Assembly: GCA_028279595.1 (NCBI GenBank)
Contig: JANQNK010000001.1
Location: 189,891-253,890, forward strand
Direction: 5' to 3'
DNA length: 64,000 nucleotides
Source of the DNA: Thermoplasmatota archaeon
Lineage (GTDB): Archaea > Thermoplasmatota > JAKEGO01
Each line of letters starts with the position of its first letter. Within the stretch, counting starts at the first letter, position 1. Shown piece by piece: positions 1-64,000 of this stretch. Below the pieces are notes generated by a model that worked only from the letters and a program-made list of their open reading frames with translations, ran no database searches and was not told the origin of the DNA. The position numbers and the translations under genes were made by a program.

Positions 1-1371
1 GGTCAGCATCCTCATCCCCAGGACCGCCCTCAGTATGAAGAATTCACCCAGGCATGCGAGCGGTCCCAGGGTGATGAGCTTCAGGTATCCGGCGTCGAAC
101 GCATGGACCTTGGATCTGGTCACCACGTAACCGAACGTCAGCGAGGAATAGAGTGCAAGGGCGGTCGCGGTCGCGATCGCAGAACCTGTCGCACCGTAAA
201 GGGGAATGAGCGCTATGTTGAGCGAGATGTTCGTGATCGCCCCAACCGCTGCCATGTACATCATCATCCTCACACGGCCCATGGCGAGCATCGTCTGGCC
301 GGACGGTCCGACGAGTATCCTAACGGTATGTCCGATGGCGAGTATCACGAGGATGATCCACGAGGACGAATATCCACCGTAGAGGAGATTGAGGACCTGA
401 GCCGGGAACAGGAATACTATCATGATCGCCGGCAGCGTGAGTGTAGTTATCCATTTCGTTATCCTGATGTACGCCCTCTTCAGCCGTTCCATCCTCTTCT
501 CGGCGTAGTATTCGGACAGGATCGGGACGTAGATGAACATCATTCCGATGTACAGGATCGGGAGCTTCACCGCGATCCATTGCGCTGTGGTGAACGACGC
601 CACCACCGAGGTGCTCTCGAACCTGCCGAGGAGGAGAATCGAGATCAATGCATTGGACGTCTGTAGAAGCTCCTGGCCGAGCAGGGGCAGCGAGAACGCG
701 AGGAGCGCTGCATGCATCGGCACCCATGACCTCGCCTTCGGCCTGTGTGTGAAGAGGAACCCGATGGCAAGCAATGCCGAGATCCCGAACGCGGCCGCGT
801 ATGCAGCCGCGAAATGCTCAACAGGCGCGTCACGTGACCAGAGGAAGAGGAATGACCCAACTGCGAGAGCCCTTGGCAGCAGGTCGAAGAAGTAGACCTT
901 CGGTCTGACGTCCTTCAGTCCGCGGAAGACCGCGCCGATCTGCATGATGACGATGTTCGCGGCCAGGTGGAGGCTGAACGCCTGGAACACGACCATCAAT
1001 CTGTCGTCGTTGAAGACGAACTCGGCTAGAGGATAGGCCAGGGCGAAGAAACCCAGCGAGAGAACGACCGTCGATCCCGCGGTTATCCTCATCCCGCTCC
1101 TGATGACGCTGTTGACCCGCTTCTCGTCCCTCTTGCCTTTGTAGAAACCGATCTGTCTCGGGATGGCCCTCGCGAGACCGAGGCTGCCGATGGTGAGCAG
1201 AAGAAGGCTGAGAGCCTGCGCCAGCGTGAACATCCCGAACTCTGACTGGTCCACGCTCCTGGCCAGAACGAAAAGAACGATCACCGTGAGCCCGGCCTTG
1301 CCCGCCTCGGAGAAGGTGTTGATCCCGCCACCCTTCGCGATGGCCTTCATGTCCGACCCGGACCCGCTCAT
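1..1371 (-). CDS. Wzx/MOP-family oligosaccharide flippase, runs off the left edge
   Basis: Not in the ORF track. Manual translation from ATG 1371 gives MSGSGSDMKAIAKGGGINTFSEAGKAGLTVIVLFVLARSVDQSEFGMFTLAQ...SLGLARAIPRQIGFYKG, a typical flippase N-terminus with hydrophobic segments. Confidence 0.8.
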   Translation of the reverse strand, partial: MSGSGSDMKAIAKGGGINTFSEAGKAGLTVIVLFVLARSVDQSEFGMFTLAQALSLLLLTIGSLGLARAIPRQIGFYKGKRDEKRVNSVIRSGMRITAGSTVVLSLGFFALAYPLAEFVFNDDRLMVVFQAFSLHLAANIVIMQIGAVFRGLKDVRPKVYFFDLLPRALAVGSFLFLWSRDAPVEHFAAAYAAAFGISALLAIGFLFTHRPKARSWVPMHAALLAFSLPLLGQELLQTSNALISILLLGRFESTSVVASFTTAQWIAVKLPILYIGMMFIYVPILSEYYAEKRMERLKRAYIRITKWITTLTLPAIMIVFLFPAQVLNLLYGGYSSSWIILVILAIGHTVRILVGPSGQTMLAMGRVRMMMYMAAVGAITNISLNIALIPLYGATGSAIATATALALYSSLTFGYVVTRSKVHAFDAGYLKLITLGPLACLGEFFILRAVLGMRMLT

Positions 1372-1482
1372 CGGACCCCGTACGGAATGTGCATTAATCT
1401 AGTTTTAGGACCTCTGAAAAAGGTCTGGCCATCGGTTGGAGCAATACCAAACCTTTAAGAGATGTAGCGGGTTGGTCGAGCG

Positions 1483-3516
1483 ATGAAGGCCGTCGTACTG
1501 TTGACCTTCCTGCTGTTGTTCGCACTCCCGCAGGCAACCGCCCTTACCGCGACCATGGGAGATTCTACACCCAGTGTCGAGGTGGGAGAGACCAGCTCCA
1601 TGACGATCACCATATCGACCGACCTCCCATCCGACGTCAATATCACGATCGAGGGCATTTACTATCATCTGTACTTCCATTCGAACACGACCCGAGCGGA
1701 AATGGACATCGGTTCCTTGGACCGGGTGAGGGATGATACACTCCATTTCATAAACGTCAACGGATCGTTGAACGTTGCCATCCGTCTCGATGCGACCATG
1801 TGGACCCCAAGGGGCGAGCACGACGACCGGCGTACAATGAACATTACTGTTACTGACGGCGTCGAGACCCACGAACTCAACGCCACCCTCAGGGTCTACC
1901 ACGACTGGGAGACCGACGTCAACGGACTCAAGTTCTTCCTCGCACTCTTCCCTCTGATTTCGATCTTCGTCGGTATCGCATTCCTGAAAAGGGACGGGAT
2001 GTCCATGTCGGTCATCGGATGGCTGATCGCCGCGGTACTGGCCGCCGGCTTCTTCCACACTCCAGGAGATGTCATCGCCGGGGCTACCGTCATCGGCATC
2101 CTCAAGGCCTTTGGCATCAGCATCGCCGTCCTGTTCACCATGCTCATGATCTTCATCATGAAGGAGGTCGGCGCCCTTGACACGATCTCCGACGTGATCA
2201 AGCGGATCGTGAGAACCAAGGAGGAGCAGGCCCTCTTCATCGGGATCGGCTTCGGATCCTTCCTGACATCACTTGGTGTCACAACTCCTGCGATGTTCCC
2301 GCCCCTGCTACTCGCGATGGGATTCTCCCCGTTCGCGGCGGTCATGATCTCGGTCCTCGGCTACAACGCGACGACCTCGTTTGCATTGCTTTCGATCCCG
2401 GTGACGATTCCAGCGGAGATCGGCGGGATCGACGCTGAACTCCTCGCCTGGAAGATATCGCTCTTCCTGCCGGTCCTTTCCGTCATGTTGTCCTTCGCCA
2501 TGCTCTACCTCCTTGGGGGGAAGAAATCGGTGAAGAAGGGGTTCGTACCCGCGATACTTACTGGCCTGGCAGTTGCACTATCCTGTCTCCTTTTCGTCTG
2601 GAGTGCATTGCACCCTCTTGTCATCGGCGGTGTCAGCATCTACGTTCCGCTCAGGATCGTTGGTGTGCTGGCCGGCCTGGTGGCAATGGCAACCATCTAC
2701 ATCTACCACAGGGTGAAGTTCGGCAAACCGAAGCGGTCCAGGAAGCGGAAGAAGATAGACAAGCGGGTGGCGTTCATCGCATTCTTCCCGTGGATCGTAC
2801 TGACGATCCTCGCGGCGATCACCAGCGTGAACGAGGTCCAGCTATGGCTCGAGGACCTCCTGGGGAACGCGGAGGTCATCTCCGTCTTCGCCGACCAGAA
2901 GGTCGACCTGAACATTCTCTCACAGATCTATACCTGGATACTCGTTGCGACCATAGCGTCCATTCCTGTCCTGAAGCCGACCAAGAAGCAGCTGAACACT
3001 GCCTTCACACTCTGGCTCCAGCGGGGCTGGAAGCCGTTCGTCGCGTTCAGCATGTACTTCGCCATCGCTTACATCATGTTCTTCTCGGGGCTCGAGGTCG
3101 TCAGCGGCGCTCTGGTCCCATCCGAGCATTACGTCCAGTACAACATGAACCTGATCCTGGGAACCAGCCTCGCCGTGGCCTTCGGCACCGGATTCGTCTA
3201 CGTCGCAGGATCTCTCGGTGTGTTCGGCGCGTTCGTCGGCGGTTCGGAGACGGCGAGCAACGTCATGTTCCTCGGGGTCCAGAGGAGCGCAACGGACCAG
3301 ACGGGAACCGACTTCATGACCGCCTACGGGGCACATGCGGCCGCAGGTGGGATCGCCAGCGCCATCACCCCGGCGAAGATAACCAATGCCGTCGTCCTCA
3401 TCGGCGAGGACAAGGCGCTGGAAGCGAAGGTGATGCGCTCCAACACGCTCTTCGTGATACTCTCCACCATCGCCATCGGCATCATGACTGCGCTGTTCAT
3501 CTCGTTGAACCTCTGA
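1483..3516 (+). CDS. L-lactate permease (LctP) family transporter with extra N-terminal extracellular domain
   Basis: Multiple TM helices; LctP-like motifs PLLLAMGFSP, GAFVGGSETASNVMF, GGIASAITPAKI; signal-peptide-like start plus ~130-aa soluble region. Confidence 0.8.
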   Translation: MKAVVLLTFLLLFALPQATALTATMGDSTPSVEVGETSSMTITISTDLPSDVNITIEGIYYHLYFHSNTTRAEMDIGSLDRVRDDTLHFINVNGSLNVAIRLDATMWTPRGEHDDRRTMNITVTDGVETHELNATLRVYHDWETDVNGLKFFLALFPLISIFVGIAFLKRDGMSMSVIGWLIAAVLAAGFFHTPGDVIAGATVIGILKAFGISIAVLFTMLMIFIMKEVGALDTISDVIKRIVRTKEEQALFIGIGFGSFLTSLGVTTPAMFPPLLLAMGFSPFAAVMISVLGYNATTSFALLSIPVTIPAEIGGIDAELLAWKISLFLPVLSVMLSFAMLYLLGGKKSVKKGFVPAILTGLAVALSCLLFVWSALHPLVIGGVSIYVPLRIVGVLAGLVAMATIYIYHRVKFGKPKRSRKRKKIDKRVAFIAFFPWIVLTILAAITSVNEVQLWLEDLLGNAEVISVFADQKVDLNILSQIYTWILVATIASIPVLKPTKKQLNTAFTLWLQRGWKPFVAFSMYFAIAYIMFFSGLEVVSGALVPSEHYVQYNMNLILGTSLAVAFGTGFVYVAGSLGVFGAFVGGSETASNVMFLGVQRSATDQTGTDFMTAYGAHAAAGGIASAITPAKITNAVVLIGEDKALEAKVMRSNTLFVILSTIAIGIMTALFISLNL

Positions 3517-3520
3517 ACGG

Positions 3521-3560
3521 GCGCTCGTCCCCGAGCCAATCGGGGGACAACGCGTGTCAC
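3521..3560. repeat. Dispersed hairpin repeat, copy 1
   Basis: GCGCTC-GTCCCC-gagccaatcg-GGGGAC-AACGCGTGTCAC. Confidence 0.75.
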
Positions 3561-3625
3561 TAATATCACCCTTGGCGGTGGTCGGTCCGGTAAAATTATC
3601 TAATGTCATCGCCTTATCCGGGCCG

Positions 3626-4192
3626 ATGGCCGAACCGATGGTACTGCTCGGAGCCGCCCTTACGGGATTCTGGCTCTTCTTCCCGGCCTACCTGGCCAAT
3701 CCCTCCGCCGTTCTGTCAGGTCACGGCACGCCCGTCGACTTCGGCAGGTCGATGGGAGGAAAGCGCATCCTCGGCGACGGCAAGACGTGGTGGGGCCTGA
3801 TAGGCGGCACTCTCTCGGGCGGTTTCATCGGCGTCATCCAGATGTTGATCGGAGGACCGACCGGCCTTCCGACCTTCGGCACCACACTCTTTGCTATGAT
3901 GATACCATTCGTGTTGGCCTTCGGTTCACTGTTCGGCGACATGCTCGGCTCCTTCATCAAACGCAGACTCGACGTCGAACGGGGTGCGAAGGCGCCGATA
4001 CTCGATCAGTACGATTTCGTGATCGGAGCTTTCATCGTCGGGCTGATATTCATTCCGGGATTCATGATCGATACCTATCTGGCCGGGACCGCGATCGCCG
4101 GTCTGGTCATGCTATTGGTCGTGACTCCACCTCTCCACCGGGCTGTCAACATCGTCGGCTACAAGACCGGGCAGAAGGACGTTCCCTGGTAG
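3626..4192 (+). CDS. carS: CDP-archaeol synthase
   Basis: PAYLAN..PVDFG...RILGDGKTW, GDMLGSFIKRRL, PILDQYDF and C-terminal KDVPW motifs; start placed at ATG 3626. Confidence 0.92.
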   Translation: MAEPMVLLGAALTGFWLFFPAYLANPSAVLSGHGTPVDFGRSMGGKRILGDGKTWWGLIGGTLSGGFIGVIQMLIGGPTGLPTFGTTLFAMMIPFVLAFGSLFGDMLGSFIKRRLDVERGAKAPILDQYDFVIGAFIVGLIFIPGFMIDTYLAGTAIAGLVMLLVVTPPLHRAVNIVGYKTGQKDVPW

Positions 4193-4232
4193 AGCTGACG
4201 CTGGACCAGTAGATCTTCAGAAATAGTTCTGA

Positions 4233-4406
4233 TCAGATCCATCCTTTGTTCGCGAACTCCACTATCACGATCGACGCGATGCAAAAACCAACTACCAGCC
4301 GCGGATCGATCTTCAGGGCCTTGGCGTCCTCTGCGTCGAAGTACCGGATGAGTCCAGCGGCAGAGTGGAAGCCTTCCCCCTTCTTCTCCTTTCGCGGTGG
4401 TGCCAT
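4233..4406 (-). CDS. secG: Preprotein translocase subunit Sec61beta
   Basis: 57 aa; [16 protein letters not shown] followed by one TM helix. Confidence 0.9.
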
Positions 4407-4512
4407 GTCGACCGAGAGCCCATTCTGACTTGCATTATATAAATCTATCTGGGGAACGACATCCCATACAGTCCCAGGGCACCACCGCTCCCCTAGCAAT
4501 CCTTATTAATCA

Positions 4513-4550
4513 TTACATTATATCTGCAATGTAACTACAATGTAGTCACA
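4513..4550. promoter_or_regulatory. Overlapping inverted repeats (putative operators) upstream of the benzoyl-CoA reductase operon
   Basis: TTACATT-N8-AATGTAA (4513-4534) and near-perfect 21-bp palindrome TGTAACTACAATGTAGTCACA (4530-4550), just downstream of the TATA-like TTATTAAT. Confidence 0.6.
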
Positions 4551-4560
4551 AGTGGTAACT

Positions 4561-4701
4561 ATGGCAGTCGAGAGGGTGAAGTTCGAGGTCTACGGGCAGG
4601 AGATGCTGGAGAAGGAGGTAAAACCCTCCGGGAACTCCGGCAGGGTGTACCTGCCCCCTGACTGGGTCGGGAAGCATGTGAAGATAATCAGGGTAGAGTG
4701 A
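4561..4701 (+). CDS. DUF2080-family small protein (AbrB-like), 46 aa
   Basis: Below the ORF-track cutoff. MAVERVKFEVYGQEMLEKEVKPSGNSGRVYLPPDWVGKHVKIIRVE fits the EKxVKxxGNSGRVYLPxxWxGxxVKI pattern. Confidence 0.85.
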   Translation: MAVERVKFEVYGQEMLEKEVKPSGNSGRVYLPPDWVGKHVKIIRVE

Positions 4702-4702
4702 G

Positions 4703-5155
4703 GTGGCAGGTTTGGCAAAATATACGATCAGGACGATGCGGCTCGATGACATCGACGCCATCGTCGATATACAGAAGGCCCTAGTGAAGAGGAGCGCGAC
4801 CAGGCGATGGCGTAAGGCCCTCAAGGTCTACATCGAGACCGAGCCGAAGGCCTGTCTTGTGGCTACGTTCAAGGGGAAGCCCATCGGCTTCATCATCGGC
4901 GACGTCAAGACGTGGGGATTCGGCATGCGCCATTCCGGTTGGATCGAGATAATCGGGATACATCCGAAGCACATGGGCACAGGAGTTGGACGCGACCTCG
5001 GGAAGCGCCTGCTGCGCTACTTCAGGTCGATGGAGGTGGACGGCATCTACACCGCCGTCCGATGGGACTCCGGCGACCTGCTATCGTTCTTCAAGTCGAT
5101 CGGTTTCGAGCATTCGGGGTTCCTGAACCTCGAACATTCAGGATCGAAGAGGTGA
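4703..5155 (+). CDS. GNAT-family N-acyltransferase
   Basis: Acyl-CoA-binding motif GIHPKHMGTGVG and FFKSIGF. Confidence 0.85.
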   Translation: MAGLAKYTIRTMRLDDIDAIVDIQKALVKRSATRRWRKALKVYIETEPKACLVATFKGKPIGFIIGDVKTWGFGMRHSGWIEIIGIHPKHMGTGVGRDLGKRLLRYFRSMEVDGIYTAVRWDSGDLLSFFKSIGFEHSGFLNLEHSGSKR

Positions 5156-5182
5156 TACAGTAACGAATAATGGAGGGATCGG

Positions 5183-6307
5183 ATGATTGAGAAGTTCAAG
5201 GATTGGGAACAGAACCGGCATGAATATGCCAAGGAATGGAAGGAACGCACCGGGGGGAAGGTGATGGGCTGCTTCTGCACATATGTGCCCGAGGAAGTGC
5301 TCTACGCCGCGGGCGTGCTTCCGGTCAGGATCCTGGGAAGCCATGAGCCCCAGGACGTGACCGAGCCGCACATCTTCGGGATGTTCTGTCCCTTCTGCAG
5401 GGACTGCCTGGCGCAGGGTCTGAAGGGACGATACGACTACCTCAACGGGATAATGATCGCACAATCGTGCCTGCACATCAGACAGACCTTCTGGAGCTGG
5501 CAGAAGCACGTGGAAGGCCTGGAATACTCGAAGTTCTTCATAATGCCCCACAAGGTGCAGAGCAAGGACGCGCCCGAGTTCCTAAGGGGAGAGATCGAGG
5601 AGTTCGTTGCGGAGGTCGAGGAGTGGACGGGCAAGAAGATCACGGACGAGGCCCTCGACAACGCCATTGCGGTCTACAACAAGAACCGCGAGCTGATGAG
5701 GAAGCTCTACGACCTCCGGAAGGACCCGAACCCGCCGATATCCGGCGAGGAGGTCATGGAGATCAGCATGGCCATGGAGATGGTCGACAAGGCGGAACAC
5801 AATGCGGCCCTTGAGGAGCTTTTAGAATGGCTTCCGTCGAGGACCGACAAACCCTCCGGAACCCGGCTGATGATCGTGGGGTCCGAGGACGACGACATAA
5901 CGTTCCTCAACATGGTCGAGACCTCAGGGGGCTTGTTCGTCGTGGACGACCACTGCACCGGGAGCCGCTACTTCTGGAACCAGGTCGAACCGGCCGAGGA
6001 CAGGCTGATGGCCATCGCCCAGAGGTACATCGACCGGCCGCCATGTCCGACGAAGGACTGGGAGGAGAGGAAACGGCTTCCCCACATCGTCGGCCTGGCC
6101 AAGGATTGGGACGTTGCCGGCGCGATAATCATGCAGCAGAAGTTCTGCGACCCGCACGAACTGGATTTCGTGGCTGTGAAGAAGGCCCTCGAGGACGCAG
6201 GCGTTCCGACGCTCTTCCTCGAGTTCGACGTGACCGTGCCCATAGGGCAGTTCAAGATCAGGGTCGAGGCATTCCTCGAGATGATCGGAGATGAGGACCT
6301 GTTCTGA
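5183..6307 (+). CDS. bzdN: Benzoyl-CoA reductase, Bzd-type subunit N
   Basis: GCFCTYVPEE, FCPFCRDCLAQGL, QQKFCDPHE; first in N-O-P-Q order. Confidence 0.9.
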   Translation: MIEKFKDWEQNRHEYAKEWKERTGGKVMGCFCTYVPEEVLYAAGVLPVRILGSHEPQDVTEPHIFGMFCPFCRDCLAQGLKGRYDYLNGIMIAQSCLHIRQTFWSWQKHVEGLEYSKFFIMPHKVQSKDAPEFLRGEIEEFVAEVEEWTGKKITDEALDNAIAVYNKNRELMRKLYDLRKDPNPPISGEEVMEISMAMEMVDKAEHNAALEELLEWLPSRTDKPSGTRLMIVGSEDDDITFLNMVETSGGLFVVDDHCTGSRYFWNQVEPAEDRLMAIAQRYIDRPPCPTKDWEERKRLPHIVGLAKDWDVAGAIIMQQKFCDPHELDFVAVKKALEDAGVPTLFLEFDVTVPIGQFKIRVEAFLEMIGDEDLF

Positions 6308-6319
6308 GGTGGTGATGAT

Positions 6320-7660
6320 ATGGAAGATCTGTATCCGACCGAGAAATTGAAGTGCTGGAACGAATCGAAGGACCTCAGGATGAAGTATTACCAGGACTAC
6401 GCCGAGGCACACGATAACGGAGGACTGAGATGGGCCGGAGGCGCCTGGACGTTCGACGCGATCCCCGCGGGGCTGGGAGACGACGTCTATCCGATAACAA
6501 GCGAGCCTTACGGCGCCACCCTGGCATTCGACAAGGAACTCTCGCTGAAATGTCTCGAAGCGACCGAGGTGAAAGGCTATCCGCGCGACCTCTGCTCGTA
6601 CATGCGCAACTACTGGGGTTCCATCATTACGGACACGTTCGCATTCGGCTACGACGCCGAGGGGAACTTCCAGCCGAGGTTCCTGGACGGCGTCGAGCCC
6701 CTGGGATTCCCGAAGCCCGACTTCATCTGGCAGGACCACATCTGCTGCTCGCACGCGAAGTGGTACCAGGTCGTGTCCGAGCTGGAGGGTGGCATCCCCG
6801 CATATTCCGTCGACAACGCCGTGGGACCCTCCCACGAGATCAACGACCGGAAGATCAAGTTCGTCGTGGAACAGCTGAAGGAAGGCATCGAGTTCCTCGT
6901 CAAGACCACGGGACGGGATTACGACGACGAGCTACTTTACAAGGCTATCAGGAACCACTTCGTCTCGACGTCGAAGTGGGCGGAGATCTGTGAACTGAAC
7001 AAGAACATCCCGGCTCCCTTGGACGAGAAATCGATCTACTCCCTGTATGTCTTCGGGACGCTCCAGAAGGCGGGAGCGCAGGTTGCGAACTTCTACGAGA
7101 ACGTCCTCCTGCCGGAGGTGCAGGACAGGGTCAGGCGCGGTATCGCCGCTGTGCCCACAGAGAAGTTCCGTGTCATGTCCGACACACAACCGCCGTGGAG
7201 CTTCCTGAGCATCTTCCGTTATCTGGAGGAGTACGGCTGCGTTTCGGTGGGGTCTCTCTACACATTCGGTCTCCTTGGTCAGTGGGAGGACAAGCCCGAC
7301 GGGACCTGGGGCCCGAAGACGATACCTGACACAAACTTCTCGTCCCGGGACGAGGCGCTCTACGAGTACGTGAAGTACGAGCTGCACAAGCCGGAGTGGC
7401 AGCACTTCTACTCCTGCCATCAGAAGAGCGACATGATGATACGTATCGCCAGGGAATGGCAGCTGTCGGGAGTGATGCTTCACTACAACCGCGGCTGCGA
7501 GGGCCTGAGCATCGGTATCGCCGAGAACCGTCTGGCGCTGATCGACGCGGGCTTCCCGGTCATGGCGTTCGAGGGCAACAACGCGGACGAGAGGGAGTTC
7601 GACCAGGCCCGGACCAAGGCCAAGATAGACGCGTTCATGGAGACGCTGGGGGCCAAGTGA
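6320..7660 (+). CDS. bzdO: Benzoyl-CoA reductase, Bzd-type subunit O
   Basis: YPTEKLKCW, DLCSYMRNYWG, DHICCSHAKWYQ, HYNRGCEG. Confidence 0.9.
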   Translation: MEDLYPTEKLKCWNESKDLRMKYYQDYAEAHDNGGLRWAGGAWTFDAIPAGLGDDVYPITSEPYGATLAFDKELSLKCLEATEVKGYPRDLCSYMRNYWGSIITDTFAFGYDAEGNFQPRFLDGVEPLGFPKPDFIWQDHICCSHAKWYQVVSELEGGIPAYSVDNAVGPSHEINDRKIKFVVEQLKEGIEFLVKTTGRDYDDELLYKAIRNHFVSTSKWAEICELNKNIPAPLDEKSIYSLYVFGTLQKAGAQVANFYENVLLPEVQDRVRRGIAAVPTEKFRVMSDTQPPWSFLSIFRYLEEYGCVSVGSLYTFGLLGQWEDKPDGTWGPKTIPDTNFSSRDEALYEYVKYELHKPEWQHFYSCHQKSDMMIRIAREWQLSGVMLHYNRGCEGLSIGIAENRLALIDAGFPVMAFEGNNADEREFDQARTKAKIDAFMETLGAK

Positions 7661-7672
7661 GAGGTGAGATGA

Positions 7673-8452
7673 ATGATCACAATGGGAATAGACATGGGTG
7701 CGAAGAACATCAAGGTCGTCGTTCTGAGGGACGACGAGATCATTGGGAAATCCCTGGTCACCGCCGGGTTCGACGTGGAGCCTGCGGCCAACGAGGCCAT
7801 CGACAAGGCCCTGGAGGCCGCGGGTGTGACACGCGACGAGGTCGATAAGACCGTGTCAACCGGTGCCGGCGAGAAGCAGGCCCCGATGTTCGATGAGACG
7901 AAATCGATGGTCGGTTGCGACTCGCTCGGAGCTGTCTACCTCCACCCCGCCGCCCGTAGCGTCATCGACGTCGGGGCAGAGGAGGGTCGGGGCATGCGGT
8001 GCGACGAGACCGGAAAGATCCTGGATTTCGAGGTGAACGAGAAGTGCGCCGCCGGCGCTGGAGCCTTCACTGAGGCCATGTCGAGGGCCCTTGAGGTCCA
8101 GCTCGAGGAGCTCGGGCCGTTGTCCCTCGAGGCCGACGAGGAGGTCCCGATGAACGCGCAGTGCACTGTCTTCGCGGAGTCGGAGGTCGTGACCATGGTG
8201 CACAACAACATTTCGAAAGCGAACATGGCGAAGGCCGTCCACGATGCAATGGCGAGCCGGATAACCTCCATGGTGAGGAAGATCGGGTTCAACAAGGACG
8301 TGGTCCTGGTTGGCGGCGTTGCCCGCAACATCGGCTTCGTCACGTCGCTGAACTCGGACCTCGAGCTCGAGGTCGTGGTTCCTGAGGACCCGGAGTTCGT
8401 CGGAGCACTGGGAGCGGCGCTTGCCGCCTCAGGATGGAAGGGAGGTGCTTGA
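7673..8452 (+). CDS. bzdP: Benzoyl-CoA reductase ATPase subunit P
   Basis: ASKHA activase fold: GIDMG, IDVGAEEGR, NEKCAAGAG, QCTVFAESE. Confidence 0.88.
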   Translation: MITMGIDMGAKNIKVVVLRDDEIIGKSLVTAGFDVEPAANEAIDKALEAAGVTRDEVDKTVSTGAGEKQAPMFDETKSMVGCDSLGAVYLHPAARSVIDVGAEEGRGMRCDETGKILDFEVNEKCAAGAGAFTEAMSRALEVQLEELGPLSLEADEEVPMNAQCTVFAESEVVTMVHNNISKANMAKAVHDAMASRITSMVRKIGFNKDVVLVGGVARNIGFVTSLNSDLELEVVVPEDPEFVGALGAALAASGWKGGA

Positions 8453-8453
8453 A

Positions 8454-9320
8454 ATGGCTGACAAGGTAGAACTGTGGAGATGGACCGAGTCCAGGTGGAC
8501 GAATCCCGACATGGACTGGAAGGGGAAGCTGATAACCTCCGGCATCGACGTCGGTTCCGTCAGCTCCCAGGCCGTGATCCTCGCCGATGGCGAGCTCTAC
8601 GCCTACTCGAACATGAGGACCGGCTCGAACAGTCCGGACTCGGCGATGAACGCCATCAACTGGGCCATGGAGGACACCGGGCTCAAACTGGATGACATAA
8701 CGTACACCGTCGGGACAGGTTACGGTCGTGTGAACGTACCGTTCGCCCAGAAGCCCATAACCGAGATCGCGTGCCACGCCCGCGGGGCGAACGCCATCTA
8801 CGGCAACACCGTGCGGACCGTTCTCGACATGGGCGGCCAGGACTGCAAGGCTATCCACTGCGACGAGCGTGGCAAGGTCACGAACTTCCTCATGAACGAC
8901 AAGTGCGCGGCCGGGACCGGTCGCGGCATGGAGGTCTTCGCTGACCTGCTAGGCGTGTCCATCAATGAAGTGGGCGACCTCTCGCTGAATGTCGAGGAGG
9001 AGCCAGACCCCGTGAGCAGCACATGTGTGGTCTATGCGAAGACCGAGGCCACGGGACTGCTCCGCGAGGGCTGGCCCACGAACAAGGTGCTGGCAGCATA
9101 CTGCTCCGCCATGGCCCACAGGATAATCACCCTGCTCGAGAGGATCGGAGTCGAGGAGGACTTCGCCATCACAGGCGGGATCGCAAAGAACGTCGGCGTG
9201 GTGCAGCGGCTGGAGAAGGAGGTCGGGATAAAGATCCTCAGGACAGAATACGACACCCAGCTGGCCGGTGCCCTAGGCGGAGCGCTGTTCGCCAAGGTCC
9301 TTCACGAGAAGGGCAAGTAG
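8454..9320 (+). CDS. bzdQ: Benzoyl-CoA reductase ATPase subunit Q
   Basis: WRWTESRW N-terminus, GIDVGSVSSQ, DMGGQDCK, NDKCAAGTGRG; start ATG 8454 after GGAGGTG. Confidence 0.9.
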   Translation: MADKVELWRWTESRWTNPDMDWKGKLITSGIDVGSVSSQAVILADGELYAYSNMRTGSNSPDSAMNAINWAMEDTGLKLDDITYTVGTGYGRVNVPFAQKPITEIACHARGANAIYGNTVRTVLDMGGQDCKAIHCDERGKVTNFLMNDKCAAGTGRGMEVFADLLGVSINEVGDLSLNVEEEPDPVSSTCVVYAKTEATGLLREGWPTNKVLAAYCSAMAHRIITLLERIGVEEDFAITGGIAKNVGVVQRLEKEVGIKILRTEYDTQLAGALGGALFAKVLHEKGK

Positions 9321-9330
9321 GTGATGCCTG

Positions 9331-9618
9331 ATGATCGCGAACTATGGATACAAGGACGGCTCGGGCGACTACTTCATCGCCATCGACACCGACAGGTGCA
9401 ACGGGTGCGGGGACTGCGTAACAGCATGCCCCTACGGCGTCATGGGCGTGGGTCCGGATGAGAACGATCCCCTCTCGGACGACGAGGTGGCGTTCGTCAC
9501 CGAGGCCGAGAGGAAGAAGATCAAGTACACCTGCGCACCGTGCAAGCCGATGGCCGACAGGCCGCCGCTTCCGTGCATCGCTGCCTGTCCGCTCGATGCG
9601 ATCGAACATTCCTGGTAA
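9331..9618 (+). CDS. bzdM: 2[4Fe-4S] ferredoxin, BzdM-like
   Basis: CNGCGDCVTACP and CAPCKP...CIAACP; directly follows bzdQ. Confidence 0.8.
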   Translation: MIANYGYKDGSGDYFIAIDTDRCNGCGDCVTACPYGVMGVGPDENDPLSDDEVAFVTEAERKKIKYTCAPCKPMADRPPLPCIAACPLDAIEHSW

Positions 9619-9672
9619 GTGGGAATGGAGTGCCAACGGCAGAGGGGTAGCACAGGGACGGAGAGTGACCAA

Positions 9673-12186
9673 ATGGGCGTCAGACTGACGATCAACGGAG
9701 ACGCTGTCGAAGCGGAGGATGGAACGACCATCCTTGAGGCCGCCGGATCGGCCGAGACATACATTCCGAGGCTATGCTATCATCCCAGTCTCGGGAGTTC
9801 CCACGGACAGGAGCCTGTCGAAGCCGTGTACCGCGAGGACGGCGAGTTCCGGAACGACGGGTCCGGACCCGATGACGGATACGAAGGTTGTCGACTGTGT
9901 CTCGTCGAGATCCAGGGGCGCGACGGTCTCTTCACCGCCTGCGATACCGCGATCGAGGACGGCATGATCGTCGAGACGGAGACGGAAAGGATCAAGGCAG
10001 AGAGGATGACCAACCTCGCCGGGATCCTGAAGGACCATCCCCACGCATGTCTGAGGTGCGCGCAGCAGGAGGGCTGTTCGCGGACCCAGTGTTCGACGAA
10101 CGTGCCCGAGGACGAGCGTTGCTGTCCACTGCTTGGGCACTGCGAACTGCAGAAGGTCTCGAACTACGTCGGCGTCCGCGAGGACCTGACCAAGTACGTG
10201 TTCGCCGACCTCCCCAGGCACGACGACGAACCACTCTTCACACGAGATTACAATCTATGCATCTCATGTCTAAGGTGCGTGCGGGCATGCCGCGACCTTC
10301 GCGGTGTGGACGCGCTCGGTTACGTCTTCCAGGACGGCAAGGCCGTGGTCGGACCGACGATGAACCTGAGCTATTCCGAGTCGGATTGCCGTTTCTGCGG
10401 AGCGTGCGCCGAGGTCTGCCCGACCGGGACGATCATGGACAAGGACCTCCCGAAGGGAGAGAGGGAGGACGTCCTTCTGCCATGTGTTGCGAACTGCCCT
10501 GCTGGTGTCGACATCCCGAGGTACATGGACCTGATATCCAATGGAGAGTTCTCGACGGCCAACGCCGTTGTCGCCGAGAGGATACCGTTCCCGGGGGTCC
10601 TCGGGCGTATCTGCTTCCATCCATGCGAGGATGAATGCAGGCGGAGCGAACTCAATGCGCCGATGGGCATCTGCGGACTGAAGTGGTTCGCATCGGACAA
10701 CGCGGATGCACCTTCTGTATCAGCCAAGCCATCGACAGGGAAGACCGTCGCTGTGATCGGAAGCGGTCCGGCCGGTCTATCGGCAGCGTACTATCTCGCA
10801 GGATCGGGACATGCTGTCACCGTTTTCGAGGCCGAGGAGAAGCCTGGCGGGATGCTCAGATACGCGATCCCTGATTACAGGCTCCCGCCAGACCTGCTTG
10901 ATTCGGAGCTATCCGTCTTCGAACGGCTCGGTGTGACACTCAAGACCGGTACCAGGGTCGGCGGCGACGGCCTCAAGATCGGTGATATCCAGAACGATTT
11001 CGACGCTGTCTTCGTCGGAACCGGCGCATGCCTCAGCAAGCGGATCCCCGTCGAGGGCGCGGAACTCGAGAACGTTCTCTGGGGTCTAGATTTCCTGAAG
11101 GATGTGAAGACGGGCGCCATTGATTCCCTGGCAGGCCGCGTTCTCGTGATCGGCGGTGGCAACGTCGCGATCGATGTGGCACGTTCGGCCATCCGTCTCG
11201 GTGCTGAAGAGGTCCAGCTGGCCTGCCTCGAGGCGAGGGATGAGATGCCCGCACATGGCTGGGAGATCGAGGAAGCCGGCGAGGAGGGCGTTGTCATGCA
11301 TCCGTCGTGGGGGCCCAGGAGGATCCTTGGAGACGTCGGCGTCATGGGCATCGAACTGGTCAAATGCACCTCGGTCTTCGACATGGACGGCTGTTTCGCC
11401 CCCGAGTTCGACGGGTCAGAGACGATGACGATCGAAACCGACATGGTCATAATGGCCATCGGCCAGACGGCCGACCTGACGTGCATCGAGGACGCTGGTA
11501 TCGAGACGAGCGCGGGTACTGTCTGTGTCGAGGGGTGCGAGACCGGCGACAAGGGAACCTTTGCTGGCGGAGAGGTCTCAAGAGGACCATCGTCCGTCGT
11601 CGAGGCCGTCGCCGACGGCGCCATGGCCGCGGCCGCCATCGACATCCACCTTGGTGGCGACGGCGACATATATTCGCCCTTCATGGTCCCGGGAGAGCCC
11701 GATCCGAACGTCGGTCATGTCGAGGGATTCGCAGCGATGGAACGGATCGATATTCCCAAGAGGGATATTGATGAGAGGAAAGCCTGCTTCGACCAGGTCG
11801 AAATGGGATACTCCGAGGACCAGGCAAGGGCAGAGGCCGTCCGTTGCCTTCGATGCGACCTGAGGCTCCTGATAGAGCCGGTTACCCTGCCGCCTGATAT
11901 GTGGATGGAGCTGAACGAGGAGAACGTTGCAGAGGTGCCGGCGATAGAGGGCGTCGTCCAGCTCCTCAACGAGGAGAAGATGATAATCGTGATCCAGGGG
12001 ACCCAGGACATGCATGCGGAGCTCGAGGCGAAGCTGGGTACCGAAACGAAGGCGAGATATTTCGGCATCGACGCCGATCCCATGTATTCGAAGAGGGAGA
12101 ACGAGCTGATGCAGATGTTCCTGCAGCAGTTCGGGAAGATGCCGGAAGGCGACGGAGAGGGAGACGATCTTGATGACCTGTTCTGA
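9673..12186 (+). CDS. bzdV: BzdV-like NAD(P)H:ferredoxin oxidoreductase (2Fe-2S, 4Fe-4S and GltD-like FAD domains)
   Basis: IPRLC..GCRLC, several CxxCxxC motifs, GRICFHPCE, GSGPAG, GGGNVAID; start ATG 9673. Confidence 0.75.
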   Translation: MGVRLTINGDAVEAEDGTTILEAAGSAETYIPRLCYHPSLGSSHGQEPVEAVYREDGEFRNDGSGPDDGYEGCRLCLVEIQGRDGLFTACDTAIEDGMIVETETERIKAERMTNLAGILKDHPHACLRCAQQEGCSRTQCSTNVPEDERCCPLLGHCELQKVSNYVGVREDLTKYVFADLPRHDDEPLFTRDYNLCISCLRCVRACRDLRGVDALGYVFQDGKAVVGPTMNLSYSESDCRFCGACAEVCPTGTIMDKDLPKGEREDVLLPCVANCPAGVDIPRYMDLISNGEFSTANAVVAERIPFPGVLGRICFHPCEDECRRSELNAPMGICGLKWFASDNADAPSVSAKPSTGKTVAVIGSGPAGLSAAYYLAGSGHAVTVFEAEEKPGGMLRYAIPDYRLPPDLLDSELSVFERLGVTLKTGTRVGGDGLKIGDIQNDFDAVFVGTGACLSKRIPVEGAELENVLWGLDFLKDVKTGAIDSLAGRVLVIGGGNVAIDVARSAIRLGAEEVQLACLEARDEMPAHGWEIEEAGEEGVVMHPSWGPRRILGDVGVMGIELVKCTSVFDMDGCFAPEFDGSETMTIETDMVIMAIGQTADLTCIEDAGIETSAGTVCVEGCETGDKGTFAGGEVSRGPSSVVEAVADGAMAAAAIDIHLGGDGDIYSPFMVPGEPDPNVGHVEGFAAMERIDIPKRDIDERKACFDQVEMGYSEDQARAEAVRCLRCDLRLLIEPVTLPPDMWMELNEENVAEVPAIEGVVQLLNEEKMIIVIQGTQDMHAELEAKLGTETKARYFGIDADPMYSKRENELMQMFLQQFGKMPEGDGEGDDLDDLF

Positions 12187-12198
12187 TGGAGGAAGTAC

Positions 12199-12468
12199 AT
12201 GGTGAGCGTCACCGAACTGCCGGAGGACCAGCTGGAACGTGAGGGCTGGGAGCGACGGTCGATACTGGACGATCCCAGACTATCAGAGGTCGTCGCCTCG
12301 TACGAGGAGATGGGTCTCGAGGTTGCCCTCAAGGACATCGACGGTGTGGAGGCCGACGCCTGCATCACATGTCTGGACGGGCCGATGGGCCGGTTCATGA
12401 TCGTGTACACCCGACCCGGTACGGGCCGGAGCAAGCTGGACGAATTGTTCGAGGGGGATGCAAAATGA
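12199..12468 (+). CDS. Small hypothetical protein with CxxC
   Basis: GGAGG RBS; stop overlaps the next start (ATGA); GWERR..DPRLSE..YEEMGLEV..CITC..IVYTR. Confidence 0.7.
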   Translation: MVSVTELPEDQLEREGWERRSILDDPRLSEVVASYEEMGLEVALKDIDGVEADACITCLDGPMGRFMIVYTRPGTGRSKLDELFEGDAK

Positions 12469-13091
12469 TACTGGAGAAGCTGGTCGTCGGTCCGATCGGA
12501 GCGAACTGCTTCATCATCGGAGACTCTGGAGAGGGCGCCGTGATAGATCCAGGAGGAGACCCTGAAAAGGTCATCAGGGCCGTCCGCGCCACGGAACTCA
12601 AGATCAAATACGTCATTGCCACCCACGGCCACTTCGACCATACCGGTGCGATCGGTCCGGTCGTGGAAGCCCTCGGGTGCGAGTTCCTCATGCACGAGGA
12701 GGACCTCTTCTTCGCACGGGACTCGGTCACATCCGCCCGGAGATGGGGCGTCGTGGTCGATCAGGTCCCGGATCCGGACCGGTTCATCGTGGACGGCGAC
12801 ATTATCGAGATAGGCTCACTCCAGATGAAGGTCATCCATACGCCTGGCCATTCTCCCGGCGGTGTGTCACTGTACATTGGATCGGAGGGCGCTCTCTTCG
12901 CCGGTGACACGCTATTCCAACGCTCCATCGGCCGGACCGACTTCAGACAGGGCTCCATGGAGGTGCTCCTGCGGTCGATACGGGAGAGGATATTCGAGCT
13001 TCCTCCCGAGACGGTCGTTTACACAGGCCATGGTCCCGAGACGACGGTCGACGAGGAGAGCAGGATGAACCCGTTCGCGAGGTTGAGGTGA
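12465..13091 (+). CDS. MBL-fold metallo-hydrolase (glyoxalase II-like)
   Basis: THGHFDH, TPGHSPG, GDTLF, GHGP. Confidence 0.9.
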   Translation: MILEKLVVGPIGANCFIIGDSGEGAVIDPGGDPEKVIRAVRATELKIKYVIATHGHFDHTGAIGPVVEALGCEFLMHEEDLFFARDSVTSARRWGVVVDQVPDPDRFIVDGDIIEIGSLQMKVIHTPGHSPGGVSLYIGSEGALFAGDTLFQRSIGRTDFRQGSMEVLLRSIRERIFELPPETVVYTGHGPETTVDEESRMNPFARLR

Positions 13092-13834
13092 TGGACTCCA
13101 TGGAACGCCTCAGGGAGATCGTCGAGACATCAGACAGGATAGTCGCGTTCACCGGCGCCGGTCTGTCCGCCGAGAGCGGGATCCCGACCTATCGTGGCGC
13201 GGGCGGGCTCTGGACCAAGTACGATCCCAACATCTACGCCAACATCGACCATTTCCTCAGGGACCCGACCTACTACTGGAACTTCTTCCAGGAGGTCAGG
13301 TATCCCATCATAAGCCAGGCGCAACCCAACCCAGCGCACGATGCGCTCGTCGAGCTAGAGAGGCGTAAGCTGCTGAAGACGGTCATCACCCAGAACATCG
13401 ACGGGCTGCACCAGATGGCAGGCTCGCAGAACGTGATCGAACTTCACGGGAACACCAGAAGGATAGGGTGCATGGAGTGCGGAAAGGAGTATTCCATGGA
13501 CGAGGTCTACGGCAAACTTCAGGACCAGCTCCCTCCCAGGTGCGATTGTAGCGGGGGATTGAAACCCAGGGTCGTCTTCTTCGGCGAATCACTGCCGTTC
13601 GAGGCACTGGAAGGAGCGAACGACGCGGTCAAGGACTGCGATGCATGTCTTGTCGTCGGCTCGTCCCTCGTCGTGTATCCTGCGGCAATGCTGCCGGTAC
13701 TGGCGTCCGAGAAGGGCGCGCGCTTGGCCATAATCAATATCGATCCGACGCCACTGGACCACATGGCGGAGGTCGTGATCAACGACAGTGCCGGGGACGT
13801 ACTCCATACCGTGGTCAAGGGAGGCTTCGAATGA
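13088..13834 (+). CDS. cobB: NAD-dependent protein deacylase (sirtuin)
   Basis: TGAGLSAESGIPTYRG, TQNIDGLH, ELHGN, Zn-binding CxxC...CxC, GSSLVVYPAA. Confidence 0.92.
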   Translation: MMDSMERLREIVETSDRIVAFTGAGLSAESGIPTYRGAGGLWTKYDPNIYANIDHFLRDPTYYWNFFQEVRYPIISQAQPNPAHDALVELERRKLLKTVITQNIDGLHQMAGSQNVIELHGNTRRIGCMECGKEYSMDEVYGKLQDQLPPRCDCSGGLKPRVVFFGESLPFEALEGANDAVKDCDACLVVGSSLVVYPAAMLPVLASEKGARLAIINIDPTPLDHMAEVVINDSAGDVLHTVVKGGFE

Positions 13835-13864
13835 CGTTAAATCCATGTAATCGGAGGAGGCGGT

Positions 13865-15694
13865 ACGACGTTCAATAAGCTAGGGATCGTGGACATGACG
13901 AAGGGGAACGTGAAGATCACCGAGACCCCGGAGGAGATCCGGAGACTCTTCCTGGGAGGACGCGGTCTCAACGGGTACTACCTCTACAAGATGATGAAGC
14001 CGGGAATGGACCCGCTGAGTCCGGACAATGTCCTCATCTTCGGAACTGGTCTCCTCTCGGGGACCCTGATTCCGAACTCGTCGAGGTTCAGCGTCACGGC
14101 GCGGTCGCCCGAGACAGGCTTCTTCGGCGATGCGAACTGCGGCGGATACTTCTCGGCCGAACTTCGATACGCCGGCTTCGACAGGATCATAGTCCTTGGA
14201 AAGGCAGACCGGCCATCCTACCTTCACGTCCACGACGGTGAGATCGAGATCATGGACGCTGTCGACTACTGGGGAATGGATACTACGGACGTCCAGCTGG
14301 CCCTCCGGAAGGACCTCGGACACGTGGAATCCGCGGTCTGCGGCGTCGCAGGCGAGAACCTTGTCAGGTTCGCCTGCGTGAGAACCGGGATCAAGAACGC
14401 GGCCGGCAGGTGCGGGCTCGGTGCCGTGATGGGTTCGAAGAACCTCAAGGCCATCGCCGCCCGGGGCCGTGGCGGGGTTGAGATAGCCAACCCTGACGAG
14501 ATGTTCGAGGTATGCGAGGAGTTGAAGGACTACATCATGGGTTCCAAGATAACTTCGATCCTCGGGACCGTCGGGACACCGCTGCTCTACGAGGTCAGCA
14601 ACGCCCTTGGCGCCATCAGGACGAAGAACAGCCAGCTCAACGCGTGGTCGGACTCGCTCAATGCGGACGAGATCGAGAAGCACGTCGACAAGATGATCTC
14701 CTGCTCCTCCTGCATCGTCCACTGCCGTCACAGGAACTCGCTCGGGGGCGAGGGTCCGGAGTACACCGCGCTCGGCCTCCTCGGCTCCAACCTAGGGATA
14801 GAGGACCCTGCCGAGGTCATCGAGCTCAACAACGTCTGCAACGAACTCGGTCTGGACATATCATCCTCCGGGACATATCTGGCCTGGGCATACGAGCTCT
14901 ACGAACGTGGAATCATCGGGAAGGACATGACCGGTGAGGACCTCCGGTTCGGCGATTTCGATCTGTCCAGGAGGCTGCTTCACGATATATCGAGGCGGGA
15001 AGGGTTCGGGGACATCGTAGCGGAAGGCAGTTTGAACTTCGAAAGGTACGGTCCGGAGTCCAAGGACTACCTTATCGCCGTCAAGGGCCTTCCGCAGAGC
15101 GATCCCCATGACGTCCGCTACATCAAGGCCTTCGCCCTAGGCATCGCGACTGCGTCCCGGGGTGCCGACCATCTCAGGAGCCGACCTACCCTCGAGATAT
15201 TCCTGAAACTTCCTCCGGAGGTGAAGCAGCGGATCTACGGAGAGGGCGTCAACAACGATCCAGCGTCGTACGAGGCGAAGGAGAAATCGGTCTACTTCTC
15301 CGACAACATGTTCGCGTCCATTGACACCGTCGGGATCTGCAAGTTCATCTGCCACGGCTTCAACAGCCCGCACTTCGTCGACTACTCGTGGTTGACCCGG
15401 TTGATACACGCTGCAGTCGGATGGGACTACACAGAGGCTGACATCGAGGCGGTCGGGAAGCGCGTCATCGACATGGAGAGGATGTTCAACATCCGTGAAG
15501 GACTGACCATGGCGGACGACACACTTCCGAAGCGCTACTTCGACGATCCCTCGAAACTGAAGATCGCCAAGGGCCATCACATCGACAGGAAGGAGTTCGA
15601 TGGGATGTTGTCCAGATACTACGAACTGAGGAACTGGACCGAGGACGGCATGGTCAAGCCGGAAAGGCGGGCCGAACTGGAGGGATACCTATGA
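13865..15694 (+). CDS. W/Mo-dependent aldehyde:ferredoxin oxidoreductase family catalytic subunit (start uncertain; first canonical start is 13889)
   Basis: LGGRG, ARSPETG, GRCGLGAVMGSKNLKA, GPEY, GLD, ERMFN..EG....DTLP; homology appears to extend upstream to ACG 13865. Confidence 0.88.
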   Translation, partial: TTFNKLGIVDMTKGNVKITETPEEIRRLFLGGRGLNGYYLYKMMKPGMDPLSPDNVLIFGTGLLSGTLIPNSSRFSVTARSPETGFFGDANCGGYFSAELRYAGFDRIIVLGKADRPSYLHVHDGEIEIMDAVDYWGMDTTDVQLALRKDLGHVESAVCGVAGENLVRFACVRTGIKNAAGRCGLGAVMGSKNLKAIAARGRGGVEIANPDEMFEVCEELKDYIMGSKITSILGTVGTPLLYEVSNALGAIRTKNSQLNAWSDSLNADEIEKHVDKMISCSSCIVHCRHRNSLGGEGPEYTALGLLGSNLGIEDPAEVIELNNVCNELGLDISSSGTYLAWAYELYERGIIGKDMTGEDLRFGDFDLSRRLLHDISRREGFGDIVAEGSLNFERYGPESKDYLIAVKGLPQSDPHDVRYIKAFALGIATASRGADHLRSRPTLEIFLKLPPEVKQRIYGEGVNNDPASYEAKEKSVYFSDNMFASIDTVGICKFICHGFNSPHFVDYSWLTRLIHAAVGWDYTEADIEAVGKRVIDMERMFNIREGLTMADDTLPKRYFDDPSKLKIAKGHHIDRKEFDGMLSRYYELRNWTEDGMVKPERRAELEGYL

Positions 15695-16149
15695 AGTACC
15701 TCTACGCCTTCCCCGAGAAGTGCACTGGCTGCAGGGAATGCACTCTCGCTTGCTCCCTCAAGTTCTTCGGAGAGTGCAATCCGAAGAAGGCCGCGATATC
15801 TGTCATAAGGGACGAGTTCCGCCGCTACGAATATCCGATGATATGCTACCAGTGCGAGGACCCCGTCTGCCTGAAGTATTGCCACCAGAACGCGTACGAG
15901 ATAGTGGACGGCGTCGTGATCCGGGACGACGACAGATGCATCGGCTGTCGGATGTGCGCGGTACTCTGCCCTTACAACGCCATATCTGCGATAGATGGTG
16001 AGATTATCAAGTGCGACCTTTGTGACGGCGATCCGAAGTGCGTGAAGTACTGCTCCACCGAAGCCATCCAGTACCTCGACGAGACCGATGAACTGGAGGC
16101 CAGAAGGAAGCAGATGGCAGAGAGGGTGCTAGGGATCGCCTCTGATTGA
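15691..16149 (+). CDS. Multi-[4Fe-4S] electron-transfer subunit of the aldehyde oxidoreductase
   Basis: Four Cys clusters (CTGCRECTLAC, CYQC..C..C, CIGCRMC..CP, CDLC..C..C); overlaps the AOR stop. Confidence 0.88.
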   Translation: MKYLYAFPEKCTGCRECTLACSLKFFGECNPKKAAISVIRDEFRRYEYPMICYQCEDPVCLKYCHQNAYEIVDGVVIRDDDRCIGCRMCAVLCPYNAISAIDGEIIKCDLCDGDPKCVKYCSTEAIQYLDETDELEARRKQMAERVLGIASD

Positions 16150-16956
16150 TCACTTCACCGCCGCGCACCAGCCCCATCTCTGTACGTAGCTGCCACCGGC
16201 CATGCCTTCGAAGTGGTCCAACAGTTCGTTCAACTTGGCGATCCTTTCCTTGTACCCGGTCTTCGGCCAGAGTCCAGCTGATTGTGCAGGGATGGAATAG
16301 AACGATTGCACCTCTGCTCTGGGCATCCCGATCTCATCCAGTCCCGTGCTCACAAGGGAAAACCCTGTGCCCTCAAGCAGTACTGAAAGCTCACTCGGGT
16401 CAATGATGGACCTGCCGTATGGGGCGCATCCCAACCCCTCAATCTGAGCTGAGATGCAGAGGTCGATGTTCCCGGAAGCGTCTGTCGTCCCGACCAGGTA
16501 GTTCATCCCGATGACACCTCCCTTCGGCAGAATGTCGAATGCCGACGAGATCGTGCGAAGAGGTGTAGGCATGAGGAAGATGCTCGCATTGTAGAGGATC
16601 GCATCGGGACGCGGTCCGTTGACCAGTTCCAGATGATCGGCGTCCTGATGGACGTAGGAGACATTCCCTTTGGACCTCCGTCGTGTGATGGCGATCTCGA
16701 GCATCTCGGATGAGAAGTCGATCCCGAGGACCTTTCCGTCTGTGCCAACGATCCCGGCAAGGGCCTCTGTCGAGATCCCGGTACCACACCCGACGTCCCA
16801 TAGTGTCATTCCCTCCCCGATGCCGCATGACCGGGCCAGTCCATTCGCGAGGTCGGTGAAGAGGCCGTACTTGCCTTCGAACTCCTCTGTCAACTCAGCT
16901 GAATCATTGAAGTTCGATAGAACGGCGTTCTTCACGACCTCCGGATCAAATGGCAA
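16150..16956 (-). CDS. Class I SAM-dependent methyltransferase
   Basis: DVGCGTG, GIDFSSEML; TTG start with GAGGTGA RBS. Confidence 0.8.
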   Translation of the reverse strand: MPFDPEVVKNAVLSNFNDSAELTEEFEGKYGLFTDLANGLARSCGIGEGMTLWDVGCGTGISTEALAGIVGTDGKVLGIDFSSEMLEIAITRRRSKGNVSYVHQDADHLELVNGPRPDAILYNASIFLMPTPLRTISSAFDILPKGGVIGMNYLVGTTDASGNIDLCISAQIEGLGCAPYGRSIIDPSELSVLLEGTGFSLVSTGLDEIGMPRAEVQSFYSIPAQSAGLWPKTGYKERIAKLNELLDHFEGMAGGSYVQRWGWCAAVK

Positions 16957-16965
16957 TCGGTCACC

Positions 16966-18198
16966 TCACAATTCCCCGGACCTGAGGGCCTCTGGGTCGA
17001 TGACGAGGTCGTCGTCCAGCAATCTTTCACCGAGTCCTGACACGTCGATCCCCCTGGTCATCAGACCGTATATCGGTCCGGTGTTCCTGATGCTCCCGAT
17101 GAACTGGACGCCCTGCATCCTCCCGTCAGAGACCATGATCTTCTTGTGATGGTGCGGTGTGGTCCGGACGAGCGTCTCTACCTCGCCAAGCTGTTCGCTC
17201 GTCATGCCCATGGTGATGACAGGAGTATCGAAGACATCGAGTATGTTCACGATGTCGGCCCCAGCGTACTCGAGCGGTGTATCCGTCATGTTCGAACCCG
17301 CTATCCGCCCCTGTTCGATGGCGTTGGGCCAGATCGCGAATGAGCCAGTGCTCCCGGTGATCTGCTCCCTGACCTCCGCGATGTCTCCGGCGGCATATAT
17401 GTCGGGAACGTTGGTCATCATCGATCCGTCGACCACTATCCCTCTGTTCACCTCGATCCCGGTCCCGTCGAGGAAACCTACGTTCGGAGCGACACCGATG
17501 GCGACGACCACCATGTCGCAGGGTATCTCCCTCTCATTCAGGGAGACGCTCTCGACCCTGTCCTCTCCATTGACGGCCTTTACAGAATCGTTGACGATGA
17601 CATCGACTCCTCCCTTCTCGAGAAGTTCCTTGACGATCTCCGAACCGTCCGGGTCCAGCATCCGTGTGAGAACGTGCGGAAGGAGTTCCACCACGGTCAC
17701 CTCGATCCCGAGTTTCCTCAGCTCCGTGGCCGATTCGATGCCCATGAAGCCTCCGCCCACGACGACCGCTCTTTCAACACCTCGATCCGCGTGGTCCCGT
17801 ATTGCCAGGGTAGATCCGAGAGTGCCCATCACGTGGACCCCATCGAGCCCCAGGAGCTCCGGAGGTGCGATCGGCCTTGCGCCTGCCGATATCAGCAATC
17901 TATCGTATTCGACGGATCCGCCGTCCCCGAGCTGGACCGTTCTGCCCGAGACGTCGATCCCCGTGACCTCCGAGTCCAGCATCAACTCCGCCTTCATCTC
18001 AACGTAGTAATCCTTTTCGTATCTGATGATCGTGTCCTCGTCGATGTCCCCCGATATCAGGTTCGGTAGGGAGCATGGCGAGTACGCGGTGTAGCCTTCC
18101 CTTGAAATGATGACGATATCCGAATCTGTGTCGAGCTCCCTGATCGTCTGAAGTGCGCTTATCCCGGCCCCGCCGTTTCCTATTATGACGTACTTCAT
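16966..18198 (-). CDS. FAD/NAD(P)-dependent pyridine nucleotide-disulfide oxidoreductase family protein
   Basis: MKYVIIGNGGAG, YSPC, GGGFMGIE, IYAAGD; start ATG 18198 overlaps the upstream stop. Confidence 0.85.
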   Translation of the reverse strand: MKYVIIGNGGAGISALQTIRELDTDSDIVIISREGYTAYSPCSLPNLISGDIDEDTIIRYEKDYYVEMKAELMLDSEVTGIDVSGRTVQLGDGGSVEYDRLLISAGARPIAPPELLGLDGVHVMGTLGSTLAIRDHADRGVERAVVVGGGFMGIESATELRKLGIEVTVVELLPHVLTRMLDPDGSEIVKELLEKGGVDVIVNDSVKAVNGEDRVESVSLNEREIPCDMVVVAIGVAPNVGFLDGTGIEVNRGIVVDGSMMTNVPDIYAAGDIAEVREQITGSTGSFAIWPNAIEQGRIAGSNMTDTPLEYAGADIVNILDVFDTPVITMGMTSEQLGEVETLVRTTPHHHKKIMVSDGRMQGVQFIGSIRNTGPIYGLMTRGIDVSGLGERLLDDDLVIDPEALRSGEL

Positions 18199-20777
18199 TC
18201 CGCCAGGCACCCCTTTACCAGCTCGACGATGTCCATGACCTTGATCCTCGGACCCCCTTCCTTGGAGAGACGTCTCGCCGCCTGCGCGAGGTTGTCCTTG
18301 CATGTCGGACATCCCGAGACCACCAATTGGGCACCGGTATCCGCAGCCTGTCTCATCCTGTCAAGCGCGATGTCCAGGCTCATCTCGTTCCGGAAGCCCT
18401 TCAGGCCGCCTCCACCGCCGCAGCACATCGCCTTGTCCCTGTTCAACGGGAACTCGACGAGATCCAGTCCGGGAATGCTCTTCAACAGCTCCCTGGGCGG
18501 CTCGAACATCCCGCTGTGCCTTCCGAGGTCGCACGGGTCGTGGTATGCGACGGTCTTGGGGAGATCCTTCAACCTGAGCCGTTCATCCTTCACGAGTTCG
18601 AGGAGGTACTCGATGTCGTGGAGTACCCTGTGGTCCCAGTTCTCCAGCACCTCGGGATATATCTCGTTCATCGTGCGGTAGCATCCCGCACAGGTGGTCA
18701 CAATGGTCTTGGGCCCAACGGCGTCGATCGCGTTCTGGACCTTCTCCATGGCCGTCCTGTCACCCGACCCGATCAGGTAGTTTAGGAAGCCGCAGCACGA
18801 CTCGTCGTCGCCCAGGGCCGAGAAACTCACTCCAGCCGAGTTCATTATCTCCATCATGGCAGGGATGACCCTGAACTCCTGGTATGACGCAACACACCCG
18901 AAGAACAACAGTGCTTCAGGGTCCTCGACCGGTCCGTAGTCCTTCGGATAGAAGTCCGCCCTCTTGTCTGCCGGGTCACCGAAGGGATTCCCGTGTTCGA
19001 GGATGTTCTCCGCGGCGACGGCGTGGACCTCGGGCACCAGCCCCTCCGAGGTGAAGTGCGCCCTGATCCCCTGGATGACGTCCGTGACCTTGATGCCGGA
19101 GGGACAGACCGACTGGCAGAAGTTGCACATGGAACAGATGAAGAAGGCGTCGGCGATCTCGTCGACCGGGACGTCCCTGCCCATGAGCATGGAATAAGCC
19201 TGCTGGATCCTTCCGCGGGCCATGGTCGACTCCCTGCCGGACATCCTGAAGACAGGACAACCCGCGCGACAGAAGCCGCACTGGACGCAGACCAGTATCT
19301 CGTCGTCGATCTCGTCCCCGAAGGACATGGCGAACTCTCCGGTATCGTAGAGCTCGTCGAACGCCCAGCGCTTGAAGACGCCGTCGATCTTGGGATCGAA
19401 GCCGAGCTTGCCCGGATTCATTATCCCCTTCGGATCGAGGGCGTCCTTGATCGTCTTCATCACGTCGTGGGCGACCTCTCCTGTCTCACGTCGAACGAAT
19501 GGCGCCTTGGACATGCCGACGCCGTGCTCCGCCGAGATCGTCCCGCCGTGCTTGAGCGCGATGTCCACCAGCTCCTCCGCCAATTCCTTCACGCCGTCCC
19601 ATTGCTTCCTGTCTGTCGGGTCCCCGACGAACACGGCATGGAGATTGCCGTCCCCGACGTGGCCGAAGGTGGCCAATTTTACGCCATACCTCTCTGGCAG
19701 TTCCTGTATCTCCCTGATGGCCTCGGGGATGGACGCGATCGGGACCCCGATGTCCTCGAGGATAGGAATGAGCCTGTTCCTCGGCTTCCACCTTGATAGC
19801 GACGGGACCAGCACCCCCCGGCCGGCCCACATCTCGACCCTGCGTGAGGGATCGTCCGTGAACTCGACGCCCACTGCCCCGTGCTTATTGCAGATCGCCA
19901 TTACCCTGTCCATCTGGTCCTTGACCGCCGATTCGTGACCGTCCAGCTCCATGATGAGATAGGTCGCAACGTCGGGAAGGTCCATGCCCTTCGCCTGGTT
20001 GACCGTCCTTATGCTCATGTTGTCCATGATCTCGCAAGTAGAGAGCTGGATGCCCGAGGTCAGGATTTCCGTCACGGCGTCCCCGTTCGCCTCGAGGGTC
20101 TCGAATGCGGCCGTCACTATCCCTGTATACTCAGGTTTCGGGGATATCTTGAGCGTGAGTTCGGTGATCACGCCGAGGGTCCCTTCGGCCATGGCGAACA
20201 GGTGCGACAGGTTGTATCCGGTCGATGACTTGGGAGCCTTCCGTCCCGTCCTCACGACACGGCCGTCCGCGAGCACGACCTCCATCCCCATGACGTAGTC
20301 CTGGGTCGTGCCGTATTTCATTGCCCTTACGCCCGAGGCGTTCAGCGACACCATGCCACCGAGCGTGCAGATGGGCGAGGACCCGGGGTCTGGCGGGAAG
20401 AAGTAGTCCGGACCGAGCGCCGCGTTCAGGTCGTTGCAGATTATCCCCGGCTCGCAGACGACGTAGCCGTTGGGCTTGTTGATCTCGACGATCCCGTTCA
20501 TCTTCGAGACGTTCAGGATTATCCCGCCGTAGGCCGCCAGCGACGCTCCTGTGACGGACGTTCCCGCAGCTCGCGGGGTTACCGGGATCTCCCTTTCGTT
20601 CGCGAGCTTGAGGATCTCCACGACATGGTCCCTGTTGAGGGCGAAAACGACCGCATCTGGCTCCGCCTGGTGGACGGACATGTCCCTGGAATAGGACATC
20701 ATCTCCACACGGTCCGTGAACACGTTCTCGTCGCCGACTATCTTGCGTAGGTCGTCCGCGTATTCAGGCTCGGTCAA
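18195..20777 (-). CDS. FAD-linked 2-hydroxyacid dehydrogenase (GlcD/D-LDH-like) fused to an Fe-S/CCG (GlcF-like) domain
   Basis: FPPDPGS, GHVGDGNLH, SAEHGVG, NPGK, then CxxCxxC motifs, CCG, YHDPCDLGR, CCGGGGG. Confidence 0.88.
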   Translation of the reverse strand: MTEPEYADDLRKIVGDENVFTDRVEMMSYSRDMSVHQAEPDAVVFALNRDHVVEILKLANEREIPVTPRAAGTSVTGASLAAYGGIILNVSKMNGIVEINKPNGYVVCEPGIICNDLNAALGPDYFFPPDPGSSPICTLGGMVSLNASGVRAMKYGTTQDYVMGMEVVLADGRVVRTGRKAPKSSTGYNLSHLFAMAEGTLGVITELTLKISPKPEYTGIVTAAFETLEANGDAVTEILTSGIQLSTCEIMDNMSIRTVNQAKGMDLPDVATYLIMELDGHESAVKDQMDRVMAICNKHGAVGVEFTDDPSRRVEMWAGRGVLVPSLSRWKPRNRLIPILEDIGVPIASIPEAIREIQELPERYGVKLATFGHVGDGNLHAVFVGDPTDRKQWDGVKELAEELVDIALKHGGTISAEHGVGMSKAPFVRRETGEVAHDVMKTIKDALDPKGIMNPGKLGFDPKIDGVFKRWAFDELYDTGEFAMSFGDEIDDEILVCVQCGFCRAGCPVFRMSGRESTMARGRIQQAYSMLMGRDVPVDEIADAFFICSMCNFCQSVCPSGIKVTDVIQGIRAHFTSEGLVPEVHAVAAENILEHGNPFGDPADKRADFYPKDYGPVEDPEALLFFGCVASYQEFRVIPAMMEIMNSAGVSFSALGDDESCCGFLNYLIGSGDRTAMEKVQNAIDAVGPKTIVTTCAGCYRTMNEIYPEVLENWDHRVLHDIEYLLELVKDERLRLKDLPKTVAYHDPCDLGRHSGMFEPPRELLKSIPGLDLVEFPLNRDKAMCCGGGGGLKGFRNEMSLDIALDRMRQAADTGAQLVVSGCPTCKDNLAQAARRLSKEGGPRIKVMDIVELVKGCLAE

Positions 20778-21733
20778 GGCATCGCCTCCTTCGGAACTTT
20801 TGACCGCCTCTCCCTGCCGCGGACCAGTGAGGTCAAGGCATCGTTGTAGGGCGTCGATATCCCATGATCACGGCCGTACTCCACGACCTTGGCGTTCATG
20901 TAATCGATCTCGGTGCGCCTTTCGTTCAACACGTCGACGGCCATCGAGGGCATGTGGTAGCCGGTCCTGTCCAGCCATCCCATGCATCCTTCAAGGAATC
21001 CCTCGGGGAAATAGTATTCGAGTGCCTCCGAGACCACGATCCCCTCGCGCATGAGCTCCCTCGCGAGATCCCTCGTTTCCTTGTACTCCATCATCTCCTT
21101 CATCGTCTTCTGGGTCATGGAGCATAGCGCAGCAAGCCCGAGGTTGAGTATCAACTTCTCCCATTCGTGCCACTTGATCTCGGCCGTGAACTCAGTGAAG
21201 AGCCCGGCCTGGTTCAAGCTCTCAGCCACGTTCCGTCCCACTGCCTGTGTGGCTCCGTCCACCCCGCCGATGTAATTTGGCGCGTTGAAGAAGTTCATCT
21301 GGAGCCTTCCGTCACCGACGATGTTCCCGCCATAGTTGACGACGAACCGCAGGACGGTGTCGTCGCCGAAGAATTTCGCGAGCAGTTCCTCGTTCTCCAG
21401 TCCGTTCTGGAGGCTTACGAAGGTCATGTCGGGGTGCCTGATGTCAAGGACCTTGGGTAGGACGATCGGCAGAACTGGCGCCTTGACCGAGATGAACAGG
21501 ACGTCGACATCCTTCCCCTCGAGGTCCGCGATGTCCGTCAGGACGTCCTCTGGCGGGAACTCGACCGTCATGTCCACGATCCCGGTCACCCGCAATCCAT
21601 CGGACCTGATCGCGTTCATGTGTCCTTCGAGGATGTCGACGAGCACGACATCATGACCGGCGTTACGTAGATAGGCTGCCATTATCCCCCCGACCGGCCC
21701 GACTCCGACGACACCGAACCGCGGGGACGACAT
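20774..21733 (-). CDS. panE: Ketopantoate reductase (PanE/ApbA) family 2-ketoacid reductase
   Basis: GVGPVG, LQNG, WEKLILN, PSMAVD..RRTEID..N. Confidence 0.8.
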   Translation of the reverse strand: MSSPRFGVVGVGPVGGIMAAYLRNAGHDVVLVDILEGHMNAIRSDGLRVTGIVDMTVEFPPEDVLTDIADLEGKDVDVLFISVKAPVLPIVLPKVLDIRHPDMTFVSLQNGLENEELLAKFFGDDTVLRFVVNYGGNIVGDGRLQMNFFNAPNYIGGVDGATQAVGRNVAESLNQAGLFTEFTAEIKWHEWEKLILNLGLAALCSMTQKTMKEMMEYKETRDLARELMREGIVVSEALEYYFPEGFLEGCMGWLDRTGYHMPSMAVDVLNERRTEIDYMNAKVVEYGRDHGISTPYNDALTSLVRGRERRSKVPKEAMP

Positions 21734-21734
21734 C

Positions 21735-23291
21735 TCAATCCTCCTCCCCGCCGTAACGCTCCCTTAGCGTCCTGTGGAGCTTCTTGCCCGAGAGGGTGCG
21801 AGGCATCTCCTCGTCCTTGATGAAGATCACCCTTTTCGGTCGTTTGTACCTGGCGACCTTGTCCCAGCAATAATCGATGATCGCCTCCTCGTCGATGTGG
21901 GCGTTCGCCTTGGGCACGACGACGGCCGTGACCCGCTCCCCCCACTTCTCGTCGGGAAGGCCGATGATGGCAACGTCGAACACGCCTGGATGGTTCCCGA
22001 TCACGCCCTCAACCTCGCTCGGGTAGACGTGCTCGCCTCCCGTGATTATCATGTTGTTCTTCCTGTCCACGATCGAATAGAACCCGTCACTGTCGACGGT
22101 CGCCATGTCGCCGGCGCTGAACCAATCCCCGATGAACGAGTCGGCCGTCTTCTCGGGCATCTTGTAGTACTCGTCGAACAGCATGGGTCCGCGTGAGTAC
22201 AGCTCGCCGACCTCGCCCACCTCCACCTCGTTCCCTTCGGCGTCGAGGAGCTTGACGTAGTCGGTGCCGAGGGATTCGAACCCGATCGAGCCGAGCTTAC
22301 GCATCTGGTCCTCGGGCTTCAGTGTGGTCACGATTCCCGCTTCCGTGGAGCCGTAGCCCTCGTAGAGCTCGACACCCTTGAAGAAGTCCATGATGGCCAG
22401 CTTCATGTCCTTGCGGACCGGAGCGGACGAGCAGAGGAGTTTCCGTATCGATGATACGTCCCGTTTCCTCTCCTCCTCGGTCGCGTTGAGGATGATGTTG
22501 TAATGGGTCGGGATGAGGGATATGAACGTGATCCTCTCCCTCTCGATGGTCTCCAGTATCTCCGCGGCCTTGAACGACCTTGCGGGATAGACGAAGACCG
22601 AGCCGCCGATGTATGTGAATATGAACGTGAAGAAGATGGAGTTGATGTGGCACAGCGGCATGACGTTGAGACAGGTGTCGTGCTCGCTGAACCCGAAGTC
22701 GACTGCGTTGATCAGATAGAACGAGACGTGGGATTCGTGCGACCTCACAACACCCTTCGGGACTCCCGTCGTTCCCGAGGTGTAGATCAGCACCCAGGTG
22801 TCCTCCGGGTCCACTACGGCATCCGGCTCGTCCTCCGCGGAGTCGCCGATGAAATCCTCGTACTCGATGTATCCGTCGGCCTCCCCGCCAACGGAGATGA
22901 ACCGTCCGGTTGAGATGTCCTTCAGGTTCCCCCGGATGGATTCGACGGTCGGAACGAACTCGACATCGGCGATCATCGCCTTGGCATCGGAGTTCTGCAC
23001 GATGTACTCGATCTCCCGGGCCACCAGGCGGAAGTTGATCGGAACGATGACGAGGCCCGTCTTCGCGGTCGCAAGGAAGATCTCGCAGATCTCGATGCTG
23101 TTCTCCATCAGCACAGCGACCTTGTCCCCCTTCGCCAGTCCCATGGACATCAGGCTGTGGCAGAGCTGGTTCACCCTCACGTTCGTCTCGGGATACGTGT
23201 AGGTCCTCTTCGCATCCTTGAACGCTACGTTGTTCGGGAACTTCTTCGAGTTCACCTTGAAGAGCTGTCCCAGGTTCAGCCATGGCGCCAT
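21735..23291 (-). CDS. AMP-forming acyl/aryl-CoA ligase
   Basis: YTSGTTGVPKG, YGSTE, GDM, C-terminal PRTLSGK. Confidence 0.9.
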   Translation of the reverse strand: MAPWLNLGQLFKVNSKKFPNNVAFKDAKRTYTYPETNVRVNQLCHSLMSMGLAKGDKVAVLMENSIEICEIFLATAKTGLVIVPINFRLVAREIEYIVQNSDAKAMIADVEFVPTVESIRGNLKDISTGRFISVGGEADGYIEYEDFIGDSAEDEPDAVVDPEDTWVLIYTSGTTGVPKGVVRSHESHVSFYLINAVDFGFSEHDTCLNVMPLCHINSIFFTFIFTYIGGSVFVYPARSFKAAEILETIERERITFISLIPTHYNIILNATEEERKRDVSSIRKLLCSSAPVRKDMKLAIMDFFKGVELYEGYGSTEAGIVTTLKPEDQMRKLGSIGFESLGTDYVKLLDAEGNEVEVGEVGELYSRGPMLFDEYYKMPEKTADSFIGDWFSAGDMATVDSDGFYSIVDRKNNMIITGGEHVYPSEVEGVIGNHPGVFDVAIIGLPDEKWGERVTAVVVPKANAHIDEEAIIDYCWDKVARYKRPKRVIFIKDEEMPRTLSGKKLHRTLRERYGGEED

Positions 23292-23292
23292 T

Positions 23293-25380
23293 TCAACCCT
23301 CCTTCATTCCTATCCTTGCATCTACCACTGTGATCCTGTCCTCGTGGGCTATTATCGGATTGAGATCGATCTCCCTGATCGCGGGCATGTCGGTCACGAG
23401 CTGTGATATCCTCTGAATTACCTCGATGACCGTATCCCTGTCCACGCCGCTCCTGCCCCTGAAGCCGGTGAGCAGCTTGGAAGCCTTCAGGCTGTCGAGC
23501 ATCTCCCCTGCCTCGCTGTCCCTCACTGGAGCGACGGCGAAGGACACGTCCTCCAGGAGCTCGACGTAGACTCCGCCGATGCCGAACATGACGAGATGAC
23601 CGAGCCCCTCCTCCTCCGTCGCACCGACGATGACCTCCGTGCCGCCCTCGACGTATCCCTGTACAAGGAACTCGAGGTCGTCGGCCGCGATTCTCCGGGT
23701 CATACCGTTGGCTGCCTCCCGCACTGCGTCGCCGTCCCGCAGGTCGAGGGCGACCCCGCCCTCGTCGCTCTTGTGGACCACCGACGATGACTCCGCCTTC
23801 AGCACGACGGGGAAGCCGATCTCCTCTGCGGCCCTCACAGCGTCCTCGGCACCGGTTGCCCTCCTCCAGGGAGCGACCGGTATCCCGTATGATTCGAGTA
23901 TACCGTACGTGTCGGCAGACCTGAGGAACTCCCGCCCCTCGTCGAAGGCGCCGTCGATTATCTCCCTGGCCCCCTGGACGTAGATGTCATCGAAGGTCCT
24001 GATCTCGCCCCCCGTGTTGGCCCTGAGCTCATTGTAACGTGTGAGCGCGATGAGCGATCTTGCGGCGGTCTCCGGGAAACTGTAGCATGGAACCCCGCCG
24101 TCCTTGAGCGTCCCTATCGTCGTCGACCACTGGTTCTTGTCGGTCATGAGGTTGCATATGATGGGTTTCTTCGCGACTGCGTTCACCTCGGCGATCTCCT
24201 TTGCTATGGATTCGGTGTCGACGAAGAACGGCGTGACGAAGTTGATGTAGACACTGTCGATATCGTCCTCGTCCATGAGAGTGTCGATTGCGGCCCTGAA
24301 ATGTCCCGCGTTCGCCGTCGCCAACACGTCTATCGGATTGTTGATGGACGCGGCTTCGTACAGGTTCTCCTTCAGGGAGGATGCGGCACCCTCGCTCAAT
24401 GGAGGGATCTCCAGGCCTGCGTCGACGAGCTCGTCCGTAGCGATGATCGCAGGTCCACCGGTGTTCGTGATGAGTCCGACACGCCTCCCATCCGGAATGG
24501 GCTGCGACGCGAACGCGACCGCTGCCTGGCAGAGTTCCTCCTCGTCCCTGAACGTCAGGATCCCTGTCCTCTTGAATATCAATTCCGTTGCTATCTCCTT
24601 CCTGGCGAGACCGCCAGTGTGTGACGAGGCAGCCTTCGCCCCCTCGTCGGTCCGGCCGGCCTTCATTCCGAGGATGGGCTTCTTGGCCGCAACCTCGGCA
24701 GCGGCGTCCATGAACTCCTTGGGATTCGGGAGCCCCTCGACGTAGAGCACGATGACCCTCGTCTCCGGATCGTCCCCCCAGTACCTGATGATCTCCGGTA
24801 TGGAGACGTCGCACGCGTTCCCGTTGGAGGCGTACATGCGGACACCTACTCCCAGTTCGGAGAACCTCTGGTTGATGACCTCGGCCACGCCGCCGCTCTG
24901 GGCGACGATGGAGATGTGACCAGGCGTCGGCTTCGTGAACGTGAAGTTGCAGTAGGCCCTGATCTCGGGATCGGTGTTGATGATGCCCTGGCAGTTCGGG
25001 CCGAAGACCCGGATGCCGTGCTTCCGGGCCGTCTCGACGACCTGTCTCTCGAGATCCTCGCCCTCCCCTCCGACCTCCTTGAAGCCAGCGGTGTTGACGA
25101 TGACTACCTTGACCCCCTTCTTCCCGCAGTCGTCGATCGCCATCGGGACGAACTTGTTCGGTATCACGATATGGACGAGGTCTACCTCGCCAGGAACGTC
25201 CGTGATCGAATCGTAGGCCTTGATCCCTCGGACCTCGTCGGCCTTCGGATTGATGGGATAGATCGGTCCCGTGTACCCGAAGTCCTGGAGGTTCTTGATG
25301 ACCCGGTTGCCTATGGAGAGCTCCTTAGTGGAGGCACCGATTACGGCGACGGAACCGGGTTTGAAGAGGTGGTCCAGCAT
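23293..25380 (-). CDS. acd: ADP-forming acyl-CoA synthetase, fused alpha/beta
   Basis: VAVIGAS, GPNCQG, SHTG phospho-His motif, ATP-grasp GFPVVLK..HKSD.GGV, IDLNP. Confidence 0.9.
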   Translation of the reverse strand: MLDHLFKPGSVAVIGASTKELSIGNRVIKNLQDFGYTGPIYPINPKADEVRGIKAYDSITDVPGEVDLVHIVIPNKFVPMAIDDCGKKGVKVVIVNTAGFKEVGGEGEDLERQVVETARKHGIRVFGPNCQGIINTDPEIRAYCNFTFTKPTPGHISIVAQSGGVAEVINQRFSELGVGVRMYASNGNACDVSIPEIIRYWGDDPETRVIVLYVEGLPNPKEFMDAAAEVAAKKPILGMKAGRTDEGAKAASSHTGGLARKEIATELIFKRTGILTFRDEEELCQAAVAFASQPIPDGRRVGLITNTGGPAIIATDELVDAGLEIPPLSEGAASSLKENLYEAASINNPIDVLATANAGHFRAAIDTLMDEDDIDSVYINFVTPFFVDTESIAKEIAEVNAVAKKPIICNLMTDKNQWSTTIGTLKDGGVPCYSFPETAARSLIALTRYNELRANTGGEIRTFDDIYVQGAREIIDGAFDEGREFLRSADTYGILESYGIPVAPWRRATGAEDAVRAAEEIGFPVVLKAESSSVVHKSDEGGVALDLRDGDAVREAANGMTRRIAADDLEFLVQGYVEGGTEVIVGATEEEGLGHLVMFGIGGVYVELLEDVSFAVAPVRDSEAGEMLDSLKASKLLTGFRGRSGVDRDTVIEVIQRISQLVTDMPAIREIDLNPIIAHEDRITVVDARIGMKEG

Positions 25381-25384
25381 ATGT

Positions 25385-26623
25385 CTACCTCTCCTCCAGG
25401 CCCTCGATGAAGGCTTCGATGTTGGTGTTCGTCTGTTCGTCCGAGAGGCACCTCAGGTCGTTGAGGTCCCCGTTAATGGTCAGACTGGGTATTCCGGTCT
25501 CCTCCTCGAGCCTTTCGGACATTCCGTAGCGGTTGTTGCTGTTGTTCGGACAGGTCTTGGCGTCGTGATAGATGACGCCGTCCACCTTGAAGAAGTCCAT
25601 CATCTGCCTGATGTATCGCTCCTTGGCCTTGTCGGAGCGAACGATGAAGAGCTCCGTGTAGGCCCTGGCCATGCTGTTGAACGGATCCGCTCCGTCGAAC
25701 TGCGAGAATATCCAGCTGTTGCAGTAGGTCGAGGCGACGACGTTCGTCCTGAGATTCGAGAACATCATGGAATGGTCGCGCAGGCGCCCCCAGATGGGCA
25801 TCCCCTCCCAGAAGAGGCGGAACCGCTCTCCCTCGACCGCTCCCACCCCGTCCTTGACGCGCTCCTCGAGCTCGGCCAGCAGGGTCGTGTAGTAATCCAC
25901 GGCATCCTGGGTTCCACGAAGGACGACGGCCGGTCCCATGTGTATTGTCCCATCGAAGAACGTGAGTGGTGAAGGAACGGCGGACGCTGTGTCCAGCACC
26001 TTCTTCCAGAGGTCCGAACATTCGCGTGAGAGCCCCACGGTCCTCTTCAGCGAGTCCCCGTCGAAGGAGGTGTCGGCCGCCTTCTCCAGCGGTTCTATGA
26101 GGTCCTCCATCTGGCGCGCCACGGACCGGACGTGTGAGTCGCCCACGTCTCCGACACCCCTGTGAGTGTGAACACCGATGGAAGGCACCCCGAACTCCCT
26201 GGCATAGAAAGCGAACCAGTCCTGGACGTCCCTGCACTGGTTGGTGTTGTAGACCAGGATGTCTGGCTTCGGTACATGGTCGATCCCCTCGTACGCCATC
26301 GACAACGGGGTCACCCCCTGGAGGTAGGCACCGACGTCGCTCGTCAGGTACGAACAGATGTCCGGGGAGTATCCAACAGCATTGGCATGCGGGATCATGT
26401 CAGTGGACATCCGTGTCGCCCCCAGCATCGCCCCGTGGTTCTCGGGGAAGTGCACCCTGAATCCCATGGACCTGAGGATCTCGGCGGGACCCACGCTCGT
26501 GCACCATGCGATGGGTTTACCCGTCTTCTCGGCGTCGACGAGATCGTAGAAGTAATCTGCCATTATCTGTTTCATCTGCCCCGTCGCCATTATCTTACGT
26601 CGTTTCGGTTTGTCCTCGGTCAT
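25385..26623 (-). CDS. 2-hydroxyacyl-CoA dehydratase (HgdA/FldB-like) subunit
   Basis: WCTSVGPAE, FPENHGA, DICSY, NQCRD, KTCP, C-terminal IEAFIE. Confidence 0.85.
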   Translation of the reverse strand: MTEDKPKRRKIMATGQMKQIMADYFYDLVDAEKTGKPIAWCTSVGPAEILRSMGFRVHFPENHGAMLGATRMSTDMIPHANAVGYSPDICSYLTSDVGAYLQGVTPLSMAYEGIDHVPKPDILVYNTNQCRDVQDWFAFYAREFGVPSIGVHTHRGVGDVGDSHVRSVARQMEDLIEPLEKAADTSFDGDSLKRTVGLSRECSDLWKKVLDTASAVPSPLTFFDGTIHMGPAVVLRGTQDAVDYYTTLLAELEERVKDGVGAVEGERFRLFWEGMPIWGRLRDHSMMFSNLRTNVVASTYCNSWIFSQFDGADPFNSMARAYTELFIVRSDKAKERYIRQMMDFFKVDGVIYHDAKTCPNNSNNRYGMSERLEEETGIPSLTINGDLNDLRCLSDEQTNTNIEAFIEGLEER

Positions 26624-26695
26624 CCACTTGCCCCCCGATACTGATGACTGGGAAATGTTAACTTCTCGATATGACCCTGGTCCATATTAAATTTA

Positions 26696-26715
26696 TGTAA
26701 TGCCAGTATGTTACA
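26696..26715. promoter_or_regulatory. Inverted repeat TGTAA-N10-TTACA in the divergent promoter region
   Basis: Adjacent to an AT-rich TATA-like stretch; shares the TGTAA half-site with 4513-4550. Confidence 0.35.
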
Positions 26716-26829
26716 ATTCCTCACCATTTGACACCTGACCATTACGGTCGTCACCTGTACCGGATAGGGCGTTCCCGCCACCGGCAAGGTTAATAATCCT
26801 CGGATGGCTTTCGGAACGGTCGGGTGACG

Positions 26830-27615
26830 ATGGCTGAAAGAACGTTCTTTGCCGGTATCGATGTGGGCACTTCCTACGTCAAGGCAGTGGTCATTGACCA
26901 CGAGGGAGGACTGGTCGCACGATCCGTACAACGGTCCGGGGCAGACCTCGCCGGCTCGATCACAAGGACATATGAAGAGGTCATCGGATCGGCCGGGATC
27001 ACTGCCGGGGACTTATCCCACACGACCTCGACCGGATTCGGCCGGGGGAACGCGGCCGTCGCCGAGGACTCCAAGACAGAGATAAGCTGCCACGCCAGGG
27101 GTGCGTATCACCATTTTCCGAGGAAGATAACGGTCATCGACATCGGAGGCCAGGACACAAAGGTCATCCACGTCTCAGAGGACGGACGCCGGTCGGGGTT
27201 CAAGATGAACCGGAAGTGCGCGGCCGGTACGGGTGCCTTCCTGGAGGAGATCGCCCACAAGATGGACATCCCGATGGAGGACATGAACGACCTCGCGTCC
27301 AGAGCGACGGACTCCGAGGCACTGAACAGTTATTGCACGGTCTTCGCATCCAGCGAGATACTCACACGGATCCGCGAGGGGGAGAAGGTCGAGGACATGG
27401 TCCGGTCCGCATTCGAATCGGTGGCCAGACGCGTCATCGAGATGGACACCCTCGAGGGCACGATCGTGGCGACCGGCGGGGTCGTGGCGCACAACGACAT
27501 CATGCTCGAGATCCTTTCGAAGCACGCCGGTTCCGAGGTCCTGAGGCCGCCGGACGCCCAGATGAGCGGAGCGCTAGGCGCTGCTCTCTTCGCCAGAGAT
27601 ACTGTGAATGATTGA
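26830..27615 (+). CDS. 2-hydroxyacyl-CoA dehydratase activase (HgdC/FldI-like ATPase)
   Basis: GIDVGTS, TGFGR, EISCHARG, DIGGQDTK, NRKCAAGTG, YCTVFA. Confidence 0.88.
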   Translation: MAERTFFAGIDVGTSYVKAVVIDHEGGLVARSVQRSGADLAGSITRTYEEVIGSAGITAGDLSHTTSTGFGRGNAAVAEDSKTEISCHARGAYHHFPRKITVIDIGGQDTKVIHVSEDGRRSGFKMNRKCAAGTGAFLEEIAHKMDIPMEDMNDLASRATDSEALNSYCTVFASSEILTRIREGEKVEDMVRSAFESVARRVIEMDTLEGTIVATGGVVAHNDIMLEILSKHAGSEVLRPPDAQMSGALGAALFARDTVND

Positions 27616-27619
27616 ATGG

Positions 27620-27661
27620 GCGCTCGATGGCGCCCTTACGGGAGCCATCAACGCGCGTCAC
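27620..27661. repeat. Dispersed hairpin repeat, copy 2
   Basis: GCGCTC-GATGGC-gcccttacggga-GCCATC-AACGCGCGTCAC. Confidence 0.85.
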
Positions 27662-27697
27662 ATGTGCTGTTCAAGGTCCTGCTGTATGTCAGAAACA

Positions 27698-27740
27698 GCG
27701 CTCGATGGCGTCCCTTCGGACAGCCATCAACGCGCGTCAC
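27698..27740. repeat. Dispersed hairpin repeat, copy 3 (tandem with copy 2, 36-nt gap)
   Basis: GCGCTC-GATGGC-gtcccttcggaca-GCCATC-AACGCGCGTCAC. Confidence 0.85.
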
Positions 27741-27828
27741 TGGTCCGTCTGAAGCCCGGTCAACGGAACCTTGCCGATAGTGTTCTCGGCAAAAGGTTAT
27801 TATCCACAGAGTCGAATCGAAATCCGGC

Positions 27829-28767
27829 ATGTTCGATCTCCGCAAGGGCTACGACTTTCCGCCATTCAGGCCTCCCAACGAGGCCTCCTCGGCACTGATC
27901 CGGGTTACCCGGGGATGTCCCTGGAACCGGTGCGAGTTCTGTACCATGTACAAGGGCACACGGTTCCAGATGCGACCCCTCGAGGATGTCAAGCGGGACG
28001 TCGACACCGCCGCGGAGATCTTCCTCGGGTCGAGGACGGTGTTCATCGCGGACTCCGACAGTCTCGTGCGGAAGGACATCGTGGAGATCATGGAGTACGT
28101 CAGGGAGAAGTTCCCGGATGCCGAGCGGATCACCTCGTACGGAAGGGCCAGGACCCTTAGGGTCCTCGGTCCCGAGAGGTTGAAAAGGATCAGGGAGGCC
28201 GGGCTCACAAGGATCCACATGGGCCTGGAGTCCGGGGACAAGGAGACCCTCGAGATGATGCAAAAGGGCGTGGGTCCCGAGGAGATGATCGCTGGCGGGA
28301 AGGCCGCCCGGGAGGCGGGCCTCGACCTCTCCCTTTACGTTCTGATCGGCGCAGGAGGGCCCGACCGTCTGAGGGAGCACGCCCTCGGCTCGGCTCGTGT
28401 CTGCAATGCCATCGATCCGGACTTCATCCGGCTGAGGACACTGGTCGTCGAGCACGCCTCTTCCCTCGAGGCGAAGCTCAAGCAGGGAACCTTCAGGACG
28501 ACGACCCCCCTCCAGAAGCTCGAGGAGGTGAGGACGTTCGTCGATGCTCTGGAGGTCACTGATTGCCAGTTCGCTTCCGACCACTTCGCTAACTACATCT
28601 GGATCGACCACGAATGCGTCTACGACGGTATCGCAGGCCACCTACCGGGGGACAAGGCTAGGATGCTGGCCAAGTTGGACCGCGCCATCGAGAGGATCGG
28701 CTCGACGGACGGCGACGTACAGGACGTAACGATCCTGCACGAAAGGGGTCTTGTCGGACATCTCTGA
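27829..28767 (+). CDS. Radical SAM protein of unknown function
   Basis: CPWNRCEFC (CxxxCxxC), GLESG. Confidence 0.85.
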   Translation: MFDLRKGYDFPPFRPPNEASSALIRVTRGCPWNRCEFCTMYKGTRFQMRPLEDVKRDVDTAAEIFLGSRTVFIADSDSLVRKDIVEIMEYVREKFPDAERITSYGRARTLRVLGPERLKRIREAGLTRIHMGLESGDKETLEMMQKGVGPEEMIAGGKAAREAGLDLSLYVLIGAGGPDRLREHALGSARVCNAIDPDFIRLRTLVVEHASSLEAKLKQGTFRTTTPLQKLEEVRTFVDALEVTDCQFASDHFANYIWIDHECVYDGIAGHLPGDKARMLAKLDRAIERIGSTDGDVQDVTILHERGLVGHL

Positions 28768-28769
28768 GC

Positions 28770-29048
28770 TCATCCGCCGCTTATCGGGATGAAGAAGAGT
28801 ATCTCATCGCCGTCCTTCAGGGCCGTATCGGTCCCGTCGAGGGCGTTGATCGGCCTGTCGTTCACGAACAGAATGAAGTAGTCGGTCAGTTCCCCGTCGG
28901 GCTCGTAGAGCTCATCCCTCAATTTAGGGTACTTATCGACGAGATGATCCAACAGGTCCGAGACGGTCGAGCCCTCCAGCTCCTCCTCGATCTCCCGCGA
29001 ACCCACAGCGTCCGAAAAGGGCTTGAGAAGGTTCACCTTGACCATCAT
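28770..29048 (-). CDS. MoaD/ThiS/SAMP ubiquitin-like sulfur carrier
   Basis: ~92 aa beta-grasp pattern ending PISGG. Confidence 0.88.
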   Translation of the reverse strand: MMVKVNLLKPFSDAVGSREIEEELEGSTVSDLLDHLVDKYPKLRDELYEPDGELTDYFILFVNDRPINALDGTDTALKDGDEILFFIPISGG

Positions 29049-29159
29049 CCACTAGGCATTGGAGGCCACGTATTTAGCGGTTATTCCAGAAACCACCCAC
29101 ACGTTACGTTTTTGTATCCCAGACCCATTGTCTGAACGCTAGCGTTAGGGGGCATCAGC

Positions 29160-30368
29160 ATGGGTTTCGAGAAGGCATACATTCCGTACGGGGCTTACTG
29201 GAGCACGCCGTTCTGCAGGTGGCAGGGGAGCTTCCAGAACCAGCATGCGATCGTATTCGCGGCAGATGTCGCGAGGATGTTCTTCGAGAGGAGCGGGATC
29301 CCCGTCGCGGACCTGGACGGGGTGATCCTCGGCACGACCATCCCCCAGAGGAACGTCTTCTACGGTACTCCCTGGTTCGCTGGCATGATAGGGGCTGACA
29401 GAGTGACTGGACCCATGGTCGGACAGGCGTGCGCCACATCAGCCAAGGCGGTCGAGCTCGCGGCACAGGGGATCGAGACCGGGACGAACAGGGTCATGCT
29501 CGCCGCATGCGCCGACAGGTGCAGCAACGGACCCCTCCTCGTCTACCCCAACGCCGGGAGGCCGGGAGCCACACAGGACACCGAGAGCTGGGTATGGGAC
29601 AACTTCGGACACGACCCGTTCGCTAAGAACGCGATGGTCGAGACCGCGGAGAACGTCGCCCGGGAGGAGGGGATCATGAAGGAGGAGCAAGACGAGGTGA
29701 CCCTCATCAGATATCAGCAGTACGAGGCTTCCCTGGCCAACGACCTCGAGTTCCAGAAGCGTTACATGATCACGCCCATCGATGTAATGGACTCCCGCGG
29801 AAAGAAGGTCGTCGCTACGGTCGATGGCGACGAGGGCGTGTTCCCGACCAATGCCGAGGGCCTCGCGAAGTTGAAACCCGTCATGCAGGGCGGCACGGTC
29901 ACCTTCGGGTCCCAGACCCATCCGGCCGACGGGAACACTGGCATAATGATCACGGACAAGGAGAGCGCCGCGAAGTATTCGACCAGGGACGACGTCGAGG
30001 TACAGATACTCTCTTACGGTGAGGGGCGTGCGGAGAAGGGCTACATGGCCAAGGCTATCGTGCCGGCGGCTGACCGGGCCCTCGAGGCCGCGGGTATCGG
30101 GATGTCCGACGTCGCAGCCATCAAGACCCACACACCGTTCGCCGTGAATGACATCTACTTCTGCCGGACCTACGGACTGGAGTACGACGCGATGAACAAC
30201 TACGGCTGTTCCCTCATCTACGGTCATCCGCAGGGACCCACCGGGTCCCGCGGGATAATGGAGATGATCGAGGAGCTGGTCCTCCTCGACGGAGGCTACG
30301 GTCTCTTCGACGGATGCGCCGCCGGAGACACCGGCGCCGCCCTGGTCCTCAAGGTCACTATCTCATAG
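29160..30368 (+). CDS. Thiolase (probable 3-oxopimeloyl-CoA/3-oxoacyl-CoA thiolase)
   Basis: QACATS, KTHTPFA, GHPQGPTG, GCAAG. Confidence 0.85.
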   Translation: MGFEKAYIPYGAYWSTPFCRWQGSFQNQHAIVFAADVARMFFERSGIPVADLDGVILGTTIPQRNVFYGTPWFAGMIGADRVTGPMVGQACATSAKAVELAAQGIETGTNRVMLAACADRCSNGPLLVYPNAGRPGATQDTESWVWDNFGHDPFAKNAMVETAENVAREEGIMKEEQDEVTLIRYQQYEASLANDLEFQKRYMITPIDVMDSRGKKVVATVDGDEGVFPTNAEGLAKLKPVMQGGTVTFGSQTHPADGNTGIMITDKESAAKYSTRDDVEVQILSYGEGRAEKGYMAKAIVPAADRALEAAGIGMSDVAAIKTHTPFAVNDIYFCRTYGLEYDAMNNYGCSLIYGHPQGPTGSRGIMEMIEELVLLDGGYGLFDGCAAGDTGAALVLKVTIS

Positions 30369-30379
30369 GGAGGTTCGGA

Positions 30380-32416
30380 ATGAAGATGCAGAAGGTGGGC
30401 GTCATCGGCGCCGGCAACATGGGAAGCGGGATCGCGCAGAGGATCGCCCAGGAGGACATCCAGGTCGTCATGGTCGACATGGAGGACGAGTTCGTCGAGC
30501 GAGGGATGGAGAACATCCGTAAGACACTCGGCGAGGGCGTCGAGAGGCGCATATTCACCGCCGAGCGGATGGAGAAGATACTCTCAAACATCACGGGGAC
30601 CACCGACAGGAAGGCCGTCGCAGACGCAGACCTGGTCATCGAGGTCATCTTCGAGGACATGGCGGTCAAGAAACAGCTCTTCAGTGAACTGGACGATATA
30701 TGTTCACAAAAGACGGTGCTCGCCTCGAACACATCATCCTTCTCCATCACGGAGCTCGCCGACGCCGTGAGGCGCAAGGACAGGTTCGTAGGGCTCCACT
30801 TCTTCTACCATCCGGCCAAGAACCGGCTCCTCGAGGTCATTCCAGGTGAGTGGACAGGCGATGGTACCGTCGCCATGGCCGAGGAGTTCGCCCGTACGAT
30901 CGGGAAGACGGGCATCAACGTCAAGGACGCTCCCGGGTTCGCCGTGAACAGGTTTTTCGTCCCGTGGCTCAACGAGGCCGCCCGCCTCCACGGCGAGGAG
31001 ATCTCGATCCCCACGATCGACGAGACCGCGAAACGGGTCTTCGACATCGGCATGGGGCCCTTCGAACTGATGAACGTCACCGGGATACCGATCGCGTACC
31101 ACTCGACAGTGAGCCTCGGGAACGCCCTCGGGGACTTTTACGGTCCCAGCGACAGGCTGGCACGCCAGTTCGAGTCCGGAGAGGAATGGGACCTGTCCGG
31201 TGAGATCGACGACCACCAGGTGGCCACTGTCGAGGAACGACTGCTCGGTACGGTATTCACTGTGGCATGCCAGCTCGTCCAGGAGGGGGTGGCCAGCATC
31301 GAGGATACCGACAGGGGAGCCAAGATCGGCCTACGATGGTCGTCAGGTCCCTTCGAGATGATGAACGCTGTCGGGATCGAGCGGGCGCACGGCATCGTCA
31401 CCGATTTCGTCGGATGGTACGACGACCTCGAGATGCCCCGGAACCTGGAGACGCAGCTTTCACTCGGCCGACCGTGGGACATCAGCTACGTCGATCTTGC
31501 AGTCGATGGACGCATCGCTCATGTGACATTCAACAGGCCAGAGGCCCTCAACTCCATCAACGAGACCGTGATGAAGCAGCTGGACGAACGTTTCTTCGAG
31601 GCAGAGATCACCGACGGCGTCGAGGTCATTGTCCTCGAGGGCGCCGGCAAGGCGTTCGTGGCCGGAGCCGACATCGCCTACTTCATCGAGAAGATCGACG
31701 AGGACAGGATAGACGACATAGTCGAGTTCACGTCGTTCGGCCACAAGGTCCTGAAGAGGATCGACAGCTCCGAGAAGCTGGTCATCGCGAAGCTGGACGG
31801 CCTCGCCATGGGCGGGGGGACCGAGATAACCCTTGCCGCAGACACGATCGTGGCGACCGAACGTGGGAGCCTGGCCCTCCCCGAGACGGGAATAGGTATC
31901 TATCCCGGTCTGGGTGGAACGCAGCGAATGACAAGGTATATTGGGAAGGAGCTCGCGAAGTACCTCGTCCTTACCGGAAGGCCCCTTGACGCGGTCACGG
32001 CCAAGGACATCGGGCTGGTGGAATACGTGTTCCCCTCCTCCGAGGTCGATGAGAGGATAGAGGAACTCGTCAGGAGCGGTCCCGTGATGACCAAGGAGAG
32101 CAGGGAGGAGGTCACACTTCCGGAGAACATGAGCGCGATCAAGGACCTCTTCTCGAACGCCAACCTGCAGATGCTCCTCAAGGGGGACCCGGGCCTGGAT
32201 GAGACCGGCAGCAAGCTGGCCCAGACGATATCGAGGAAGGCACCCATCGCCGTGAAGATAGCGAACACGTTGATCGACGAGGGAGCGGACATAGACCTCG
32301 ATGACGGACTCCAGCTGGAGCTGGACCATCTCAACGAGATATTCAGGACAAAGGACGCTTACGAGGGGCTCTCGTCGGTACTCGAGAGACGGAGGCCTTC
32401 TTTCAGCGGGGAATAG
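30380..32416 (+). CDS. 3-hydroxyacyl-CoA dehydrogenase / enoyl-CoA hydratase fusion
   Basis: GAGNMGSGIA, SNTSS, GLHFF, PGFAVNR; crotonase AFVAGAD, GGGTE, LPE; start ATG 30380. Confidence 0.9.
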   Translation: MKMQKVGVIGAGNMGSGIAQRIAQEDIQVVMVDMEDEFVERGMENIRKTLGEGVERRIFTAERMEKILSNITGTTDRKAVADADLVIEVIFEDMAVKKQLFSELDDICSQKTVLASNTSSFSITELADAVRRKDRFVGLHFFYHPAKNRLLEVIPGEWTGDGTVAMAEEFARTIGKTGINVKDAPGFAVNRFFVPWLNEAARLHGEEISIPTIDETAKRVFDIGMGPFELMNVTGIPIAYHSTVSLGNALGDFYGPSDRLARQFESGEEWDLSGEIDDHQVATVEERLLGTVFTVACQLVQEGVASIEDTDRGAKIGLRWSSGPFEMMNAVGIERAHGIVTDFVGWYDDLEMPRNLETQLSLGRPWDISYVDLAVDGRIAHVTFNRPEALNSINETVMKQLDERFFEAEITDGVEVIVLEGAGKAFVAGADIAYFIEKIDEDRIDDIVEFTSFGHKVLKRIDSSEKLVIAKLDGLAMGGGTEITLAADTIVATERGSLALPETGIGIYPGLGGTQRMTRYIGKELAKYLVLTGRPLDAVTAKDIGLVEYVFPSSEVDERIEELVRSGPVMTKESREEVTLPENMSAIKDLFSNANLQMLLKGDPGLDETGSKLAQTISRKAPIAVKIANTLIDEGADIDLDDGLQLELDHLNEIFRTKDAYEGLSSVLERRRPSFSGE

Positions 32417-32417
32417 G

Positions 32418-33008
32418 ATGGTAGTCGTCGGACTCACCGGAGGGATCTGCGCCGGGAAGACCCTGGTGGCCTCGATGATGGGCGAGATGGGTGCCCGCGT
32501 CTACGACGCAGACGCCGCAGTCCATCAACTCCTGTTGAGGGAGGACATCATGAATGCCGTCATCGATCTCCTCGGACCCCAGATTATCGTAGAAGGCCGG
32601 CTGGACCGGAAGCTCATTGCGGACATCGTATTCGAGGACAGGGAAGCCCTGCACGGACTTGAGGCCATACTCCATCCCGCCGTCCACGTCCAGGTGATGG
32701 AGATCGTCTATCATCTTCCGGGGTACGGGATCCTTGTACTCGACGCACCCTTGCTCATCGAGGCTGAACACGAGGACATCTGCGACGTGCTCATACACGT
32801 GGCCGTTGACCCTGGTGTCCTGGCGGACAGACTGATGGAACGCGGGATGACGATGGAGGAAATGGAGCGGAGGTCCGATCGTCAGATGTCCGAGGGGGAC
32901 AAGATCGCCCTCGCCTCGGCCGTGATCGACAATTCCGGGACCATATCCGAGACGAGGGAGCAGGTCGAGCGCGCCTGGCGGGACAACGTACTCCCGCTGA
33001 CGCGGTGA
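32418..33008 (+). CDS. coaE: Dephospho-CoA kinase, bacterial type
   Basis: VGLTGGICAGKT, DAD, LDRK.IA.IVF, ILHP, DAPLLIE, IDNSG. Confidence 0.88.
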   Translation: MVVVGLTGGICAGKTLVASMMGEMGARVYDADAAVHQLLLREDIMNAVIDLLGPQIIVEGRLDRKLIADIVFEDREALHGLEAILHPAVHVQVMEIVYHLPGYGILVLDAPLLIEAEHEDICDVLIHVAVDPGVLADRLMERGMTMEEMERRSDRQMSEGDKIALASAVIDNSGTISETREQVERAWRDNVLPLTR

Positions 33009-33150
33009 GTTGAACGAGTTGACCGTGGTCCAAACGACCTTGCACATCATCAGATGTCAATAATAAGCGAATAATTTCTCGGTCATTTCTCCGAGTGGCC
33101 AGACCGAAAACCTTTTCGTTGCGATTTCGATAGGGAGGACCGGTGACACA

Positions 33151-34350
33151 ATGGAAGATTGGTTCTTCACAGAGGAGCAGCGTATGTTCCGCGAGAGTCT
33201 GAGAGAATACCTCCAGCATCACTTTTCGCTCGAGGTCATTGAACATATAGAGGAGAAGAGAGAGATCCCCAAGGCGATCATCGAGGCCATGGCGGAGTTC
33301 GAACTTTTCTGTCCGATGGTCTCCGAGGATTACGGTGGGGCGGGGTTCGACCTCGTGACCGCCGGGATAGTCGGAGAGGAGCTTGCTAGGGTCGACCCGA
33401 CCGGCTCGACCTGCGTTTACTACCTCGTTCCGGCATCGTGGAGCAGGATCATCGACCTCTACGGGACTGAGGAGGCGAAGCAGGAGCTGCTACCCAAGAT
33501 GACCAAGGGTGAGATATTCTGCGGAATAGCCTCGACCGAGGCCGACACTGGGTCCGACCTCGGGAACATGATAACCACGATCAAGCCCGACGGCGACGGT
33601 TACGTCGTCAACGGCGCCAAGAACTACATCTCTGGCGTGCGTGAGGCCTCCACTCTCGGAGGCGGGCATGTCACCCTCGCACGACAGGACCTAGACGCCG
33701 GGGTCCGCGGATGTACGCTATTCTACCTTCCACTGACCGCGGACGGGATCGAGATATCCCAGGACCGCGAGATGGGCAGGGAGGGCATGTCGACCGGCGG
33801 GTTCCGGATCGATAACGTCAAGATACCCAAGCATTACCTCATCGGCGAGGAGAACAAGGGCTTCTACATTATCCACGAGGGATACGAGGCAGCTCGCGGG
33901 ATCATCGCATGCGTGTGCGCCGGTGCGGCCCTGAAGGCGCTCGAGAACGCCGTCGCCTACATGAAGGAGCGCAAGACTTTCGGACAACCGCTGGCACGAT
34001 ACCAGGGGATGCAGTTCCCCCTCGCCGAGCACTGGTCGAAGATGATGATGGTCCGCGACTGGGGCTACAAGGCCCTCAGGATAATGGACCAGGAGAAGCA
34101 GGGGAAGGCGACGCGGTTCGAGTCGAGCCAGTCCATCGCGATGGCCAAGCTATGGGCTCCGTTATGGGCCTTCGACGCCATCAATTTCTCCATGCAGGTG
34201 CAGGGCGCTTACGGTTACTCCCTCGAGTGCACCGAGCAGAAGGCCCTGCGGGCCGTCAGGAGCTTCGGCTGGGCCGAGGGTACCTCGGAGGTAATGAGGC
34301 TCATCATCGCCAGGGAGGTCCTCGGCGGGACCGCCTGGAAGGGTTACTGA
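33151..34350 (+). CDS. Acyl-CoA dehydrogenase
   Basis: STE..TGSD, VNGAKNYIS, ERKTFG, GAYGY, AEGTSEVMR. Confidence 0.9.
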   Translation: MEDWFFTEEQRMFRESLREYLQHHFSLEVIEHIEEKREIPKAIIEAMAEFELFCPMVSEDYGGAGFDLVTAGIVGEELARVDPTGSTCVYYLVPASWSRIIDLYGTEEAKQELLPKMTKGEIFCGIASTEADTGSDLGNMITTIKPDGDGYVVNGAKNYISGVREASTLGGGHVTLARQDLDAGVRGCTLFYLPLTADGIEISQDREMGREGMSTGGFRIDNVKIPKHYLIGEENKGFYIIHEGYEAARGIIACVCAGAALKALENAVAYMKERKTFGQPLARYQGMQFPLAEHWSKMMMVRDWGYKALRIMDQEKQGKATRFESSQSIAMAKLWAPLWAFDAINFSMQVQGAYGYSLECTEQKALRAVRSFGWAEGTSEVMRLIIAREVLGGTAWKGY

Positions 34351-34355
34351 TCGGA

Positions 34356-35141
34356 ATGAAGATAGTGGTCTGTGTGAAGCAGGTCCCGGACACCACCGAC
34401 GTGAAGGTGGACCCGGAGAAGGGGACACTAATACGCGAGGGCATCCCATCGATAATCAATCCATTCGACCAGTTCGCACTGGAGGAAGGACTGCGGATAA
34501 GGGAGCAGACCGGTGGTGAACTGACGGTAATCTCAATGGGTCCCCCGCAGGCCAAGAGCGTGATAATGCTGAGCCTTGCCATCGGTGCGGACCGTGGAGT
34601 GCTCCTTACGGACAGGGCGTTCGCAGGAGCCGATACCCTCGCCACATCCTACACACTGGCAAAGGCCGTGGAGAAGATGGGAGAGGCGGACCTTGTCGTC
34701 TGCGGACTGCAGGCCATCGACGGCGACACCGCGCAGGTGGGGCCAGGATTGGCAACCCATCTCAGGCTGCCGCAGATCACGTACGCGGAGCATATCGAGA
34801 TGGTGGACGGCGTTCTTAGGGCCCGCCGGATGATCGACGACGGGACCGAGATAGTCGAGGCGAAGCCACCCGTACTGGTTACCATGACGACACCATCCGA
34901 TTTCGTTCCCACCAATCCTCCCTTCACCAAGATCATGAAGGCGAAGAAGAAACCCTACGAGGAATGGGGTGCTGGCGATATAGACCTCGATTCCAGCAGA
35001 CTCGGACTTGACGGCTCGCCCACCTGGGTCGAGAAGGTATATCCTCCTCCAGTGAGGGAGGCCGGGGAGATCCTGGAGGGGACCTCGGACGAGATCGTGA
35101 CGCAGTTGATCGAGATCCTGAAACGGGAGCAGTTCCTGTGA
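34356..35141 (+). CDS. etfB: Electron transfer flavoprotein beta subunit
   Basis: CVKQVPD, FAGADTLAT, QAIDGDTAQVG; start ATG 34356. Confidence 0.92.
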   Translation: MKIVVCVKQVPDTTDVKVDPEKGTLIREGIPSIINPFDQFALEEGLRIREQTGGELTVISMGPPQAKSVIMLSLAIGADRGVLLTDRAFAGADTLATSYTLAKAVEKMGEADLVVCGLQAIDGDTAQVGPGLATHLRLPQITYAEHIEMVDGVLRARRMIDDGTEIVEAKPPVLVTMTTPSDFVPTNPPFTKIMKAKKKPYEEWGAGDIDLDSSRLGLDGSPTWVEKVYPPPVREAGEILEGTSDEIVTQLIEILKREQFL

Positions 35142-35151
35142 GGTCGATGAC

Positions 35152-36336
35152 ATGCTAGAGGTCACGGAAGACTGCACCGGCTGCGGGATCTGCGTGAAGA
35201 CCTGCCCATTCGGGGCTATCCTCGTCGTCGACGGAAAGGCCGTGGTACAGGACAATTGCACCCTATGCAGCGCATGCGTCCAGGTCTGTCCCTTCGATGC
35301 CCTGGTCCTCGAGCGGAAGGTCGAGGAGAAGGACCTTTCAGGATTCAGGGGAGTCTGGGTCTTCATCGAGGTCGAGGACAACGGGACCGTCCGCTCGGCA
35401 TCCCTTGAACTACTATCAAAGGGCCACGAGCTCGCAAAGGAGCTCGACGAGGAGCTCTGCGCCATCCTCCTCGGTGACGGCGTCCACAATCTGACCGGAG
35501 AGCTCGGCAGGTATGGAGCGACCAAGGTCTACCTGGTCGAGAAACCCGAGCTCGCCGAGTACAACACAGACGCCTTCGCGACCGTGATCGTCGGACTCAT
35601 AACGAAGTACGGTCCGAGCATAGTGCTCTATCCCGCCACGCACATCGGCAGGGACCTGGCCCCGCGGATCGCGGCGACCATCCAGGTCGGACTCACGGCG
35701 GACTGCACCGGGCTGTCCATTGTCGACGGAAAGCTCCTGCAGACCAGGCCAGCCTTCGGGGGCAACATAATGGCGGACATCCTTTCAGCCAACCACAGGC
35801 CCCAGATGGCGACCGTAAGGCCGAACGTCATGCCGGTGATGGACCCGATCGATGGACCCGATCCCATGATAGTCTTCGAGGACGTCACGATCGATCCCGG
35901 ACTCATCCGCGTCAAGGTCATCGAGAGGACGAGGATGGACGAGCCGGGGGTGAAGAAGATCGACGAGGCCGACATCATCGTCAGCGGCGGTCGTGGTGCC
36001 GTGCAGGACGGCAAGCTCGAGATGATCGAGGAGCTGGCCGCAGTCATGGGTGCCGCCGTCGGCTGCTCCCGCGCTGTTGTGGACATGGGCGTCAAGCCGA
36101 AGTCCCATCAGGTCGGTCAGAGCGGCAAGACCGTCTCACCGAAACTGTACCTCGTTTCCGGCGTTTCCGGTGCGATCCAGCACCTCGTCGGGATGAAGTC
36201 CTCCGACATCATCATCGCTATCAACAACGATCCGAACGCACCGATATTCACCGTTGCCAAGTACGGCGTCGTCGGCGACCTGTTCGAGATACTGCCCAAG
36301 TTGACCGAGGCCATCAGGGCCGAGAAGGGTCTCTAG
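35152..36336 (+). CDS. etfA: Electron transfer flavoprotein alpha subunit with N-terminal 2[4Fe-4S] domain
   Basis: CTGCGICVKTCP and CTLCSACVQVCP, then GLTADCT, RPAFGGN, QVGQSG, SGAIQH. Confidence 0.92.
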   Translation: MLEVTEDCTGCGICVKTCPFGAILVVDGKAVVQDNCTLCSACVQVCPFDALVLERKVEEKDLSGFRGVWVFIEVEDNGTVRSASLELLSKGHELAKELDEELCAILLGDGVHNLTGELGRYGATKVYLVEKPELAEYNTDAFATVIVGLITKYGPSIVLYPATHIGRDLAPRIAATIQVGLTADCTGLSIVDGKLLQTRPAFGGNIMADILSANHRPQMATVRPNVMPVMDPIDGPDPMIVFEDVTIDPGLIRVKVIERTRMDEPGVKKIDEADIIVSGGRGAVQDGKLEMIEELAAVMGAAVGCSRAVVDMGVKPKSHQVGQSGKTVSPKLYLVSGVSGAIQHLVGMKSSDIIIAINNDPNAPIFTVAKYGVVGDLFEILPKLTEAIRAEKGL

Positions 36337-36344
36337 GTGTCACC

Positions 36345-36950
36345 ATGGAGGAATTCCTTAGGTCGACGGAACTACTGGACTGCGACGAACCCACCGTCCG
36401 CAAGAAGGCATTCGAGTTGACGATGAGCGCCCAGAGCGAGAGGGAGCAATCGGTGGTGTTGTTCTACTTCGTGCGGGACGGGATCAAGTACCAGCTGGTG
36501 GACAAGTTCCCTGACAAGGAATACTTCAAGGCTTCCCATACCCTCGAACGAGGCCACGGCTTCTGCATACCGAAGGCGATACTGCTCGCCTCTCTGGCCC
36601 GTGCATCGGGGATCCCTTCACGACTCCATGTGGTCGATATCAGGAACTTCCAGTTGCCGAAGGACCTGAAGGAGAAGCTCGGGACCGATCTGATGCGTCA
36701 TCACACCTACGTCGAGATGTACGTCGGCGAGAAGTGGGTGAAGGCGAATCCCGCATTCAACATCGAACTGTGCAACAAGTTCAATCTCGTTCCCGTGGAA
36801 TTCACCGGAGAGGGCGATGCGATGTTCAGCCCGGTCGATCTGGAGGGGACACCACACATCGAGTACTTCGAGGACTACGGGCTGGTGGACGATCTCGACT
36901 ATGACGCCATAAGGAAGGTGTTCGAGGACGGATATCCTCATCTTTTCTAG
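36345..36950 (+). CDS. Transglutaminase-like protein
   Basis: FYFVRD, GFCIPKA.LLA.LARA.GIP.RL, H..VE...KW. Confidence 0.8.
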   Translation: MEEFLRSTELLDCDEPTVRKKAFELTMSAQSEREQSVVLFYFVRDGIKYQLVDKFPDKEYFKASHTLERGHGFCIPKAILLASLARASGIPSRLHVVDIRNFQLPKDLKEKLGTDLMRHHTYVEMYVGEKWVKANPAFNIELCNKFNLVPVEFTGEGDAMFSPVDLEGTPHIEYFEDYGLVDDLDYDAIRKVFEDGYPHLF

Positions 36951-37005
36951 GCTGCTGCTTGTGAGGTCAAGGACGATTCTATCGTCCGGACCCTGGCCGT
37001 CCGGG

Positions 37006-37860
37006 TCATGCCAGGTAATGCTCGCACGCGTAACAGTAGTGTCTCCCGTATTCCTCGATGTAGTCAGCCTCCTCGCCGCAAGTGGGGCATGACATCCTGA
37101 CAGGCTCCTCTTCAACTCCCTCCTCGGTCTCGAGGTATTCCTTGCAACCGTGACAGTAGTATCGCTGATACTGCTCGATGAAGGTGCCAGGGTTTCCGCA
37201 CTTGGGACAGGCAACCTTGTCTTCCGGTTCGGGAGCCGCAGCGGCCGCTCCGGACGCTGCCGTCCCGACGGCGAAGGCCGGGTCCTCCTTCTTGATCCTC
37301 TCGACAGCCCTGGCGAGTTCCCTCTTCTCCCGTTTCTTCTTGTTCATCTTGGCCTTCACGAACAGTATGATGATCCCCCCCACCGCCAGTATACCGCAGA
37401 TGACGAGCGTGTCAGGTCCCTTGTCGTCCTCGTCGACGGTCACCTTCAGATGGATCGTTACCGCCCCATCAGGATCGGCGGGCCCATAATCGGTGTTGTC
37501 GAAGACGATGTAGTAGACGCCCTCCTCGTCGGTCCTGTACTTCGCGCTTCCGCTTGCCGCGTTGGTGACCGACTTCTCCGCCGAAGCCGTCAGGCCGTTG
37601 TCGTATCTATTGTAGTTCATCTCGTCGAATAGATAGACGTCTATCGGCACGTCATCGTCCGTCCTGAAACTGAACGTGAGCTCGATGTCCTTCTCGAGCT
37701 CCGTGGATTCGAAGCCGTAGTACTCGTCCTCCTGCAGCGTTACCGTCTCGACCTTCGTGTCCTGGGCGCCAGCCTCCGGAAGACACGAAACAACGATGAA
37801 TAGTCCGATAAGCAATCCAAGTGCGATGATAGGTCCCGCTCTCACTGTATCCCCTCTCAC
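37006..37860 (-). CDS. Membrane protein: extracellular beta domain, one TM helix, two cytoplasmic Zn ribbons
   Basis: Signal-like N-terminus, YYIVFDN, TM helix, CPKC..YYCHGC and CPTC..HYCYAC repeats. Confidence 0.7.
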   Translation of the reverse strand: MRGDTVRAGPIIALGLLIGLFIVVSCLPEAGAQDTKVETVTLQEDEYYGFESTELEKDIELTFSFRTDDDVPIDVYLFDEMNYNRYDNGLTASAEKSVTNAASGSAKYRTDEEGVYYIVFDNTDYGPADPDGAVTIHLKVTVDEDDKGPDTLVICGILAVGGIIILFVKAKMNKKKREKRELARAVERIKKEDPAFAVGTAASGAAAAAPEPEDKVACPKCGNPGTFIEQYQRYYCHGCKEYLETEEGVEEEPVRMSCPTCGEEADYIEEYGRHYCYACEHYLA

Positions 37861-37988
37861 TGGGTATGCACATTTGGTATGTAATAATTTCGCTCGAGAA
37901 ACCGTAGATCGCTGAAGACCTTTGGCACGACTTAAAATATGAGGTGTTCACCATTTTTCCTTTGAAAGCTGCCGCTTGTCGATGAATT

Positions 37989-38022
37989 AAATAAGAAGGG
38001 GTGTCAGCGCTTCCGCTGACAC
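37989..38022 (-). terminator. Hairpin plus pyrimidine/U tract downstream of the CxxC gene
   Basis: Minus strand reads GTGTCAGCG-gaag-CGCTGACAC-cccttcttattt. Confidence 0.55.
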
Positions 38023-47568: not shown

Positions 47569-48261
47569 ATGACGTACGGGATCAACCTCCGTGCCATCGA
47601 TGAATTGACGGATATCGTACCCGGGACCAACGTTATGATCGACGGTCCCGCGATGATCGGGAAGGGCGTCTTCGCCCGCAACATCGTCTACAAGGGTCTT
47701 CGCGAGAACCAGGGGATAGTCATTATCAGCGCCAAGGAGACGAGCAAGGACATCCACAAGTGGTTCGACGGCCACAACGTCGATCTCCAGGCCTACAGGA
47801 AGCAATGGGGGATCATCGACCTTCTGACCTATTCGCTCTATCCCCCGGACGAGAGGGAGAACGACACTGACAACGTGAAGTACATCGACGGCGCCATGAA
47901 CCTGACCAAGATCATGTACACCATGGAGAACATAGTGGACAGGTTCAGGAAGGACGGTATCACCGAGATCGTGATAGTCATCGATTCACTGTCCGTCTTC
48001 CTCATGTACATACCCCTGCAGCCGCTATTCTCGTTCCTACACGTCCTCACGGGGAAGGTCAAGGAGTGGGACGGTTTCTGCGTGGCGATCATCGACAGCG
48101 ACATGCACGACAACAGGACCCTCTCGACCCTCAAGCAGGTCTTCCAGGGCACGGTTGAGATGCGCTACCAGGGCGACGACACCGCCATCAGGGCTGTCGG
48201 TCTATCGCACCAGCCGAGCCCGTGGTTCAGGTTCAAACAGGGATCGCCCCAGGGGGGATGA
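47569..48261 (+). CDS. KaiC/RAD55-family ATPase
   Basis: Walker A GPAMIGK, Walker B VIDSL; start ATG 47569. Confidence 0.8.
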   Translation: MTYGINLRAIDELTDIVPGTNVMIDGPAMIGKGVFARNIVYKGLRENQGIVIISAKETSKDIHKWFDGHNVDLQAYRKQWGIIDLLTYSLYPPDERENDTDNVKYIDGAMNLTKIMYTMENIVDRFRKDGITEIVIVIDSLSVFLMYIPLQPLFSFLHVLTGKVKEWDGFCVAIIDSDMHDNRTLSTLKQVFQGTVEMRYQGDDTAIRAVGLSHQPSPWFRFKQGSPQGG

Positions 48262-48265
48262 CCCC

Positions 48266-48766
48266 GTGAACAGGGACAGGGTCGACCGGGCCGATGATCC
48301 GATATGGAGATTTCTCGAACTACCGTCCGACGAGGTTATGCACCACCACCTCTCGGAGTTCCCCGTCGTCACAGTGGACAGCTCGCTTGACGACATTCTA
48401 TCGATCATGAGGTCCCAGAGCTACGTCTGGGTGGTCAAGGACAGGAGGTCGATGGAACTGGTCGGGATCATCGAGCTCATCGAACTCCTCAGGTACTTCA
48501 TACCGCCCGAGGACACCAGTTACAGGTTCGGGTCCGTGAAGCGGGCGATGCGGAGCTTCCACAAGGGAGGCACGCCGACCGCCGGGGACATCGTCGATGA
48601 CGCGGTGGTCTGCAACCGGAACACCCCGGTGAGGAAGGTCCTGATGAGGATGGTCCGCCAGCAGGTCTGGAGGATCGCCGTCACGGACAAGAAGGGACGG
48701 CTGATCGGCGAGATCACGCAGAAGGGCCTTATCCGGCAGTTCTATCACTACTACAGGTACGGGTGA
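48266..48766 (+). CDS. CBS-domain protein
   Basis: Tandem CBS pattern (VWVV..LVGII; IAVTD..GRLIGEIT); GTG start assumed. Confidence 0.8.
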   Translation: MNRDRVDRADDPIWRFLELPSDEVMHHHLSEFPVVTVDSSLDDILSIMRSQSYVWVVKDRRSMELVGIIELIELLRYFIPPEDTSYRFGSVKRAMRSFHKGGTPTAGDIVDDAVVCNRNTPVRKVLMRMVRQQVWRIAVTDKKGRLIGEITQKGLIRQFYHYYRYG

Positions 48767-48770
48767 TCCC

Positions 48771-49946
48771 TTGGAGGAGGTCTTTGCCTTCTTCCTGCTC
48801 TATCTTGGCGTCGCCCTCATACTATCGAAGCTGCTGTACTACCTGTTCGAGCGGGTCGGTATCCCTGGTGTGCTCGGCGAGGTCGCCACCGGGGTGCTTC
48901 TCGGCGCCTACGTCATCGGGAGGATCGGTGTTGTCGGGGACCTGATGCACGAACCCGGGTTCGCGATACCGTTCGACTCGGTCGCCCATGTCGGGATACT
49001 CTTCCTCCTTCTGATCGCCGGTCTCGAGCTCGATCCCGCCTCCCTCCGTAAGGCTGGAAGGATGTCCGCGATGACGGCCGCAGGGGGCATCGTCGTCCCA
49101 TTCGCCTTTGGGATGGCCATCGGCATCGGGTTCGGATTCTCCTATCCAGAGAGTCTGGTCATTGGTGTCATCCTAACCGCCACCAGCATCGGGATAACCG
49201 TCCGGACCTTCCTGAGGATGGGGGTACTGAACACCGATGTCGGTGTCGTTACGGTCAGCGCCTCAGTGATCGACGACCTGATCGGCGTGTTCCTGATAAT
49301 CATCATCGTAGGCTCGGGGGACCCATTGACGATGGTCGCATTGTTCGCCCTCTTCGCTGTCGTCGTGGCCGCGATGCGCTACGGGATACGACCCTTCATC
49401 CGGCTGGCCGAGGTCGCAAGCCAGGAGAAGGGCACCCTCGCGATCGTGATCGGTTTCGTCCTGATAATGTCCGCCCTGGCGGAATACACGCTCTCCGCCG
49501 CGATCGAGGGCGCCTTCGTCGCCGGCCTTCTCATCAGGATGGTCCCAGGAACGAGGTCGATGCGAAGGGAGATACGGATCATCGGCTACGCATTCTTCAT
49601 CCCGCTCTTCTTCGTCTATGTGGGCACTCTCATCGATCCGAAGGAGTTCAAGGACCCCGAGGTACTCATCGTCGCCTTCGTCATCCTCGCCGGCGCCATC
49701 GCGGGAAAGATCATCGGCGCAGGCGCAGGCGCCCGATTGGCAGGGCTCGATGGAAGGAGGTCGTTGATGGTCGGCATCTCGTCGATCCCGAGGGTCGAGA
49801 TCGCCCTCGTATCGCTTCTCATCGCGATAAGGGCGGACGTCATCAGCGAGGGGAACATTCCCACGTTTGTAGCATCCACGATGCTCCTCGTCACTGTCAC
49901 GACGTTGATAACTCCGATCCTTGTCAGGAAACTGTGGCGCGACTGA
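48771..49946 (+). CDS. CPA2 cation:proton antiporter
   Basis: PGVLGE, AGLE, ATSIGIT, VIDD, FFIPLFF, IAGK, PRVE. Confidence 0.88.
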   Translation: MEEVFAFFLLYLGVALILSKLLYYLFERVGIPGVLGEVATGVLLGAYVIGRIGVVGDLMHEPGFAIPFDSVAHVGILFLLLIAGLELDPASLRKAGRMSAMTAAGGIVVPFAFGMAIGIGFGFSYPESLVIGVILTATSIGITVRTFLRMGVLNTDVGVVTVSASVIDDLIGVFLIIIIVGSGDPLTMVALFALFAVVVAAMRYGIRPFIRLAEVASQEKGTLAIVIGFVLIMSALAEYTLSAAIEGAFVAGLLIRMVPGTRSMRREIRIIGYAFFIPLFFVYVGTLIDPKEFKDPEVLIVAFVILAGAIAGKIIGAGAGARLAGLDGRRSLMVGISSIPRVEIALVSLLIAIRADVISEGNIPTFVASTMLLVTVTTLITPILVRKLWRD

Positions 49947-49947
49947 A

Positions 49948-50361
49948 TCACTTATCGATGTCCAGGAGCGCCGTCCGTTCAATGGCGTCGAGGGTCCCGT
50001 CGGTCTTCGATGGGACCTCCTCACCGGTCGTTCCCAGTACATCCATGACCTGACGGACGTCGCAGTCGACCGCGATCACCACGTTCCTGTCTCCAGGCGC
50101 GGACATCTCGAGCGCCTTCTCGATCCTCCTCTCCCCTGTGAGGTAGAGGATGGTCTCGACCTCGAGGTCCCTGCTCCTGTTCATCTTCTGCGAAAAGGCC
50201 CTCTCCGCGTGTTCGACCGCGGACTCTATGTGGACCATGCCGTGGACCATCTCTGCATTCACTATGATAGCTGTATGATCGTCACTCTCGGAGAACGAGT
50301 CGAGTCTGTCCATCCAATCCTTGGGAACGGCTCCGGTGATGAGGGCGTCGACCCGTTTCAT
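49948..50361 (-). CDS. cgi121: KEOPS complex subunit Cgi121
   Basis: H..SAVEHA.RAF....N.SR.LE.E.ILYLTGERRI.KAL; C-terminal IERTALL. Confidence 0.85.
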   Translation of the reverse strand: MKRVDALITGAVPKDWMDRLDSFSESDDHTAIIVNAEMVHGMVHIESAVEHAERAFSQKMNRSRDLEVETILYLTGERRIEKALEMSAPGDRNVVIAVDCDVRQVMDVLGTTGEEVPSKTDGTLDAIERTALLDIDK

Positions 50362-51092
50362 TCCTCGATCCTCGGTGCCAGGAGGTAGGTGACGTCGCCA
50401 TTGCCATCCGCGATGGAGAAGACCATCTTCATGGGGTACTCCTTGCCGAGGAAGATCTTGACGTCTCCCTTTCCGCCTATGGCCTTGACCATGCTCGAGA
50501 AGTAGTCGAGCGAGAAGAGCGAGCGCATGCTCTCGGGTGTGTTGATCTCGACCAGCTCGTCCTTGCCGAGTACGAGTTCCGCCGAGTCGCGATCGCCTGC
50601 GGCGGAGATGATGAACTGGTCCTTCTCCGCGCTGAGCGCGACGTGCTCCGAGACCGACTCGGAGGCCTTGATGCCCCGACCCAGCTCTCCGACGGAGAGG
50701 ACCACGAATGCTTCGAGGTTGAGCTGCGGGACCTTGGGGTCCGACATCCCGGTAAGGTCGAGGAGGGACATCTCCTTCTTGAGGTTCCCCAGGTTCGCTA
50801 CGAGCCTGTTCTTCTCCTCGTCGTGGTGCATGACGACGGTATCGTCACCCCCACCGAGCTTGAGCAGGTCCTTGAGCTTGTCCACCTCGATGGCGAAAGC
50901 CAGGCCCTTCGCGTCGTACTTCTCGAAGGCCTCTGGCTTGAGCTCCATGACAAGCATCGCGACGTGGGCCGGATCGACGGCCTTGATGGTGATGCCCTCC
51001 GGCTCGGCATTGAACTTGACCTCCTCTACGAGGGTTGAGACAACGCCTACTATCTCCTTCAGGACATCCATCTTTACGGTTATCTCGAACAC
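50358..51092 (-). CDS. pcn: DNA polymerase sliding clamp PCNA
   Basis: AVDPAHVAM, FSLDY, YP, YLLAPRIE. Confidence 0.95.
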   Translation of the reverse strand: MFEITVKMDVLKEIVGVVSTLVEEVKFNAEPEGITIKAVDPAHVAMLVMELKPEAFEKYDAKGLAFAIEVDKLKDLLKLGGGDDTVVMHHDEEKNRLVANLGNLKKEMSLLDLTGMSDPKVPQLNLEAFVVLSVGELGRGIKASESVSEHVALSAEKDQFIISAAGDRDSAELVLGKDELVEINTPESMRSLFSLDYFSSMVKAIGGKGDVKIFLGKEYPMKMVFSIADGNGDVTYLLAPRIEE

Positions 51093-51191
51093 ATTGCGCC
51101 CCCCATTGGAATCGTATGGTCTGCATGGAGGAATCCCTATAAAGAATTACCGTTGAACCCGGTCGATACCTTACCTTCGGTGCCGTCAACC

Positions 51192-51231
51192 GCGCTCGCC
51201 GGCGTTGCAAGCTGCCGGCAACGCGTCTCAC
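51192..51231. repeat. Dispersed hairpin repeat, copy 5
   Basis: GCGCTC-GCCGGC-gttgcaagct-GCCGGC-AACGCGTCTCAC. Confidence 0.75.
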
Positions 51232-51266
51232 ATATCCGGCAATGGTCACGGGCTTCCAAGGTCGTA

Positions 51267-52352
51267 TCAGATGTTCTTGCTCTTGGTGAGTGTCTCCTCG
51301 ATCTCGGGGACTGTCGCGTCGGTCTTGAATCCTGTCGGCGAGAAGTGTGTCGGCGAGGAACGGTAGCCGGCCAGTCGGAGCGCCCTGAGCAGGTCGGACA
51401 TCTTCGGGATCCTTCCATGGAGCGCTTTCCCGAACTCGTCCGCGTTGTAATGGAACGGCGACATGTCGGCCTCCTCTGCTAGGACGTCGAGCAGCCTCTC
51501 GGCGTTCTCCGAGACCGGCCTCATGTTGGCGATCAGCGACTTCCGTCCCAGGGGACCGGTCCATATCGGTCCTATCATCTCGGTGGCGGGCTGCTCCTGG
51601 ACCCACCGTTCACCGGTCTCCGGCACATAGCCGATGAAGTTGATTTTGGCGAGCAATGCATCGGTCCTCTTGCTCCCCGACTCGACCTGGAAGAAGGCCC
51701 TGTAGAAATGCTCGTCGGCAAAGGCGAGGCACGGCTCGGCCGCCCTGTCCCTCTCGGCGAACCTCCTCACGACGTAGGCGATAAGTCCACGGACGCCGAT
51801 CTCGTGCTTGAACGGGGTCTTCTCCGTCCGGACCCCGTAGCGTCTCCAAGAGGCCTCTGGATACGTACCGCAGAGAACAGCGGTGTCCGTGGCCGATACC
51901 GAGATTATGCCGCGATGCCTCGTCGCGTTCACCGCGAAGGGAACGTACGGCACCGGGGTTCCGAAGGGATCGATGTCGATCACGTCGAACCTCTTGTCGG
52001 CGATGGCCTTGTGCGCTGGAAGCTCCGTTACAGTCGCTTCAAGACCGTTGATCTCGAGGTTCCTCCGTATGAAACCGCTGGCCAGTGGATTCACGTCGTT
52101 CAGGACCATGTCCCAATCGGCCTTCACCTCGTTCAGCAGACGGACCCCTCCGGCACCGGTTCCTGCCAATAGGTCGATCGCATCGTAACTGTCGCGTTTC
52201 AAAGCACGGAAGAACGAGACGCTCATGTCCCTGTTCACGGACATGACCGGATTGAAGAACACTGGCATCGACGAGTTGCCGGGACCGGAATCGGTCGGCG
52301 GCGGCGGGACGACAAGGCGGGTAGCTCCCTCCCTGACCTCTACCTCCTCCAT
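51267..52352 (-). CDS. trm1: tRNA (guanine26-N2)-dimethyltransferase
   Basis: VFFNP.M..NRD, DIDPFGTP, SATD, HEIGVR, GPIWTGPL, THFSPTGFKTDA. Confidence 0.92.
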   Translation of the reverse strand: MEEVEVREGATRLVVPPPPTDSGPGNSSMPVFFNPVMSVNRDMSVSFFRALKRDSYDAIDLLAGTGAGGVRLLNEVKADWDMVLNDVNPLASGFIRRNLEINGLEATVTELPAHKAIADKRFDVIDIDPFGTPVPYVPFAVNATRHRGIISVSATDTAVLCGTYPEASWRRYGVRTEKTPFKHEIGVRGLIAYVVRRFAERDRAAEPCLAFADEHFYRAFFQVESGSKRTDALLAKINFIGYVPETGERWVQEQPATEMIGPIWTGPLGRKSLIANMRPVSENAERLLDVLAEEADMSPFHYNADEFGKALHGRIPKMSDLLRALRLAGYRSSPTHFSPTGFKTDATVPEIEETLTKSKNI

Positions 52353-52355
52353 CTC

Positions 52356-52892
52356 TCAACCCTCTAGAAGCCGGAGGATCTTGAACGGCAGGAAGTCCTT
52401 GTTCAGGTTCGTTACCTCGAGGATCCTCACATCGTCCCTGCGGCGTATGTCCTGCAGCAGTGGGTTCCTCGATTTCTTGTGAAGCGTGAGCAGGATCGGC
52501 TTGTCGGTCTCGAGCGCTTCCTTGACGACAACGGAGAACTCGGCGCACTCCACCTCCATCTTGCCGACCTCGTCGATCACTATTACGTCCTTCTCGTCGA
52601 TGGCGGTCTGGATGGCGGGGATGCCTATCCTCTCTATCTCATCGATGTCCACGCCATAGTCTCCCACCATGGTCTTGGACTCGATGTCGACATGGGCCAT
52701 GATCCCCTCCTCCTTGGTGGACCAGTCCATGATATTGAAGCCGACCCTCTCGCCGTTATCGATTATGGCCTCGGTCACCATGCCGCCTACCGTGACCTCC
52801 TCCTCCTCGAGAAGACCGATCAACTTCAACAGGGCCTGCGTCTTCCCCACGCGAGGCAGACCCGTGATACCAATCCTGATATTGACTACCAT
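52356..52892 (-). CDS. THEP1-family nucleoside triphosphatase
   Basis: ITGLPRVGKT, VIDEVGKME. Confidence 0.9.
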   Translation of the reverse strand: MVVNIRIGITGLPRVGKTQALLKLIGLLEEEEVTVGGMVTEAIIDNGERVGFNIMDWSTKEEGIMAHVDIESKTMVGDYGVDIDEIERIGIPAIQTAIDEKDVIVIDEVGKMEVECAEFSVVVKEALETDKPILLTLHKKSRNPLLQDIRRRDDVRILEVTNLNKDFLPFKILRLLEG

Positions 52893-52947
52893 CTCTTCAC
52901 CGGTCCCTTGGGGTATGGCATTTCACGTTTATATGGGTTTACATCGG

Positions 52948-52976
52948 AAAAAAACCGGACGTCCAGACGTTCCGGT
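52948..52976 (-). terminator. Hairpin plus U7 terminator after dnaJ
   Basis: Minus strand reads ACCGGAACGTCTGGACGTCCGG followed by T7. Confidence 0.65.
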
Positions 52977-52980
52977 CGGA

Positions 52981-54081
52981 TCACTTCTCGTCAAGGGTCT
53001 GCAGACGCTTGATCAGGTCCTTCTCCTTCCGGCCTAGCTTCTTCGGAACCTCCATGTTGAGGTGGACGTAGAGGTCGCCCCGGCCGCCCCCGCGCATCCT
53101 CGGGAGCCCCTCGCCTCTGAGCCGGATGACGTCGTAGGGCGACGTCCCCGCAGGGACCTTCGCGTTCTTGCTGCCATCGACCGTCGGGACCTTGATGCTC
53201 CCTCCCAGGGCGAGCAGCGGGTAGTTGACATGCGTCTCGTGATGCAGGTCCGGCCCGTCCCGCTTGAAACGCTTGTCCGGCTTCACGCGCATCACGATGT
53301 ACAGGTCGCCGGGAGGTCCGTTGCTCATTGATGCCTCCCCCTGACCGCCCACCCTCAGGTTCGATCCGGTGTCCACCCCCGGGGGAATGGTCACGGAGAT
53401 CTTGCCCTTCTCGAGGATGCGTCCGGTCCCGGTGCATTTCCTGCACGGGTCCGTGACGATACGACCCTCGCCACCGCATCTAGGGCATGCGGTGACGGTG
53501 GAGACCACTCCGAACGGGGTCCGCTGGACCTTCTGGGCCCTTCCCGAACCGCCGCAGTCGCCGCACGTTGCCGGCTCGGAACCCGGCTCCGATCTGGAGC
53601 CGTGGCACTTCGGACAGAGCACATGATGGTCGACCTCGACCACCTTCTCGAGGCCATCCATGACGTCCTTGAGGTCGACGTCGAGCTCCATGACGATATC
53701 CCGCCCCTTGGAGCGGACCGGGCCCGTCTGGCCACCGAAGAACGATTCGAAGATCCCTCCGCCTCGTCCACCGAATATGCTTCCGAATATGTCCTCGATG
53801 TCCGCGTAATGGCTGAAGTCCTCCCAGGTGAAGGAACCTCCCGAAAAACCCTGCTGGACCGCGGAGTGGCCGTACCTGTCGTACATCTGGCGCTTCTCCT
53901 GGTCGGCCAGGACCTCGTACGCCTCGGAGACCTCCTTGAACTTGGCCTCCGCTCCCTGTGGATCCTCCTTGTTGACGTCCGGATGGAACTTCCTCGCCTT
54001 CTTCCGGTACGCCTTCTTGACGTCCTCCGGCGACGCATTCCTCTCGATGCCGAGGACCTCGTAGTAGTCCCGTTCCGTCAT
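52981..54081 (-). CDS. dnaJ: Chaperone DnaJ
   Basis: HPD J-domain, G/F-rich region, four CxxCxG repeats. Confidence 0.96.
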
Positions 54082-55982
54082 GCGGTCCCTTCGCCTTCGT
54101 CCTCGCCGACGTCCTCGTACTCGACGTCGACGGTGTCACCCGGACCCGGGCCCCCTGCCGGCTCCTCGGGTTCCTGCCCGGACTCTCCGCCGGGTGCTGG
54201 CTCCTGCGGAGCATGCTCCTCCTGATAGGCCTGCTGGCCTGCCTGATACATCCTCATGGAGATCGCATGCATCGCGCCGTTCACCTCCTCGGTGGCCTTC
54301 TTGATGGCTTCGAGGTCCTTTCCGGACATGACACCCTTGAGGGCCTCTATCTTGGAGTTGATGTCGAGACGCTCCTGCTCGGTTACCTTGTCCCCCATCT
54401 CCCTGAGGAGGCGCTCTGCGCTGTAGATCAGGCCCTCGGCCTCGTTCACCGTCTGGACGATCTCCTTCTGTTCCTTGTCCTGATCGGCGAAGCGCTCGGC
54501 CTCGTCCATCATCTTCTCGATCTCCGCGTCGGAGAGCTTCGTGGACGAAGTGATCGTGATCTGCTGCTGATTCCCCGTCGCCAGGTCCTTGGCGCTTACG
54601 TTCATGATCCCGTTGGCGTCGATGTCGAAGGACACATCTATCTGCGGCACACCCCTTGGCGCAGGTGGTATCCCTGCGAGGGTGAACCTGCCGAGGGACA
54701 CGTTGTCCGCGACCATGGGCCTCTCTCCCTGGAGGATGTGGACCTCAACGCTGGCCTGGTTGTCCGATGCCGTGGAGAATATCCTCGACTTCTTCGTCGG
54801 GATCGTCGTGTTCCTCTCGATGAGCGTGGTGAATACCCCGCCGAGGGTCTCGATGCCGAGCGATATCGGTGTGACATCCAGGAGCAGTACGTCCTTGACC
54901 TCCCCTGTCATGACGGCTCCCTGGATGGCGGCGCCCATCGCGACGCACTCCATCGGGTCGATCCCGCGGACCACCTTGTCGCCCATTATCTTCTCGACGA
55001 ACTCCTGGACCACCGGCATCCGCGTCGGTCCCCCGACGAGGATGACCCGCTCCACGGTCTCGGCCGTCAGTTCGGAGTCCGAGAGCGCCTGCTGGATCGG
55101 CTGCCTGCACTTCTCGACAACGGGCATCACCAGCTCCTCGAGCTTGGCCCTGGTCAGCTCCATGGAAAGGTGCTTCGGCCCGGCGTCGTCGCCGGAGATG
55201 AACGGGAGGTTGATCTGTGTCTTTATGGTCCCTGAGAGCTCGATCTTCGCTTTCTCCGCAGCCTCGCGGACACGCTCCATCGCCATGTTGTCCCCGGAAA
55301 GGTCTATTCCTGTGTCCGTCTTGAAGCTGGCGACGATGTGGTCGACGATGGAGATGTCCATGTCGGTCCCGCCGAGCTGGGTGTCGCCGGATGTCGACAG
55401 GACCTCGAAGACCCCGTCGCCGAAGTCCATCATCGTCACATCGAGGGTCCCTCCGCCGAAGTCGAAGACCAGGATCTTCTGGTCCTTCTCGGCCTTGTCA
55501 AGACCGTAGGCCAGCGATGCCGCGGTCGGCTCGTTCACGAGCCTGACGACCTCTAGCCCTGCGATGGTGCCCGCATCCTTCGTCGCCTGCCTCTGGTTGT
55601 CGTTGAAGTAGGCAGGGACTGTGATGACGGCCTTGTGGACCTCCTCTCCGAGGAAAGCCTCGCTGTCACGCTTGATCTTCTGCAGTATGAACGCCGAGAT
55701 CTGCTGGGGTGTGAACGTCTTCTCACCCATCTGGTAGGTGAAGTCCGTGCCCATCTTCCGCTTCGCTGCAATGATCGTCTTATCGGGGTTCGTGACGGAC
55801 TGGCGTCTCGCCGGTTCCCCGACGAGGAGCTGGTCGTCGTCGGTGAACGCCACCACCGACGGGAACGCCTTTCCATACGCGGTCGCCCCCTCCGCACTCG
55901 GCACTATGGTCGGCTTCCCGCCCACCATGACCGCAGCAGCGGAGTTCGTGGTCCCAAGATCGATACCCAATATCTTGCTCAT
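54078..55982 (-). CDS. dnaK: Chaperone DnaK
   Basis: [28 protein letters not shown]. Confidence 0.97.
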
Positions 55983-55991
55983 CCTAACACC

Positions 55992-56669
55992 TCAATCGTC
56001 CTGTTCATCCGTTCCATCGGTTTGACTGTCATTCGCGCCTTCCGGCGCATCCTTTTCTTCGGGAGTCTCGTCGGACTCCTCCTCATCCTCGCCCGCGGCG
56101 ACCGCTACCCTGGCATGCCTGATCACATTGGAGTTGAGAGAGAACCCCTTCTGATAGACCTTGACTATGGTGCCGTTCGGCTCGTCGGAGTCCTCGACCC
56201 TCTCCACTGCCTCGTGCAGGTACGGATCGAATTCACATCCCTGGGCCTCGAGTTCCGACACGCCCCAACGGCCGAGGACGTCGTACATCTGGGCGTAGAC
56301 CATCTGGACCCCTTCCCTGAGGCTGTCATCCTCGCCCTTGGCGGTTAGGGCCCTCTCCAGGTTGTCGAGGACCTCCAGCACCTCGCATGCCATCCGTTCG
56401 CCGGCGCGCTTCTGGCCGTCGGACATGGCCTTCTCCATGAACTTGCGGTAGTTGTCGAACTCGGCCTGGAGCCTGAGGAACCTCTCCTCGGGGTCGATCT
56501 CCACGCCATCGGGGACCGCCTCTGGCTCCTCCTCGATCTCCATCTCTTCCTCTGTCTCGGGGACGTCCTCTTCGACGTCCTCCTGGGTTTCCACGTCCTC
56601 TTTCGAGGGCCCCTCACCAAGGTCGAACATCTCGCTCAGTTCCATTCCGTCGTGAATGACGGTTGTCAT
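55992..56669 (-). CDS. grpE: Nucleotide exchange factor GrpE
   Basis: RLQAEFDNYRK, LDNLERA, FDPYLHEAV, YQKG..L..VIRHARV; start ATG 56669. Confidence 0.93.
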   Translation of the reverse strand: MTTVIHDGMELSEMFDLGEGPSKEDVETQEDVEEDVPETEEEMEIEEEPEAVPDGVEIDPEERFLRLQAEFDNYRKFMEKAMSDGQKRAGERMACEVLEVLDNLERALTAKGEDDSLREGVQMVYAQMYDVLGRWGVSELEAQGCEFDPYLHEAVERVEDSDEPNGTIVKVYQKGFSLNSNVIRHARVAVAAGEDEEESDETPEEKDAPEGANDSQTDGTDEQDD

Positions 56670-57205
56670 TATATATGCTTGTCCCCGGAGCACTCGTCGG
56701 CCCTGTCCAGGGTGACCTCGAGTATCCCGTTGACGAACGTCCTTCTCAGGCTGTCGGGTACGGAATGGCCAGGCAGCCCTATCGTCTTCTCGTAGGTCCG
56801 TCGACCGCCCGCAGCCTCGATCCTCATCTCCATTCCATCGACGGTCACATCGATGTCCCCGTCGGAAACACCGGGCATCTCGACGGTGACAACGAAGCTG
56901 CCGCCGCACTCCATCACGTCGGAGACCGGTCCCTCATCCTCGGGTGGTCCAGGCAACCGAGTGCTCGTCTCCCTGAGGTCCGCCGGCAGGAGGTCATCCG
57001 GCACGTCGCCGTATACCTCGACCCGTCTATCGCCGTCGGGTCCGACCGTCATCCTGTATCCGTAGGACCGGGACCTCACACCGCCATCGACGGCATCAAG
57101 CCCCTTCATCATCTCCAGCATCTCCTCCATCATCCCTGTCGGGTCGAATGTGAAGGGCCACCCGTCGAACGGGTCCCTCTCTCCCGGTCCTCTCCTGTCG
57201 ATCAT
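56669..57205 (-). CDS. Archaeal small heat shock protein Hsp20
   Basis: YGYRMTVGPDG, DV.E....VTVEMPGV, NGILEV. Confidence 0.88.
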   Translation of the reverse strand: MIDRRGPGERDPFDGWPFTFDPTGMMEEMLEMMKGLDAVDGGVRSRSYGYRMTVGPDGDRRVEVYGDVPDDLLPADLRETSTRLPGPPEDEGPVSDVMECGGSFVVTVEMPGVSDGDIDVTVDGMEMRIEAAGGRRTYEKTIGLPGHSVPDSLRRTFVNGILEVTLDRADECSGDKHI

Positions 57206-57207
57206 GT

Positions 57208-60077
<2,870 letters not shown>

Positions 60078-60105
60078 TTCCTCTGACAGGTTCTCACCCC
60101 TATCT

Positions 60106-60148
60106 AGGTTGTTAACCTTGTGTTGTATACTACTAATTAACTAGTATA
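60106..60148. promoter_or_regulatory. Inverted repeats over the heat-shock promoter
   Basis: AGGTT-N3-AACCT (60106-60118) and TATACTA-N9-TAGTATA (60126-60148), the latter overlapping a minus-strand TTTTATA box. Confidence 0.55.
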
Positions 60149-60249
60149 AAAGCGTTGCGCCCACCACGGCTTTGCCCGTAAAGTAGTTTTTAACCTTTAA
60201 ATAACCAACATGACTTTAAAGTTACTGCCATATTAAAAGCAACCTTTAT

Positions 60250-60828
60250 ATGGTAATTCGAGATTCAAACTCAATGGATGAAGCAATATCGTTTATCATC
60301 TTTCCATCCCCTACTATTCAAAATTATATTGATTTTTTAAATGACCAATTAACTGATCATGAACCTACACAAACTATCTATAAAACTCTGTCAAATAAGG
60401 GAATCGAATTAACACCGATGCCTGAGACCTTAATCATTGGTTCAGAACAAAAGGATAGTCGGCTTGGTGGCAACCCGATAATGTATTCTCCGGACCACCC
60501 CTTCACGGATGATATTTTCCCATCTGGAAACTTCATGCGTTTTAATATTGGAAACGATAGACATGTACTTGTTTCCTTCAGTATTCATTTTAACGCTGAT
60601 GAAAACTGTTATGAATTACGTTACAAGAGTATAGATAATTTACTACCTCCGGTTGGAAAAGTCGGAGACTTCTCACAAGAAGATCTTGACTTATTAATGG
60701 ATAGCATTCTTGCAAATGGTATTGACTATTACCTATCACTCATTGCTCTCCTGACTGATATTTATTGCGGCGCATTGTCATTCATTCGTGATGTAGACTT
60801 AAAAAAGTCTAACATTGAAGAGCCGTAA
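60250..60828 (+). CDS. Hypothetical protein (AT-rich segment)
   Basis: 192-codon ORF in AT-rich DNA; no motif recognised. Confidence 0.45.
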   Translation: MVIRDSNSMDEAISFIIFPSPTIQNYIDFLNDQLTDHEPTQTIYKTLSNKGIELTPMPETLIIGSEQKDSRLGGNPIMYSPDHPFTDDIFPSGNFMRFNIGNDRHVLVSFSIHFNADENCYELRYKSIDNLLPPVGKVGDFSQEDLDLLMDSILANGIDYYLSLIALLTDIYCGALSFIRDVDLKKSNIEEP

Positions 60829-61117
60829 TTCTCTCTTCAAACTCGGCATGTATTGTCTTCGCAGAGTCGGTGGCTTGATAGAGTCGCATTATTTGTCCTG
60901 GGGAGTTGTGAATAAGAGCCAGGTCGCCCGTTAATGCCCCTATTTCACTCATCCGTAGTAGGTGATAGCGGACCGTATCAAGGTCGATATCAGTTTGTCT
61001 CGAAATAGCTTCCGCTGACAAACCACCTTCTTCGTCTATGATGTGCCTAAAGATCGAATATCGATCCTTGTTTAATAGCAACATCACAAGGTTTCTCGCC
61101 TCTTCATCTACTACCAT
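60809..61117 (-). CDS. Winged HTH protein
   Basis: RYSIF....GGLSAEAIS......TVRYHL..M...G...RLY pattern. Confidence 0.65.
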   Translation of the reverse strand: MVVDEEARNLVMLLLNKDRYSIFRHIIDEEGGLSAEAISRQTDIDLDTVRYHLLRMSEIGALTGDLALIHNSPGQIMRLYQATDSAKTIHAEFEERITALQC

Positions 61118-61400
61118 ACTTTCACTTCATCCTTCGGTCGGTAGAGCGTTGCTCCTTGCTACTGCGGTTCACACTTACAGTACATTCTATTTATACCCAT
61201 TGTGGTAATATGTCATCGACTACACATACCACCACGATATTGCTATGGTGTCACTCCAGTAAATCTACATTTCCACTGGAATATTTAACTCTATCGATTT
61301 TTGATTTAACGCCTAAAAACGCCGTTTTTTACCGGATTTTTATTGAAATTGAAATAATTAACATTGGAGCTTTTTTCAATTATTCAATTTGGTTAAGATA

Positions 61401-61928
61401 CTATTTCTCCTCTTCTACATGTGGTTCAAATATCGTCATGAGATACCAATCCTCAGGCGATGGTTTATTGCGAGCACACCTAATTGCTTTATTGACGTAT
61501 TGAAATACTCCATCGTTTTTATCCATCCTGAGTGCGCCTTTATGGAACCGGACTACGATATATTTCGGTTTAACTTGAATCGGTCTCCTCGTAAACAGAG
61601 CCTTCTTATCTGTTACAATCTTACCTTCGAGCCTCACATCAGCAATATCCTCTTTTTCAATAATTCCAACTTCAACATCACCATTTAACACAATGATATT
61701 ATCATCTTCGTGCTCCAAATGAGTGCCCCAATACATCGCATGAGGAACTTGAATACCCCCTTCCCATCTCATGACTTCCGCACATAATCTCTGATCGTCT
61801 GTCGCAATTAAATTTACAGTCAGCTTTCCTTCGGGAGTTGGTTCCATGATTTGGTCCTCCATTAACCCACAACGCGATTCAGGAAAGATATCCCCCAATA
61901 AAAACCTTTTCATTAATGAAAACGGCAA
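61401..61928 (-). CDS. Hypothetical protein (start may be 61862)
   Basis: Long ORF in AT-rich DNA; no motif recognised. Confidence 0.45.
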   Translation of the reverse strand: MPFSLMKRFLLGDIFPESRCGLMEDQIMEPTPEGKLTVNLIATDDQRLCAEVMRWEGGIQVPHAMYWGTHLEHEDDNIIVLNGDVEVGIIEKEDIADVRLEGKIVTDKKALFTRRPIQVKPKYIVVRFHKGALRMDKNDGVFQYVNKAIRCARNKPSPEDWYLMTIFEPHVEEEK

Positions 61929-61955
61929 TATTCTCTATATTGGGGTACAATTTCG

Positions 61956-62705
61956 TTACCTATTAAGATTGTATTTTTTATCCAATATCGTACATATCTT
62001 CCTGTAAACATTTCTGAATTCCTTACTATATTCCAAATGATGTCTGATGTTCTGAAGATGGAGATGAAGTCCCGCTAAAATAACCATCATTGCACTCGTT
62101 CTTCTTGCGCTATAAGCCTTGGTATAGTTGTCAGTAATCAAGGCAGTGTGCTCTGACAATGGAATTGCTCCATCATACCCTGCAATGATATCCTTACTGC
62201 CTGGGAATACGGTACTCATGAGTTCGACGACGACCTTGGAAACTTCACCGATCTCGATAGGCGTGGGAAATTGTTGAATTTCATCTCCATATTTGACCTC
62301 ATTGAAAATTGAGTGATGAGAAGGAAGTAATCGCTCGATTTCCTTCTTGGAAATAACACCATATCGATAAAGAATAATTATACCGATATCAGTCATGAAG
62401 TAATGAATACTCCTTCTTCTGTCACCTTCAACTTGCTCACCGACTACTGCACCAATTGACTCCCAAAATGCGACATCAGAGTGGATCTTTTTCTTAGAAT
62501 GTTTTGTTATCTGACTGACCTGATATCGTGTGATCTCACTATTCTCAAAGATGGTCTGCAGCACGAAAAGTTTACCGATATCCTCTTTTCTTAAGTCGAT
62601 TGAAGTCCACCCCTTATGGGGTAGATTATAGTAGCTGTTTTTATTCAATAAGTAACGAATTCGAACCCTATGTTGTAACATATTGATAATACACATTCTG
62701 TACAC
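61956..62705 (-). CDS. Hypothetical protein with a probable wHTH domain (start uncertain)
   Basis: ITRYQVSQIT....IH..V..WE..G.V....G.RRRS..Y.MTD.G. Confidence 0.5.
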   Translation of the reverse strand: MYRMCIINMLQHRVRIRYLLNKNSYYNLPHKGWTSIDLRKEDIGKLFVLQTIFENSEITRYQVSQITKHSKKKIHSDVAFWESIGAVVGEQVEGDRRRSIHYFMTDIGIIILYRYGVISKKEIERLLPSHHSIFNEVKYGDEIQQFPTPIEIGEVSKVVVELMSTVFPGSKDIIAGYDGAIPLSEHTALITDNYTKAYSARRTSAMMVILAGLHLHLQNIRHHLEYSKEFRNVYRKICTILDKKYNLNR

Positions 62706-62788
62706 GAATATTGGTAGGGAACGATTATTACCTTGAAATTTGCCATAGGTACCGCTCGATATTAACCTTGATAATTACATTTCATATT

Positions 62789-64000
62789 ATGGGAACACGA
62801 ACGGATGAACGAAGAAATCCAACACAAGCCAGACTCTTCGATTACGTTCCGAAATCCTCATTCCAAAGTTATTTATATCCTCCAGAATCAATGAATATTG
62901 AAGCCGGGCGACGCAGGAACGCCCCCGGCCATGGAGGCGATAGGTTGAGTATCACCTCAGGAAAAAAGAAGCATGTCGTAGGTAAAGAACTTTTTGGAAA
63001 GGTTAGAGGTAAATTTCGGATTCGTGACACTCCACCGAAAATACCAGAGGATCGGCCGAGAAAGAGACCAGTTGGACCAACCCAAAATTGGGTTGCATAC
63101 AACAAAGCACAAGCCAATGAAATTGAATATTTCAATTCAATCTTGGCTGAGTTGGTATCAATGGTTGAAGAACCCGAACAAGTCATGGGAAGACCTCGAT
63201 TGCTACTCTCAGACCAAATATACTGTGCAGTTCTAAAGGTCTATTGTCAGAAATCAAGTAGAAGATCTCAAACACTGTATCGAGAAGCGAAGGAACGAAA
63301 TCATGTGCAACATGCGCCACATTACAACGCGATATCAAAGTTACTTCTCCGTGAAGACATCACACCGATACTTCATCAATTAATTCATCTATCAGCACTA
63401 CCACTTGCCATCGTCGAAAAGACCGTAGCTATTGATAGTACAGGTTTCCGATGTGCATCATTCAATCGGTATCACGAAGAGAAACATGGTGTCAAGAAAG
63501 AGCACGACTGGATAAAGGCCAATGCTTGTTGTGGAGTTGGATCGAATATCGTAATTGATGTTAGTATTACTGACGGTCATAGCGGTGACAGCCCCGAGTT
63601 TGAAGGGCTTCTTCGCAGAACAGTAGCAAACGGATTTGAGATAACTGAGGTGTTAGCTGACAAGGCGTATTTATCTCGCGACAATTTCAATGTAGCCGCT
63701 GAGTTAGGTGCAGTAGCGTACATCCCATTCAAATCGAATTCTACTGGTCGGAAGATGGGATCACCATTATGGAAGAAAATGTATTTTGAACATCTCCTTC
63801 ACAATGAGGAGTATATGGAACACTATTATAAACGGTCGAACGTAGAATCAACCTTTGGAGCGATTAAGCAGAAATTCGGCGAGAACCTGAAGTCGAAGAA
63901 ACCCGTGTCTCAGAAAAACGAACTCCTATGTAAGATCCTTGCATATAATATCACCGTGCTAATCCATGAGATGGTTGGGGAGCGGATTATGATAGAGTTA
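62789..64000 (+). mobile_element. DDE transposase (IS4/IS5-like), runs off the right edge
   Basis: Not in the ORF track. Open frame from ATG 62789 with QNWVAYNKAQ, GRPR, AIDSTGF, ADKAY, YYKRSNVESTF..IK.KFG. Confidence 0.88.

Follow-up and report, generated by a model that had tools for sequence, protein, structure and literature searches.

Hairpin repeats of the REP type and single-strand transposition at the replication fork are known from bacteria. Bacterial REP sequences, with their BIME and REPIN arrangements, are associated with RAYT (TnpA-REP) proteins (PMC3333891, PMC3479197, PMC3116915, PMC3733652): they are short imperfect palindromes of 20–40 bp that lie between genes, with copy numbers from tens to hundreds. 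A conserved tag (GTAG or CGTC) stays unpaired next to the hairpin foot, the stem has bulges or mismatches, stems differ between subfamilies, the distribution is restricted to particular lineages, and the repeats are handled as single-stranded DNA. REPs usually lie on both sides of the gene for their RAYT, a Y1-HUH enzyme (PF01797); one survey saw no RAYT classes in archaea (PMC6006769), and a superfamily of CGTC-tagged REPs has no dedicated transposase (PMC3733652). The subterminal hairpins of IS200/IS605 elements and of their gene-less derivatives, the PATEs (PMC5027513, PMC5371812, PMC3119063), are imperfect: one base is extrahelical, a short sequence at the foot resembles a guide, and only one strand is read; these elements are active on the lagging-strand template and their genomic orientation tracks the direction of host replication (PMC5371812, PMC5027513). 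In the attC sites of integrons (PMC5371416) conserved outer boxes pair, the central spacer does not, some bases are extrahelical and the inner stem varies: the sites are recognized by the structure of one folded strand, with the lagging-strand template as the favoured place of the recombinogenic strand.

The hairpin family described here, from an uncultured archaeon, resembles REPs in these structural and genomic properties, with GTGA at the foot of the hairpin, but differs in others. REPs mostly form inverted pairs (head-to-head dimers, BIMEs and REPINs; PMC3733652), whereas all 88 copies found here are direct; the copies are moreover locked to replication, the search for a RAYT gene found none, the upper stem is far more variable than in a typical REP family and there is no conserved unpaired GTAG or CGTC end tag. 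About half of the copies do read CGTC in the right arm (GCGTCTC) and, as with the CGTC-tagged REPs, no associated transposase gene was found, but the unpaired terminal CGTC tag, the stems of 8–9 bp beginning with A-T, the loops of 4–5 nt and the predominance of head-to-head dimers are all missing. The likeness to IS200/IS605 ends covers every hairpin property named above; these, however, come as two distinct ends (left and right hairpins) round a body and need TnpA-Y1, whereas here we see a single hairpin of ~45–60 nt, and neither a TnpA nor a TnpB gene was found. The anatomy of attC sites and their use of one folded strand also recur, but RYYYAAC/GTTRRRY core sites do not: the flanks read GCGCTCG ... 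RACGCG, the copies are dispersed, and there is neither a cassette array nor an integron integrase. A length of about 45 nt is also short for an attC site.

Copies in the window and across the genome

A sequence-only reading of the window, the whole 64-kb stretch of DNA analysed here, had described a family of hairpin repeats, and this observation is confirmed. The four full copies it had listed are all present on the + strand. The first, at 3516..3574 (core 3521-3560, stem GTCCCC/GGGGAC), was recovered by pattern match and fold as well as by the covariance model (C4:193406-193464, 48.3 bits) and begins 4 nt past the stop of the + strand gene 1483-3516. The copies at 27615..27675 (core 27620-27661; pattern match; C4:217505-217565, 48.3 bits) and 27693..27754 (core 27698-27740; C4:217583-217644, 47.2 bits) form a head-to-tail pair in this order with a period of 78 nt: both carry the stem GATGGC/GCCATC, their loops are related but not the same, and the identity between them is 18/18 in the flanks, 12/12 in the stems, 10/14 in the loop and 16/33 in the 30-nt tail. 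The fourth, at 51187..51245 (core 51192-51231, stem GCCGGC/GCCGGC; pattern match; C4:241077-241135, 54.7 bits), sits between two minus-strand genes and is antisense to both according to gene calls. A degenerate copy with an imperfect stem was likewise found where the reading had placed it, on the + strand of a divergent intergenic region at 41130..41188 (core 41135-41174; pattern match; C4:231020-231078, 31.9 bits, E=5e-6). The label 'partial' is fair for the + strand sequence at 44812..44848, which by direct reading has the left box GCGCTCG and the hairpin GCTGAC/GTCAGC without a right box, and which gives no covariance-model match at E<=1. The claimed indifference to neighbouring genes also held by gene calls: these are +/+ at 3521, 27620 and 27698, divergent at 41135, convergent at 44812 and -/- at 51192. 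With the flanks alone as the pattern, 5 matches were found in the window, with 0.02 expected from shuffles.

The reading had made its case depend on further copies above shuffled background. In the 2.29-Mb genome the covariance model finds 88 copies (E<=1) on 15 contigs, and the flank-only pattern gives 27 matches against 0 and 1 for the reversed control. The elements measure 45–60 bases and are dispersed at about one copy per 26 kb; all but one are intergenic, and decayed copies with broken stems or flanks exist as well. The 76 copy-bearing intergenic regions comprise 27 divergent, 23 tandem-same, 13 tandem-opposite and 10 convergent ones (background 226, 238, 224 and 80, with genes about 50:50 by strand), and the adjoining genes are housekeeping genes of unrelated functions, not transposases. 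Nine pairs of neighbouring copies were noted, all in direct orientation; targeted insertion beside existing copies was considered for these and dropped, since ~4–5 shared spacers are expected by chance. A link to restriction sites was rejected, since the genome shows no avoidance of CGCG, GCGC or ACGCGT. No plasmid or phage sequence matched the element.

Anatomy, covariation and the folding strand

On the top strand the element consists, in order, of (G/A)AC-GCG, CTC, G-N5, a loop of 8–11 nt, N5'-C, (A/G)A, CGC-GT(C) and TC(A/G)N; a weak tail, RT.C.G.....GG, comes after these. GACGCG and CGCGTC form a conserved lower stem, and CTC stands opposite RA in a conserved asymmetric internal loop; the upper stem of 6 bp is free in sequence between copies while its Watson–Crick pairing is kept. 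Each unit has one hairpin, and no conserved sequence was found in the flanks past about +15 nt. That stems differ and nevertheless pair, as had been noted in the window, holds for the genome: among 53 copies, a set picked with a hairpin filter, 97.7% of cells are paired compared with 77.9% in shuffles, and pairing drops to 18–48% once the partners are slid. Five of the six upper-stem pairs change on both sides, in 6–35 sequences each; in total 103 cells are changed on both sides against 27.6 in shuffles, and 0 of 500 shuffles reach 103. By inspection, the stem was also seen in the 27 flank-only matches, which involve no hairpin filter. Wobble pairs are nearly absent from the upper stem (1/265 cells), as expected for DNA.

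Two further details of the earlier reading concern the folding strand. An unpaired G before the 3' arm is common: at stem position 7, 35 of 84 copies have two Gs facing each other. The bottom strand does fold better, in 57 of 84 copies compared with 24 for the top strand (DNA parameters, p=8e-5). On the bottom strand a T-A pair and a T.G (or C-G) pair form within the internal loop, which leaves a single G bulged out, and the A/G and T/C variants beside the lower stem are wobble-compatible on this strand only: there are 54 A and 24 G, and 43 A-T and 9 A.C on top, where A.C corresponds to T.G below. The bottom strand starts with GTGA in 29 of 84 copies and with TCGA, CCGA or GCGA in others; the top-strand equivalents are TCAC, TCGA, TCGG and TCGC, and GTAG does not occur.

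Conservation differs strongly between the parts of the hairpin. The 84 copies have 0 flank mismatches in 47 cases, 1 in 26 and 2 in 8 (spectrum 47, 26, 8, 2), and the ten copies that share the stem GATGAC have unrelated loops. Intact flanks and stems beside unrelated loops fit selection on each copy in place, or mutation much faster in loops than in stems, better than simple copying and decay; the contrast sets in-place selection against fast mutation of exposed loops. One identical stem-loop is present at C5:38216 and C18:254536, and no other near-identical stem-loops were seen among dispersed copies, which gives no indication of a recent burst.

Orientation relative to replication

The orientation of the element is uniform within each contig for 88 of 88 copies on 15 contigs; if the copies are treated as independent, the probability of this under random orientation is about 2^-73. 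The sequence-only reading had proposed an orientation that does not follow transcription, and all four intergenic classes are indeed occupied in roughly background proportions. The GCGCTC... strand is the C-rich one on 15 of 15 contigs after coding-strand correction: the coding-corrected GC skew of the element's top strand is negative on 15 of 15 contigs (p=6e-5), a result that holds at all codon positions and at third positions. Eleven contigs could be chained into a 1.42-Mb scaffold through unique exact 99-bp end overlaps, and open frames cross most of the joins, including C3/C10, C10/C12 and C12/C5; the C11/C3 join, which carries the flip described below, is supported by the 99-bp overlap alone. 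Along the scaffold 53 copies are + at 22–966 kb, followed by 4 copies that are - at 1225–1381 kb. The interval of the flip contains orc1/cdc6 with an AT-rich spacer at 1083 kb and the minimum of the cumulative skew at 1042 kb, and the corrected skew turns from - to + in it. A copy-free zone of 259 kb surrounds the origin, and the two arms differ in copy density. A replication-strand bias, as predicted, exists and is absolute, with a flip across the orc1/cdc6 origin. From the skew and this flip it follows that the leading strand is G-rich here and that the GTGA...GAGCGC bottom strand lies on the lagging-strand template in both replication arms.

Candidate enzymes and explanations of the family

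The earlier reading had suggested a look for a nearby RAYT/TnpA-Y1 or integrase gene. A search for PF01797 (Y1_Tnp) found no Y1 gene in this genome (86% complete) or in that of the sister genus G001 (73% complete). Positive controls matched in this search, and while genome incompleteness leaves some doubt, the probability that it alone hides a single-copy Y1 gene in both genomes is only about 0.04. Another relative, G002, has PF01797 and no hairpin copies. TnpB was not found either, with PF07282 only sub-threshold (21.9 bits) inside a 738-aa frame. The seven tyrosine recombinases of the genome do not reach the integron-integrase cut-off (TIGR02249): the best of them is XerA, the others fall below all specific cut-offs, and the recombinase that adjoins a copy is part of an island integrated in a tRNA gene. 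Among recurrent paralogue groups in the neighbouring genes, those scanned, each smaller than the largest group (7 giant proteins), were also rejected as partners; they comprise acyl-CoA synthetases, elongation/initiation factors, glycosyltransferases, ABCE1 and DUF362 proteins. Since neither RAYT/TnpA-Y1 nor an integron integrase was found, 'REP-like' describes the behaviour of the family and not a demonstrated membership.

Outside this genome, a search of 120 relatives with the covariance model matched in the sister genus, with one more candidate match in G045 (E=8e-4), and the exact pattern of the commonest subfamily gave nothing but chance matches in species-representative genomes and metagenome contigs. 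The sister genus carries 6 copies, which share these flanks and are arranged head to tail in arrays. At both of its copy sites that could be checked, the orthologous regions of the present genome hold no copy; orthologous proteins of the two are only 49–60% identical.

All copies are fixed relative to the direction of replication and flip at the origin, so that action as single-stranded DNA, as for bacterial REPs, is most likely. We consider it probable that the family consists of short DNA elements without genes whose working form is a folded single strand, not an RNA or a double-stranded binding site. In this respect the sequence-only reading, which had argued for a REP-like or single-stranded DNA element and against a terminator or RNA, is supported, whereas its link to RAYT/TnpA-Y1 and integrase is not. 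The lagging-strand template, on which the bottom strand lies, is single-stranded at each passage of the fork, and there a protein specific for sequence and structure could recognize the foot, bulge and tail of the hairpin. By analogy to TnpA with IS200/IS605 ends and RAYT with REPs, such a protein may copy, move or protect the element, and this action would fix its orientation relative to the fork. The putative protein is not a recognizable Y1-HUH enzyme. More specifically, and tentatively, the hairpins might be substrates of a putative non-Y1-HUH archaeal enzyme that reads the folded lagging-template strand, by which they either spread or came to be adopted by the host as direction marks; the adopted version, put forward just as cautiously as part of this joint reading, would make them direction-giving marks for fork repair or chromosome handling. 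If true, spreading by the putative enzyme would represent a novel type of mobility through single-stranded DNA in archaea. Should the hairpins be handled by a new enzyme, the known range of single-stranded DNA mobility or processing would come to include the archaeal replisome, whose PCNA, MCM and PriSL set it apart from its bacterial counterpart. We found no description in the literature of an archaeal family with this anatomy and an absolute replication lock but without a Y1 enzyme.

The strongest alternative, although in our view unlikely, is a polar DNA signal selected by the host: the cell itself would keep lagging-template hairpins as dispersed sites that give a direction to some task linked to replication, such as priming or restart once a fork has collapsed, loading of repair or segregation machines or blocking of wrong-way forks, by a logic like that of Chi, KOPS, Ter or the single-strand initiation signals of plasmids. 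Few biases of composition or insertion are as strong as this complete polarity, flanks and stems are intact beside loops that are unrelated even where copies share a stem, the steep fall in flank mismatches suggests purifying selection in place, the flanks are retained in the sister genus despite its protein divergence, and no transposase was found. However, copy numbers are far apart between the two genera (88 versus 6), sites are not conserved between them, decayed copies exist, and both the copy-free zone round the origin and the uneven density of the arms speak against such a signal. Hairpins that form on the lagging-strand template usually do more harm than good, and we know of no such hairpin signal in any chromosome.

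A structured RNA (a protein-binding UTR hairpin or a small RNA) with strand bias as a side effect is improbable. The gene downstream is co-oriented for 54 of 83 copies, several copies begin 2–4 nt past a stop codon and the hairpin also folds as RNA, but 16 copies lie antisense between tandem genes, among them the window copy at 51192, and 11 lie in convergent spacers; orientation is set by the contig and not by the gene, there is no promoter-like conservation at a fixed upstream distance, and the scarcity of upper-stem wobble is unusual for RNA. The earlier reading had also allowed for a known Rfam entry; against the curated covariance models of Rfam 15, the window gave no match at gathering score and 12 copies none at E<=1. 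Terminators were rejected: in archaea the transcribed unit would end in an oligo-T tract and the signal would point with the gene, whereas 2 of 84 copies have a T5 within 40 nt, on either strand, compared with 4% in the background, and orientation is independent of genes. A double-stranded site for a dimeric regulator that reads the inverted repeat GACGCG...CGCGTC, which the conserved lower stem and the position of many copies upstream of genes might suggest, is the least credible reading of all, as a reader of the outer repeat would not need complementary variable inner arms although the inner stem covaries, a palindrome gives no reason for a complete strand lock to replication, and the adjoining genes are functionally unrelated.

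On every contig of the draft genome the copies serve as arrows of replication direction, and together with the skew they located the origin here.

Copies and anatomy of the hairpin

All four full copies of the sequence-only reading (3521, 27620, 27698 and 51192) were found again on the + strand of the window, together with its degenerate copy at 41135 and, as a left half only, its partial copy at 44812. A pattern made of both flanks, which demanded no hairpin, matched the window 5 times versus 0.02 matches expected from dinucleotide shuffles. In the whole genome (2.29 Mb, 21 contigs) we found 27 matches of this pattern compared to 0 and 1 for the reversed control pattern, and a complementary stem was visible in the flank-only matches by inspection. 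A covariance model was then built from 53 copies gathered by a looser search. The genome scan with this model, which the sequence-only reading had proposed, uncovered many more copies: 88 family matches at E ≤ 1, the weak ones being visibly decayed family members. Gene calls were made with a simple and crude codon-usage finder (1,678 genes, 88% coding); according to these calls one copy is located inside a gene (position 71723 of contig C18) and the other copies are intergenic. The assembly is 86% complete. Since it encodes Orc1/Cdc6, aIF2-gamma, aEF-2 and a XerA-type recombinase, the host is an archaeon.

On its top strand the element bears a 5′ part, (G/A)AC-GCG followed by CTC, a centre composed of G-N5, an 8–11-nt loop and N5′-C, and a 3′ part of (A/G)A, CGC-GT(C) and TC(A/G)N; a weak tail follows (R at +3, T at +4, C at +6, G at +8 and GG at +14/15). 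The lower stem is conserved (GACGCG with CGCGTC); the asymmetric internal loop consists of CTC and the RA facing it. The upper stem, in contrast, varies: 84 copies carry 43 or more distinct sequences, of which GATGAC is the most frequent (10 copies). Standard pairs were observed in 97.7% of the cells in the 53-copy alignment versus 77.9% in shuffles, the former percentage being somewhat inflated because a hairpin filter was used in choosing these copies. Both-side changes were found in 103 cells compared to 27.6 in shuffles, a value reached by 0 of 500 shuffles, and pairing dropped to 18–48% when the partners were slid against each other. Stems that differ but pair, as described from the sequence, are a property of the family. 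In the upper stem only 1 of 265 cells is a wobble pair. The unpaired base reported ahead of the 3′ arm was recovered as a G facing G, or a bulged G, in 35 of the 84 copies.

Orientation is set by replication and not by transcription

Copies occupy 76 intergenic regions in our gene calls: 27 divergent (226 in the background), 23 tandem and co-oriented (238), 13 tandem and antisense (224) and 10 convergent (80), with 3 unclassified (2 at a contig end, 1 inside a gene). Gene strands are distributed about 50:50 on the large contigs, and the copy at 51192 of the window lies antisense between two minus-strand genes. With copies in all four classes, the test against transcription proposed earlier came out as expected: the orientation of the element does not depend on the genes around it. 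No enrichment of T-runs was found 3′ of the hairpin on either strand, no promoter-like conservation was seen at a fixed distance upstream of the copies, and an Rfam search, named before as a possible refutation, returned no match.

Every one of the 88 matches shares the orientation of its own contig (15 contigs). The sign of the raw GC skew is opposite to the orientation of the element in 14 of 15 contigs. To separate the coding-strand effect, genes running with the element were compared to genes running against it; the corrected skew on the top strand of the element was negative in 15 of 15 contigs (p = 6e-5), at all codon positions as well as at third positions.

Exact and unique 99-bp overlaps at contig ends (C3, C4, C5, C7, C9–C13, C16 and C18–C21) yielded a 1.42-Mb scaffold of 11 contigs (C4+, C13+, C21−, C16−, C18+, C9−, C11+, C3+, C10−, C12−, C5−) and a second chain of C20, C7 and C19. 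Most scaffold joins are crossed by continuous open reading frames, among them one of 1,617 nt at C3/C10 and two giant frames that the assembler had split (21,207 nt or ∼7,000 aa at C10/C12; 7,698 nt at C13/C21); at C11/C3, where the contigs meet in a spacer, the join is supported solely by the 99-bp overlap. Along the scaffold 53 ‘+’ copies at 22–966 kb are followed by 4 ‘−’ copies at 1225–1381 kb, the only scaffolded copies of the right replication arm. The interval of the flip contains an orc1/cdc6 gene (C11:162309–163571; Cdc6_C, 106 bits) adjoined by a 317-bp AT-rich spacer. The cumulative GC skew reaches its minimum in this interval (1042 kb), where the corrected skew also turns from negative to positive. 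C11:162309–163887 is likely the replication origin; a second Cdc6 paralogue is encoded at C5:34876–36042. As the cumulative skew has its minimum at the origin, the leading strand is G-rich in this genome, which is the state in most prokaryotes. It follows that on both arms the element's top strand is lagging-strand sequence. The bottom strand (GTGA…GAGCGC) accordingly lies on the lagging-strand template of both arms. The orientation of the element is set by replication; the suspected replication-strand bias takes the form of complete uniformity per contig and a flip across the scaffolded origin.

The origin is surrounded by a copy-free zone (scaffold 966–1225 kb, from 46 kb of C11 through C3 to C10), with copies absent for ∼117 kb to the left and ∼142 kb to the right at a mean density of one per 26 kb. 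The scaffolded right arm is sparser (4 copies in 337 kb). The right ends of C1 and C15 have only 57 bp in common, in inverted orientation; this junction, if a true join, is a candidate for the replication terminus, as element orientation and skew converge there.

Folding strand, distribution and turnover

Using DNA parameters, the bottom strand is the more stable one in 57 copies and the top strand in 24 (p = 8e-5). When the bottom strand folds, T-A and T.G close the internal loop and one G is bulged, in agreement with the better fold, wobble and extrahelical G described from the sequence. A top-strand position occupied by A (54 copies) or G (24) corresponds to T or C below, both of which can pair with G, and the top-strand pair A-T (43) or A.C (9) becomes T-A or T.G. 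Both kinds of variant are wobble-tolerated only on the bottom strand, which agrees with this strand being exposed by replication.

Applied to 120 relatives, the covariance model found the family in only one other genome, that of a sister genus (73% complete), apart from a single further hit in G045 (E = 8e-4). In the sister genus 6 copies, whose flanks are those of the host family, are arrayed head-to-tail; the genes flanking these arrays have orthologues at 49–60% identity in the host genome, where the two orthologous regions checked contain no copy. The commonest subfamily gave chance matches only in species-representative genomes and metagenome contigs, and no match to the element was found in plasmids and phages. 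Adjacent copies are always arranged head-to-tail with periods of 64–85 nt; one such pair is a recent duplication of unit and spacer, and others have unrelated stems.

Simple copying and decay predicts that loops and flanks diverge jointly. Here, the 15 fixed flank positions show no mismatch in 47 of 84 copies, one in 26 and two in 8, and the stems are paired, but the loops are unrelated even between copies with the same stem. Possibly the loops are remade at each event; it is also possible that exposed loops mutate much faster while stem mismatches are corrected arm against arm. A third explanation is selection of each copy in place, as a signal of the host, which we consider rather unlikely.

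Relation to REP and IS200/IS605 elements

IS200/IS605 elements are oriented according to the direction of replication (PMC5371812, PMC5027513), and their ends have gene-less hairpin relatives in the REPs (PMC3333891, PMC6006769). The behaviour of the element matches that of elements handled as ssDNA on the lagging-strand template. In contrast to REPs it has no GTAG tag and no inverted pairs, unlike IS200/IS605 it consists of one hairpin instead of two ends, and no Y1 gene, a feature of both, was found. On these grounds the element appears to be a new variant that works like REP and IS200/IS605. Of the proposed archaeal REP-like or ssDNA recombination element, the behaviour and the lock to replication are thus retained, but membership in the known families fails on the features tested.

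Neither the host genome (86% complete) nor the sister genus (73% complete) yielded a Y1 transposase or RAYT, the partner suggested before, and the genes adjoining the copies are housekeeping genes. A relative of the same order that has no hairpin copies (G002) encodes an IS200-type Y1 transposase (G002:C117:18808–19158, 147-aa frame, 100.7 bits). TnpB was not found in the host genome. None of its seven tyrosine recombinases, one of which is XerA, reaches the integron-integrase cut-off. The partner enzyme, if there is one, is either not recognisable or encoded in unassembled DNA.

Seven large paralogous proteins repeatedly adjoin hairpin copies. The 3′ end of a tRNA gene serves as the integration site of an island (C14:112.2–116.8 kb) whose codon usage is atypical and which encodes a tyrosine integrase; a hairpin copy lies ∼35 nt upstream of this tRNA. 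Two paralogous pairs of tyrosine recombinases with similar N-termini (C5:29112–30095 and C1:10130–11098; C7:7426–8418 and C19:195555–196538) probably represent two families of integrating elements. At 60100–63780 of the window the crude finder called zero genes, yet open reading frames of 190–250 aa are present, and this region may be DNA of atypical composition.
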